Source: Ginglymostoma cirratum
Lineage: Eukaryota
DNA length: 64,000 nucleotides
Reading direction: 5' to 3'
NCBI GenBank assembly: GCA_024137785.1
Contig: JAHRHZ010000082.1
Coordinates: 13,013,873-13,077,872 of the forward strand
Position 1 is the stretch's first letter; each line of letters starts with the position of its first letter. Shown here piece by piece: positions 1 to 64,000 of this stretch. A program made the position numbers and the translations under genes. The notes beneath the pieces are model-generated. The model searched no databases and was not told the origin of the DNA. It was given only the letters and a program-made list of their open reading frames with translations.

Positions 1-106
1 TCGGGCCTAGACCCTTGATGAAGGGTCTAGGCCCGAAACGTCAAGCTTTCCTGCTCCTATGATGCTGCTTGGCCTGCTGTGTTCATCCAGCCCCATGCTT
101 GTTATC
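1..106 (+). mobile_element. Penelope-like pLTR fragment; centre of a palindromic (back-to-back) pLTR pair whose left arm runs off the window
   Basis: tcgggcctagaccct-tgatg-aagggtctaggcccga is an inverted repeat, followed by aacgtcaagctttcctgctcc...gttatc as in the pLTR at 24491-24650; hammerhead core reads UUGAUGA (C3 lost). Confidence 0.85.
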
Positions 107-429
107 CCACAACTTGTTATCTCAGTAGTTCATTTTAATTCTCTAGATCATTTAACCCAGACAAAGGAAACATCCTGATGTCACACCATTGAATACTTGG
201 ACACTGAAATGAAAAAAAAACAATCATTATATAAGTTAATGGGGTCATGCAGTGACAGGAACATGAGGATACATAAATAAAAAGGGATAAATACATTCTA
301 TAGCTGTGGTTCACCTGACCTAACTGTTCTCACACTATACCTGTCCTTATCTTGACCAAATGGTCTTTTTTCACGTTTCACTTTAGATGAAATGTGAAGT
401 AGTCTTGGATTTCTTCATCCTCAAGACTG

Positions 430-1110
430 AGTCCACCTTTGTAACTTTCTCTTGTTTCTTGCCCTTCTACCATGCCAACTTTGTCCCAGCCATCTCCTTC
501 AAGTCGCAGTCCAAATCCAACCTCTCCTAAGGTCATTAATTGAATATGTTGTTGGTTCCCAGATTTATGGTAATTCCTCACAGTATTCTCTTTGAAATCC
601 TCCTATCCAGACTTCCAACCTCCTCAACACAGTCAGTAAAGTAACAAGTGGGCTTTCTCAAGATTGTGATGTCTCTCACTTTTACTCTGTCTCCACTTGA
701 TCATTCTTCCTCTCCATTATGCAGCTTCATCCAACTGTTCTTGCAGAGTTCTATTCCTTTCTAATCAAATGCTGTACATTTTCCAGTAATGGCTTTTCTT
801 CCCTCTGACCATTACCTCAGTCATTTTCATCTCGAATAAAGCATTAAGTTTTGGGCACTGAACATCAGGGGAGAAAAAAATCAGCCTTTGAGGTGGTACA
901 ACAGATTCACTTGAATAAATCATGAATGCCTCCAGATCAAGTAGGGAAGTCTGAAACCATTGCTTTTGAGCTCCATCACAAACTCTCTCCCCGCAGCCAC
1001 AGTCTAGACATCCTGTTTGATTCCAATTAAGGTTTAAGCCTCATATTCTGTCACCAAGAATGTTTATCTCCATCTTTGCAACATTACCAATTATTCAAGT
1101 TGGGATCAGC
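430..1110 (+). mobile_element. highly decayed L2/CR1-group LINE RT remnant
   Basis: Degenerate traces of PISNL..SK..E.VV..Q and FE..QSGF.P.HS motifs around 510-635; many stops and indels. Confidence 0.45.
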
Positions 1111-3060
1111 CCATTGAACTGGCAAGAAATAGATCACAGCCAGCAGATCATATAGATGGGGTGACAGACGGATAGTTGGGGATTGATACATTGGGTGGTT
1201 TGTGGGAAGATCATGGCAAATATAATGAACAGGATATTGTGGAGGTCAGGTAAATGCATTTGATAAATGGTTTCAGTAACTTGGAAGGCTTTTATGGCGC
1301 AGTGACTATGTCTCTATCTCTGCACAGAAGGCCTGAGTTCAAGTCCCACCTTCAGACGTGTGTCACGATGTGTTTAAACAGGTTGATTAGAGTACCCTAG
1401 AAACTATCTTGAAAATTTAAATCTGTATATTATGTTTTGAGTCTTACAAAAATGAGTAATTTTGTGATCAGTAAACTTAATCTAAATGACCTGGAAAATT
1501 ATTTCTTTTCTGTCCTTTTCAACTTTACACCATAGGTCTTGGATCTCTAATTAGGCCTTTCCATTTTTCATAACTCTGTCAGAAAATTGAGTCAGATTCT
1601 TTCTCAGTGTAAGTCTACTCAAACTCAACTGATTGTAAATTTTCTTCTCAATTTTATGCTGGTACTTTATTCAGCATATCCATATATTTCTATGAGAACA
1701 TTTACTACTGAGTTCTGCTCTTTAAGATGAGGATTTATTTCTCTAGACAACATGAGTGCATTAAATCAAGTACTGTGTGGCATTACCATTCAAGCTTAAA
1801 TGTGATAGGATGTGGCACTGCTAAGAGGGAAGCCGAGTAACCAAAACCTGCTCAAGTGACACTCTTTTTATTGTACTTAATGTATGTAAAGAACAGGAAG
1901 CACTATACACAGTTAAATTCTTCAGTTTGCTTGAGGTTAAGTTTATGTGGCATTTCAACTTTATAATATAATCACTGCAGAGCAGCGTGAGGGAAAGTGA
2001 GTCCTGGAGCAGCACAACTTACCTTGGTGCAGCTAATTCCAGTGTGGAGCGGGACAGTTGTTGGATTGGGGCCTGGCTCAGTCAGTCAGACCACATGCTG
2101 CTATTTGAAATTTTTTACTGGATTGTCATGTCAATCCTTTAACTGTGTTATACCTATCTTATTTCTAACTTTTTTTTAGACACTGTAAATAATGCTAATA
2201 CTTTTCCTTTTATTCCTCTTTGTATCCAATGATACTATTAAAGGCAGCAATTGTAAAACCTTTTCACTGTACTCCTGTACGTCAGTATTGGAGTACATGT
2301 GACAATAAAGGATATTCTGTTTCTGATTCTGAATCATTTGGTTTACACTACAAAGTTGTAGTTACGAGTATGGGCATCAATTATAATTGAGCAATTAAAA
2401 GTTCCACATCAACTTCCCCATGTCTTGTAAAGTCATTCACTCAGGCCTACTGGGAAGGTGTAGAGAGGGATGAGAAGAAAGCAAGCAGGAGAAACAATTG
2501 CACAAAATCTGGGAATATGGATAGGTCAAGGGGAATAATTGGTTAGACTTACAATTTGCATAAATTGACATGACCATATTTGATATAGAGTGTGTGTGCA
2601 CACTGAGAGAAGGAGATTGAGTTACAGATCCTTTTGTAGCTACTGCCCTACTTCCCCTTCATCTGGGAAGACTGGCAATATCTGTGCTATAGATTTTATT
2701 ATGACTATTGTGGCAAGCAGCAAAATGGTACTCAAGGAATCGGTACAGGAAACGGCCATTCAATCCCTCAAACCAGCTTCACCATCTTGATCATGGTTGG
2801 TCATCTACTTCAATGCCATATTCCCTTTCTACCCTCATGTTGCTTGATTTTGATAGATCCTTGGGAGAGTCAGCCAATTTCTGCAGTTTTCATTTTAACC
2901 ACTGGATACCTGTCCAGTAAACAACTGATCGACTAAGGTGAATTCATCCTTCTAGTACCTATTAATCAGCACTTTTGAATTAATAGCCCTTTTGGGATTC
3001 AGATCAACAATGGAAAGAAAATGCAAGTTTACACAAATGGTCCAAATCTGCTCCCAAATA

Positions 3061-3510
3061 TTATTTCTTTTGCCTTAATTTTATTTCCATTTTAATAAAA
3101 GCTTTAAGGTTCTCATCATCAACATATTTATCAATATCCTCGAGGGCTTTTTGATCTCCATTCTGGTAGTACTGTGTCATTTCCTCTGCATATGAAATCC
3201 ATACACAGTTATGGCATCCTTTCATACAGCACCAGGTAGGGGGGATTGGTGGAAAGTTGTCACTTCCCTGACTGCGACCATCATCCTTATTACTTTGTTC
3301 TTTATTTTGAAGATGAAGTTGGTTGTTTTCTTTGTTCTCTTTGCAGTTCAGGTTCCTGGAGAAAGCAAAAAACCTTTTGTACAAGGTTATAGTCTGGTTA
3401 TAGTGTAACATCTGCAAAACTGTGAACAGTCCAGGCAAATGCGATGAAACCGGAAAGCCTGATGTCCATATAAATCCATTGGAAGAGAATTGTGATAGTC
3501 CAGGAGCTCC
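3061..3510 (-). CDS. OXLD1: OXLD1 (oxidoreductase-like domain-containing protein 1), coding exon 2 (last)
   Basis: Acceptor ttttaatcttcAG at 3511-3512, phase 0; 150 codons GAPGLSQ...PPIPPTWCCMKGCHNCVWISYAEE...DENLKAFIKMEIKLRQKK*; P-P-x-x-CCxxGCxxCVW is the Oxidored-like domain signature. Confidence 0.93.
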   Translation of the reverse strand, partial: GAPGLSQFSSNGFIWTSGFPVSSHLPGLFTVLQMLHYNQTITLYKRFFAFSRNLNCKENKENNQLHLQNKEQSNKDDGRSQGSDNFPPIPPTWCCMKGCHNCVWISYAEEMTQYYQNGDQKALEDIDKYVDDENLKAFIKMEIKLRQKK

Positions 3511-4024
3511 CTGAAGATTAAAATGAAGAAAGCTTATTTCTTATACCAACGCCTATAATAACTCAATCATAAAATGATAGGGAATGGAAATGTCAGAATG
3601 TGAACAAAAATACTTTGCCAAATAAGTACAAAAAGTTTGTCCCCAAATGCATTGTGGCTGAACTATCCATGCTAGGACAAAGCCAAATGCAACCCCAAAT
3701 CCTGCAGATCAGCTTGTCTCCAATCCCTAGTGTTGACAGGCCTCAAACAGAAGATAATAGAATCACTGTGAACCGTCACAGTGCTCCTAGGCTAAGAGGA
3801 ACTGAAACAAATATTATTCAGGGTTCCTGTTCCTTATCACCATCTACAATGCCCTGTTAGAAAGCATGGGAATGAGTTTGGTTGAGGAGAGAATCAGACT
3901 GGGCTATGTTATCTTACCAGTCCAGAAACCAAATGACAGTGTCTGCGCTTGAATGTTTTATTTCAATTCACTATTAGAAGCTGCCAATTAAGGTTCTGGG
4001 GTTTGGGAGAAGGCCGACTTTAAT

Positions 4025-5079
4025 AAGACAAAACAGGATCTGGCCAAAGTGGACTGGGTGCATACACTTGCAGGAAAATCCACATCAGAGCTGGGTACAT
4101 TCAAAAGGGGAATAGTGGAAGTGCAGGGACAATATGTTCCCACAAAGGTGAAAGACAACACCAACAAGTGTAGAGTATCCTGGACATCGGAGAACATACA
4201 GGATTGGATAAGTGAAAAAAATGCAAGCTTATGATAGATACCAAAGGCTCAAAACAGCAGATGCCCTAGAGGACTATTGAGTATAGTGCAAGGGTTAGCT
4301 TAAAACAGAAATTAGGAGAGCAAAGTGGGGGCATGTAAAAACACTGGTGTGTAACATTCAGGAAAATTCAAAGGCATGGTGGCTCAGTGGTTAGCATTGT
4401 TGACTCACACTGCCAAGGACTCAGGTTCGATTCCAGCCTCGGGCGACTGTGTGGAGTTTGCACATTCTCCCTGTGTCTGCGTGGGTTTCCTCCCACAGTC
4501 CAAAGATGTGCAGGTTAGGTGGACTGGCCATGCTAAATTGCCTGTAGTGTCCAGGGATGTGCAGGCTAGATGGATTAGCCATGGAAAATGTGAGGTTACA
4601 CGGATGGTTGGAGGGCTGGATCTGTGTGGGGTGCTCTTTGGAGAGTTGGTGTGGACTCGATGGGCTGAATGGCCTCTTTCTGCACTATAGGCATTCTATG
4701 ATTCATTTTATAAATCCGTTGAGTGAAGAGAATAACAGAGGAAAGAGTAGGGCCTATTAGGGACCAAAGTGGCAATATTTATGTGGAGCCAGAAGTTTTT
4801 AAATTTGTACTTTGCATCTGTAAACATATAAGAAGCACAACGTAAGTCTAGAAATCAGGGAAGGGATTGTGATATACTTGAACAAATTAGCATTGAGACG
4901 GAGGAGTTACTAGTGATTTTAGCAAGTTTGAAAGTGAATAAATCTCCAAGCCCAAATGAGACGAGGCCAGGGAGGAAATTGTGGGAGCTCTGACATTAAT
5001 TTTCAAATTCTGTCTGGCCCCAGGAGGGGAGCCAGAGGACTGGAGAACTATTATTCAATAAGAGAGGTAGGGATAAACC
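4025..5079 (+). mobile_element. CR1-type LINE ORF2 remnant, 5' part (continues at 7754 after the RTE insertion)
   Basis: Decayed ORF2 linker (DW...GKS..E.W..FK..I..VQ.QYVP, KSP.P); interrupted by HE1 SINE and RTE. Confidence 0.75.
4373..4703 (+). mobile_element. HE1-type (V-SINE) tRNA-derived SINE
   Basis: A box tggctcagtgg, B box ggttcgattcc, V-domain tgtggagtttgcacattctcc...gtgggtttcctc, CR1-like tail gggctgaatggcct...attctatgatt. Confidence 0.88.
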
Positions 5080-7753
5080 CTTTCCTGGATTGCCACCTTG
5101 CTGCGGTGGAGATGTTTGAATGGTTCATTGATCCCAAGAGTGATACTGTCTGGAATTCTCAATTGTTGGCAGAGCTGCCCGTGATGGTCAGTTAAGAGAG
5201 GAGGAATCAGACCAAACACAATCCAGAACAATTCTTCAATGGAGATCCAGGCGGAAAGTATTAGTGTGATTGAGAATCTTCAGTCTTCGAGGTTTGCTTG
5301 CCACTGCCTTCTGTCGAGGACTGTGAGTCTGCTGATGTGCAAATCGTTCCCACATTAAAAGATGTCCTGCACAAGACATGACGAATTGAAGAATGGAAAA
5401 GCCAAAGAGTAGACAGGATTCCAGCAGAGATTTTCAAACTTGGAGGAGCACAGCTTACCTGTCATCTCCATCAACAGTTCTTGAAAATCTGGGACAAAGA
5501 AGACATCTCACGGATGATGTCATGGTGAGCATCTTCAATAAAAAAGAGACAAAGTGCACTGTGGGAACTACTGAAGAATCTCCTTATTCTCCATTGCTGG
5601 GAAGATCGTTGCCTGAATCCTTGCCAGGTGCCTTTTCCAGTCTCTGAGGGAATCCTTCCTGAAAGCCAGTGTGGCTTCCAACCAAACCAAGGAACATGAT
5701 TTTCACTGCTTGTCAACTCCAAGGAATAGCATCAACCACTCTACATGGCCCTTATTGACATGGCCAAGGCTTTTCACTCAGGAAGTTCTATGCAAGACTC
5801 TGTCAAAGGCTGATTATCCAGTGAAATTCATCAACATCCTCCATCTCCTACTCAACAAGATGTCAACAATGGTCCTCACTGATGATAATATGAAAGAATA
5901 TTCTGAAGTCAACACAGGGGTCAAGCAGGGATATATCATCACCCCCACCCTTTTCTATACCTTCATCGGCACCATTCTTCATCTTGTCAAGAACAAGCTT
6001 CCCAGTGGTGTGGATATTGTCTACAGAATGGGTGGAAGACCTTTCAACCACAAACAACAACATTGACCTCACTTGTGGAACTTCTGCATGCAGATGACAA
6101 TGTCAAGTCTGCTCTCTCAGAAGAGAATCTCCAAGCCTCACTTAGAGATGGTAAGAACTGCTGATGCTAGAGTCAGAGATAACACAGTGTGGAGCTGGAG
6201 GAACACAGCAGGCCAGGCAGCATCAGAGGAGCAGGAAAGATGATGTTTCAGGTCGGGACCCTTCTTTAGAAAATGCTTAGCACCAGGCACATTGTGGGGG
6301 AAGTCCGGGGTAGGGTTGAGGACTTGGGGGTGGAAGAGGTCTGTGTTTTGTGGCAGGTACCAGTAAGTTTGACGTACTTACAGTTTCTAATGTCCGATAG
6401 GGTGGAGTAAAATCGTAGGTTGAGGTTGTGGATCCTGTGAAGAATAAAAAACAGAAGAGGTCCTTTGCAGGTCGAGGGCAAGGAGGCTGTGAGCTGGGGT
6501 AGGCTTGATTGAAGGGCCAGAAGATGCCGGCACATTGCTGAGAGCGTGTGCTTGAGGAGTCGCAGAGAAAAACGTTTTTGGAGGATGTGAATGTTCTGTA
6601 TGAAGCAGTCATCACGGTTGGGGCCAAATTGGGAAGGCCTGAATGTAGACTGGAGTCCATTGGGATAACCCAGTTTCGTAGGCAGGTACCGAGAACGGCA
6701 ATGTAGCTGTAGTACCTGGTTTGCTTCAGTATGTGGTCGAGCAGTTTCAGGGCAGAAGAGATTACCAGAGGGTTGCAGTAGGAGAGATATCCATTGAGAT
6801 CTTTCCGGAGGGAGGAGGATCACTTCTTCAAGGTAGACATCCCTAAAAGAGGCTTCGCTGTGGGGTTATAACTCACTCAGAAATAGCAAGAACTGCCGAT
6901 GCTGGAGCCAGAGATAACAGAGTGTGGAGCTGGAGGAACACAGCAGACCACGCAGCATCAGAGGAGCAGGAAAGCTGATGTTTCAGGTTGGGACACTTCT
7001 TCAGAAGTAGTGGTCAACTCCTACATTAAGATCAACAGAGAAATTCTGCCGAATGTGAACATTTCCCTTACGTGGGAAGCTACTTCTCATCGAAAGATGA
7101 CATCGATGCGGAAATTCAACTTCTCATTCAATCTGTAAGCACTGCCTTTGGACAGCTAAGCATTACAGTCTTCGAACATGACATCTGTGCCAATACCAAG
7201 ATCTTTGTGTATAAGGCAGTTATCTTTCCGACTCTCCTGTGTGGCTTCAAAGCTAGGACTATGTACGGATGCCACCTCAAAAAGTGCTATCATTGTTGTT
7301 TTAAATGGATTCTCCTCATCAGCTGTGAGGACAGGTTTGCTAACATCAGCTTCCTTAAAGCAGTCAATAACACCAGTATTGAAGCCATGATCATCCAAAA
7401 CCAAATCCATTGGGCTGGTTATGTTCTTAGGATGCCTGGTTTCTGACAACCAAAACGAATCTTCTTCGCCGAGCTGAAGGGAGACACTCGAACGAAAGGA
7501 GGACAAAGACTCTCTGAAGGCTTCCTTCAAGAAATGCAACACAGATATCAAAGCATGGAAGACCCTCGTTCAAAAGAAGCTGATTTGAAGGAAATTCCTG
7601 TACGAAGAGACATAAATCTTTGAGAACACCTGTCAGCAAAAGGAAGTATGGAAAAGGAACTGAAGAAAGAAGTCCACAGAACTGGTGACCGGTGACACGG
7701 AATTTCCCAGGTGGACAATCATATTCGATAGCAAGTGACTGCCAATGATGACA
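5080..7753 (+). mobile_element. RTE-clade LINE, both ends present, internally deleted
   Basis: 11-bp TSD agggataaacc at 5069-5079 and 7754-7764; RT motifs (QCGF, GVKQG.II.PTLF, YADD-like, YLGS, TKIFVYKAVI.PTLL.G, WAG.V.RM); short gat-repeat tail. Confidence 0.88.
6145..7007 (-). mobile_element. Penelope-like non-autonomous unit: pLTR - ORF N-terminus - pLTR (direct repeats)
   Basis: Two ~125-bp direct repeats (6145-6272, 6880-7007) with decayed hammerhead cores flank a frameshifted ORF start (SSLRKDLNGYLS...PNGLQSTFRPSQFGPN...). Confidence 0.75.
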
Positions 7754-9040
7754 AGGGATAAACCTGCAAACTACAGCCCATGGAGTCAAACATCCGTGGT
7801 AGGGAAACTATTGGAAAAATTCTGAGGGACAAAATCAATCCCTGCTTGGAGGGAAAAAGGATCATTTAGGAATAGTCAGCATGTCTTTGTAAAGGGCAAG
7901 ATCACGTCTAACAAATTGAACTGAATTTTGACAGAAGGTGACTAGGTGTGTAGATGAGGGTAGTATAGTTGATGTTGTCTACATGAACTTCAGTAAGGCT
8001 TTTGACAAAGTCTCACATGGCAGACTGTTAAAGAGCTAGGAGCCCATGGGATCTAGAGCATTTTACCAAATTGGATCCAAAACTGACTTCGTGGGAGGAT
8101 ACAGAGGGTGGTGGTCAAAGGGTGTTTTTCTTACTGGAGACGTGTGGTGTAACAGAGGGTTCCTGGGTACCCCGCCGTTTGTTGTGCACATTAATGATCT
8201 AGATAACAATATAGGAGGTATAACCAGTAAGTTGGCAGATGACAGGAAAATCAATGTGGTAAATAGTGAGAAGCCTTAATTTCAGGGTGATATAGATGGT
8301 CTGGTTATTAACTGTGGCAAATGGAATTTAATCCAGAAAAGTATGAGCTGATGCATTTTGGGAACTCTAACAGAATTAGGAAGTACAGAGGTTGACAGGG
8401 ACCTTGGTGTGCATGTCAGTTGATCTTTGTTGGCAGCAGAACAGCTACATAAAGTGGTTAAGACGACATTGGGATACGTCTTTATTAGTGAAGGCACAGA
8501 TTAGAAGAGCAAGGAGGTTATGGTGGAGCTGTATACAATGTTAGTTATAGCACAGTTACAGTACTGTGTGCAATTCCATTTATCTCACTGTAAGAAGGAT
8601 GTTGTTGCACTAGTCACAGTGTTGCTGCAGGGATTCAGCTATAGAGACACTACATAGCTGGGGTTCTTTTCCTTTGAGCAGGGAAGGCGGATGGGATCTG
8701 ACTGAGCTGTGCAAAATTCTGAAGGAAACTTCTCCCCTTAGTGGAAGGGTTAACAACCAGTGGTTGTTACAGTGGTTACAGTTTTAATGTAAGGAGCAAG
8801 AGGGTTCGAGGGGATTTGAGGAAAACATTTTTGACTCAATTGTGGTCATTTGGAACTCACTGCCTAAAGGTGGTAGTGGCGGGAACCCTCAAGTCATTAA
8901 GAACTATTTAGATGAGCACTGGCAAAACCATAATATACAAAACTATGGGCCAAGTGCAGGAAAATGGAAGGAGAATGTGACCAGCACAGACATGATGGGC
9001 CAAAGGGTTTTTTTCTGTGCTAATAAAAACTCTCTGATCT
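7754..9040 (+). mobile_element. CR1-type LINE RT region and 3' end
   Basis: SQH.FVKG.S, YM.FSKAFDKV.H, FVVHINDLD...SKLADD, RDLGV, WNSLP motifs; 3' tail gatgggccaaagg. Confidence 0.85.
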
Positions 9041-9839
9041 ATCTGCATGCCTCTGTGTTTAAGAATTGTCAAATGTCATCTTGAAGCCTTTGCAGGTAGC
9101 TGTGTCAGTTGTCTGTCTGATCAACCAGCAGTTTTCATGTCAAGGTGGACTATTTTACAGCATGTCCTATCTTTCAATGCCTCCTCATCTGTTTGCCCTG
9201 CAGATAGCTCCATCAAACTTCCACTGGGAAAAGATTATGAACTAAATTACCATTGCTTTGGATTCAATTAGGAAACTGGTTAAATCAAAAATTAAACCAC
9301 ATCATTTCATAGGATTTTTTTGAACCAGACCCCTTTCTATTGTTAAGAAGAATTAGTTAAAATGATTATGGGGAGGTGATGTTGTTGTAATATAGCAGTT
9401 CTCAGGGTGCGAATGGAGTCTGTGCACAAGTCAGAAAATTTAGGATAATGCAAAGCAGCTGTCATTATGTACAGGAAATGTTCATATGTTGCGTCTTTTA
9501 AATTACACCCCTTTATGGGATCACGTTCATAAGAAAGAGCATTCGTAAGCAGGGGACCTCCTGTATTTCCACTGGACTAGTACTCCAGAGACCCAGAGGG
9601 TTCAAATTCCATAATTTAAAGTTTGAATTTGAAATACATATCTGGAATTAAAAGTCTAATGATGACCATTGTCATAAAAACCCAACTGGTTCATTAATGT
9701 CCTTTAGGGGAGGAAATCTGCCATCCCTACCTGGTCTGGCCTACATGTGACTCTAGTGCAACAACGTGGTTGCATTTTAGCTGCCCGCTGAACTACCCAA
9801 CCATCCCATGAAGATACATCAAACCATAGAGCACCAAGA

Positions 9840-11290
9840 AAAGAAATGAAGCCAGACGGATACCTTGCACCAACTTCAGCACTGGAAATAACAATAACAC
9901 AGCCCTGTCAACTCTGCAAAGTTCACCTTACTAACATCTAGGAGATAGAGCCAAAATTGAGAAGGCTGTCTCAAGGACTAGTCATACCCATGTAATTGTA
10001 CTCACACATTATGTTTCAAACAACACTTCATTATCCCTGGGTATGTCCTGACCCACCTGCAAGACAATTCCAACAGTGATGACAGCACAGGGTTCTACAG
10101 TCCGGAGAGTCCACAACATCAACTCTGGACCCCATGTCATTTCATGGCCAGGTCAAATAGGGAGGCAATGGCCGAGTGGTATTATCGCTGGACTGTTAAT
10201 CCAGAGACCCAGAGAATGTTCTGGGGTCCTGGGTTCGAATCCCACCATGGCAGATGGTGGAATTTGAATTAATAAATAGCTGGAATTAAGAGTATAATGA
10301 TGATCAAGAATCCATTGTCGATTGTTAGGAGAAAAACCCATCTGGTTCACTAATGTCCTTTAGGGAAGGAAACTGCCATCCTTACCTGATCTGGCCTACA
10401 TGTGACTCCAGACCCACAGCAATGTGGTTGACTCTTAACTGCCCTCTGCGCATTTAGGGATGGGCATTAAATGCTGCATAGCCAGTGACGCCCACATCCC
10501 GTGAATGAATAAAGAAAAAAAATATAGGCAAGAAAACATAGGTTTATGGTGAAGAAACCAACAAGAGAGGAAAAAAAAAACATACTTGACCTCACCCTCG
10601 CCAATCCACCTGTATTTGACAGTACGGAAAGAAGTGAACACTGCAGTCATTGTGGAGAAGTCCTGTTTTCACATTGAGGATGCCCTCAATTGTATTGTCA
10701 CTACCACCATTCTCAGTGGGATAGTTTTAAACAGGCCTGTCAAGTGTATTCATGATGCATGGGAGGTCATCAATAGCCGCAGAACTGAATTCCAACAGAA
10801 TCTGCAACCTCATGGCTTGGCATATTCTCATTCAACCATTACCATCAAGCCATGACAAAGCAGCCTTCCTGATTGGCACTCCACGCATAACATATATGTC
10901 CTTCACCACCAATGCTCAGTAGCAGCAGTGTATGCCATTTACAATATGCACTGCAGAAATTTTACAAAACTCCTTAGACAATACCTTCCAAAACCACAAT
11001 CACTACCACCTATGAGGATTAAGGAGAGCAGATGCATGAAATTCCAGCAACTGCAAGTTCCCCTCCAAGTCACACACCATCCAGACTTGGAACTATAATC
11101 ATTGAACCTTTAGTGTTGCTAGGGCAAAATTCTGAAACTTCTACCCTAACAGCATTCTGAATCAACCTTCATCAAATGGACTGCAGCAGTTCAAGAAAGC
11201 AGCTCACGACCACTTTCTTGAAGGCATTTAAGAATAGGCAAGCAATATTGGCCTAGTCAGTAAAACTCACACCCATGAATAAATTTAAAA
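9840..11290 (+). mobile_element. internally deleted CR1/L2-group LINE whose 3' tail matches the abundant tRNA-SINE
   Basis: EN-start-like LTNI..I.PKL near 9928-9975; 3' end ggactgcagcagttcaagaaagcagctcac...catgaataaa resembles the SINE tail at 10450-10515. Confidence 0.6.
10160..10520 (+). mobile_element. tRNA-derived SINE (abundant family; other copies ~9570-9790+, 13200-13440+, 19135-19400+, 34770-35097-, 44200-44550-, 49110-49480-, 58173-58530+, 60450-60830+)
   Basis: A box tggccgagtgg, B box ggttcgaatcc, body aaaacccatctggttcactaatgtcctttagggaaggaaactgccatccttacctg, tail gaatgaataaa; recurs ~9 times in the window. Confidence 0.85.
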
Positions 11291-12489
11291 CAAAAGCTTG
11301 ACTGTGTCTCTCAATTACCCGGCTATATCGCTAGCATCAAGTCACGAGAAACAGAAAGTCCCAGTTTGAACAGATTATTTTACTAACTGCAGACTAGAGG
11401 TTGGGGGAGGTGAAGGTCAAGACAGTTAGGGATCCCGATTAGTATTGGATGAGAATAGGAGTAGATTAGTTGTTACACTTCACACGATCAATAACATCGA
11501 TTACAAAGGGGCATCTGACACCTGTAGAATCACAGTGCAGATTAAAAAAAGGTGAGAATTTGTCAAAGAAAAGATACTTAATGATCTTTTACAAGATTGT
11601 AAAAAATTAATCCTGTTGAATGACCAACATAGTGCTTGGCAACACAAGATATGAAACAGGATGGAGCATTATGCAATAACCTTCACAGCTTAGTGATATG
11701 GTGTGCATAGGATTGTTACTTTTCATTTACATTGGCTTGGATAAACAATACTATCAGGAAACAAGAGTCAACTCCTTTCCAATCTATTTATTGGTCACCC
11801 TAAATGTTTATCAGCTTTTAAATTCCATTATGAAACATCAATCTTTTAAATAAAAATGATGGAAGTCAAATTAAACTCACTTTTTGCATGCATGGGTGTT
11901 TAAACTGGGTGAATAGATGATCCTTGAGCCCACCTCACAATTCAATGAGTCAGCATAACAATGTGCACTTGTAAGGTGCCTAGACAAACATACATTGATC
12001 CTGAGTCAAAGGAAGAGCTTTGGGGATGGGTGACAAAAACCTCGGTCAAATAAGCAGGTCAGCCTAAAGGAATAAAAAAAAATACAAAGTTTAAGAGAAT
12101 TCTGAAATTAGCATACATACAGCTCAAGGCAAGGTCAGCATCATTGGGCAATGAGAGTGAGATTCTAAAGAGGATCACAGAGTTCTTGGTGAGCTTAGGA
12201 AGTTAGAGATAAAGAGAGGGATGAGGCCATGGAAGGATTTGAACACAAGAGAAAAAAATGTTAAGATCCAAGGCTTGATGGACCAATGCAGATGACAGCA
12301 CATAGAAGTAAGCAGGACATATACAAGTAACAACATGAACAATTCCCTCTTACGTAGCACCTTCAAAGTGGTCTGATGTCTCAAGGTGTTTCGGAGGAGC
12401 ATTCTCAAATGTGATTCTGAGTCATATAAAATGATTAGCATGTTTACAGTACAGAAGAAGGTGATTCAGTTATTTGTGTCAGTACTATG

Positions 12490-13119
12490 TGTGATGATGT
12501 TGTCACTTTAAAAAGATTATTTTGTCCTGGGTTTTCTTGAGGAGAGGTTGTAAAGGCTATGGTAAATAAGTGGCTACTGGAGATGGATTAAGTCAATAAC
12601 TTAGAAGACCTTTAGGTCCTTTTTTTAAAAAGTTGTAACAATGGAAGGGGAGTGGCCAGTTCTCAAAGATCAGGCTTTCTAGTTTTTTCAGTTGTAGCAG
12701 TCGGAAGCTGTTTGGGACCCAGAAGAGTTGGAGCTTCAATAAATGATTCCTAGCTGCTACTTTCTCTGAAATCTCTCTTAATATTGTTTCCTCCTGAATT
12801 GAAGAACTGCACATAAGAATCTGTGTCTGAATTTATCTTTTGGCTAAGGGGTGTGTTTATGGGATGTTATTATATTGGAACAGTTAATTAGTAATCGGTA
12901 TTGTATCTATCATTCGGTTAAGTTAGGCTAACTTCCTCTTTCTTTCGTTTGTATTTGAACTATAGTGTTTAAATAGTGTTTTGTTTAACATTGAATAGTT
13001 TGACCAGTCACATCACATCTGGAACACACACTTCTTATCTACCTTTTAAAATAATAAGTAGTTCGGGTCTAGGCTACCTTCTTAAAATATTTTGAGAGGG
13101 TCTTGTCTGGTCCATAACA
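12490..13119. mobile_element. probable solo LTR
   Basis: ~630 bp bounded by TGTGATG...CATAACA (near-perfect terminal inverted repeat with TG/CA ends); no clean TSD. Confidence 0.6.
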
Positions 13120-13492
13120 TGGGTTTCTGCAAGAGAAATTCATCATGCCCACTGCTCTGCCTTTTCCCTATAACACTGCAGTGAAGAAATGCAAAAATCA
13201 CTAGACTAGTAATCCAGAGGACCAGGCTATTTCCTCAGGGACAGAGGTCAAATTCCAAAATTTGAATTCAATTAATATATTTGAAATATACAGCTGGTAT
13301 CAGTAATGGTGACCATGACATGTATAGTCTGGTTGACTAACATCCCTGTAGGCAATCTGCCAAACTTACCCAGGTCCGAGATTCCAAACACACAATAGTG
13401 GGTTGATATTTAACTACCCTCAGACCTAGCAAACCACTCTGGTGATGGGCATGTAGGGCAGCTTAAGGCACCCACACCCCTTCTAAATATTA

Positions 13493-14360
13493 AGACCATG
13501 AGATATAGAAGCAGAAAAAGGTTATTCGGCCCATCAAGTCTGCCCTGCCACTTGATCATGGCTGATATCTTTCTAAACTCCATTCTCCTGTCTTCTCCCT
13601 GTAACCTTGATCCCCTCACCAATCAAGAACCTATCTATCTCTGTCTTAAATATACTCAATGACTTGGGCTCCACAGCCCTCTGTGGCAATGAGTTCCACA
13701 GATTAACCACCCTCTTGCTGAAGAAATACCTGCACATCTCAGTTCTAAAGGGTTGTCCCTTCACTCTGAGGCTGTGCCTCGGGTCATAGTCTCTCCTACT
13801 AGTGGAAACATCTTGTTCATGTCAAATCTATCGAGGCCTATCAATACATTGTATGTTTCAATTAGATAACACCCCTCATCCTTCTAAACTCCACTGCATA
13901 CACACCCAGAGTCCTCAACCGCTCCTCTTATGACAAGCCCTTCATGCCTGAACTAATTCTTATAAACCTCCTTTGGACCTCCTCCAATGCCAGCAAATCC
14001 TTCCTTAGGTATGGGGCTCAAAACAATATTCCAAATGCATTCTGACCAGAGCATTACGCAGCCTCAGCAGTACATCCAGTCCTGTTGAAATGAATGCCAA
14101 CATTGCATTTGCCTTCTTAACACCAAGTGAATCTACATGTTAATCTGAAGAGAATCCTGAACTTGGACTCCCAGCACTCTTTGTGCTTCAGATTTCCAAA
14201 ACCTTTCCTTGTTTAGAAACTAGTCTACGCCTCTATTCTTCCTACCCAAGTGTAAAACTTTACACTTTTCCACATTGTAGTTCATCAATGCCCACTCACC
14301 TAGCACATCCAAGTCCTTCTGCAGTCTGTGCACCTCCTCGACGTTACTTGCCCCTCCACT
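13493..14360 (-). mobile_element. CR1-type LINE 3' fragment
   Basis: ORF 13573-13764: KGQPFRTEM.RYFFS.RVVNLWNSLPQ.AVE..SL.IFK.EIDRFL, typical CR1 ORF2 C-terminus. Confidence 0.88.
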
Positions 14361-14774
14361 TAGTGGCTAGTAATTCTGGTTGGAGGGAAGATAGTACAAT
14401 AGAGTCAAAGAAATTTTACAGCATGGAAAGAGGCCCTTCTGCCATTGTGTCTGCATCTATCTATTCTAGTCTCATTTTCCAGCTCTTGGCCCATAACTGT
14501 ATAACTTTGGGACTCCAAGTGCTCATCTAAATGTTGAAATGTCTTAAAGGTTCTGCCTCATTCTTTTAGGCATTGATTTCCAATCATCCACCATCCTGTA
14601 CGTGAAAAATATTTTTTTCAAAACACCCTGCTCCCTACTTCAGAACTGTACCCTGTGATATTGACCCCTCCACGAAGGGGAACAGTTTCTCCATTCCCTG
14701 AATCTCATAACTTTGTCCACCTCAAACAGACCTCCTCTTAGTCTCTTTGCTTTAAGGAAATCAACCTCGGCCTA

Positions 14775-16925
14775 CAGTTAACATCAAGTGTAACTTCTGA
14801 GTTGCAAGTTCTCAGGATTTCAAGAACATTACCGGATCATTGATTGGATATTGGATTATTGTTGGCTGAGCTGAGCTGCTATTGGTGGATCTTCGTGTGG
14901 CTTTGGCTTTACACCAATTCAGTGTCAAGCCAACTTGAGCTATGAACACTAAGTGCCTGTACTTCAGGTCAGGGTGTCTGGAACACTGTCAAGGTTCTGT
15001 GAAGAGGGTGAAGGAAGCTGTGCCAGTCAATCGGCCTTTTTTTGCAAAGAAGGTGCCCCCGCATTGCTGAAGGTTCCAAGTGGCAGGGCACTAGGGCGGG
15101 GACAGAGACAAAGAAAATTGCACACACCCCCAACTTGGAAATGCTGAAATTGCAAGGAGCCCAGTGAAAATCCACCTCCTAACTTGGAGAACCCACAAGG
15201 TACCCAGCACAGCACAGCACAGCCCATACGACGTGAATGGACAGTTTTGCTCGCCTCTCTCATGCCTTCTGAACACCTTTGAGTACGAAGAATCTCTTGA
15301 TGTTCCTCTTGACTCTCCCACTGGAGACTCAAAGAGGGGTTTTCATGGTTCCTTATCCTGCGTAAATCCCTTTTGAGCTCCCGAATGTATTCTGGGGTCA
15401 ACACTGGAGACACACCACATTTACACTGTGCATATTAATGCTGGCAATTTTGAAACCCAAATCAGATCATGTAAAGTGCTGGGAATTGGGTTCAGAGAGG
15501 TGTGTGCTAAAACGTGGGAGGAGTGTATTGCCAAGGCGAGGCAGAAACTGGGCAGATGGGAGATCCCCATTGCAGGTAAAAATCCGGTCATCAGGTGTGA
15601 GGCACTGTTGATAATGCTGTATGTGGCGCAGGTCCGGCCCATTCCCTGAGCGTGCGCCACTGCAGTCACCAAGCATCTTCCACCTCAAATGGAAGTCAAA
15701 GATGGATTGCATCCGCAGGGAGAAAACATACAAAGCTCTGGATAATGTGGGGGAGAGTTAAGAGGAAGTATTGATCGTCACCCTCATCCTGATGGCCACC
15801 TTTCTGTGCAGCTGTGCACAGACCCTCAGTATGCAAACACCAAGTGTCACTTACGTATATTGACGTTCTACCTGTTCCCAGTGTTGCGAAGGATGGGTCT
15901 GGCCTAACTGCCACAGAACAATCCAAGTAGTTGGATTGTTCCATTTCAAAGATCCTTGAGGAAAAATGTGCAAAGGGAAACACCTTTGACCACAAGTCCA
16001 CGAGGCAGTGGTCAGCATACAACGTCCACAAGACATCGCAGAAAAAGGACCGGGTTGATCATGTCAGCAGATTGTCAAAGTCATTGGCAGAATGCCTCTT
16101 TGCCAGAACTTTCCAAAGCATCAAGACATAGGCTCGGCTGGTGGTGAGAAGAACACTACCTGTCAGATCCATCATGCATACCTGGACACCCTATGCCACC
16201 ACATGCTGCCCTTGAAATGGCTGCAGGGGAGGAAAGAGACTGCCACATATCTCTTTTTGGAAAGTGCTTTTGCAAAAAAATTCTAGAGGGAGATGCAATG
16301 GTTTTTGTCAAGGTTTGTCCCAAGCAGCTGATACAGGAGATGCATGAAAAATGCTTTCTGGTCTGTTCAAAACTTGTTGGTCGATCTAGGTAAAAAGTTG
16401 ACCACGACCAAGTGTTGCACTGATACACTGCAAGGTCTGCTAAAGCTTGGGACAGCTGCCACCAATGCATAGTGGGGAAACACTACCGTCTCAGGTCTTT
16501 CTACCAAAGTATAACAAGGGTCTATTAAGCTGTCAGACACTGTCACTGCTTCAAATGAACGTAAATAGTTTCCCGCATGAATAGAAAATACATTTGTTTT
16601 GCAACTGCAGGGAAAATCTGAGGAATCAATAATGTGGAGCTGGAGGAACACAGCTGGTCAAGCAACCTCAGAGGAGCAGGTTGTAAACCCAAAACATCCA
16701 TATTCCTGCTCCTCTGATTCTGCCTGACCTGCTGTGTTCCTCCAGCTCCACACTGTATTGACTCTGATTCCAGCATCTGCAGTTCTTGTCATGTCTGAAT
16801 GTCCAAGGAATGTCAAATTCTAATTTGTCGTTTGGCTTTTTTTCCTCTGCAAAGACTGTTTCAGGACCTTTGTATGTAATTATAGTTTCTTTTCACGAAT
16901 AAAGTATATTTTTGCAAAAAAAAAT
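14775..16925 (+). mobile_element. Tx1/L1-clade LINE, rearranged (5' end + inverted ORF2 pieces + 3' ORF2 + polyA)
   Basis: ORF1-like GQGV.NTVKV.VK..PV.R.FF.KKV (~14965-15085,+); ORF2 pieces on - strand (FKIASIN, LTPE.I.ELKR..., 15250-15460); RT C-term KTWEE.IAKARQKLGRW...GKN.VIRCEAL (+); aataaa and polyA 16899-16924; possible TSD ccta 14771-14774/16926-16929 within a CR1 tail. Confidence 0.78.
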
Positions 16926-17154
16926 CCTATGTAGTCTCAATTCATAGCTGAAACACTCCAACCTAAGCAACTTCAAATAATTTTAATGTAATGGATACAC
17001 ATGGAAGCAAAAAAAACTGAACATCCTGGTGAATCTTCCTCCTTCCTATAGTGAGGCTACCAGAACAGCTCACAGTATATACTCCCGCGAGTAGGGGGTT
17101 TAAACCTCATTGCCCCCTCACAACGTGAAGGTCAAACGGGGAAACAACACTCAC

Positions 17155-17202
17155 CACGCCCAGCACCTTCCAACAGGGGCACAACCGGCACAGTGCATTC
17201 AT
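17155..17202 (-). CDS. OXLD1: OXLD1 coding exon 1
   Basis: ATG at 17202, MNALCRLCPCWKVLGV, GTGAGT donor at 17154-17149, phase 0 matching exon 2; upstream in-frame stop; lies in the CpG-rich region; intron ~13.6 kb. Confidence 0.78.
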
Positions 17203-17485
17203 GGACCCAAGCTGAGAGACCAGCTCCTCCCACAGCTCCAACTAGCACCACTGCTGCGACTGAAAACAGGCAGCAGCGCCTGGCTCAACCTCAGGCCTAG
17301 GCCTAGCAACCCACTGCCTAGCAACGGAACCCCGCCCATCCGAGCCTGATTGACAGCGGCGCTCGGCCGATCGACTTGACCCACTGCGGTCACGTGCCCT
17401 ACGACCGACCAATCGGAAGGCAGGTGAAAGGTCGCGGTGGCGGCATGGGCCCTGTGTGCGAGTGTGAGGAGGGAGTTGCTGAGTG
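17203..17485. promoter_or_regulatory. bidirectional GC/CpG-rich promoter of OXLD1 and CCDC137
   Basis: Between divergent ATGs 17202/17486; CCTAGCAAC x2 (17302-17310, 17317-17325), GC box 17332-17337, E-box CACGTG 17391-17396, CCAAT 17409-17413, CGGAAG 17414-17419. Confidence 0.8.
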
Positions 17486-17583
17486 ATGGGGAAGTGTCCG
17501 AAAGGGAAAGATGTTGGTCGGAGAGATTCAGATCACAAGATGGAGCAGCGGGAGAGATCCGGGAAGAGGAACAGGAGGACGGG
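17486..17583 (+). CDS. CCDC137: CCDC137 coding exon 1
   Basis: ATG GGG AAG... MGKCPKGKDVGRRDSDHKMEQRERSGKRNRRTG; donor GTGAGC at 17584, phase 2 fits exon 2. Confidence 0.8.
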
Positions 17584-17828
17584 GTGAGCGAGGGAGCCCT
17601 AGTTCACGGGAGAGAGAAAGACAGAGACACGCGTTGTCCATCCTCAGGGAGTCTGACGCCGGGAGTACGCAGTCCCGCTGGTGCCCTGATTAGTATTTAC
17701 TCCTCAGTCAAACGCTTAATACTTTGCTGAGCACAGCATTTAAAAAAGATAATTCGATGAGCACTTGAAGTGTGATAACATTCAAGGTTTTTGGGCCAGT
17801 GGTGGAAAGCGGGAATTAGTGTAGATTT

Positions 17829-18790
17829 CGAGATAACACAATGTGGAGCTGGATGAATACAGCAGGCCAGGCAGCATCAGAGGAGCAGGAAAGCTTGACG
17901 TTTCGGGCCTAGACCCTTCATCCAGCTCCACACCTTGTTATCTCGGATTCTCCAGCATCTACAGTACCTATTTTATCTATAAGCTGATGTTTCGGGTCAG
18001 GACTCTTCTTCAGAAATGGGGAGGGGGAAGGGAGCTTAAATAAATACAGAGGAGGGATGGGGCTGGGGAAGTTAGGTGGGTTGGTGATAGGTGAGTGCAG
18101 GTAGGGAATGGTGGGGATTGGTCAATGAGGGGTGGATAGGTGGGAAAGAGGATGGACAAGTTGTATCAGGTCAAGGAGGTGGGAATGAGGGGAAGGGTTG
18201 GTCATGGAATGAGACCGGAGTTGGGGAAGATTTTAAGACTAGTGAATTCCACGTTTAGGCCATTGGGCTGTATTTTCCTGAAGCGGAACATGAGGTGCTG
18301 CTGCTCCAGTTTCCGGATGTGTCATTGTGACACAGGAGGAGGCCCAGAATGGACATGTCACCCAGGAAGTGGGAGGAGGAGTTAAAATAGTTTGTGACCA
18401 GAAGGTGTTGTCGTTTGTCGCGTACTGAGCGCACATGCTCTACAAAACGGTCTCCGAGTCTCTGCATGGTCTCACCGATGTAGAGAAGGCCACATCGGGA
18501 GCAGCGGATGCAGTAGTTAACGGTTGTGCAGGTGAACCCTTGTCTAATGTGGATGGTTTGTTTTGTGCCTTGAATGGAAGTGAGAGGGTGGTGTAGAGGC
18601 AGGTGTCGCACTTCCTGCGGTTGCAGGGAAAGGTGCCAGGGGTGGTAGGGTTAGTAGGGAGTGTGGAGCGGACGAGGGAGTTGCGGAGAGAGTGGTCCCT
18701 GTGAAAGGCAGATGGGGCGGGGAGGGAAATATATCTTTGGTTGCGGGGTCGGATTGTAGGTGGCGGAAGTGGCAGAGAATGATACGTTGG
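17829..18790 (-). mobile_element. Penelope-like GIY-YIG endonuclease fragment plus pLTR, with a small hairpin pLTR element at 17829-17978
   Basis: ORF 18255-18611: YCIRCSRCGLLYIGETMQRLGDRFVEH...; pLTR sequences at the left end. Confidence 0.88.
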
Positions 18791-20058
18791 AGGTGGCAGA
18801 AGTGTTATCTCCTCATGTAGATTTTGTGTATTTTCGTCGGTACAGATTTGATGGGCCTTTTCCATATTGTATGATTCTGTGCTTGTTGGGATCTTGTTAT
18901 TTCCAAATGGCTTCTCACGTTTGTCTACATTACAGCAATGAGTCCACCACGTTTGACTGCAAAATATTTTAGAATGTCCTGAATTCACAGATATGATTAC
19001 AAGGCTTAAACAAAACTTTGTAACGTTCTCTACTGGGATTTCAGGCTAGTTAACTCTACAGAATGTACCCTGGTGCCTTAACCCACTCGGCTATTAGTCA
19101 GGGAGTTAGGGGAGTTCTTATGGTTTAATTTATTAAGGTTTGGAATTTGAATTCAATAAATATCTGGAATTAACAATTTAGTGATGACCGTAAATCCGTT
19201 GTTGATTGTCGGAAAAACCCATCTGGTTCAGTAATGTCCTTTAGGGAAGGAAACTGCCATCCTTACCTGGTCTGGCCTACATGTGACTCCAGACCCACAG
19301 CAACGTGGTTGACTCTGAACTGCCTGCTGGACAGTTAGGGATGGGCAATAAATGCTGCCTCACAGTGACACCCTCATCCTTTGAATGAATAAAGAAAAAA
19401 TGTCCTGTAATCAATCAGTTCTGAGCGCCATGAAGTTTGATCCCTCAAATCGAGTAATTTTTATTCACATTGCGGGAGGTCACAGATTCAAGTTGTTGAC
19501 AGAATTTGGAGGACAGAGGGAGTGACGAGAGAGAAACATACTGGCAATTCTGAATGACTTTGACTTTGTTTTTAACTCTGCCCACCACTACGTTTAGGAA
19601 TAAGAGTAGACCATTGAGCCTGCACTGCTATTTAATGTAATCGTGACTGATGAAACACTTTTAAATTCTACAGATTCACAACCCTCTCAGTGAAAACTAT
19701 TCTGATTAACATGGTCCAATGTAACATCCTGCTTATTTTTAAATTGTGCCTTCTGGTTCTAAACTCTCTAACCAAGGGAAGCATCTGCATCTACTCCTTC
19801 TATTCCTTGAGTTTTTTTGTAGGTTTCAATGAGATCACCTCTCGTTCTTCAAAATTCTTGAAAATAGAGGCCCCTTTTCATAGCACAGTACTGCCTTCAT
19901 GATGACAAATCTGGTGAACTTTGTTACAGTCTGTCTATGGCAAAGATATCCTTCCTCAAAACTGCATGCTATACTTCAGGTATAGTCTAATGAAGCTCCT
20001 TTACAGTTGAAGCAGGATGTCTAGACTCCTGCAATAAAGGCTAACATTCCAGGAGTCT

Positions 20059-20187
20059 GTTCTGATGAAGGGTCACCGGACCCGAAACGTTAATTCTGTT
20101 TTCATAGATGCTGCCAGACCTGCTGAGCTTTTCCAGCAACTTTGTTTTTGTTCCTGATTTACAGCATCTGCAGTTCTTTTGGTTTTT
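20059..20187 (+). mobile_element. 129-bp hammerhead-headed mini-element (second PLE pLTR family)
   Basis: 13-bp TSD attccaggagtct at 20046-20058 and 20188-20200; begins 3 nt before CTGATGA. Confidence 0.85.
20062..20091 (+). ncRNA. minimal type I hammerhead ribozyme motif
   Basis: CUGAUGA-A-GGGUC(ACCG)GACCC-GAAA-CGUU: full core, 5-bp stem II, palindromic loop-less stem III. Confidence 0.72.
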
Positions 20188-21182
20188 ATTCCAGGAGTCT
20201 TAATTAGTTGCTGCACCTGTATGTTAATCTTCGATGACTTATTGACAAGGACACCTAGATCCCTTTGTCTATCTATAACTTGCAACCTCTTACCATTTGA
20301 GTAGTACTTTGCACGTCTGTTCCTCCTACTAAAGTGGATAACCTCATACTTTTCCACATTATAGTCTGATGTATTCTTGCCCACTCACTAAACCTATTCA
20401 AGTCCTGAAGCCGCTTTACATCTTCCTCCCTACACACATTTTCGCTTAGCATTGTATTGTCTACAACTTTGGAAATATTACATTTAGTCTGCATCTCCAA
20501 ATCGGTGACATATGTTGTAATCAGGTAAGGTCTTGCAGTATCCCATTAATCACAGTCTGCCAGAGCGAAGATGATCCATTTATTTCTGCCTGTTAGCCAA
20601 TCCTAATCCGTACCGGTGCATTACCTCCTATACCATATACTTTTAATTTTGCTAACCAACCTGTTATGAGGACTTTATCAAAAAGCCTTCTGAAAATATA
20701 AGTATATTACAACCATTGACTCCTCCTTATCAATTTTGTGAGTAACACCCTGCAAAAACTGAAACATGTTCGTCAAGCACATTTGTAGGTCCATGCTGAC
20801 TTTGCCCTAATTAGATAATTATTATCTAAGTGCTCATTTATCACATCCTTTATAAAAGATCTAGCATATTTCCCTTATTACAGATCTAAGGCTACCAGGT
20901 CTGTAGTTCCTGTTTTCTCTCCTGCTCATTCCTTAAATAATTTATGGATAAATACTCAGTTTGGGAGCAAGGCAAAATAAAGCAGGTGCCTATAAAATGT
21001 AGAGTGAATTAATCAATATTTTTATCATATTGTAGTTTTCCGAAGGAACATTTGGAAATTGGGTAGAACATTATTTTCACGATACTTCTGTATTTGGCAG
21101 TCTTATTGTGTGGTAAAATAATTATTTAAGATGTAGAGAATCTTAAAGAATATTTGACAATAATGCACTTATAACTTCATAG

Positions 21183-21310
21183 TGAACCGAAGAAAAGCGA
21201 CATGAAGCCCAAAAATATTGATGAACAGGAAATTCCATACAAAGTTCGTGAGATAATGAGGTCCCGGGAGAAAATGATGAAGCAGCTGAATAAAAAGAAG
21301 AGAAAGACTG
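21183..21310 (+). CDS. CCDC137: CCDC137 coding exon 2
   Basis: AG 21181-21182, GT 21311; KPKNIDEQEIPYKVREIMRSREKM resembles human KPKNQDEQEIPFRLREIMRSRQEM. Confidence 0.93.
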
Positions 21311-22869
21311 GTAAAGTAGTCAGTCTGACATTGTTCCTTTAGAAGTTACTGCTCATATGATAATAGTTGTCCTAAAACTGGGTTACAGCATTAGTATAGA
21401 ACCTGTTGAGATTTGATGCAGTGCATTCTGTTTATTCAGGCATAGAATGTTTCGGCGAAAATGACAAATCCCACCCATCGAACTTAAAGCAAATAGAGCT
21501 TGATGCTGTGTCAGGGTAAACAACCTACTGAATCTTTTTCTGGTTTCTTTTATCCATTTCAAAGGGTGGAGAGGTGAACATGCAGTCAGTCAATGATCAA
21601 TTTGAGGATGAAATTATATCCAGAAAAGATAACTTTTATAGTAAGAAACTAAGCAAAGTTTACAAGGGAGAGGGCCCTTTATCTACAATCCAGATGGATT
21701 TGAACTATTGGGGAGGGTTGCTGCAGCAGTTTGCTCTGTACACTTTTGATCAATATTTTTATTGTAATATATTTCATTTAACTAGGAAATAAAGTAACTC
21801 AAAGATCTTGGCTCATTCAATCAAAGTGGGCACATTTATTTGTGTTTGTACTCTGGATTTATTTCTGTTGTGAGTGGAAATATGGCTTGATTGTATTTCA
21901 GTTAAAACAAAAGCATTTATGTTTATTTTGTTTTCTCATAAAACCAGGACTAAAGTCTGAAAATCATGAAGGCCGATTTCTGATTTATGTTAGCCACCTG
22001 CTTCTGACCTCTCCAGGCATAGCTGATTCCACAGCTGATAGCTGTTTATAGCATACAAAACGGAATTCTACTAATTTTTCTCCCACAAATGCTTGCGTTG
22101 TGTATAATTGATAAACCTCTGGGTGTGGGAGCAAAGGAAATTCTGTATGCAGTGTTTTTTTTTTTAATAACGTGAACCATGAAGTAACATACTATAACAA
22201 GGTTAGTGTTGAAGTTCTAAATTTTCCTTCTGACTTCATATTGTGATGCACCCATGGAATCAGCATGTCAGCTGAGCTGTTTAAAGGCTGCAAATTATGT
22301 TTAATTATAGTTATTTAACTATAGATGTGCTTCTTGGCATTTGGAAGTTTTCCAGTTGTAAGATTTTTCTTTTGTCCTAGCTTTTGCTCATATAGTTCAT
22401 GAGTGCCAGTAATCCTCTGCACCTTTCCTCAAGCAGCCATTCTTCATGGGTGAGACATACAGAAAACCTCCTCAAGCTCTCAGCATCTCCTTTTGCTTGA
22501 CCTAGGAGATGATTTGAAATTGACTGCACATCAATGAAGTATATGACTGCATCAAGTTTAGGTGGGCTGACATGATGGATCAGAGGTTCTTCCCTGTCAG
22601 TTTTTTGTTTGTATGGTTGATGTTACAGCCATGTTTCAAGTGCTTTGTGTGCTTGTGAGTAAGAATCCTTTCTGGGAACTCTGACTGAAAGTTTTTAACC
22701 AAGGATTGTTATTTAGTTACTGTTGCATTTCCTAGGTCTCTTTCTGCATTGGCTGCCATTGAACCAAGATAACCCATTCTTATGAGAAAAAACACACACA
22801 CAACTTTCAAGGTGGATAGTTTTAGGAATGTAAAAATAACACTGAATTAATTTTTGTTTCAATATGAAG

Positions 22870-23104
22870 AAAAACCAAAAAGAAAACCTACATCAATGGC
22901 CAAAGATCTACATGGAGACATACCAGTTCCAAAGTTTAAGAGGCGGAAGCGAGAGTCTGAGAGAGCCTACATTCAGCGCATGGAGGAGGAAACACGGCAC
23001 GTCATGTTCATGACCAAAAATCAAGTGACCCGTTGTCCTGAGTTGGAGACTGAGAAAGAAGAAAAGGCAAGCAGTGTGAAATCAAAGTCTGAGAAAAAGA
23101 AAGA
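22870..23104 (+). CDS. CCDC137: CCDC137 coding exon 3
   Basis: Phase 1 to 2; DIPVPKFKRRKRESERAYIQRMEEETRHVMFMTKNQ; donor GTATGT at 23105. Confidence 0.92.
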
Positions 23105-24138
23105 GTATGTTCCATTATCTGTGTATTTATGGTACTATATCTTATGGGGAACATGACATTGTTGATAGATAACTAAATTACAATATTTTTCCCCTTTGAA
23201 TGTAGCAGTGTGGAAGGAAAGGAAATCTATCTTTGGGAACGGAATCTAATAAGGTCACTGAGAAATATATAGATATCGCAGTTAGACTGTACTTCTGTGT
23301 TGTTTGCCCATAGATCACAGCTCTTAACACTAAAATCTGTTTACTTTGGAGAAGCAACCTGAAATTGCATCTGTATGGTAACATTTCCTTTATTCAATCC
23401 TTTGCATTAAGTAAGCTTAAAAAAGGCCCTGGTAAGTATAAATTTGTTCTGCGCCTATCAAACTGAGAGACTCACAACATCATAATTGCAAACCACTCTC
23501 AATAACAGTGCTAAAGCATTGGTTACAGCCAACATTGTCCAAATATTAATGGATAGAAGCTGGTCTTTCTTCGTCCTTCATCTCAATCCCATCATCAGCT
23601 GGAGGGATCTTCTAGACAACTTCAATAATCATCCCAGTAGCCATTGCTTAGCATCATGATCCTTATCCATGTCGCCTGCTTAATACAGTGGGTTTCACCA
23701 GCTGTACACATAAGCCCCTTCAAAGTGGAAAAAGCCGCAGACATGCAAAAAATAATGCTACAGCAATATAAATAGTGACTACTTGTTGATATTGCTCATC
23801 ATTAAGAATTCCAGCTGACATTCCATTCATCTGCACAAGCTTAACATCTAAGTCCTGTGAGTGAAAGAAACACATGATTAACTTTCTGCATACATTGTGA
23901 CCCCTGTCCTGGTAATCTTTGCAGGATACAGTGATGCAGACGTTTGATCTCTAGTAGTTTGTGAACACGAAGCCAGAACACGTCATTTCTTTGTATGAAA
24001 AGAAAACTAGTGAATGTAGTAACAGGAGATAATTTTGTAGACCAACACTGTGGAAGCAAGTGATTAAAGATGTTTTTAAAATCCTTTTATTCCGGGAAGT
24101 TGTGTATTTGTTAATTCATTCTGATTTCAATCAAATAG

Positions 24139-24221
24139 GTTTGACAAGAAACGTCTGGCAAAGTTTATTAAAAAGAAAGCTGAAAGAAAGAACATGAAAT
24201 TGGAGAAAGAAATGTTTACAG
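24139..24221 (+). CDS. CCDC137: CCDC137 coding exon 4
   Basis: Phase 2 to 1; FDKKRLAKFIKKKAERKNMKLEKEMFT; canonical AG/GTATGT. Confidence 0.92.
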
Positions 24222-24589
24222 GTATGTGATGAGCAAGAAATCTGGTAGCACGGTATCTCTGTGTTCAGTATTCTGGCAGGTTACTGCTTATGAGAACTAT
24301 TCCATTAATGCTGTCTACCAAATGCATGATGTGACTAAAAAGAAAAGTGTCTTCACTCCCAAGAAGAGTAAGCGTGGGACAGATACTGCAGAAAGTTAAG
24401 ATCATGGTTTGTTGGGAAATCCTTAGGGAGTTAACGTAGTTCTTACAGTGAGTGTCACTGAGAAGAGTGGACAAGATGAAGACTCTGTCAGAGATAAAAG
24501 GTACTGCAGATGCTGGAGAATCCGAGATAACAAGCATGGGGCTGGATGAACACAGCAGGTCAGGCAGCATCATAAGAGCAGGAAAACTT

Positions 24590-24617
24590 GACGTTTCGGG
24601 CCTAAACCCTTCATCAG
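24590..24617 (-). ncRNA. minimal type I hammerhead ribozyme motif in the 3' pLTR
   Basis: Reverse complement CUGAUGA-A-GGGU(UUAG)GCCC-GAAA-CGUC. Confidence 0.75.
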
Positions 24618-26157
24618 AAATGGGGGAGGGGAAGAGGGTTCTGAAATAAATAGGGAGAGAGGGGGAGGCGGATAGAGGATGGATAGAGGAGAGGATAGGT
24701 GGAGAGGAGGCAGACAAGTCGAAGAGGCGGGGATGGAGCCAGTAAAGGTGAGTGTAGGTAGGGGGTTAGGGAGAAGATAGGTCAGTCCAGGGAGGACAGA
24801 CAGGTCAAGGGGGCGGGATGATGTTAGTAGATAGGAGATGGGGGTGTGGCTTGAGGTGAGAGGAAAAACAGGTTAGGGAGGTGGAGATGAGCTGGGCTGG
24901 TTTTGGGATGCGGTTGGGGGAGGGGAGATTTTGAAGCTTGTGAAATCCACATTGATGCCATTGGGCTGCAGGGTTCCCAGGCTGAATATGATTTGCTGTT
25001 CCTGCAGCCTTCGGGTGGCATCACTGTGGCATTGCAGGAGGCCAAGGATGGACATGTCATCTGAGGAATGGGAGGGGGAGTCGAAATGGTTCGCGACTGG
25101 GAGGTGCAGTTGTTTGTTGCGAACTGAGCGCAGGTGTTCTGCAAAGCGGTCCGCAAGCCTCCGCTTGGTTTCCCCGATGTAGAGGAAGCCACAACGGGTA
25201 CAGCGGATGCAGTATACCACATTGGCAGATGTGCAGGTGAACATCTGCCTGATGTGGAAAGTCTTCTTGGGGCCTGGGATTGGGGTGAGGGAGGAGGTGT
25301 GGGGGCAGGTGTAGCACTTCCTGCGGTTACAGAGAAAAGTGCCGGGTGTGGTGGGGCTGGAGGGGAGTGTGGAGCGGACAAGGGAGTCGCGGAGGGAGTG
25401 GTCCGTCTGGAAGGCAGATAAGGGTGGGGAGGGAAAAATGTCTTTGGTGGTGGGGTCGGATTGCAGATGGCGGAAGTGTCGGAGGATGATGCGTTGGATC
25501 CGGAGGTTGGTGGGGTGGTATGTGAGGACGAGGGGGATTCTTTTTTGGTTATTGTTGCGGGGATGGGGCGTGAGGGATGTGTTCCGGGAAATGCGGGAGA
25601 CACGGTCGAGGGCGTTCTCGACCACTGTGGGGGGGGATGTTGCGGTCCTTGAAGAATGAGGACATTTGAGATGTGTGGGAGTGGAATGTCTCATCCTGGG
25701 AGCAGATGCGGCGGAGGCGAAGGAATTGGGAATAGGGGATGTCATTTTTGCAGGAGGGTGGGTGGGAGGAGGTGTATTCCAGGTAGCTGTGGGAATCAGT
25801 GGGCTTGAAATGGACATCTGTCTCTAGGTGGTTGCCCGAGATGGAGACAGAGAGGTCCAGGAAGGAGAGAGAAGTGTTGGAGATGGTCCAGGTGAACTTC
25901 AGGTTGGGGTGGAAGGTGTTGGTGAAGTGGATGAACTGTTCGAACTCCTCGTGGGAGCACGAGGCGGCGCCGATGCAGTCATCAATGTAACAGAGGAAGA
26001 GGTGGGGTTTAGGGCCAGTGTAGGTACGGAAGAGGGCTCCATCCCCGCCTCTTCGACTTGTCTGCCTCCTCTCCACCTATCCTCTCCTCTATCCATCCTC
26101 TATCCACCTCCTCCTCTCTCCCTATTTATTTCAGAACCCTCTTCCCCTCCCCCATTT

Positions 26158-26185
26158 CTGATGAAGGGTTTCGGCCCGAAACGTC
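26158..26185 (+). ncRNA. minimal type I hammerhead ribozyme motif (sense to CCDC137)
   Basis: CUGAUGA-A-GGGU(UUCG)GCCC-GAAA-CGUC; predicted cleavage after C26185. Confidence 0.75.
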
Positions 26186-27312
26186 AAGTTTTCCTGCTCC
26201 TATGATGCTGCTTGACCTGCTGTGTTCATCCAGCCCCATGCTTGTTATCTCGAAGACTCTGTCAGACAGCATTACTGAGCGGCAGGTAGGGTGAGGTGCA
26301 TAACCTGGGACAGGCAGTCAGCATCACTGACTGAACTGGACGAGGTGAGGAGCTTCACAGAGAGGCAGAGAATCTGGCGGTGAACTTCGGTGATACTCGG
26401 GACATAGAAACACAGAAGATAGGATCAAGTTAAACCCTCAACCTGCTTCACCATTCATCACGATCATGGCTGATTATTGAGCTCAAAACGCTAACCCTGC
26501 CCTCTGCCCATATCCCTTGACCCCTTCAGGCACAACGGCTATATCTATCTAGTACTCTTTCTTTAATAATATCTAGAAGATCCTAATTTTCATTTAACCC
26601 TTGTTGCACCATTTTTCCAGAATGCATTTTGAGTTTTCAACAGTGAAGAAAGAGATCCACAGACCATACAGTGCAGCACATCCGTAACATCGTTACAAAA
26701 AAGTCATTCCATTTTTAGGGAAATCTGCACCACGTATAAGCATTAGAAATATCAGCTCTGTTTGTAACACACCTGTTTTAAGGTCCAATAGGAAGATCGA
26801 GAATGTGACCTCTTGACAAGAGGTGGCAGTTACTCATCTGCCGTTCTCTAAAGGTTTGCATTCCTGACGTTTGTTGTTGTACCCTTCAGTTCTTAATGAG
26901 AACACTAGGTGGAGCAGTTTACTTCGGTAAAACTGCACGAACTGAAGATTTCAGTAAGCAAACGCAGCTTCCTGAGCTGTGCTGCAGAGTTGTCCTTATT
27001 TAAGAATGTATAGTGGAAATTTGTGGTTATAGTGGTTGTTTCTGTGGCTAGCTGGCAGCCTGAAGAACAGTTGCACCAAACACTGTTTTAAAGTGCGCGC
27101 CTTTCTTCTAAATACCTGAAGCAAAAATTAAATGTGAAGGGCTATGAAATTGCAGTTTAGAACCTAAGTAAGTTGTCAGGTTTGTGGTACAAAATTTGCA
27201 TACACAAATTTTCAGGCAGGCTGTTAAAGTGAGTTGAGTTGATGTGTTTGATTGAGAATCCGCAGAAAACATAATAGTAATTTTTCAGAATGGGATTGAT
27301 CTTATTTTGCAG

Positions 27313-27392
27313 ACATTGTGAGATTTGGAGAAGTGGCCATGCAGCCCCCGACCCTCACGGCTAAACCCAGGAAAAGCCAAGCCAATGATCAG
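27313..27392 (+). CDS. CCDC137: CCDC137 coding exon 5
   Basis: Phase 1 to 0; DIVRFGEVAMQPPTLTAKPRKSQANDQ (human DTVKFGEVVLQPPELTARP). Confidence 0.94.
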
Positions 27393-29151
27393 GTAATTAT
27401 TTTGTTTGTGTAGTATCAACTTATGTCAAACTGACATAGTTAATTTGTCTCGAGCATAGCCCAACTGTTCAGTTATGATTTCTTTCTGCATTGCTTTGAT
27501 ATTACTCTTTTTAAAAACATAGATTTATTATTTTATTTGTAGATTGTATAAAATTGCAACAGCTTCAAGTGTTCGGCGCAATCTGTTATTTGGTAGCCTC
27601 TTGCTAAATCCATGCTTGTAATTATAACTTAATATCACAGAATTGTTACAACCGAGGAGATAATTTGTCTATCCATACCACCTTACTGCCAGAGCAATTC
27701 AACTAGTTGCACTTATGTGCCCTTTGCCCGAAGCTCTGCAGTGTTTTTCCCCTCTTTGGATGCTTATTTAACTCCCTTTTGAAAATCGTCATTGAATCAG
27801 ACTCTACCACACGCTGAGGCATGCATTCTAGATCCTAACCAAAATGAAATTCTGTGGTTTATAAAGGGTAAACTACTTTTCTTGTGGCTAATGTAATTGG
27901 CTATGCTTGTTGTTTGTGTTTAAAAAGTTAATCGTTCAAACTTTAAAAGTACCGTTTTCTTATCATGTTTGATTATAACACATCCATTTAGGTAGGAAGA
28001 GGAAGGATGCTTAAACCTCTTGAACGTGTTTTCCCCATTTGATTAGATCACAACTGATCTGTATTTCTGTTTATGTTCCTTTCGTAATATTCTTTGCTAT
28101 CATTGCCCACTAAATATCTTAAGTGTTATTGACACATGATGGAAGAATAAGATTATCATGTTAAAGTGTTATAAACACTGGAGATCGTAACTTTTATGAG
28201 AAGATGGAATGATTTATTTGTTTACTCTGTAGTTGAAGGCACCCTCACTATGATAGATCTTCAGTAGAAAGATAAACTGTAACAACAGTGTGCATGTTGT
28301 GATTGTGTCATTAGCAACTACATCGAAAACTGTCCCAAACAGAATCATTTTAGGTTGAGATCAGAAATAATAAGTAATCAGCCACAGTGCTAAGAATGTG
28401 CCATGAACTGCCAAGCAGCGAGCAGGAAAATGAACTTCTGTTTCTAGACGGTTTGTGGAGCTATATTATAACTGTAGGAAATTTTAATTATTTAAGTTTA
28501 GACTGGGATGGCGAAATCGTTGGGGCAAAGAAGTTTTCTCGTACCATGTTTGTGACTTGTACAGCAATTAGATTGTTTCCACCTCAAAGAAGGAAGCACC
28601 ACTTGAATTGGAAGTAAATCAGTTAACCAGACCCTTTCACCAAGATTTGAAGAATCCTGAGGAAATATGAAGTGAATACCAGTGGTTCTGACTATCGTTT
28701 TTCAAAATTCCTTGGTGAGATACACATTTAGGAAACTATAAGGCGATATTGGCAAAAAATTGAATTTCGGGCACAGGTTATTAAAGCAAATTCAAGAATT
28801 TCTTTTAAAAGGGTATTGTGGTTTGAAAGAAGCATATAAAGGAGCATAGAGAATGAACAGTAGAGAGGGCTAGTGGAAAATAACATAACTGATTTAATGG
28901 AATAAATGGCTTGTTGCCATACCATTTTATGATTCATTACTAAGTTCTTACCTTCAAGTATACATTCAATAGAGCTTTGTGATTAATGAAGACAAAGATA
29001 AAACCAACTCTATGTAACTTTTGAATTTTGTTGTAATGCACACCTTTAGACTGAAGAGTAGTTTAGTCTTCAAGTCTAAATTATCTATCAGTAGTGAAGG
29101 CTTTTCTACTTTCCTTTGCTGTGTACTAAATCCATTATTCGTTCTTTCTAG

Positions 29152-29388
29152 CCTGGCCAGAGACAGTTACTTCTGAAGTCTCTGATTCAGCAAAGCAAGT
29201 GTACTCCCGGATGGAAAATGGAAGGAACTCAATACAGTAAACTGCCAACCATGTCAATGGCTCGTCAGAGGATGATGTTGGAGGAGAGGGAGAGGATCAT
29301 TAAAGCCTACAGAGCACTGAAGAAGCAGAAACAACAAACTCTGTCCCAGAGTAAAGATTGCATGGAGAAGCTGAAAAACCCAAAATAG
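29152..29388 (+). CDS. CCDC137: CCDC137 coding exon 6 (last)
   Basis: Phase 0; PGQRQLLLKSL...SMARQRMMLEERERIIKAYRALKKQK...*; total CDS 861 nt = 286 aa. Confidence 0.93.
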   Translation, partial: PGQRQLLLKSLIQQSKCTPGWKMEGTQYSKLPTMSMARQRMMLEERERIIKAYRALKKQKQQTLSQSKDCMEKLKNPK

Positions 29389-30366
29389 TCATAGTCTGCG
29401 ACAGGTGCTATTTGATGCACTAAATCAGGGGTCTGCTGGAACTGATGAGGACTGAATGTTCTTGATCTGTTACCTAATAACTGACCTTTTTCTTTGAACC
29501 TATTTGTGTTAACATATACAATACAGTAAAAGATCAAGATTATGGTCAATTTACTAGTAAAGAGATCCATTTTTGGAACCAAATGTTTATACCTGGAATT
29601 CTAAAGATGCTTGCCTGCTCTAGGTAATGATGGAAATCATGAACTGCATCAATAGTGAGGATACCAGGATGTTTTAAATGATGACTGTTCAGATGCGCTG
29701 GTATACTTGATATGTCCTCAAGTTGACTGCTGTGAAGTGTTTCTGAATTATCTTCCTGTGCCATTGTTTCTTGTTTATTGAATCTGAACTTCTTAGCCTG
29801 ATAAACGCTGACCATTTAAAGAGATCAGGTCATTGCTGGCAATCTTTATGGTTATAGGGTTGTAGAAAACTTCTTCCTTTTTATATTAAAAAGACACCAG
29901 TTTTGAAAAATGTTAATACTATTGTGAAGCGATTGGAAAATGGTTTTATATTGCATAATCCACCCCAAATATAAATGACCTGTGCCAAGAATGATCATGT
30001 GCAATCTATTCACCTCTTGTACCTCCATACTGTTCACTACTCTGATCTGCCAAGCATGCTTATTAGTTGAACTCTGTGGATTATTGACTTGCAGAGTGGT
30101 TTGCTTGGCCACGCACAATTTGCTTATCTTCACTATTTGTGGAAAGAAATACAAGTCTTCCATATTTTAAGAATAGCCATTGTGAGTGCTCTGTTTGGTG
30201 AGTGGGTGCCTGTAACAGTTCCTAATGAAACTTTGTGAATGGGGCTAAAAAGTTCTTTGATAAAACCTGCTAGTACTATCAGAATAATCCCATGGTGATC
30301 TTGCATTCTGTGAGTGCGTAGGATCTGTTAGGGGAATGATTTATTCTTTGTTAAACAGTAACTACC

Positions 30367-30372
30367 AATAAA
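30367..30372 (+). terminator. candidate CCDC137 polyadenylation signal
   Basis: AATAAA ~1 kb after the stop, just before repeats resume; ATTAAA also near 30448. Confidence 0.5.
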
Positions 30373-30734
30373 TCTAGTTTTCCATTATGTGCAATCATGA
30401 TTTATATCATGTAAAACAGAATCCTTTTGAATGTGAATGGTCCTGACATTAAACTTTGAAGTAGTTTGACAGCAGTGTTTGCAGATTTCCGTAGCAGTAT
30501 TTAGTGACATTCAGTTCTTAGTTCTAATATTTATAGAAGATAAGGAAAATTATTTTTAAGTCTGATTAAAGATGCCACGTTCATGATGAAGAGTAGGTTT
30601 TTGCCTGTACAATGGCAGACAAACTACAACCAGTGCAGTCTGTAATAGCAGCTGTAATTTTGGATTCATACTGCTCCCTATGAAAGAATACTTTTCATAT
30701 GTGCACGGGCTCTATATCAAGCACCAGCTAAGAA

Positions 30735-32250
30735 TTGAGTATTGAAATCTGGCACAGGCATGGTGGGCTGAATAGCCTCATTGTGTATCATTCTATGATG
30801 AAACTGACTGAGGGAAGGTGGAGAATGTGCCAATTGCTATGCCACAGATATGATCATTTTCCTGTCAATTCTGACAACTGTTTAAGAAAAGGAACAAGAG
30901 TTATTATAGGAATTATAGGTCTGTTGGCCAAACATCACTTTTAGGGAAAATGTTAGAATCTATATTTAAAGGTGTGATAATAGGATACTTTGAAAATATG
31001 ATAACATTGGGCAGAGTCAACATGGATTTGTGAAAATGAAATCAAGCTCAACAAACATTTTGGAGTTTTTTTTAGGGTTTAAGTATGCGAATAGAAAAGG
31101 GGGAACCAGTGGATGCATATATTATGCAGCGAGGCGGCACTGTGGCTGAGTGGTTAGCACTGCTGCCTCTCAGTACCAATGACCCGGGTTCAAATCCACC
31201 CTCTGGTGACTGTGTGGAGTTTGCACATTCTCTCCGTGTTTGGGTGGGTTTCCTCCGGTTTCCTCCCACAGTCCAAAGATGTTCAGGCTATGTGGATTGG
31301 CATGCTAAATTGGCCATAGTGTTCAGGAATGTGTAGACTAGGTGGGTAACAGGGGGATGGGCAGGGTGTGATGCTCTGAGGGTTGGTGTGGACTTGTTGG
31401 GCCGAAGAGCCTGTTTCCACACTGTTGGGATTCTGATTCTATTTAGATTTTCAGAAAAGGTTAGTTAATGTCCCATACAAGAATTTAGTAAACAAATTTA
31501 GGGTACATGGGTTTGAGGGGAATATGCTAGTGTGGATTGAGAACTGACTAATAGAATAAAAAGGAATAAATGGGTCATTTTTAGGTTGTCACATTGTGGT
31601 TGGTGGGATACTGCAAGGACCAGTGCTTGTGCCCTACTTACTTGTAATCAATATCAGTGACTTGGACTTGAACATTAAAAATAATATTTCCAAATGACAC
31701 AACTAGGTGAAAGTGTGAGATGAAAAGTAGGTGCAAAGTCACTTCGAAGGGGTTTGGTGAAGTAAAGTGAGTAGACAAAGTTTGGCAGAAGGAATGAAAT
31801 GAGGGGAAATGTGAAGTTATCCACTTTGGTAGGTCAAGGCAGAATTTCTCAAATGGTGAAACGCTAGGAACTACGAACTTCAGAGGGACACAATAGCCCT
31901 TGTTCATGAGTCGTGGACTCATTCAAAGATACAAAGTTCTAACTGGGCTCGACAGGGTGGATGCAGTAAAGATGCTTCCCCTGTCTAGGTGTTTAGAACT
32001 AGAGAACACAATCTTAGAATGAGTGACAGGCCATTTAAGAGTTAGAAGGGGAGGAATCCCTTCTTTCAGAGTAGTATGTCTTTGGAATTTGCCACTAGAG
32101 GGCCATGGGAGTTTGGTCGTTGAGGATGTTCAAGATTGAGATTGACTAATAGATTTCTATGTAATAACGCAGGAAACAGTTTTGGAATTGGAAAAGCAGA
32201 CATTTAATGACATGGTCTTGAAGGGCTGAATGGCCTACTTGTACTTCTGT
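30735..32250 (+). mobile_element. decayed CR1-type LINE with HE1 SINE insertion at ~31134-31442
   Basis: QSQHGF.K.KS..TN.LEFF, LDFQK, G..QG.VL.P motifs; SINE has A/B boxes and V-domain. Confidence 0.82.
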
Positions 32251-32987
32251 TTCTTGTGTTTTGCAAATAATATCAGTTTCCTATTAGTTAAACACAGTGG
32301 GCTTGTGCAAAATTGGGAATTATGGCTTTCCTATCTTTTCCATGATGCACCTCTCTGTATGAGGACAAGGCTTGTTCACTATTTGTAATGAACTAATTGT
32401 TACCAGTGTCCCCACCAAACTGTCCAATTTTGTCTCACTGAGTGGATACTATCTTCCTGTTGATGTTATCTGCCACTCACCCATAATTCCACACAATCAC
32501 TTGTACATTCAAAAGCCATTTACTGGCAGAGTAGCTATTAGCAAATAGTATTGAAACAAGATGATCCATTCTGTCTGAGAAATCATTGTCATTGGCCAGG
32601 TCCGGCTACTGTAGCAAGTAACATATTTGCAATTTGGAAATCTCATTTCAATCATAATGTCACAAATGGAAGCAGTATAAGAAAGTGCAATTTAGTCATG
32701 AAACAGTGGGAGGTCTGAATCCTATAGTGCCAGATCGGTCTGAAATGAGTTGGGCCTTTACATTTGATTTGTTTTGGTGGGTAAGAGTCTGGTAGACTGT
32801 GGGGGTTTGTTGTAGGGACAGGTACAGAAATTTGTTGCATTGTCTTTACTCCACAACTGCAGTCATTTTCTTCCAGTAACCAAAAGCCACCACCTAGTAA
32901 GGCAAAATAGACCCCAGTAATTCCAAGTTTGATTCCCAGCCAGTGGTAAGGTATCTTTCTGGGGAGACAAAGCATCAATGATTCAGT

Positions 32988-33086
32988 GATAACAAGGTGT
33001 GGGGCTGGATGAACACAGCAGGCCAAGCAGCAGCATAGGAGCAGGAAAGCTTGACGTTTTGGGCCTAGACCCTTCATCAGAAATGG
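32988..33086 (-). mobile_element. solo PLE pLTR mini-element with inactivated hammerhead
   Basis: 10-bp TSD atgattcagt 32978-32987/33087-33096; core reads CUGAUGA...CCC-AAAA (G12 lost). Confidence 0.85.
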
Positions 33087-35721
33087 ATGATTCAGTTCAC
33101 ACTTATGATCACTATCCAGTTAATATTAATGGAAAGTGTTTGTATGAATGTGTGTGTCTGCTGGCCTTGCTCTGATGACCTACATCGATAAATAGCTTGC
33201 TGTACCTAACACCAGGTAGTCCCTGTGCTGTGTTTTGAAGTGATAGAATGTTGGATTCAACACTCCAGTCTCCACAAATCCTATTCTTAAAACTTAGAAG
33301 CAAGATTTGTACTCGGCAGGTGAGAGCTTGGGTTGGCAGAGACCTGGAAATAGGCTTCCCACTCACACTGTCAGGCCAGGACCAGCACGTGGGGGTGTTG
33401 CTGAGAGTTAGAACGAAGTCCAATTCTGACCTCATAATGCATATCTACACATTCACATTCCAGAAAGTTGAATTAGAATTCCAATCAATTGAATTTGCCT
33501 ACCCAGTCACTGCTCCCCTAACTTCGGCCTCTGAGTTAACAATGGCAGTCACCAAACCTTTAGGTGAGCTCTGGAATTCCAAATTTTAATAAATCACTTT
33601 CATGGGAAATGATGCAACATAATTGATGAAAATATCCGGTTACATCAGATTACAAGGATTTGGGGGTTATGTTATCTTGTTTGTGTCTCTGTGGTGTTGC
33701 CATAGAAGTGTCACATGTGCAATGTCTAATATAATCACAAATCTTGATGATATTCAAGGGAGTGCCATCTGTTAGAACAGTGAAATATTGCAGGATCTGG
33801 TTAATGTTTAAAGGGAGATTGCAGACTCTCATTTGTTACAGGTCTGTACACGTTCGAGCAAAAAGAAATGCCAGGCTGTTATCTTGTGATGAATTTACAT
33901 TGGCTTTATAAAACATTCATTTAAAAAATAATTGAAATATCTGAGTTGGGTAGCACAGTGGCATAGAACGTTGTCCTTGCACTGAGTTCAATCTTTGCTT
34001 TAAGTAAAATTTGCCATAATGGATAAAGTCTTCAATGAGTTCAAAATGGATTGTTTCTTAGGGGCGGTGGTGAATCTTGAATGATCTAGTAGTTTGAATT
34101 AGGAAATGTAAACAAAATAGTAAAGGAGACAGTTTGTGCTAAGTGACTTTGAATTTAGAGGAACAAATCTTATCAGTCAAGTGACATTTTCTGTTTCTAA
34201 TGGGACTTGGCAAAGGAAGCTATTGCAGCTGAGAATCTTTGTGGTTACTCCTTATTAACCTGATTTGATTTGGAGGAACGAAATTAAAGAGTATGTCTTT
34301 TCAGATCTGCCATTTGGATTTAAATCAAGCAAAGAGCAACTGGAAAGGTAACATTTATATAGCTCTGTTAATGTCCAAAGTTACATTACAGTCAGTGAAT
34401 TACTTTCAAAGTGTGTCACTTATTTTCCAGGCAAACTGGCAGCCATTCTGCATGCACGGCAGTGTTCCATAATCTTTTATTGTGGAATTTGGGTGATGTT
34501 GTTTGAGAAATAAATGATGTCCAAAAACCCAACCCTGCCATACTTGGGATTGAGCCATGTGTGCCTCATTGATTAGACAATGACAGTGTCAATTCAGTAC
34601 GATACTGAGATGTCAACATAGATCAAATGCTTAAATTAAGAATGGATCTTCAATCTCTAACCAGCTAGTTCAAGAGACAAATATTACCACTAAGTCAAAG
34701 GTGGCACCTGAGATCAAAACCTCCTATGCCTGCTGTTGTAGAGGTAATTTGACCAACTTTAACTCTTCTTTAATTCATTCATGGGATTGGGGCATCCATC
34801 CCTAATTGCCCAGGTACCTGTTCAGAGTCAACCACATTGCTGTGGGTCTGGAGTCACATGTAAGCCAGACCAGGTAAGGATGGCAATTTCCTTCCCTAAA
34901 GGACATTAGTGAACCAGATGGGTTTTTCCTGACAACCGGCAATGTGTTCATGGTCATTATTAGACCCTTAATTCCAGGTATTTATTGAATCCAAACTCCA
35001 CCAGCTGCCATGGTGGGATTCAAACCCAGGTCCCCAGAACATTACCTGGCTTTCTGGATTAACAGTTCAGCCATAATACCACTAGGCCATTGTCTCCTTT
35101 TGCGAGAGTGAATGATTCAAATGTTAGTAAAAACCTGGAAGAGTCTCTGCAATGCTGGTGAGAGTAGACAATTGACCAATTTTTGTTTGGCAGGCATACA
35201 CAGGTTACATTAATTACATGCTTCAATGTAAGAATAGGATCAAGGTGCTGACGACTTACTCTTGCTTATAATTAATAATTCCACGAATTCTAATTGAGCT
35301 TGACATGATACATAAGGGATTAAAGTGTTCACTTCCATTAATCTCTTCTGGTCTGCCTCGTGCTAACTGCCAAGTTTCACTTGGTGGGACTCACGTTGTG
35401 GGAGATCTCAAGTGAAAATTGTATTGGGAACCTTGTTGCCTCAGCTTTTAATAGATGTTCTGATGCTGCATTGAACCCAGCAGCTAAAATTGCGAGAAAT
35501 CAGAAAGAATCTGGGATGAAGAGAATCATATTCATTTTAACCACCTACCCAACCAGTTTTGCTCTCAGGTGATCAGCACTTACACTTTTCAGAAAAGAGA
35601 GGAGATTGGGGACCAAAAAATACCAACAAATTAGGTTGCTTTAATCTAGTCACCTCTCCAATACACAAGTGAATGAGTTAATAATGAGGGAACAGAAAAG
35701 GAGCTCAATTAAATTAAAAAA

Positions 35722-35780
35722 ATATATAATATATATGTGTGTGCGCGCACACGCGGGCATGTGTGTGTATATATATGCAC
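35722..35780. repeat. compound alternating purine-pyrimidine microsatellite (TA/TG/CG/CA)
   Basis: atatataatatatatgtgtgtgcgcgcacacgcgggcatgtgtgtgtatatatatgcac. Confidence 0.8.
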
Positions 35781-36364
35781 ATTAAATTATAGGCGTTTTA
35801 TTAAAGATATTAATTTGCTGCCATATTCATAAATGGATTGACATTAAAAATTTCAAATCTCATTATCTGCACGAAAGAAAAAGATTAGACTGGTAGCCTT
35901 GAAAATGTAAAATTACTGGCAAAGAATCAAGGAACTTCAAACTAAGAGACATAACGGTATGTTTTAAAGTGTGGGAGTTGAGGTAAGGAAAACATAATTC
36001 ATATTTCAAGATTCGATGGGTTCCAGCAACTGGTGTGTTTTTATCTTCTGGCACTTGTACGGATTAAACAAAACAGCCCTACTGCAGCATGAGTAAAGAT
36101 GTTGATTTAATTATTTATGATCCAAATTACTCACATTCCACAAACTCTGTCCAAATTCAGTTTTCTGGGACCACACAATTCCATCATTGATGGCTGAAAA
36201 ATGTCGCAAAGCTTTTCCATCACCGTTCTCCTTCCCTTGTTCACACCTGAACAACATTCACTCAAAAACAGCAGTGTTGCTAGGCAAAGTTTCTTAGGGC
36301 AAGTAATTGAATAATGTGGAAAATGGTGTGCCAGGTAAATTATTGATCTGTCAGTCAAGAAGAG

Positions 36365-36374
36365 NNNNNNNNNN
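36365..36374. other. assembly gap
   Basis: 10 N bases. Confidence 0.99.
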
Positions 36375-37079
36375 CCCTTTTAAAAATTAAAAGAAATATT
36401 TCCCCAATCTCGTGAAGTACAATTTAAAAATGGCTCACAACAAATTCTTTAGGGCTAAAATGAAATTGGGTTCATTAAAGCATTCAAAATGCATGGAAAT
36501 GGGTTTAAGACACACATTGACACAGAAACCCATCCGAGAAAGAAAGGTAAGGGGATAAGTTACAAATGAATCAAAATCAAAGATACTGGCATTAGCTAAT
36601 GAAATAGAGACTCCATGAATTCATGTCCAGTTGAGGTCCTTTTATCTGGCTGCACACAGAAATCCTTTTCACAGGAACTCAGATGCAGTTGAGTTGCAGG
36701 TTAAGCTGTTCGCTGTATAGACAAAATAAAATTCTTTACAGAAACTTTTAAGAAACGTTGAGATCAGAGGCAGGTGTTTGCCAAGCCTGGAGTGGTTTAT
36801 GATGTGTTGTAAGTAGACTACCAAAGAAAAGTTGGAATTATTTCATTAAAGCTGTTCAAAATCCAGCAGTTTCAGTCGCATCACTGGAATTTTGGATTTA
36901 GCCACATTAGTAAGATGTTCTTCATCAAAACCCATTCTGTTTTGTTTCAAATAATTGCAGGGCCATAGGGACCATCTCTGCCTTAATTTGTTTCAATGGT
37001 TTCCCTTGCTTCAAACTGACTTCATAGACTTCTCATCTGTGAAACCCTTGTGTTGGCTTGGCTGGAATGTCTGAACAAT

Positions 37080-39840
37080 GATAGGGTTTCCCCTTGTCCT
37101 CAGTTCCCCCTTACTCCCTCAATGTCCACATTCAAATGACCATTCTTCATCATTTCAGCTACCTTCAGCTAGATAGGCAAATCAAATCTCTCTCCTCCCT
37201 CGTCAGTATTATATAGGGACTGTTCCCACTTTGACATCTTAATCCACTCCTCTGTCACCCCTAAAACCTCCCCCCGCCACCCCATGATACCTTCCCAAAA
37301 AATCACAGAAAGTGTAACACTTGCCCTGTTTACCTCTTCCCTCCTCACTGTCCAAGGCTTCAAACACCTTTTCAGGTGAACTAGTGAGTAATTTGTACTG
37401 TTTCAATCTAGACTACAGTGTTCACTGCCCACAGTGAAATGTCTTCTACATTGGTGAAATCAAAAGCAGACTGGGTGACTGCTTTGTGGGGCACCTCCAC
37501 TCTGTACTTAATAATACAGTCATAGAGTCATAGAGCTGCACAGCTTGGAAACAGACTCTTCGGTCCAACTAGTCCATGCCAACCAGATATCCTAAATTAA
37601 TTTAGTCCCATTTGCCAGCATTTGGCTCATATCCCTCTAAACCCTTCCTATTCATAAACTCATCCAGATGCCTTTTAAATGTTGTGACTGTACCAGCCTC
37701 TGCCACTTCCTCTGGCAGCTCATTCCATACATGCACCACCCTTTGCTTGAAAAAGTTGCCCCTTAAGTCCCTTTTAAATGTTTCCCATCTCACCTCAAAC
37801 CTATGCCCTCTAATTTTGGACTCCCCATCCCAAGGAAAAGATCTTGACTATTCACCCTATTCATACTCCTCATGATCTTATAAACCTCTATAAGGTCACC
37901 CCACAGCCTCCAATGCTCCAGGGAAAGTAGTCCCAATCTATTCACCCTCTCCCCATAGCTCAAACCTTCCAACTCTGGCAACATCCTTATAAATCTTTTC
38001 TGAACTGTTTCAAGTTTCACAACATCCTTCCTATTGTAGGGAGACCAGAATTGAACGTAGTATTCCAAAAGTTGCTGAATCAATGTCCTGAACTGCTGCA
38101 ACATGACCTCCCAACTCCTATACTCAATGCACTGACCAATAAAGACAAGCGTACCAAATGCTTTCTTCACTATCCTGTCTACCGGCGACTCCACTTTCGA
38201 GGAACTGTGAACCTGCACTCTGAGGTCTCTTTGTTCAGCAATACTCCCCAGTACCTTACCATTAAGCATATAAGTCCTGCCCTGATTTGCCTTTCCAAAA
38301 TGCAGCACCTCACATTTATCTAAATGAAACTCCACCAGTCACTCCTCGACCCGTTAGCCCATCTGAACAAGATCTCGCTGTACTCTGAGGTAACCTTCTT
38401 CCCTGTCCACTACATTGCCAATTTTGGTGTCTTCTGCAAACTTGCTAACTATACCCTCTGTGTTCACATCCAAATCATTTATATAACTGACAAAAAGCAG
38501 TGGACCCAACACTGATCCTTATGGCTCACCACTGGTTGCAGGCCTCCAGTCTCCGCCACCACCCTCTACCTTCGAGCCAGTTCTGTATCCAAGTGGCCAG
38601 TTCTTCCTGTATTCCATGTGGTCAACCTTGCTAACCAGTCTACCATGAGGAACCTTGTCAAACACCTTACTGAAATCCATAGAGATCACATCCACCACTC
38701 TGCCCTCATCAAGCCTCTTTGTTACTTCTTCAAAAAACTCAATCAACTTAGTGAGACAGAATTTCCATCACATAAAGCCATGTTGACTATCCCTAATCAG
38801 TCCTTGCCTTTCCAAATACACGTAAATCCTGATCCTCAGGACTTCCCCCAGCAACTTGCCCACCACCGATGTCAGGCTCACAGGTCTGTAATTCCCTGAC
38901 TTTTCCTTACCACCTTTCTTAGATAGTGGCATCATGTTGGCCAACGTCTAGTCTTCAGGCAACTCACCTGTGGCTATTAATGATACAAATATCTCAGCAA
39001 GGGGCCCAGGAATCTATTCCCTAGCTTCCCATAGTGTTGTAGTGTACACCTGATCAGTCCCCGGGATTTATCCACCCTTATGCGTTTTAAGACATCCAGC
39101 ACCTCCTCCTCTGTAATATGAACATTTAATAACGATCCTGACTTTCCAGTTGCTTGCTATTTCAATACACAATCTTGCCCCTACGCTATCATTTCTATCC
39201 TAGGTCTCCTGCAGTGTTAAAGTGAAGTCCAGTACAAGCTGGAGGAGCAATACCTTACTTTCTGCTGAGGGAATTACGACCTTTAGGACTTAAGATTGAA
39301 TTCAACAAGTTCAGAGCATTAATACTGTGCTCTACGTTTGCTTGTGTCTGCTCTCAGCAAAGCCAACCCATTTCTGTTTATTCACACTCCCCTTGTCTTT
39401 GCCCTGGATGCCCTCAACATCTGTTCTACTTACTCCCCCCCTTCCCTTGTCAATGGCATTATAACCATTATCTCCCAGCCTCCTTCCATTCGAAAAAAGA
39501 GTCAATGGACTCGAAACATTAAGCCTGTTTCTCTCTCCATAGACGTTGCTAGACCTCCTGAGTTTCTCCAGCATTTTCTCTTTTTATTCCCATACATTAG
39601 CACCCATAGTGTTTTACTTTTATTAGGAAATTACTTTGCTGAACATTTCAATGCAGTCGGAAAGTGTGACTGTGCTTCGAGTCCCTAGATATTTTAATTC
39701 CCCTCCCTCTACCTCTCCCAGCCTGACCTTTTTGTCCTCAGCCTCCTACACTGTTTCAGTGAAGCCCAACAGAAGCTCAAGGAATAGCACTTCACCTTTC
39801 TATGAGACATTTTACTACTTTGATTTCAATACTTTTAAGT
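37080..39840 (+). mobile_element. old Penelope-like EN-region remnants (37080-37514, 39126-39600, 39630-39840), split by a CR1 insertion
   Basis: Decayed DR.PLVL, YIGE.K.RLGD.F..HL, LGLLQC...KLEEQ motifs; ttaataa flanks the CR1 on both sides (37508-37514/39126-39132). Confidence 0.7.
37515..39125 (-). mobile_element. CR1 (HER1-like) LINE, RT to 3' end
   Basis: ORFs 38519-38746 (MDFSKVFDKVPHGRL), 37790-38335 (LEYYVQFWSP...GDLIEVYKIM), 37602-37793 (RVVHVWNELPEEV). Confidence 0.92.
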
Positions 39841-40034
39841 CACAACCCTAACCCTAACTCTAAACCTAACCAATCCATCTTTTGCAAGCTGCAGGTTATT
39901 ATAATTTACACTTCCTTTAATCTTATTTTTTTTTACCTTTGCTTATCCCAGTATGACCTCCTTTAACTTTGCACCATGTCTCTTTTGTCATTGAAAGGAG
40001 CATAGAATGTTGGGGTTGGAGGGGGAATTACCTT

Positions 40035-40385
40035 TTAGAGGTTCATAAAATCATGAGGGACATAGAAAAAGTGAACAGCAAGAATCTTTTCCCTCGGGTG
40101 GGGGAGTTCAAAACTAGGGGCCATATTTTTAAGGTGAGAGGAGAAAGTTTTAAAAAGGATACAGTGGGCAACTTTACACTGAGAGTGGTTCATGTGTGGA
40201 CTGAACTGCCAGACGAGGTGGTGGATGCAGTACAGTTACAACATTTAAAAGACATTTGGATAAGTACATGAATAGGAAAAGTTTGGAGGGATATGGGCCA
40301 AATGCAAGCAGGTGGGACTAGTTTAGTTTTGGAATATGTTGGTGTGGACTAGTTGACCCGAAGAGTCTGTTTCCATGCTATATGA
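40035..40385 (+). mobile_element. CR1 LINE 3' fragment
   Basis: EV.KIMR.I.KVNS..LFPRVGE.KTRGH.FKVRGE.FK. Confidence 0.85.
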
Positions 40386-41404
40386 CAGTGTCTAAACCCC
40401 CCATAAAATTGAAAATAAACGGTTGATTTTCAAAGGATATTAGGAAACCTTAGTAAAAGAGGTGATGCAACAGTTAAAATATTATATTGAATATGCTGAC
40501 ACTCACAATATCAATTAAAAATTTAAAAGACCAGTTGTTTTCATGCAAGTGGAATAAGTTAAGCACTTAACCTCTGGCTAGGAAGATCAGAAAGAGTTTT
40601 GTCAATTATACATGTGTATATATTGTACTTTACTGATGCAGGTAATGCTAACATCCATCCTTATTCTTGAAGAGAAATCAGTCAGCTATACTCTTTATGT
40701 TAATAGACAGCATTCATGGACACCAACGTTACTGAAATGTTCCTGTGCTTATGCACAAGTGATAGTTCACACATAGCTCTTATATAAATGATATTTCTGT
40801 GTGTGGATATATTAATTCAATGCAGATTAGCTTGAATTACATTAGATGCTGCAAGTTATTCATTTAAGGTCCAATCCTGTTACTAAAGTTGAAACAAAAG
40901 CTTGGCTTGTTGATGATTTCTCACCTTTTCCAAAATCAATCTCAGTGCCCTGCCCACAGCGACCAAGCGTACGTAATGGAGCTCTGAGAAATAAATACCT
41001 TATGTGAAAGTATAAAACTGATTTGAGCGTAAGTATATTGATCCTTTGCCCATCTAACTTCAATTTGTTTTCTGATTCTGGAAACTTTGAAGGAATTTCA
41101 ACTAGCCCAGCAATACAACATCAAAACTAACTGATTCTGACTGCTATCTGTTGGAAGCTGTCCACATATAGGTGCAGCTGACTGCTAACAACCTTTGGAC
41201 AGAGGACCTTGAGATACCAGAGAGTGCCAGTGCCAGTGATAGAACATGGATCAATGCCTTAAGGTGAGTTTTGGGGATTGTATGTCTCCAAGGACAAGTG
41301 GCAGAGAAGAAAGAAAAGCAGAGCAAATGACCATTTCATCACACAAACTCACCATGCAGGGGGAAGGATTGAAAATTAAAATAAAAACAGAAAATGCTGG
41401 AGAA

Positions 41405-41630
41405 ATTCAAGAATAGCTTCTTCCCCACTGTTATCAGACTTTTGAACGGACCTCTCATATATTAGAGTTGATCTTTCTCTGCACCTTCTCTGCAGCTGTA
41501 ACACTATATTCTGCATTCTGGTCTCTTACTGTGATACACTTATGTAAGATATGATTTGTCTGGATGGCATGCAGAACAATAATTTTCACTGTATCTCAGT
41601 ATGAGACAATAATAAATCAAATCAAATCAG
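41405..41630 (+). mobile_element. Rex1/Babar LINE 3' tail inserted in a pLTR-derived element
   Basis: FKNSFFPTVIRLLNG plus aataaatcaaatcaaatc tail; same tail as 50075-50605. Confidence 0.72.
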
Positions 41631-43530
41631 AAATTCAGCAAAATCTGTGAAGAGAAACAGAATCACTTTTTTGCATTCGAAACTTATAGAACACTTTTCC
41701 ATTTCATCTCTCCGTAGATGCTGCCAGACCTGCTGAGTTTCTCCAGCATTTTCTGTTTTGATTTCAGATCTCCAGCACCCACAGTAGTTTGTTTTTACTG
41801 AAAACTGTTATTTCCACAACTCAGGTGTGTGGAACCCAGGCTTTCTATCTCTTTCTCTCTCTCATACCCCAGTGTTTTGCAAGAAATATTTGTGGATAAT
41901 TCTTGATTTATCATGGCTGAGGTCTCAAAATTGTAAAGAATTCCTAGCTCAGGAAAGCAGACCTCAGATAAATGTGAAAAGTGGAATGTTGTGCACCTTA
42001 TCACTAATAACACTGTTCTTAATGTTCTGACATTTTTAGCAAGCATCATCATGACTAATAGCATATCGAAAGCTCAGCAATTAATTTGCTAAGATAAACA
42101 TATCAGTTTGAAAGTGCTTTAAATGAGCTGTTTCATTGGCATCTGAGAGAATTGAACACACAAGGAGATTGGAATGAGTAATGGCCAATTAGCTTGTGAA
42201 CTCCCTCAGTAAACCCATTGGGTGCAGTGCTTGTATCCCTTCAACCTGGACCTACAAATTGGAGTTTTTTTTTTGAAGCTGTATGAATCACAAGTTTCAT
42301 TAATGCATTCAAAGATCTCTTATACCTCTCCTTTGCTATAACCAGCCAGCAATGAATGTTAAGAGAAGCAATAGAACAGTTAACTAAGAACAGGGTCACA
42401 TCCAGATTCAATATTTCAAAAGTGTGAGCCCCAGGTAGTGATGCTGAAATACGGTGGAAACTTTCAGCAAACAGACCCCAATGTTCATCATAATATATTT
42501 AATGGAGACGTTAATCATAGAAGGAGATTGGACGTTACGTAAACTTAATAAATGTTCGCAAACTGCTTAAACAGGATAATTACACTGGGCCAAATCTTCC
42601 CAGCCACTGAACAAAGCGGGCATTGATGAGTCAGTTCAGAAAACAGGATGAGATCGACAGAAATGAGATTCTTGATGTTGACAGGAAAAGGTCTGATTTT
42701 CCAACCAACCTCTGAATCTCACTAGTGTGGCGAAATGCCTATTTGAATTTATTTGCATACATAAGCACGTTACTACTACCTTATCCTGCCTCATTGATGC
42801 AGTGATATGCAGATCCCCATTCTTTCACCCGCCAATTTGATTTTATTTGGTTTGATTTATTACTGTCACTTGTACAGTGAAAAGTATTGTCTTATGTGCT
42901 TTACAGGCAGACCGTACCATGCAAGTGCAACAGGGTAACTAGAAACTAGACAGTGACAATTCCCAAAATGGAGGTTGGGGGGAGTGGGTACTGCAGCTCA
43001 CTGCGTGCTTTTCTGGGCTTCCATCTTGGACGACAGCTCCCGAAATCACAGGGCTCCCTCCAATGGCAGTGACCACCATTCCCCCAGTGGAATCTGACAT
43101 TAGACATGTACCGATCTTACCACACCATCATAGCACATCCCCAAACCACCTACAATACCATTCTGCAGTTCAATGGCTGGACCACACTGGCACCTCTCCT
43201 TGGAATGCTGCTGTAAGGGACATGGATTGGGCCAGACTGCATCGCAGCCTGTTCACCTGCTATCTTGGTTCTCACTCACTTTGCACTTATGTAAATACAT
43301 TCAGCATTTCTGCTGTGAGATGTCCTGGGGTTGTGAAAAGTGTTCGATAAATGCAAGAGTTTATTTCTTTGTCACAGTGTAGCAAATGCTGGGATGAGTG
43401 ATTTCTTTTTCCAATAAGGTTTCTTTGCTCCAATTTTCTTCCCTTCTCTCCTGAAGACTATGATACCAAGGCTTGTCACACTCTGTGCAAGCCCCAATTC
43501 AGCACCTAAGCAGATCACCTAAATTGTTAT

Positions 43531-43620
43531 CCTTAGTCTAGGCCCGAAACATCAAGCTTTCCTGCTCCTATGATGCTGCTTGGCCTGCTGTGTTCATCCA
43601 GCTCCACACCTTGTTATCTC
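43531..43620 (+). mobile_element. solo PLE pLTR fragment truncated inside the hammerhead
   Basis: TSD acctaaattgttat 43517-43530/43621-43634. Confidence 0.82.
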
Positions 43621-43635
43621 ACCTAAATTGTTATT

Positions 43636-43880
43636 CCAGTGCACTGCTGAGGGAATGCTGGAAGATTGAAGGTGTCATCTTTCGGATAAGATGCTAAACT
43701 GAGGCTTGCCTTGATCCCTCAGAGTGGCTTAAACATCCCTGACATTCAAAGAGCAGCAGGAATTTCTGCTGGAATCCTGACCAAACATTTATCCTTCAAA
43801 CAACATCAGCTAAAAGCAGGTTAATTGATCATTATATCTTTGTTCTTTGTTAGACCTTGCTTTCGCAAATATTTGCTGAC
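43636..43880 (+). mobile_element. Deu-domain SINE remnant (AmnSINE1/SacSINE1-like); a second remnant at ~34345-34700 (-)
   Basis: ccagtgcactgctgagggaatgctg...gtcatctttcggataagatgctaaactgaggc...acatttatccttcaaacaacatc resembles my recollection of the Deu domain. Confidence 0.62.
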
Positions 43881-44764
43881 AAAATGATTGTTACTGTGGT
43901 CTCCAACATGCATTGCAGAGTCTCTGGCAGTTGATCTCACCAGCTGCCTGCATTCACTTACCACATGCATGTTGATCATTGTACTGCTGCATGATTTCCA
44001 GAAGATGCATGGCTAGAGAAAAGTACGTGTTCTCAGCAGCTTTGTCCAGCTTGTAACAAAGTGTTTCAGTTTGGTCCATATGGACTAGCATTCAGGATAA
44101 AGTAAGTTTGTGGTGGCAGTGCAAATGAATATATTAAGAACTGATGGAGCTAATGGGTGAAATTAGTATATTATAGTATTGGAAACATCAAAGGCTTTTT
44201 TTTTCCTTTATTCATTCATGGGATGAGGGTGTCGCTGGCTAGGCACATTCATTGTCCATCCCTAATTGCCCAGAGGGCAGTTCGGAGTCAACCACATTGC
44301 TGTCAGCCTGTAGTCACATGTAGGCCAGATCAGGTAAGGATGCCAATTTCCTTCCCTAAAGGACATTAGTAAACCTGATGGGTTTTTCCTGACAATGATC
44401 AATGGATTCATGGTCATCACTAGATTCGTAATTCCAGATATGTTATTGAATTCAAGTTCCACCGCCTGCTGTGGCGGGATTCGAACCTGGGTGCCCAGAA
44501 CATTATCTGGGTCTCTGGATTAACAGTCTAGTGATAATACCACTAGGCCTCCCCCGTTTCCATTGCCTCCTACATTGTTTCCATGCAGACTCTCTGCTCC
44601 TCTATCCATTCTCTGTAGACCTGCAGTTACTTTCTTCAGCAGCTTATCAAACTGGTCTGTGCAGGATGAAGAAAAACTAGAAGAAACACTGCCACACCCC
44701 ACATCTAAAATTTGACAGCAACACAAGCGGATTAGGGCCCCAGAAACAGATTACAAGCACAAAA

Positions 44765-45035
44765 ACGAGATTCCCTACAGAGTGGAAACAGGCCATTTGA
44801 CTCCCCGAGTCCACGCTGACCCTCTGAAGAGCTACCACCCACCCCATCCCTGCAACCGTGCATTTCCCATGGCCAATCCACCTAACCTGCACATCTTTGG
44901 ACTGTGGGAGGAAACCAGAGGAAACCCACGCAGACACGGGGAGAATGTGCAAACTCCACCAGACAGTCCTCGGAGAGTGGAAGTGAGCCTGGATCCCTGG
45001 TGCCTTGAGGCAGCAGGGCTAACCACAACTTCCAT
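44765..45035 (-). mobile_element. HE1-type SINE (further copies 45165-45255+, 48210-48490-)
   Basis: V-domain gagtttgcacattctccccgtgtctgcgtgggtttcctc on the - strand. Confidence 0.85.
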
Positions 45036-45289
45036 GCAGAATGGGAAATGGATTTCCGTTCACAGTTGAAAGAAAAAAATGTGCCTTATATGTTGCCATG
45101 TTTGTATATACCAAAGTATATCAATAATTAAAAAGGGAAATTTAGACCAACACCACACAATAAATTGTGGGTCTGGGTGGGATGGCCTGAGGGTCAGTGT
45201 GGACTTGTTGGGCCGAAGGGCCTGTTTCCACACTGTAGGGGTTCTATGATTCAAACTCAAGGACAGTTTGTCCTTGAACAGCATGCTTG

Positions 45290-47786
45290 AGGTAAAGAAA
45301 TTTGACGAGCCGAAAGCTGTTTTAAAAGCTCAATAGCATTTTGTTTTACTAAACCAGCAGCAAAGGGTAAAGGCTGCAATGAAGTGTTATTTCGTATTTA
45401 ATATCTGTTAAAGTAATGCACAAAATCATTCTCAAATGGCAATGAATTAAAGAAGCAATGACAGTGGCCACTGAATCTTTATTCAAAGATTTTAAAAACA
45501 AAGTTAAAGTAATAACGGCAATACAGACCATAGCATTAGGTGCTTGATAGCAGCAAGACAAGTGAGATTGTTGTTCAAAGGTGTCTTTCAGCTACTACAG
45601 CAGGATTGTGAATGCTTCTCACTGCAGTATATGAATCCATTGACATTACCAACATAGCCCACCTGACAACTAAAGAAGATGTTCTCATCCTTTCGTTCCA
45701 TAAAGAGAGTACAAGGATGTGCATATCTACAATGAACTGAAAAGATACATGCTTAAGACAAATATTTTCCAATCAAGAAATTGGTTTCCATCAAAACTGA
45801 CGGTGTACCAGCAATGCTTGGGCCAAACACAGGCTTTGTGGTATTCTACAGAAATGATCCTGATTTCTTCTCTTTTGTCAATTACCATGTTGTCACAACT
45901 TACGGGGGTTGCCCGTTGGAAATCAAGGCCTTATTTCCCAGAGTTGTCACAAAATTAAAGATTTTCTTTTAGATTTTAGCTTTTAAGATTTTAAAAAGTA
46001 CACAAATATTCCTGAATTTACCTGTCTCATAGACAAGGTTGACAGAAAGCATGAACCAGGTTTCAGTACCCAACAAAAAAATACCATTACAAGTAATTAG
46101 ATTTTAGCTACAAGTAAACAATTATGAACTATCGGCATATAATCTACTAATTAAAACTTCATGCCCCTTATAATCTCCCCTTTATACAGACAGAGGAAAA
46201 ACAATTGGTTGAAGGGATCATTGGAAAAAAGTCGTTCCCGTTCACAAGTGTTCTGAGATGCTCCCTATGATTCTTACGCTGGTTAGAATACTGCTTCTCA
46301 GTTAACCTTTTCTGGATGCTTCTGCTGGTTTGCAAAAGGCGCAGGGTGGTTGGTTCACTTATTAAAGGTCTCTAGCTTGTTAATCACAGAAGGATTGATA
46401 ATCTAGTTTTATTCAGACTTAACGTAGCTTTTACTTCAGAGAGAGAAAGCTTTTAAGCTGGCAATGACTCAAAAGCTTCTCCTTATCCTGTTCACAGACT
46501 GAAACTGTTCACATGATGTTGGCAGGTAGAAGACCCTTGCTGTTATTAACATGGTCACTTGACCACAAACCAATCTGCTACACGTTGCCAACCAAAGCTC
46601 CATTTGTACACAACACTTTGGCTCCAGTTCATCTGCAAACTAAACTTCGATTACTGCTTGAACAAGTGGCAGAGTAAGTGCTGCCAAAACAGCCAACACC
46701 CATACTGCAATCCTTGATTCTTAAAACAGTTATTTTCTCATTTAGTCCACGATTAGAAATATAGGAAACATTAAACAAAGTTATTAACACTACATAATCC
46801 TACACATAACACTACAGTTAGCATTAGCAAGTAAAATTATGGATACTTCTCACATAATGAAAATGAATAAGGTTGTAAATTCGATTCGAGCAAAAGCCCT
46901 TCACCCCCACTTGTTTAAATCCTTACTCAATGAACTCACTGCAGCCTACAGTGAACTAATCCTCTGTGCTAATGTGACTTGGTTCATTCGGGGTTAGGTC
47001 CTACAAAGATTTTTAGATCCGATATCTGAAATTGTCACTTCTTTAAAAGAAAAAAATGAAATGTGCAGCGAGCTGCCAGACAATGAATGGTTGCTTTTTT
47101 CAGGTTCCTTACAGGCATAACATCAAAACTGAGTGAGCTGAACTGTGAATTACAGGGATTGGACAAAGATCTAGCACATATCATCAGCTCTGTTAATGTA
47201 TTCAGATTGAAACTGGGTCTGAGGTCCACCAAATTTAAAAACAAAATGATATAACACTAACTGTGTCTGGAAAAAATACAAGAAAAGAAAGACAAAGATA
47301 ACTTGTTTCAGACTTTCTGTGCACACCTGCAAAAGTTAGCAGAAGAATTCAACAAACAATTTCAGGAATGTGAAGGAATGATTTGTCGTTTTTGTCTCAA
47401 ACCCATTCCTTCAAATAGACATTGATGTGTTGCCAGCAAAATTCCACCGGGTGTGTCATTTACAAAGCAGTGGAATTGATGTGGAGATAATTATTGTGCA
47501 AAATCATATTGACCTGAAACTCAGATCGAGGGACAGCGATATTCGGGGACTCATAAACAGAGAAAAATATCCACTTCTATCATCCTGCGCTTTTAAAATG
47601 GAAGTTTACTTTGACTCCACATAGTTCTGTGAGACAGTGGTCACCCAAATGAAGATAATCACGTCAAAATGTCACACTGGCCTCGAAGATATCCATTTGC
47701 TGAACTGTATGTAACCAGCAGTCTCAAACCACAAAACAGGCTTCAAGGTGTTCGCAAATAATATGCAGTCACAGGTATCACACTGA
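45290..47786 (+). pseudogene. decayed hAT DNA transposase (SPIN/Buster, GTF2IRD2/EPM2AIP1-like), split by a ~0.9 kb insertion
   Basis: ESLFKDFKNK, FSLQ..ES.DIT..A.L, SI.TDG.PAMLG...GFV...RNDPDF..F.NYH | ALASKIMD...KVVNSIRAKAL...LFK, W..RG.VLQRFLD, C-terminal QSQVSH*. Confidence 0.85.
45888..46811. mobile_element. LTR-like insertion inside the hAT transposase
   Basis: Non-coding ~920 bp between YH and IIH-like codons; TGT...ATAACA ends; exact limits uncertain. Confidence 0.5.
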
Positions 47787-50074
47787 GACTTAGTGACTAA
47801 AGGAAAGAATGTATAATTACATAGATATGGTTTTACTTTTATATAACATCACAAATAAACTTCTGTATTTTCTTAGGGATAAATTCTGGGTTGCTCTTAT
47901 ATTCAAAAAGTGATTTTGTGCTTAAAAAGGTTGGAGAATACATAACATATTTCAGCAGGAACTCATCCCGAGGATGTGAAAGGTTCTTTATGACTACATG
48001 TTTCTTCCTTCTTAACAATCCATTCACATCCCAACACATTCTAGTAACTAGCTCCAAGTAGCAAGGCAAGACAATTAGCAGGTTGACTAAATGTTTTAGT
48101 CAGATTCAGTCCTAACTTGACATATGCACTTTCAAGCAAGATTTGCTGGATAACAGTCAGGAATGGGAGACCAAACTGATTCTTCCCCTCCACATACAGA
48201 CGCTGAGGCCAAATCATAGAACCCCAACAGTATGGAAATAGGCCTTTCAACCCATCAAGTCCACATCAATTCTACAAACAACATCCCACCCAGACCCAGA
48301 ACCTTACCCTATCCCTGTAACCCTGCAAATTATCATGGCCAATCCACCTAACCTGTACATCGTTGGACTGTAGGAAGAAACCGGAGCACCCAGGGGAAAC
48401 TCACACAGAAAGAATGTGCAAACTCCACAGTCACCGGAGGGTGGAATTGAGCCTGGGACCCTAGTGCTATGAGGCAGCAGTGCCACCCCTGTATCAACAA
48501 AATGTATCAATAAAAATCTACTGCCATTGCTGAGATGATTTAGCTCAGCAGAGGTTTGACTGGGACCTGAAGGTTAATTCAGGAGCATGACTGAGAAGTA
48601 ATTGGCCATTTTTTCCCATCAGTTTGCCACATTTAACCTTCACGTAAGAATAACTGAGGCTGCTTACAAGCTTGGAACAGGTCAAGTACCGTCTCTGCTT
48701 TTTGTTTTAGTCAAGTTTAGCTGCAATCATAAATGTAAGGTCATATCTGTAATTATGCTGAATAGAATATTAAACCACCATCTAATCCTGCTTTGGGCTA
48801 CTCTTAGCAACTGGCTCATTGCCGTATAAAACACTTTCATTGTAATACAGGAGAAAGTCAGGCTGCAGTGTTTAAACATTCCTTCCATGTGACTCCTGCA
48901 AATATAAGCAGTAGGATTATTTGGCTGAGCCATTTTCCCCATGACCATCAGGTCAACTCAGGCAACAGGTCTGTGTAATACCATGGTGAAAAAAAAGCAT
49001 TTTACAACACAACGTGATCCAAGGCCTCAGATTTAAGAAAAATAAAAGCTCTATGAAATGTAAGGTATTTACTGAGAATGCAAGCATAATTAAAAGCATT
49101 TTTTAAATTTAATAATGGGATGTAGGCGCCATTGGTTTGACCAGTGTTTATTGCCCATATCCATTGCACTTGGACTGAGTGGCTTGCAAGTGTATTTCGG
49201 AGCTCAGTTAAGAGTCAATCACATTGCTGTGGCTCTGGAGTCACATGTAGGCTAGACCAGGTAAGGATGGCAGATTTCCCTCCTTAAAGGACATTAGTGA
49301 ACTGGATGGATATTTAGAGCAATCTACATTGGTTACACAATTGTCATTAAGCCAGCTTTTAATTCCAGATTTTTACTGAATTTGAATTCTGTCAATATGG
49401 GTTATAAATCCACGTCCCCAGGACATTAATCAGGGTCTCCGGATTACTAGTCCAGTGACATTACCGCTGTGACACCATGATCCCAAATCTCTTCAATAGA
49501 ACCAAATACAATCAGCAACCCAACTATAGTACCTTAAAACTGACACCCTGTGGACCATGGTTGTGCTGGACTTTGGATATTTCCAGATTTCAGGTCAACA
49601 TTTCAGACTTTGGACACTTTGGTTCAAGGGTTACTTGGAGCATGGAGATGTATTATGTGCAAAGCAGCATAGCCACTAACTAGTCATATGTAGGGTATGC
49701 AGAGTAGCTTGATCTTAGAGTAGGATAATAGGTTGGCACAACATCGTGGGCCGAAGGGCCTGTACTGTGCTGTACTGATCTATGTTCTAGTCAGGAGCAA
49801 CACTGCACAAACGAAATAGCTAATAAAATGACCAAGGTAAGTTTTGCCTCAATTAAAATTGATGTATGGAAACTCATTAAAAAAATGTTTTACCGCCCAG
49901 AACTCTCAGATTAGCTGGATTTGAGATATGAGTATATGAGAATTCTTTCTTGTAGTCTACATTTCCTGTAAGTGTTACAATTGCTTCCTGTAACAGCTTC
50001 CTTGTCACACTCTGTTCACAATCACTCTATTAATACTAAATAGCATCTCTTCCAACTGAGCAGAACCAATATCA

Positions 50075-50605
50075 CAGACAAGTGGTTAGGCAGAAGATAC
50101 AAAAGTTTGAGAACACATACCAGTAGATTCAAGAGCAGGTTCTTCCCCACTGTAACAGACTTTTGAATGGACCTCTCACATATTAAAGTTAATCTTTCTC
50201 TGTACCTTTCTGTAGCTGTAACACTATAATCTGCGATAACAAGGTGTAGAGCTGGATCAACACAGCAGGCCAAGCAGCATCAGAGGAGCAGGAAGGCTGA
50301 CATTTCGGGCCTAGACCCTTCTTCAGAAGGGTCTTCTTCAGGTTTTCTGAAGAAGAGTCTAGGCCCGACATGTCAGCCTTCCTGCTCCTCTGATGCTGCT
50401 TGGCCTGCTGTGTTCATCCAGCTCCGCACCTTGTTATCTCAGATTCTCCAGCATCTGCAGTTCCTACTATCTCTGAAACACTATAATCTGCATTTTGTTC
50501 TATTACCCTGATGCACTTATGTAAGGTAAGATTTGCTTAGGTAGCACGTAAAGCAATACTTTTCACCGTATCTTAGTACGTGACAATAATAAATCAAATC
50601 AAATT
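50075..50605 (+). mobile_element. Rex1/Babar 3' fragment interrupted by a palindromic pLTR element
   Basis: GRRYKSL.T.TSRFKS.FFPTV.RLLNG; aatca-repeat tail. Confidence 0.75.
50235..50476. mobile_element. palindromic double-pLTR mini-element with a hammerhead remnant on each strand
   Basis: 15-bp TSD aacactataatctgc 50220-50234/50477-50491; ~90-bp inverted arms. Confidence 0.85.
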
Positions 50606-52539
50606 GTTAGCATATGAAATAAGTTAACATTCTTAACCAGGGCCTGTAAAGGGTTAATTGGATTCTGATAAAGTAAAATGGCCTTTTAAGGATTGGTGGG
50701 TAAAACCCTCCAGCTGAATGATGAGGGAGTGTTTGATGTTGCTCTAATGGGAAGCAATAGAGACCTGTGTTGTTTGACAGGACTGCACATGGATAACAAG
50801 AATTCCATTCTAAAAACATTCGTTGGATGGAGGCGAATATGAATTACTGATGTCAAGCTGTTATATATTTTGGCAAAATGGACATTTTTAAATCAGCATT
50901 TAAACTAATTTAATTCTGGTACCTGACATTCACCTGACATCCTACTATACCAGCTTAGTATTTAATCAGTTTTTCAGTACATTTACATCTGGAATGAGAC
51001 TTTGTTACAAAGCATTACATCCAATCTTACGTCATCAGTAACAGTCTGTGAGCGTGGTACAATACACACACTGACACACCTTCAGGATTTCAGATCTAAC
51101 ATTCCCTTGAGCTGAGATGATGAGTAGGAGGAGGATTGTTGAATACGAATGAAACACTGCAGCTTAGTTTGATATCCTTATCTTTCACTGCTCACACATC
51201 CCAGTGGAGTCTCTGAATAATAATCATCAGTAATACTGCTTGATTTCCCTCCTCCATTACCTCAAGGCAATTTAATTTTGCCTTTGGTGAGACCACATCT
51301 GTAGCACAGTGTTTACTTTTTATCCCACTCGCTTGAAAAGAGCATCATGTGCTGGAGAAGATGGCTCAGTGCAAAGATATAGGAAAATGTTAGTATTTAA
51401 AGGAATGAATTATCGAGAGCAATTAACTGGAACTTTCTAGAAGGCTGAACTTGATTTTATGTTTGAGAGGGAGAACAAAGAGAGTAAAGCTTTAAATTTC
51501 AGCAAGGCAATCATCAGAGGTGAGAAATAAATTGACTGCAATAAAACTGAATGGAGCAGTTAATGAGTAAAGCCTCAGAGGAAAAGTGGGAACTATTCAA
51601 AGAGGATCTTGATACAGATCAAGTTCTGGCAGGGCCCCTGATCATGGGAGTAGGGGATGTCCAGGAATTTGTGGAAACCGTGGTGGATGGGTAAGTAGCT
51701 CCCAGGTAGGCCCAAAGCCTGAATACCAGTTCCCCACCATTGCTGTCCTGTATCCTCGCTGTTTTAGCAGCTCAGTGAGGGTGGTTTCATTTTAATGGAA
51801 GAATGCTCTTTGGTGAAAGGTAGAAAACATCTTGGATAATCTCCTGACCAAGTGGGATGGCTGCGTGTAAGCACGGACACAAAAACCTGTCCATACCCGA
51901 TAAGGCAAAAGTGGTACACATGCAATTGCACATTGTCAGCAATTGTAAATATTGTTAAATAGAGACTAGTAGTTGAAGCTCTTTTGTCTTACACTCATCT
52001 GAGCTAGAACACAAAAAATAGATCTGAACACAAGCACTCCACTTTATCCGGCATGAGAAGAGGGTGCTGATTGGTTAGACCGTCATTGGTCGAGAGATGC
52101 AGCAAGAACGGTTAACTGTCAATTTCAAATCCCAGAGCAGGCAGGTAGATTCTGATTGGACAGGACGTTGCCAGGGGACACAGCAGAGATTGGCTATCTC
52201 CATGACCACTTTTTTTCAGAAAATGGTACAAAGTTTGTACAAATTCCATTTTGCCTACGTAAAACAGGGTCCTGAGTAGTTTTTGGATTTCAAGCACCTG
52301 CAAATACATGACACTGCAGGCTAGCTGATGATGTTAAATTGGTTCCTAGTTCACTCTGAGCGCAGCCTAGATCATTTAATGGATATTTCCAACAGCAAAT
52401 TTAGATCTAATGGTGGACAATCTTTTATGAGGTTGCAAGCACAGGCTGGTTGAGCTTGAGTGTCAAGCTGCCCACTGCAGATGGTTCAATATATTGCACA
52501 TTGTTCAATATGGTCTGTCAGTCAATGGGGTGATGATTG

Positions 52540-53040
52540 ATTGATTTTATTGTCACGTGTACTGAAACACAGTGACAAGCTTTGTTTAGAAGTGGTACAG
52601 GCAGAACACAGCAAAGGATGCACAGATCAAAAAGACTTAAAGGCATACAAGTTACATTGCAGGTTACATTATTTGAGGTAAGAGTCCATTCAACAGTCTA
52701 ATAACAGCCGGGAAGAAGCTGTTCCTGAACCTGCTCGTGTGTGTGTTCAAGCTTCTGTATCTCCTGCCTGATGGAAAAGGTTGTAGGAGAGCATTACCGG
52801 GGTGCAAAGGACCTTTGATGATGTTGGCTGCCTTTCTACGGCAGCGAGCCATGTAAATAGAGTCCATGGATGGAAGGTTGGCTCCTGTGATGGTGTGTGG
52901 GCTGTGCACATACCTTCTGTAGTTTCTTACAGTCCTGGGCAGAGCAGTTGCCATACCAGGCTGCTATGCATCCGGACAGTTTGCTTTCAATGGTGCATCT
53001 ATAGACATTGGTGAGGGACCTTATGGACATGCCAAATTTC
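52540..53040 (-). mobile_element. Rex1/Babar LINE 3' fragment
   Basis: YRCTIES.LSGCI.AWYGNCSAQD.KKLQ and HPG..L..P.PSGRRYRSL...TSRFRNSFFPAVIRLLN. Confidence 0.88.
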
Positions 53041-53559
53041 TATACCTGTCATCACACTGGCACTGAACCACAGATATCACATCACAGGGGATCTTCGATT
53101 TATGAACATCTAATTTATGAACAATTGTACCTATGAGCAAAGGATGTAATTTTAAAGATCCAACACATCAACTTGTCCTGTACTTATGAACGGCTCGTGC
53201 ATTTGTTCTGCCCTGCATGCTGACTGCAGTACCGAACCCATTGACAACACAGGGACTGCCTATACTGGTTGTGGGGTGGGGGCAGTATGTCTTTTTGGCT
53301 CAAGAGCAGAATCCAGTTAGTAAGGAAAAACAACTTATGGCTTAACTACATAGTAGCGGTGGGAGACAGCTAGTCATTCAAATAGTTGAGACATCTTCCA
53401 CTTCCGGGGTAATCTTTGGTAGAAACAAAAACAGAAATTGCTGGAGAAACTCAGCAGGTCTGGCAGTATCTTAGAGAGAAAACAGAGTTAATGTTTGGGA
53501 TCCAGTGACCCTTCTTTGGAACAATCTGTGTTAGACTGTGTATCGGTCAGGGCCACAAG

Positions 53560-53965
53560 TGGTGAACATAGCCCTTTTGCGATTAAACCACAACTGATGA
53601 TTTGATCAGTTTACCCACTATCATACAGGATAGTTTTGAAATGCCTCATGTCAACATCAAGTTTGTACAATGAGCAGATGGCTAGGACCCTATTCATGAG
53701 GTACTCAATAAGATTGGTCTTGCAGTATGTGGGGCTATAGGAATCCCATATGTATATTGACCAGTGAATGCTGCCTTTCGGTAAATAGTAATTGAGAACT
53801 CTGACAGATTTCTCAACTAATACATCAAGAAAGGAGAACCTGTTTAATTGCTCCATTTCAATGTTAAATTTGAGCACAGGATAGAGTTATTAAGCTATGC
53901 AGACATTTTTTGGTGCAGCTGAGGATTTAAATATTGCAACCATGTCATCCATATCTCAAAAATTT
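53560..53965 (-). mobile_element. Penelope-like RT fragment of a different (Poseidon-like) lineage
   Basis: RY.DD, LKF.IEMEQ....FLDVLVEK, WDS.SP...K.NLI..L..R...ICS motifs. Confidence 0.68.
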
Positions 53966-54053
53966 GCATTGTCAGCAAATGAGGTTGAAAGATTGCATCA
54001 AGCTGAAAGAAGAGGATTATCTAGATACAAGAAAAAGTGGGACTGCTTTAATT

Positions 54054-54345
54054 GTGCTACAACCAGATCCTCGGTGGGGTTCCCCAACTTGTTACCGTTC
54101 CAGACGGAATTCCCCAAATCACCAAGCTCCTGGGTGAGAAAGGATGAACCAACTCCCCTTCTTTATTGTCCCCCACCTCCTCAGTTGGTGGCAGCAAGGT
54201 TAATTTGAAAAGATTTCCTTCCTTACAGATGCCTTTCTCCCACATGAAATGAATTTGTGTTTTAAAAGGAGCCAATGTAAACAGAGTTCATTAGTTTCTA
54301 AATATGAGAAGCAATTAGAAGGCAACACACATGCACAGATTATTG
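54054..54345. repeat. dispersed LTR-like repeat, related copy at ~58860-59160
   Basis: Shared blocks ttgttac.gttcca.ac, caaggttaatt.gaaa, tgttttaaaaggagccaat.taa. Confidence 0.55.
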
Positions 54346-55013
54346 AGAAGTGAGTCCAAGAAAAGACAAGAGTTAAAAGACATATAGATCGGACATAGAG
54401 ATAAAAAAAACTGCAGTTGCTGCAGTCCAAGGGAGACAGACAGGAGGCGAGAAAAACACAGCAAGCCAGGCAGGATCTGGAGCAGGAGAAGTCATCGTTT
54501 AAGGTATTACCCTTCTTCAGGACTGGATGTAGGGGCAGGCGGAGCTGCAGTTAGAGCCCTACCTACCCCCACACCCAGTCCTGAAGAAAGATAATACTCT
54601 AAACGTTGACTTCTCCAAAATAGATCAGACTCTCTGGGTTGACTGTGAGTAATAGATTGTGGAACGTTGATATTGATCAATGATATTGAAATTTTTACCT
54701 TGGCAGTTGATGAAATCCTTTTGTCTTCTTTCGTTTTTGTGGTGTTTGGGTGGCAACTCTCTGAGTGAGCATGCTTCTGTTGCCCCGTTTTCCTTTAACT
54801 GCCCTGTTAGCCAACTGACTTGCAGTGTGCAGAGTGAAAGAATCTTTTTACCCGCAATGCAGGGGTATTAGTGGGTGTTTCTTTGACTGCGATCTTCAAA
54901 GCATACTAGCATTTGAACCCAGGCTAGTATACACAGTTCACTAGCATGCCTGCTTTCACTAACACGCCTTTCACAACAAATATGGACCAAGGATATAATC
55001 AGTTTTTGGTAAT

Positions 55014-56200
55014 AGATAACACAATGTGGAACTGGAGGAACACAGCAGCATCAGAGCAGCATGAAAGCTCACATTTCAGGTCAGGACCGTTTTTCAGAAA
55101 TGGGGGAGGGGGAAGGGAGCTCTGAAATAAATAGTGGGAGGAAGGGTGGGGCTGGGGACAGTGGTGGGACAGTGATTGGTGAGTGCAGGTAGGCAGTGAT
55201 GGGGATTGGTCAGTGAGGTGTGAGGAGCAGGTAGGTGAGAGAGAAGACGGACAGGGCAAGAAGGCAGGGATGAGAGGGAGGGTTGGTCTTGGGATGGGGC
55301 TGGGGATGGGGGTATTTTGAAACTAGTAAAGTCCACATTGAGACCATTGGGCTGTAGGCTCCCGAGGCGGAATATGAAGTACTGCTCCTCCAGTTTACGA
55401 GTGGTGTCATTGTGACACTGGAGGAGGCCCAGGATGGACATGTCACCCAGGGAGTGGGAAGGGGGCGTTGAAATGGTTCGCAACTGGAAGATGTTGATAT
55501 TTGTCGCGAACAGAGCGCAGGTGGTCTACAAAGCGGTCTCCGAGCCTCCACTTGGTCTCACCGATGTAGAGGAGGCCACATCGGGAGCAGCGGATACAAT
55601 AGACCACATTAGCAGATGTGCACGTGAACATCTGCCTGATGTGGAAGGTTTATTTGGTGCCTTGGATGGAGGTGATGGGGGAGGTGTAGGGGCATGTGTA
55701 GCACTTCCTGCGGTTGCAGGGAAAAGCGCCAGGAGTGGTGAGGCTAGTAAGGAGTATGAAGCGGACAAGGGACTCGCGGAGAAAGCAGTCCCTATGGAAG
55801 GCAGACAGGGGTGGAGAGGGAAATATAACCTTGGTTGTGGGGTCAGATTGCAGGTGACAGAAGTGGCGGAGAATGATATGTTGAATCCAAAGGTTAGTGA
55901 GATGATACGTGAGGACAAGGGGGATTCTGTCATTGTTTTTGTTGTGGAGAGGAGATGTGAGGAGATAGAAATGAGTGGTGCAGGCTGGCGAACAATGACG
56001 TTGCAGGCTGTGGGCGGGAGGTCACCTGAGATGATAAGGTTATGAATGGTCTGAGAGATGATGTTTTGGTGGTCAGGGCTGGGGTCGTGATCAAGGGGGC
56101 AGTAGGAGGAGGTGTCAGAGAGCTGGCGCCTGCCCTCAGCCATGTAAAGGTCAATGCGCCATACCACAACAATTGTACAAAGCCTTGGTCAGGCCCCATC
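55014..56200 (-). mobile_element. older Penelope-like copy with internal deletion (pre-RT segment joined to EN and pLTR)
   Basis: WRIDLY.AE..RQLSDTSSY.PLDHDP then NVVYCIRCSRCGLLYIGETK. Confidence 0.88.
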
Positions 56201-57501
56201 AAAATATTACATTCAGTTTTAGACTCTATGCGTCAGGAATTATACGTAGATACAGGGGTAAGAGCAACTGAGATTAACCAAAAAGATTCTAGAGTTAAAG
56301 AATGGGGAGGCGCTTACATAATCTCGAATTGTATATCCTTGAAGAGGTGTGATTTAATTGAGGTGCTTAAGATCACTCAATAGAGCACATAGAAATTATT
56401 TCCTCTGGAAAAGGGGAAATCAAAACAAGAGGCCACAATTATTCTCGCTTCTTTTCGTTCCGAATTCTCCCCATGTTTGCACAATGTGTGGGTCTGTTGT
56501 GGTAATAGCTGCACTGCCTGGTGTAACAAAGCAGAAACTATGCACTTGGGATCACTCAGCAGTACACAAGGGGCCTTGCCACAGACAATATAACAGCTGC
56601 TGTGCTTGCAGAGCTGTGTAAATTGCACTACCATTGTTTAATGGAGCTCTCAGGGACTGATCCGAACACTTAGCAACAATACTTCATCTGAAAGGCAGAG
56701 CTAAAGGTAACAAAGACATTGAAACTATGTGGCAAACATTTGTGTGTTATCTTGATTGAAAGCCCGTCAGAGCTGCGGAAAAATTCTCCATGATTTACCA
56801 TTAACAACTTGCAGTATCTGATCAGGAAAATGTCTGGTATTCCATCCCACACCTTTGCTGTAATGTGTTGTTGCAAAGAATAAAGCTAATTATTTTTAGC
56901 ACTGAATGAGTAATAGTCTCTTTCAATGTATCATATTGGGATCCAACAACATCAATCATTGAACTACAATTGAAACTGTAAAGGCAGCTCAATTTGTTGA
57001 TAAAGTCATCTTCCAGTGTAGCACTAGACTATTTACACCAGCAGTTTTGTTATTCCAAGTTCAGTCTGCATTCAGATAAGAGGTTTTTTCATAGCAACCG
57101 TAAGTTGTTATAATGGTCCAGATCGGGGGAGGTTGGAATAACCAGCCAAAAGTTTCTGTTGTTAGTTGTAAGCCATATACAGTGACAATTCATGTCTGGA
57201 TCTTGAGTTTGTAGTTTCGGGCTGCAATGACTGCACTCCCACATCATCTGCTGACTGAGTTCCTGCTTTAAGATTGGCTGACGACTGACATTAAGCCAGC
57301 CTGTGCCTGTGGAACCTTCCTACAGGAGGAAGTGCAGAGCAATGTCTGCTTGGCTCATTTTCATGTGGTTTTCAATATACTGGCAATCTTTTCCCTCTAT
57401 ACTATAGACAGCACAAGTAGATCAGCTGTTAGAAGCAGTGGAGCTTATTTTCCACTGGGGGGGAGGTGACCTTAATTGAACTGTGTGGGATTCCAGGCTT
57501 A

Positions 57502-57659
57502 GAGATAAAAGGTACTGCAGATGCTGGAGAATCCGAGATAACAAGCATGGGGCTGGATGAACACAGCAGGTCAAGCAGCATCATAGGAGCAGGAAAACTT
57601 GACGTTTCGGGCCTAAACCCTTCATCAGAAATGGGGGAGGGGAAGAGGGTTCTGAAATA
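57502..57659 (-). mobile_element. young solo pLTR with intact hammerhead core (57601-57628)
   Basis: Nearly identical to 24491-24648; reverse complement CUGAUGA-A-GGGU(UUAG)GCCC-GAAACGUC. Confidence 0.88.
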
Positions 57660-60600
57660 TTCTCTGTTTTCTTTCTATGCCCGGAACTATACATGCCCTG
57701 TAACTCTCTTGCTTTTCCTGGCAGGAATGCTCACTGTTTGCTGTAGACTGGCTCCATCCTTGGATGAGCTGTTATTTGGACCCAGCCCTAGAAACCACGG
57801 CAAAATAGATAAATTGACACCACTATTGAAATAAAAGAAGGTTCGCATGTAAATCACTTTTCTGGAAGAGGTTTTATAATGACACGGGAATACACAACAC
57901 AACCCGCTCAGGCAATGTAGCTGACTGACAACCATTAGTGTCACTGAGCTACTTTCTGGAATGTTTATTTTTATCAGGCTTTGAGAATTGAACCACTCAG
58001 GATGTTAGTTATTGAAATTTTTATCTGCACTGCCCACTATACAAGTTTCAGTTACAATTTAAATCACTGTGTATTGACAAAATGGAAACTGGCCTCTTGG
58101 AAATATCTGAGATTTTGTGGGCATTGACCAGTGTTGGGGTTAGAGAGATCACAACTATAGGATGCCATTAATGGGGAGGCGATGGTCTAGTGGTATTATC
58201 GCTGGACTGTTAATCCAGAGACCCAGATAATGTTCTGGGTACCCAGGTTTGAATCCCGCCACAGCAGATGATAGAATTTGAATTCAATAAAATATCTGTA
58301 ATTAAGAATCTAATGTTGACTGTGAATCAATTGTTGGGAAAAGCCCACCTGGATCATTAATGCCTTTTATGGAAGCAAACTGCCATCCTTACCTGGTCTG
58401 GGCCTACCTGTGACTCCAGACCCACAGCAATGTGGTTGACTCTTAACTGCCCTCTGGGCAATTAGGGATGGGCAATAAATGCTGCCTAGCCAGCAACACC
58501 CTCGTCCTGCGAATGAATAAATTTTTTAAAAAATCACATAATGGTTTTACATGTTTCCTGATGGCCTCGGTTAACCTCATTTCTCTCAGTTAATCAACAA
58601 CACGTCATTTGCTAATAGTTTCACTTCATGATTTTAAACTCACATAGCAGGGACCATTGTGCAGTGTGTAGGACAGCACCATCATGTTCCCTGACACACA
58701 CACGACAGAAAACATCGTTGTTTTAGAATCACATATTCCCATTGGGTTGAAACTAACACCACTGACCTCAGAAAAACCCAGACACTTATCAGGAGACGAT
58801 CGGCTAGTCGGTAATGACAGTTACACCAGAGACAGCGTTAAATGTATTTGCTTTCATGATGTTAAGGCCAAAGCCTGAGCAAGATTCTTCAATTTGTTAC
58901 AGTTCCAAACAGGATACCCCAAATTGTTCAGCTCCCGCATGAGGAGGAATGATCTGGCTCTCTCCTTTGTCCACACAGTCCCTTCGCTTGATCGCGACAA
59001 GGTTAATTCGAAAAGGATCCCTTCCTGAAAATATATCTCTCCCAGACCCAAATGGAACCATGTTTTAAAAGGAGCCAATTTAACCAAGTTTTCTTAAATT
59101 AATAAGAAGAGTGAGCTCATGAATTACTAAACACACATGACACAATATACATACACAGAGGAGAGGTAACAGGTCAAGGTCAGTGCTACCAATAACCTCC
59201 ACCGCAACGACCATAATGTTCAACAACCTGCTCCTTGTGAATAATTCAGACACTGATCTATAAATATGTTTTTTTTTTTAACTTCTTCCTTTTGGACTCA
59301 CCTCTTATTTCTATTACTCATTTTAATTGTATTTAGTAATTTAAAAGCTCTCTCTTTTGAAAGCCTGGTTAAAGAAGCTCCTTTTTAAACCATAAGTTCA
59401 TTTGAAGCTGGGACAAAGGTATCCACAAACACAACTGTTTTTGAGCTAGTCTTGTTCCAATCAACTAATGGGGGAGCAAGTAAGTAAGGAAAAGGAGCCA
59501 ATTCCTCCATCCTCACCAGAAAGCTAATAACTTTGTGGTAGCCTGGCGGGAGCTGTAACAAACTGAGAAACTTTACCTAGGGTTTGGGAGTAACACTACA
59601 CTGCAAATACAATTCACTGATGTGGGAGCATCTAGGGATCCCCTAAGAACATGGCAAGGCTAAATCAATGTGAGTTGATTCTGCTTCCTCTCCCAGGACT
59701 TCTGCAAATCTCTCCAGCTGACATGGCCAACAATGATAATGTGGTCCTTATCTCATTGCTGTCTGCAGGATCCCAGAGCAGGGATTGGCTGTCATATTTC
59801 TAATGTTGCAATAGTGACTGCAAAAAGTATCAATTTTACCGTAAGGTATTTTGGAGTCCAAAGAAAAAACATAAAGTTGAGTTTACCCAAAATGCCTATG
59901 CCCTTATCAAGATTCAAATTTAAGTTCATATCACCCATCACCCTAATGCTGATTAATATGGTCATTGGCTCTCATTTCAGCAATGCTTTGCTGTTAAAAT
60001 TCTATCTCTTGCTTTCAAGTCCCTCTATGGCCTTGCCTCTCTCTATCTCTGTCATTTCCTGTCACTGTACAGCCCTCTGAGATATCTGCACAAATCCTCA
60101 TGTGACCACCTCTGCATCTTTGATCCTAATTGCTCCACCACTGTGCGTTCAGCTGCCTAAGTCCAAAACTCTGAAATTCCCTGCCCAAATCTCCCCGACT
60201 CTCTCCTCTGCTTTCCCACTTCAAGACTTTCTTCAAAATGTACTTGTATGACTCCGCTGACCATCTGCCTTCGGCTCAGTGTCAAATTTGCTTTAGAAAC
60301 ATCACGGTGAAGCACGTTGCAATGCTTTCTTAAAGGCCCTTAAATAAGTACAAGCTGTCGGTGTTTGGATGCAGAAATAATTTACTGGTCCAAATGTTTA
60401 TGTTTGTTAACTTAGATGCTAATGTTGTTGAATGCTAAGTGACTCAATGATAGTGTAGTGGTTATTTTGCAGCATGAATAATTACCAGAGGCCTACACTA
60501 ATCTACTGTCAATGTGAGTTCAAATCCCATCATGATACTTTGTGAACTGAATTCATTTCATTAAATAAGTTTGTAATTAAAGAATTAGTTTCAGTAATAT

Positions 60601-60889
60601 AAGACTATGAAGTTAGTATTGTTAAAAAAAAACCTAACTCACTCACCAGTGCTGTTTAAGAAAAGAAACCTTGACATAGTCTGGCATAGATCTGACTCCA
60701 GATTCACAGAAATGCAGTTGACACTCTACTGCCCCCTGAAATGACTAGCAGGATACTCCGACAGCTCCTAGTTTCCAGGCTGATTCTAGATGGAGTGATT
60801 GCTGGCCTTTCCAACAATGCCACATCCTCTGAATTGTCTGTAAGACATATCATTGTAACCGGGTTCATAACCTGCTAATGTTAGGCATT

Positions 60890-61520
60890 ATTTTATTCAG
60901 TTATTGGAAGTAGATGTGCTGGCTGGGGCAGCATGTATTACCCTGTCCCTAAATGTCCTGAAGGAACTGACAGTGAGCTGCCTTCCACACCGCTACAGTC
61001 CTCGGAGAGGAGAGATGCCTCAGTACTGTTGGGAAGGGAGTTCCAGGACTGCAATCCAGCGACAGTGAAAAACAGTGATATAGTTCCAAGTCAGGATGTT
61101 CTGTGACATCGTGGGGAATTTGCAGGTGATGATGGTCCATTGATATGCTATCCTTATCCTTCTAGGTGTTCAAAGTTGCAGGACTGAAAGATGCTATCTA
61201 AGGAGCCTTGGTGAGTTGTTCCAGTGTATTCTGCATACTACTACCACTGTATATCAGATTATGGTGAAGGAAGTGAATGGTGGATGGAGTACCAATCAAG
61301 CTTTGTCCTGGAGATTGTCCAGTTTCTTAAGTGCTGTTGGAGTGGCAGGTAAATGTTGAGTTTTTCATCACACTCCTGACTTGTGCTTTGTAGATAGTGG
61401 ACGGTTATTTCGGAGACAGGAGCTGAGTTAATTACCACAGAATTCCCAGCCTTTGTTCCCAAGGTATGGTGGATCCAGTTCTGTTTCTGGTCAATGGTAA
61501 TCCTTTGGTTGTAGACATAG
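60890..61520 (-). mobile_element. 3' fragment of the same LINE family as 9840-11290
   Basis: Reverse complement of gcagctcac...ttcagg.c.tttagg...taatacatgctg tail and YKAQVRSV-like coding trace. Confidence 0.6.
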
Positions 61521-61917
61521 TACTTGATTTTGTTCACAGTTTGATTAAATATCTTCTTCCCCTTGCCCCGACTGTCAGGACCTTTTTGATACTTCATTGC
61601 TTTTCATTTTCAGCAACCAGACCTAGAACTTATAGATAAATACTTTGCAGCCAATCTAATTTCTTATTCTTCTGTGAACTTGGGTCAACATCAGCAGACT
61701 AAGCTCAGTAAATGTGCTAAAGTTGGTAGCTGTGTCTTCAGTTGTCTGGACCCTGAACTTTGGAATTCTATTCTTCAACTCTTTGCACCTCTACCTCTCT
61801 CTCCTCATTTAAGTTGTTCCTTAAAATCTGTGTGTTTTCCTAATATATTTTCATGTGGCTCAAGTCATGACTGATAATGCTCCTGACTCCTTACTACAAT
61901 AAAGATGCTACACATAA

Positions 61918-63038
61918 GAACAAAAAGAACATAAGAATGAAAGAGAAGTATGGCACAGGAACAGGCCCTTCGACCCTCCAAGCCTGTACCGATCATCATA
62001 CCCTGACTAAACTAAAAAACAAACCTTCTGCCCTTATTCAGTTCCTCTCCCTCTGTTCCCTCCCTATTCATGTAACCATCCAGATGCTTTTTAAATGTCA
62101 CCAACGTGCCTGCTTCCAGCATCTCCTCTGGCAGTGAGTTCCGGGCTCCTACCACTCTCCGTGTGAAAAGTCTCCCTCGCACATCTCTCTTAAATGCCCT
62201 CTCTACTTGAACCTGTGACCCCTTGTATTTAAAACTTCAACCCTGGGAAAAAGCCTCTGACTATCGACTCTATCTATGCCTCTCATTATTTTGTAAACCT
62301 CTATCAGGTCTCCTCTCAGCTGCCATCTTTCCAGTGAAAACAATCCTAGTCTTTTTAACCTTTTCTCATGGCCAATGCCCTTGAGACCGGGCAACATCCT
62401 GGTGAACCTTCTCTGCACTCTGTCCAAAACTTTCACATTCTTCTGATAATGTGGTGACCAAAACTGCACAGAATATTCCAAATGCAGCCTAACAAGGGTT
62501 TTATATAGCTGCAACCTGGTTTGCCAACTCTTGTTGTCCATGCCTTGGCCAATGAAGGCAAGCATGCCATATGCCTTCTTAATCACATTGGTCACCTGTG
62601 TTGCCACTTTTAGGAAACTGTGGACCTGCACACTCAGATCCATCTGTATGCTAAAGTTCCTAAGGGTTCTGCTATTTACAGTATAATTCACGCCTAATTT
62701 CGATCCTCCAAAATGCATCACTTCACATTAAACTCCATCTGCCATTTCTGTGCCCAGGTCGCCAATCTAGCTATATCCTGTTGTATCCTTTCACAATCGT
62801 CAGCACTATTAGCAACTCCACCAATCTTTGTGTCATCTACAAACTTACGAATCAGACCACCCACATTTTCCTCCAGATCATTTATATATACTACAAACAA
62901 CAGAGGACCGAAGACTGATCCCTGTGGAACCCCGCTAGTTACCGATCTCCATTCTGAAAAACACCCTTCCATCGCTACCCTCTGTCTTCTATGACCAAGC
63001 CAGTTTTGTATTTATCTAGCCAGCACATCCCAAATCCC
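61918..63038 (-). mobile_element. CR1-type LINE, RT to 3' end
   Basis: VTSGVPQGSV.GPLLFVVYINDLEE...KF.DDTKIG; LVR.HLEYSVQFWSPHY; GDLIEVYKIMRGIDRVD. Confidence 0.92.
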
Positions 63039-64000
63039 AGATAACAAGGTGTGGAGCTGGATGAACACAGCAGGCCAAGCAGCATCAGGGGAGCAGGAAA
63101 GCTTGACGTTTCGGGCCTAGACTCTTCATCAGAAATGGGGGAGGGGAAGAGGGTTCTGAAATAAATAGGGAGAGAGGGGGAGGTGGATAGAAGATGGATA
63201 GAGGAGAGGATAGGTGGAGAGGAGGCAGACAAGTCGAAGAGGCGGGGATGGAGCCAGTAAGGTGAGTGCAAGTGGGGGGTAGGGAGGAGATAGGTCAGTC
63301 CAGGGAGGACGGACAGGTCAAGGGGGCGGGATGAGGTTAGTAGATAGGAGATGGGGGTGGGGCTTGCGGTGGGAGGAGGGGATAGGTGAGAGGAAGGACC
63401 AGTTAGGGAGGCGGAGATGAGCTGGGCTGGTTTTGGGATGCGGTTGGGGGAGGGGAGATTTTGAAGCTTGTGAAATCCACATTGATACCATTGGGCTGTA
63501 GGGTACCCAGGCTGAATATGATTTGCTGTTCCTGCAGCCTTCGGGTGGCATCACTGTGGCATTGCAGGAGGCCCAGGATGGACATGTCGTCTGAGGAACG
63601 GGAGGGGGAGTTGAAATGGTTCGCGACTGGGAGGTGCAGTTGTTTGTTGCGAACTGAGCGCAGGTGTTCTGCAAAGCGGTCCCCAAGCCTCCGCTTGGTT
63701 TCCCCAATGTAGAGGAGGCCACAACGGGTACAGCGGATGCAGTATACCACATTGGCAGATGTGCAGGTGAACATCTGCCTGATGTGGAAAGTCTTCTTGG
63801 GACCTGGGATTGGGGTGAGGGAGGAGGTGTGGGGGCAGGTTTAGCACTTCCTGCGGTTGCAGGGAAAAGTGCCGGGTGTGGTGGAGGGGAGTGTGGAGCG
63901 GACAAGGGAATCGCGGAGGGAGTGGTCCCTCCGGAAAGCAGATAAGGGTGGGGAGGGAAAAATGTCTTTGGTGGTGGGGTCGGATTGCAGATGGCGGAAG
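63039..64000 (-). mobile_element. young Penelope-like element 3' part (EN + pLTR), continues beyond the window; hammerhead motif 63105-63132
   Basis: ORF 63403-63774 almost identical to the EN in 24873-25817; stem II has one A-C mismatch (GAGU/GCCC). Confidence 0.92.

Follow-up and report, generated by a model that had tools for sequence, protein, structure and literature searches.

Short hammerhead-bearing copies of Penelope-like elements in a shark genome are probably first products of reverse transcription

A 64,000-nucleotide stretch of the Ginglymostoma cirratum genome (contig JAHRHZ010000082.1, positions 13,013,873 to 13,077,872; here called the window) carries hammerhead ribozyme motifs scattered along its length, raising the question of whether the short copies that bear them are elements in their own right or by-products of longer ones. 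The motifs are minimal type I hammerheads, with CUGANGA and GAAA-N-N-UH and palindromic 15.1-16.1, in the terminal repeats (pLTRs) of Penelope-like elements (PLEs), whose hammerheads have been known since 2014 (PMC4209133). The original prediction had put the full motif, CUGA(U/A)GA-A-stem II-GAAACGU(C/U), at 12 or more places, all in PLE terminal repeats. Each of these places does hold a copy of the repeat; the full motif is present at 5 places (20062+, 26158+, 24617-, 57628- and 63132-), and 4 rather than 5 are intact because stem II of 63132 has an A-C mismatch. Elsewhere the CUGAUGA strand is partly or wholly missing (16-42, 17922-17897 and 43536), the core is changed (copies at 6269, 33080, 39499 and 50347) or the palindrome has decayed at CpG (7004, 18013 and 50326, with stem II also broken in the first two). 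The stem II variants quoted earlier occur in the window exactly as written, and the high density claimed, about one motif per 5 kb, was borne out by 23 recognisable hammerhead or tail copies, one per 2.8 kb (Table 1). The host ORF in the window is OXLD1-like, and its 4 named matches are all from sharks, the best at 87% to Chiloscyllium plagiosum.

Table 1. PLE copies and other features along the window
Feature	Position	Strand	Details
Family A stub	16..106	+	starts at core +1; right arm of head-to-head pair, cut by window start
Host OXLD1-like ORF	3061..3540	-	named matches in sharks
Chimera 6143-7008, first module	6273..7008	-	starts 4 nt before core; decayed hammerhead, tail, ORF N-terminus to ~+735
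Chimera 6143-7008, second module	6143..6272	-	restarts ~3-5 nt before core; extra T, decayed hammerhead, tail
Family A stubs, head-to-head pair	16610..16798		both cores lost
Older family A copy	17813..19100	-	GIY-YIG remnant, pLTR, hammerhead ending at +32
Inverted tail piece of older copy 17813..19100	17917-17979	+	
Second stub of older copy 17813..19100	17922-17813	-	
Family B stub	20056..20186	+	intact minimal hammerhead 20058-20095, fixed-point start, tail, 13-bp target duplication
Young family A copy	24486..26034	-	RT C-terminal part, C-x4-C-x2-C linker, frameshifted GIY-YIG, pLTR, tail
Intact hammerhead of young copy 24486..26034	24621-24586	-	
Inverted 218-bp pLTR arm	26035..26252	+	intact hammerhead, core 26158; no tail
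Family A stub, start -6	32977..33086	-	G12 changed; 10-bp target duplication
Family B-type copy	39396..39592	+	stem II GAGUC/GACUC, decayed core
Family B fragment without hammerhead	41707..41786	+	
Family A stub, starts inside stem II	43536..43627	+	target duplication ~16 bp
Head-to-head pair	50213..50478		arm starts -2 and -3; + arm with tail; target duplication ~16 bp
Family B stub, start -3	53418..53522	-	decayed core
Family C head-to-head pair	54398..54616		stem I AGUC/GACU type, decayed
Older family A copy	55001..56300	-	RT/EN remnants, decayed hammerhead
Young family A stub, start -31	57500..57659	-	intact hammerhead (core 57628), tail
Family A copy, runs off window	63009..64000	-	GIY-YIG, pLTR, hammerhead with stem II mismatch

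The abundance seen in the window extends to the genome (4.36 Gb), which was sampled with 160 random 10-kb stretches containing 913,799 readable bases, 43% of the sample being N. Profile matching gave 278 hits in this sample and 0 in the reversed sequence; copies occur every 3.3 kb on average and belong to three or more families. A descriptor of the core plus a stem II of at least 4 bp gave 69 real matches versus 1 reversed; adding a stem I of at least 3 bp left 39 versus 0, and adding ACGU left 22 versus 0. The recurrence of the motif is not due to chance. Among the 11 weak hits of an Rfam scan (E up to 5), there was no hammerhead match. Extrapolated genome-wide, descriptor-level motifs number ~186,000 (95% range 132,000-254,000), or 106,000 if masked DNA has none, and stubs, as we call the short copies, ~1.3 million, or 0.76 million on the same condition. 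In a polyA RNA run, 47,753 of 12.9 million reads (0.37%) matched; this run looks unstranded, 86% of its matching reads run past the element into different sequence, and neither read starts nor read ends were listed as piling up at the element. A second run gave 26 reads only. By copy number and share of polyA reads, stubs are a large passenger load in shark transcripts.

The complete unit, represented by two loci (L026 and L035), is 3.5 kb long and consists of hammerhead, tail, RT, C-x4-C-x2-C linker, GIY-YIG, pLTR and hammerhead. Its GIY-YIG domain (PF01541) scores above the cut-off, and RVT_1 just below it (E 1.5e-6). As in endonuclease-bearing (EN+) PLEs, a single ORF, with one frameshift in the copies examined, joins RT to a C-terminal GIY-YIG, and pLTRs, a partial tandem or inverted 5′ arm, an optional tail and target duplication are all present. 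The linker of family A conforms to the CX2-5CxxC pattern of Neptune, which is common to Nematis in the accessible part of PMC8557442. Families B and C lie downstream of RT/GIY-YIG pieces of their own, 38-62% identical to family A; each of at least three families was thus observed beside its own RT/endonuclease. Within each family, short and long copies group together by sequence, and no private upstream or downstream sequence was found in the short ones. Their 3′ ends fall in two zones, ~95-110 and 125-131 nt after core base C3. Since B and C have their own RT/EN and the stubs have no private upstream sequence, the short copies are best read as by-products of several autonomous families, contrary to the proposal of several non-autonomous ribozyme-headed derivatives. 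A recently active PLE had also been proposed. There was indeed a young burst, the best 150 endonuclease matches being 96-100% identical and 149 of them stop-free; no fully intact RT-EN frame was seen among these 150, where frames longer than ~850 aa are probably masked runs, or in 20 loci retrieved with a query that favoured frameshifted copies. Altogether, we consider it quite probable that the window holds insertions of several hammerhead-pLTR PLE families and that the short copies are dead-end first products of reverse transcription, not mini-elements.

The short copies start at a fixed point. Of 272 random-sample copies, 202 were used after 44 long and 26 masked ones had been set aside, and 66 of their 5′ ends fall at -6 to 0, just before the core (9.4 per nt), against 0.02-0.28 per nt upstream of -14 and 1.4-2.0 per nt from +8 to +32. 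A base-level check of family A placed 50 of 148 5′ ends at -7 to -2. In families A, B and C the A four bases before the core matches YYANWYY, and an A/T-rich box starts at -31 in A and about -29 in B and is weaker in C; we call these initiator-like and TATA-like after the Inr and TATA consensus. Nine of the 15 best-supported joints in the polyA run end within 5 nt of the initiator-like A. Where the base before this A is not templated, it is G in 15 of 19 cases (28% expected, p 6e-6); internal truncations have an untemplated G in 14 of 49 (Fisher p 2e-4). The random sample contributes just 3 of the 15 G cases, and family B has no excess of G (2 of 5 non-C cases). Extra Ts occur at the 5′ end of 15 of 48 short copies versus 0 of 41 long ones. 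A templated C at -5 is carried by 29 of 48 short copies, so that the element start may be heterogeneous, and RTs add untemplated G or T at junctions without any cap according to the accessible text of PMC13000458. From these junctions, the fixed start with its extra G is likely to be the capped front end of the element RNA.

The edge could instead be a splice acceptor, an endonuclease cut in pLTR DNA or the fold-back point of an antisense self-primed template. A pyrimidine tract and AG lie at the edge in B and C, and the Penelope intron of D. virilis ends at helix I (PMC4209133); the accessible parts of PMC11167929 and PMC3846280 report, respectively, that ATT in the element's own pLTR is preferred by the endonuclease of the anole element and that antisense self-priming was proposed for head-to-head repeats, an arrangement found here in 37 of 229 random insertion clusters. 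We nevertheless regard these explanations as unlikely: family A has no AG at the edge, B and C have no ATT, a common upstream exon is absent from the short copies, and none of them predicts the site-specific extra G, the solo stubs or direct chimeras with the same edge.

Such chimeras are frequent among young copies that bear the ORF start. Among the 30 best matches to this region, which are top matches to one young subfamily and not a random draw, 19 consist of a front running to a variable ORF position, followed by a second stub that begins again at the fixed point (-3 to -7). Of all 30 matches, 15 begin at -2 to -7 (4 masked). Joints lie at ORF positions 394-1751, and one target duplication brackets the entire chimera in 5 of 11 readable cases. 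In an older subfamily (20 loci), the start spread is broader and internal truncation commoner. The one chimera in the window, at 6143-7008, had also been considered as a 735-bp retrozyme family; this was rejected because, at other loci, RT follows on from the middle of the repeat. An internal CTGATGA near +760 was considered as a source of microhomology that might cause the jumps and was discarded: no more than 4-5 of the 19 breakpoints fit, and letters have been added at the joints there. Target duplications are 10-19 bp long; those of at least 10 bp flank 19 of 38 head-to-head pairs and 10 of 56 stubs (window copies included), with 0-1 in shuffled pairings, and a 15-bp duplication encloses the whole insertion 24486..26252, copy and inverted arm together. 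The fusion of stubs to pieces of the same element suggests that a short front piece is copied first and that the enzyme then jumps.

Alternatively, stubs might be retrozyme- or SINE-like elements in their own right, non-autonomous and ribozyme-headed, with the PLE protein copying them from loci of their own. They do have a fixed 5′ end, two fixed 3′ ends, target duplications of their own and heavy passenger transcription; chimera breakpoints recur (about 395, 458, 493 and 750-770), and the accessible part of 10.64898/2026.07.22.740005 reports that retrozymes, which are akin to pLTRs, occur in one chondrichthyan. We hold this to be very unlikely, since stubs cluster with long copies and lack private flanking sequence, B and C have their own RT/EN, junction letters differ even at shared breakpoints, no tandem stub arrays occur in the window, and the ORF-start stretch on which insertion by the anole protein depends (PMC11167929, accessible part) is missing from stubs. 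Sequence clustering gave the stubs neither a diagnostic sequence nor a lineage of their own.

As for the ribozyme, stem II keeps its pairing as predicted (92% paired); its covariation is weak, the stem being near-invariant with 3 two-sided cells in 82 copies. Stems I and II together are 81.6% paired versus 78.0% when shuffled and have 28 versus 14.6 two-sided cells, but 5 versus 4.1 pairs (171/500 shuffles), with relatedness inflating the values. Two-sided change lies mostly in stem I, where U-A has become C-G in 5 of 5 long family C copies, and older family A retains only 2 contiguous stem I pairs. The hammerhead is not the minimum-energy fold of any stub folded, and folding z-scores range from -1.1 to +1.2; the ribozyme is predicted to be inactive as a monomer. 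Cleavage of a precursor by the hammerhead, with the RNA circularised or cut at C17 and copies made from the cut or circular template, was proposed in PMC4209133 and would suit the seamless long copies and the core, palindrome and stem I pairing kept across three families, but it is highly improbable here, as starts show no excess at the site (6 within 1 nt in the random sample, at background density; 2 of 148 at +28 in family A versus 0.73 expected, not significant), a circle offers no reason for the stop at -4, no pile of read ends was listed and, in monomer folds, the core is paired to the ACGU strand. A minor cleavage route, accounting for a few percent of copies, may exist.

The main interest of these copies lies in the PLE replication cycle, the subject of in vitro work in 2024. 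On the route that we propose, RNA polymerase II would initiate at the A that lies four bases ahead of the core, giving a capped transcript whose first segment is the 5′ strand of stem I of the hammerhead. The protein would nick the target and begin cDNA synthesis at either of the two internal sites in the tail, and this cDNA would reach the cap after 100-135 nt and copy it as an extra base. If the cDNA starts ~100-130 nt from the RNA front, a further step is needed to bring it to the remainder of the element. The strong-stop-like cDNA might be integrated as a stub, be joined to a second one head-to-head, or jump onto element RNA, yielding chimeras at internal points and ordinary long copies and partial tandems near the RNA 3′ end. 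Most inserted templates would be uncut, any hammerhead role being played in dimers or with protein bound. Seamless long copies also exist, of which the jump model gives no account. In D. virilis, Penelope starts well upstream of the hammerhead, across an intron (PMC2377424, PMC4209133), and the start geometry is therefore not universal. We lean slightly towards a retrovirus-like two-step route for vertebrate Neptune-type elements, from an internal target-primed start to the capped 5′ end followed by a template jump, with the shark genome keeping every outcome about a million-fold. If true, it would explain pseudo-LTRs, provide a birth route for retrozyme-like dimers and rank this genome among the most hammerhead-dense on record. 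The fixed start, site-specific G and chimeras yield three exact predictions for the anole assay and CAGE data.

In LTR retroelements, minus-strand strong-stop synthesis is primed near the RNA 5′ end and gives a short cDNA that runs to the cap and jumps; the R2 RT also jumps between templates. Strong-stop synthesis and strand transfer are analogues of the shark PLE route, which is not a member of that class: unlike LTR retroelements, it would be target-primed rather than tRNA-primed, with jumps that use little or no homology and no integrase. Shark PLE hammerheads and the jump model had no description in the literature searched, and the searched supplements of the minimal-hammerhead survey contain no mention of sharks. 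Such hammerheads are reported in the fish elements Xena, Poseidon and Neptune. The shark motifs share with known minimal PLE hammerheads the type I core, the extra base after A9, G10.1-C11.1, a short helix I, a palindrome in place of helix III, several families per genome, and mostly single truncated copies with opposite-strand pairs. Helix II is 4-5 bp here versus 7-8 bp in Schistosoma, and the ~186,000 motifs compare with ~4,000 in coelacanth and 9,000 in Xenopus, obtained with different descriptors.

In the accessible part of PMC11167929, PAc, a Poseidon element of Anolis carolinensis, initiates reverse transcription internally at tail sites, and cleavage is dispensable in vitro. In the shark elements, too, the hammerhead lies close to the ORF start, reverse transcription would begin at either of two internal sites, which would account for the optional tail, and insertion would not require cleavage; unlike in PAc, the long ORF begins after the tail and has a Zn-finger-like linker. 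That part of the paper does not describe RNA start mapping, cap copying or jumps. With Neptune and Nematis (PMC8557442, PMC3846280, accessible parts) they share the C-terminal GIY-YIG, the CX2-5CxxC linker, 5′ truncation, partial tandems, the inverted 5′ arm and a one-sided 30-40-bp tail; a rotifer pLTR has a putative TATA plus Inr. Those accounts explain solo pLTRs by recombination or deletion and prefer a model of antisense self-priming, and front-to-ORF chimeras with a fixed restart do not appear in the same portions. Non-LTR retrozymes are also short non-coding hammerhead repeats related to pLTRs (PMC7229834; 10.64898/2026.07.22.740005, both in part), and the latter counts 126,247 canonical motifs in axolotl. 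They are tandem repeats expressed as circles (PMC7229834, accessible part), whereas the shark copies are dispersed monomers, inverted pairs or, in the window, a one-off chimera. The chimeras, with two direct hammerheads 400-1750 nt apart, are a possible route to retrozyme-like dimers. Thus, the link between ribozyme and PLE was already known; what is new is the fixed start with an extra G and the same-element fusions.

Among the short hammerhead-plus-tail copies (stubs) of these Penelope-like elements (PLEs), 5′ starts concentrate at a fixed edge just before the ribozyme core. Counting from core base C3, with the cleavage site at about +28, we placed the 5′ ends of 202 copies that were readable and not long: 22 fell upstream of -14, spread over 126 nt, 20 lay at -13 to -7 and 66 at -6 to 0, with 1.4 to 2 per nt thereafter. 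In families A, B and C, the edge fits the initiator-like consensus YYANWYY, whose A falls at -4, and about 30 nt above it lies an A/T box; a promoter at this position is putative. Splicing, an endonuclease or an antisense origin might also generate an edge, which we regard as unlikely. At base level in family A, with 12 possible indels set aside, 50 of 148 5′ ends lay at -7 to -2 and 2 at the cleavage site (0.73 expected), which argues against cleavage products or circles as templates of the main route, a reading that we hold very improbable.

Short family A copies that retain the edge A carried before it the templated C in 29 cases, G in 15, T in 2 and A in 2; the base was C in 41/41 long copies. 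At internal truncations, by comparison, G stood in 14 of 49. Extra Ts occurred in 15/48 short copies versus 0/41 long ones. We read the extra G as a copied RNA cap, following the behavior of reverse transcriptases (RTs). Family B had no G excess at the edge, and untemplated G or T can arise without a cap as well (PMC13000458). The 3′ ends cluster in two zones, at about +95 to +110 and +125 to +131, the second close to the model end; they correspond to the tail already described, which arises because the RT can start at two internal sites (PMC11167929). A helix GAUGCUG/CAGCAUC joins +45 to the tail (window 24484-24621 and other stubs); it is situated between the two zones where the RT is inferred to start and is seemingly common to A, B and C. 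The stubs, like the head-to-head pairs, carry target duplications of their own (10 to 19 bp) and are thus insertion events.

The window also contains a 735-bp direct repeat that begins at -4, crosses the ORF start, extends to about +735 and restarts at about -4. Copies of the young ORF start were ranked by match, and the top 30 were taken regardless of sequence upstream of +119. Half of them (15/30, two of these near masked DNA; 4 masked) started at -2 to -7. In 19/30, a second module restarted at -3 to -7, joined at ORF positions 394 to 1751 (17 junctions resolved), and five resolved junctions had an extra G immediately before the A. The ORF did not resume 3′ of the second stub, a single target duplication enclosed the whole chimera in 5 of 11 readable cases, and only 2 of the 30 best matches clearly continued beyond +1880. 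Twenty loci of an older subfamily displayed the same edge, less sharply. Such chimeras are not predicted by simple 3′-to-5′ copying with 5′ truncation but are predicted by a short first cDNA that jumps. Across loci L221 to L250, breakpoints repeat near +395, +458, +493 and +750-770, perhaps marking preferred RNA 3′ ends. Young copies at L229 and L250 begin at +26, two bases ahead of the would-be cleavage product start.

We consider it probable that these copies derive from a capped RNA primed internally. The RNA would begin with stem I, cDNA would be primed at the tail and run off at the cap, and the product would then integrate, pair by fold-back or jump. Of this scheme, the distributions of ends, extra bases, duplications and chimeras are observed, and the cap, promoter and jump are inferred. 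Seamless long copies might arise through transfer to the 3′ repeat, guided by homology, or from read-through RNAs. In a polyA RNA sequencing run (X21), depth was about 10-fold greater on hammerhead and tail than upstream, and 9 of the 15 top joints ended at the edge; at neither the edge nor the cleavage site was a pile-up of read starts or read ends listed. These reads are mostly from transcribed genomic copies and do not map the RNA start.

The original prediction took the short copies for non-autonomous derivatives. This was not supported: no private sequence common to stubs and head-to-head pairs was found, and the B and C terminal repeats (pLTRs) sit 3′ of their own RT/endonuclease (EN) pieces (L138, L207, L209, L217, L062), so that these repeats are the ends of separate autonomous families. 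Independent non-autonomous elements are accordingly a most unlikely source. The three families dominate, with 134 (A), 128 (B) and 10 (C) of 272 sampled copies. A fourth hammerhead family, absent from the window, occurs in L172 and twice in L100, once near 9672 on the + strand and once on the - strand. Its stem II has 7 bp and a loop of 4 nt, its stem I has 5 bp, the palindrome is again ACGU and the flanks are unrelated. About 20 nt past the cleavage site, B and C have a pyrimidine tract with YAG and then ATG, reminiscent of a 3′ splice site; family A does not.

The PLE copy at 24486-26252 of the window has the textbook layout (PMC8557442, PMC3846280), and its linker type points to placement with Neptune or Nematis (PMC8557442). 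Complete units of about 3.5 kb were found in L026 and L035. The young subfamily has 97-99% identity between contigs and 157,250 first-look endonuclease candidates; no uninterrupted RT-EN frame was seen among the copies examined. Two further features were noted at L026 3780-4100 and window 25620-25640: an Ala/Thr/Pro-rich low-complexity insert in the ORF N-terminus, and a poly-C run close to the RT end that is a recurring frameshift site.

Features of the window and the basis of their assignment
Feature	Position	Strand	Basis or detail
Intact minimal hammerhead (predicted)	20062	+	fold on paper
Intact minimal hammerhead (predicted)	24617	-	fold on paper
Intact minimal hammerhead (predicted)	26158	+	fold on paper
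Intact minimal hammerhead (predicted)	57628	-	fold on paper
PLE copy	24486-26252		sense part: RT end, C-x4-C-x2-C linker, GIY-YIG, pLTR, hammerhead, tail; inverted arm 218 bp; target duplication 15 bp
Splice-like tract (B and C)	20095-20110, 39530-39545, 41700-41716		
OXLD1-like host ORF	3061-3540	-	Pfam PF09791
LINE RT-end-like fragments	5617-6066, 7030-7446, 37790-38338, 62203-62727		
Dispersed repeat family 1	34795-34981, 44255-44441, 49207-49287		repeat search
Dispersed repeat family 2	10331-10477, 19212-19358, 58339-58485		repeat search

A profile search counted 23 repeat copies in the window. The motif had been noted at 12 or more places; motif scan, repeat search and profile searches found the repeat at every one, but the entire motif in only 5 copies and, on paper, an intact minimal hammerhead in 4. 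The remaining copies are truncated or decayed, frequently at CpG sites, and no Rfam hammerhead model matched the window at E up to 5. The OXLD1-like ORF matched four named shark proteins (best match, 87%), which places the host among sharks. The four LINE-like fragments look like RT ends of the RTE and CR1 types; the first alone had a weak RVT_1 match. Both dispersed repeat families are probably SINEs.

A random sample of 160 stretches of 10 kb from 56 large contigs (913,799 readable bases, 43% masked) gave 278 hammerhead/tail matches and 39 descriptor-level motifs versus none of either in reversed DNA. Scaled up to the 4.36-Gb genome, the copies would number about 1.3 million and the motifs 186,000; were masked DNA to contain none, the estimates would fall to 0.76 million copies and 106,000 motifs.

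In 82 distinct natural copies, selected because their core is intact, pairing held in 81.6% of stem cells versus 78.0% in shuffles, with slid controls far lower, and two-sided cells numbered 28 versus 14.6, both inflated by relatedness; the number of covarying pairs in this set was not above shuffles. Stem II is mainly invariant G-C, its fourth pair varying on one side; at 10.2, family B has the series G-C, G-U, A-U. In stem I, U-A is replaced by C-G in 5/5 long C copies, and older family A retains just two contiguous pairs.

Monomer folding predicts that the core pairs with the ACGU strand, in agreement with the low activity published for such motifs (PMC4209133) and with the finding that the anole ribozyme depends on protein (PMC11167929). 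Published counts, obtained with descriptors that differ from ours, are about 4,000 hammerheads in coelacanth and 9,000 in Xenopus (PMC4209133), and 126,247 canonical motifs in axolotl (PMC7229834). The literature searched, which left repeat-database entries and some PLE papers outside its scope, described neither hammerheads in shark PLEs nor the jump model. For fishes, hammerheads in PLE repeats have already been published (PMC4209133), Penelope is listed for whale shark (PMC8455134), and a 2026 preprint (10.64898/2026.07.22.740005) reports retrozymes in one chondrichthyan; the main weight of the finding lies in the footprint of the mechanism, not in the link between ribozyme and PLE.
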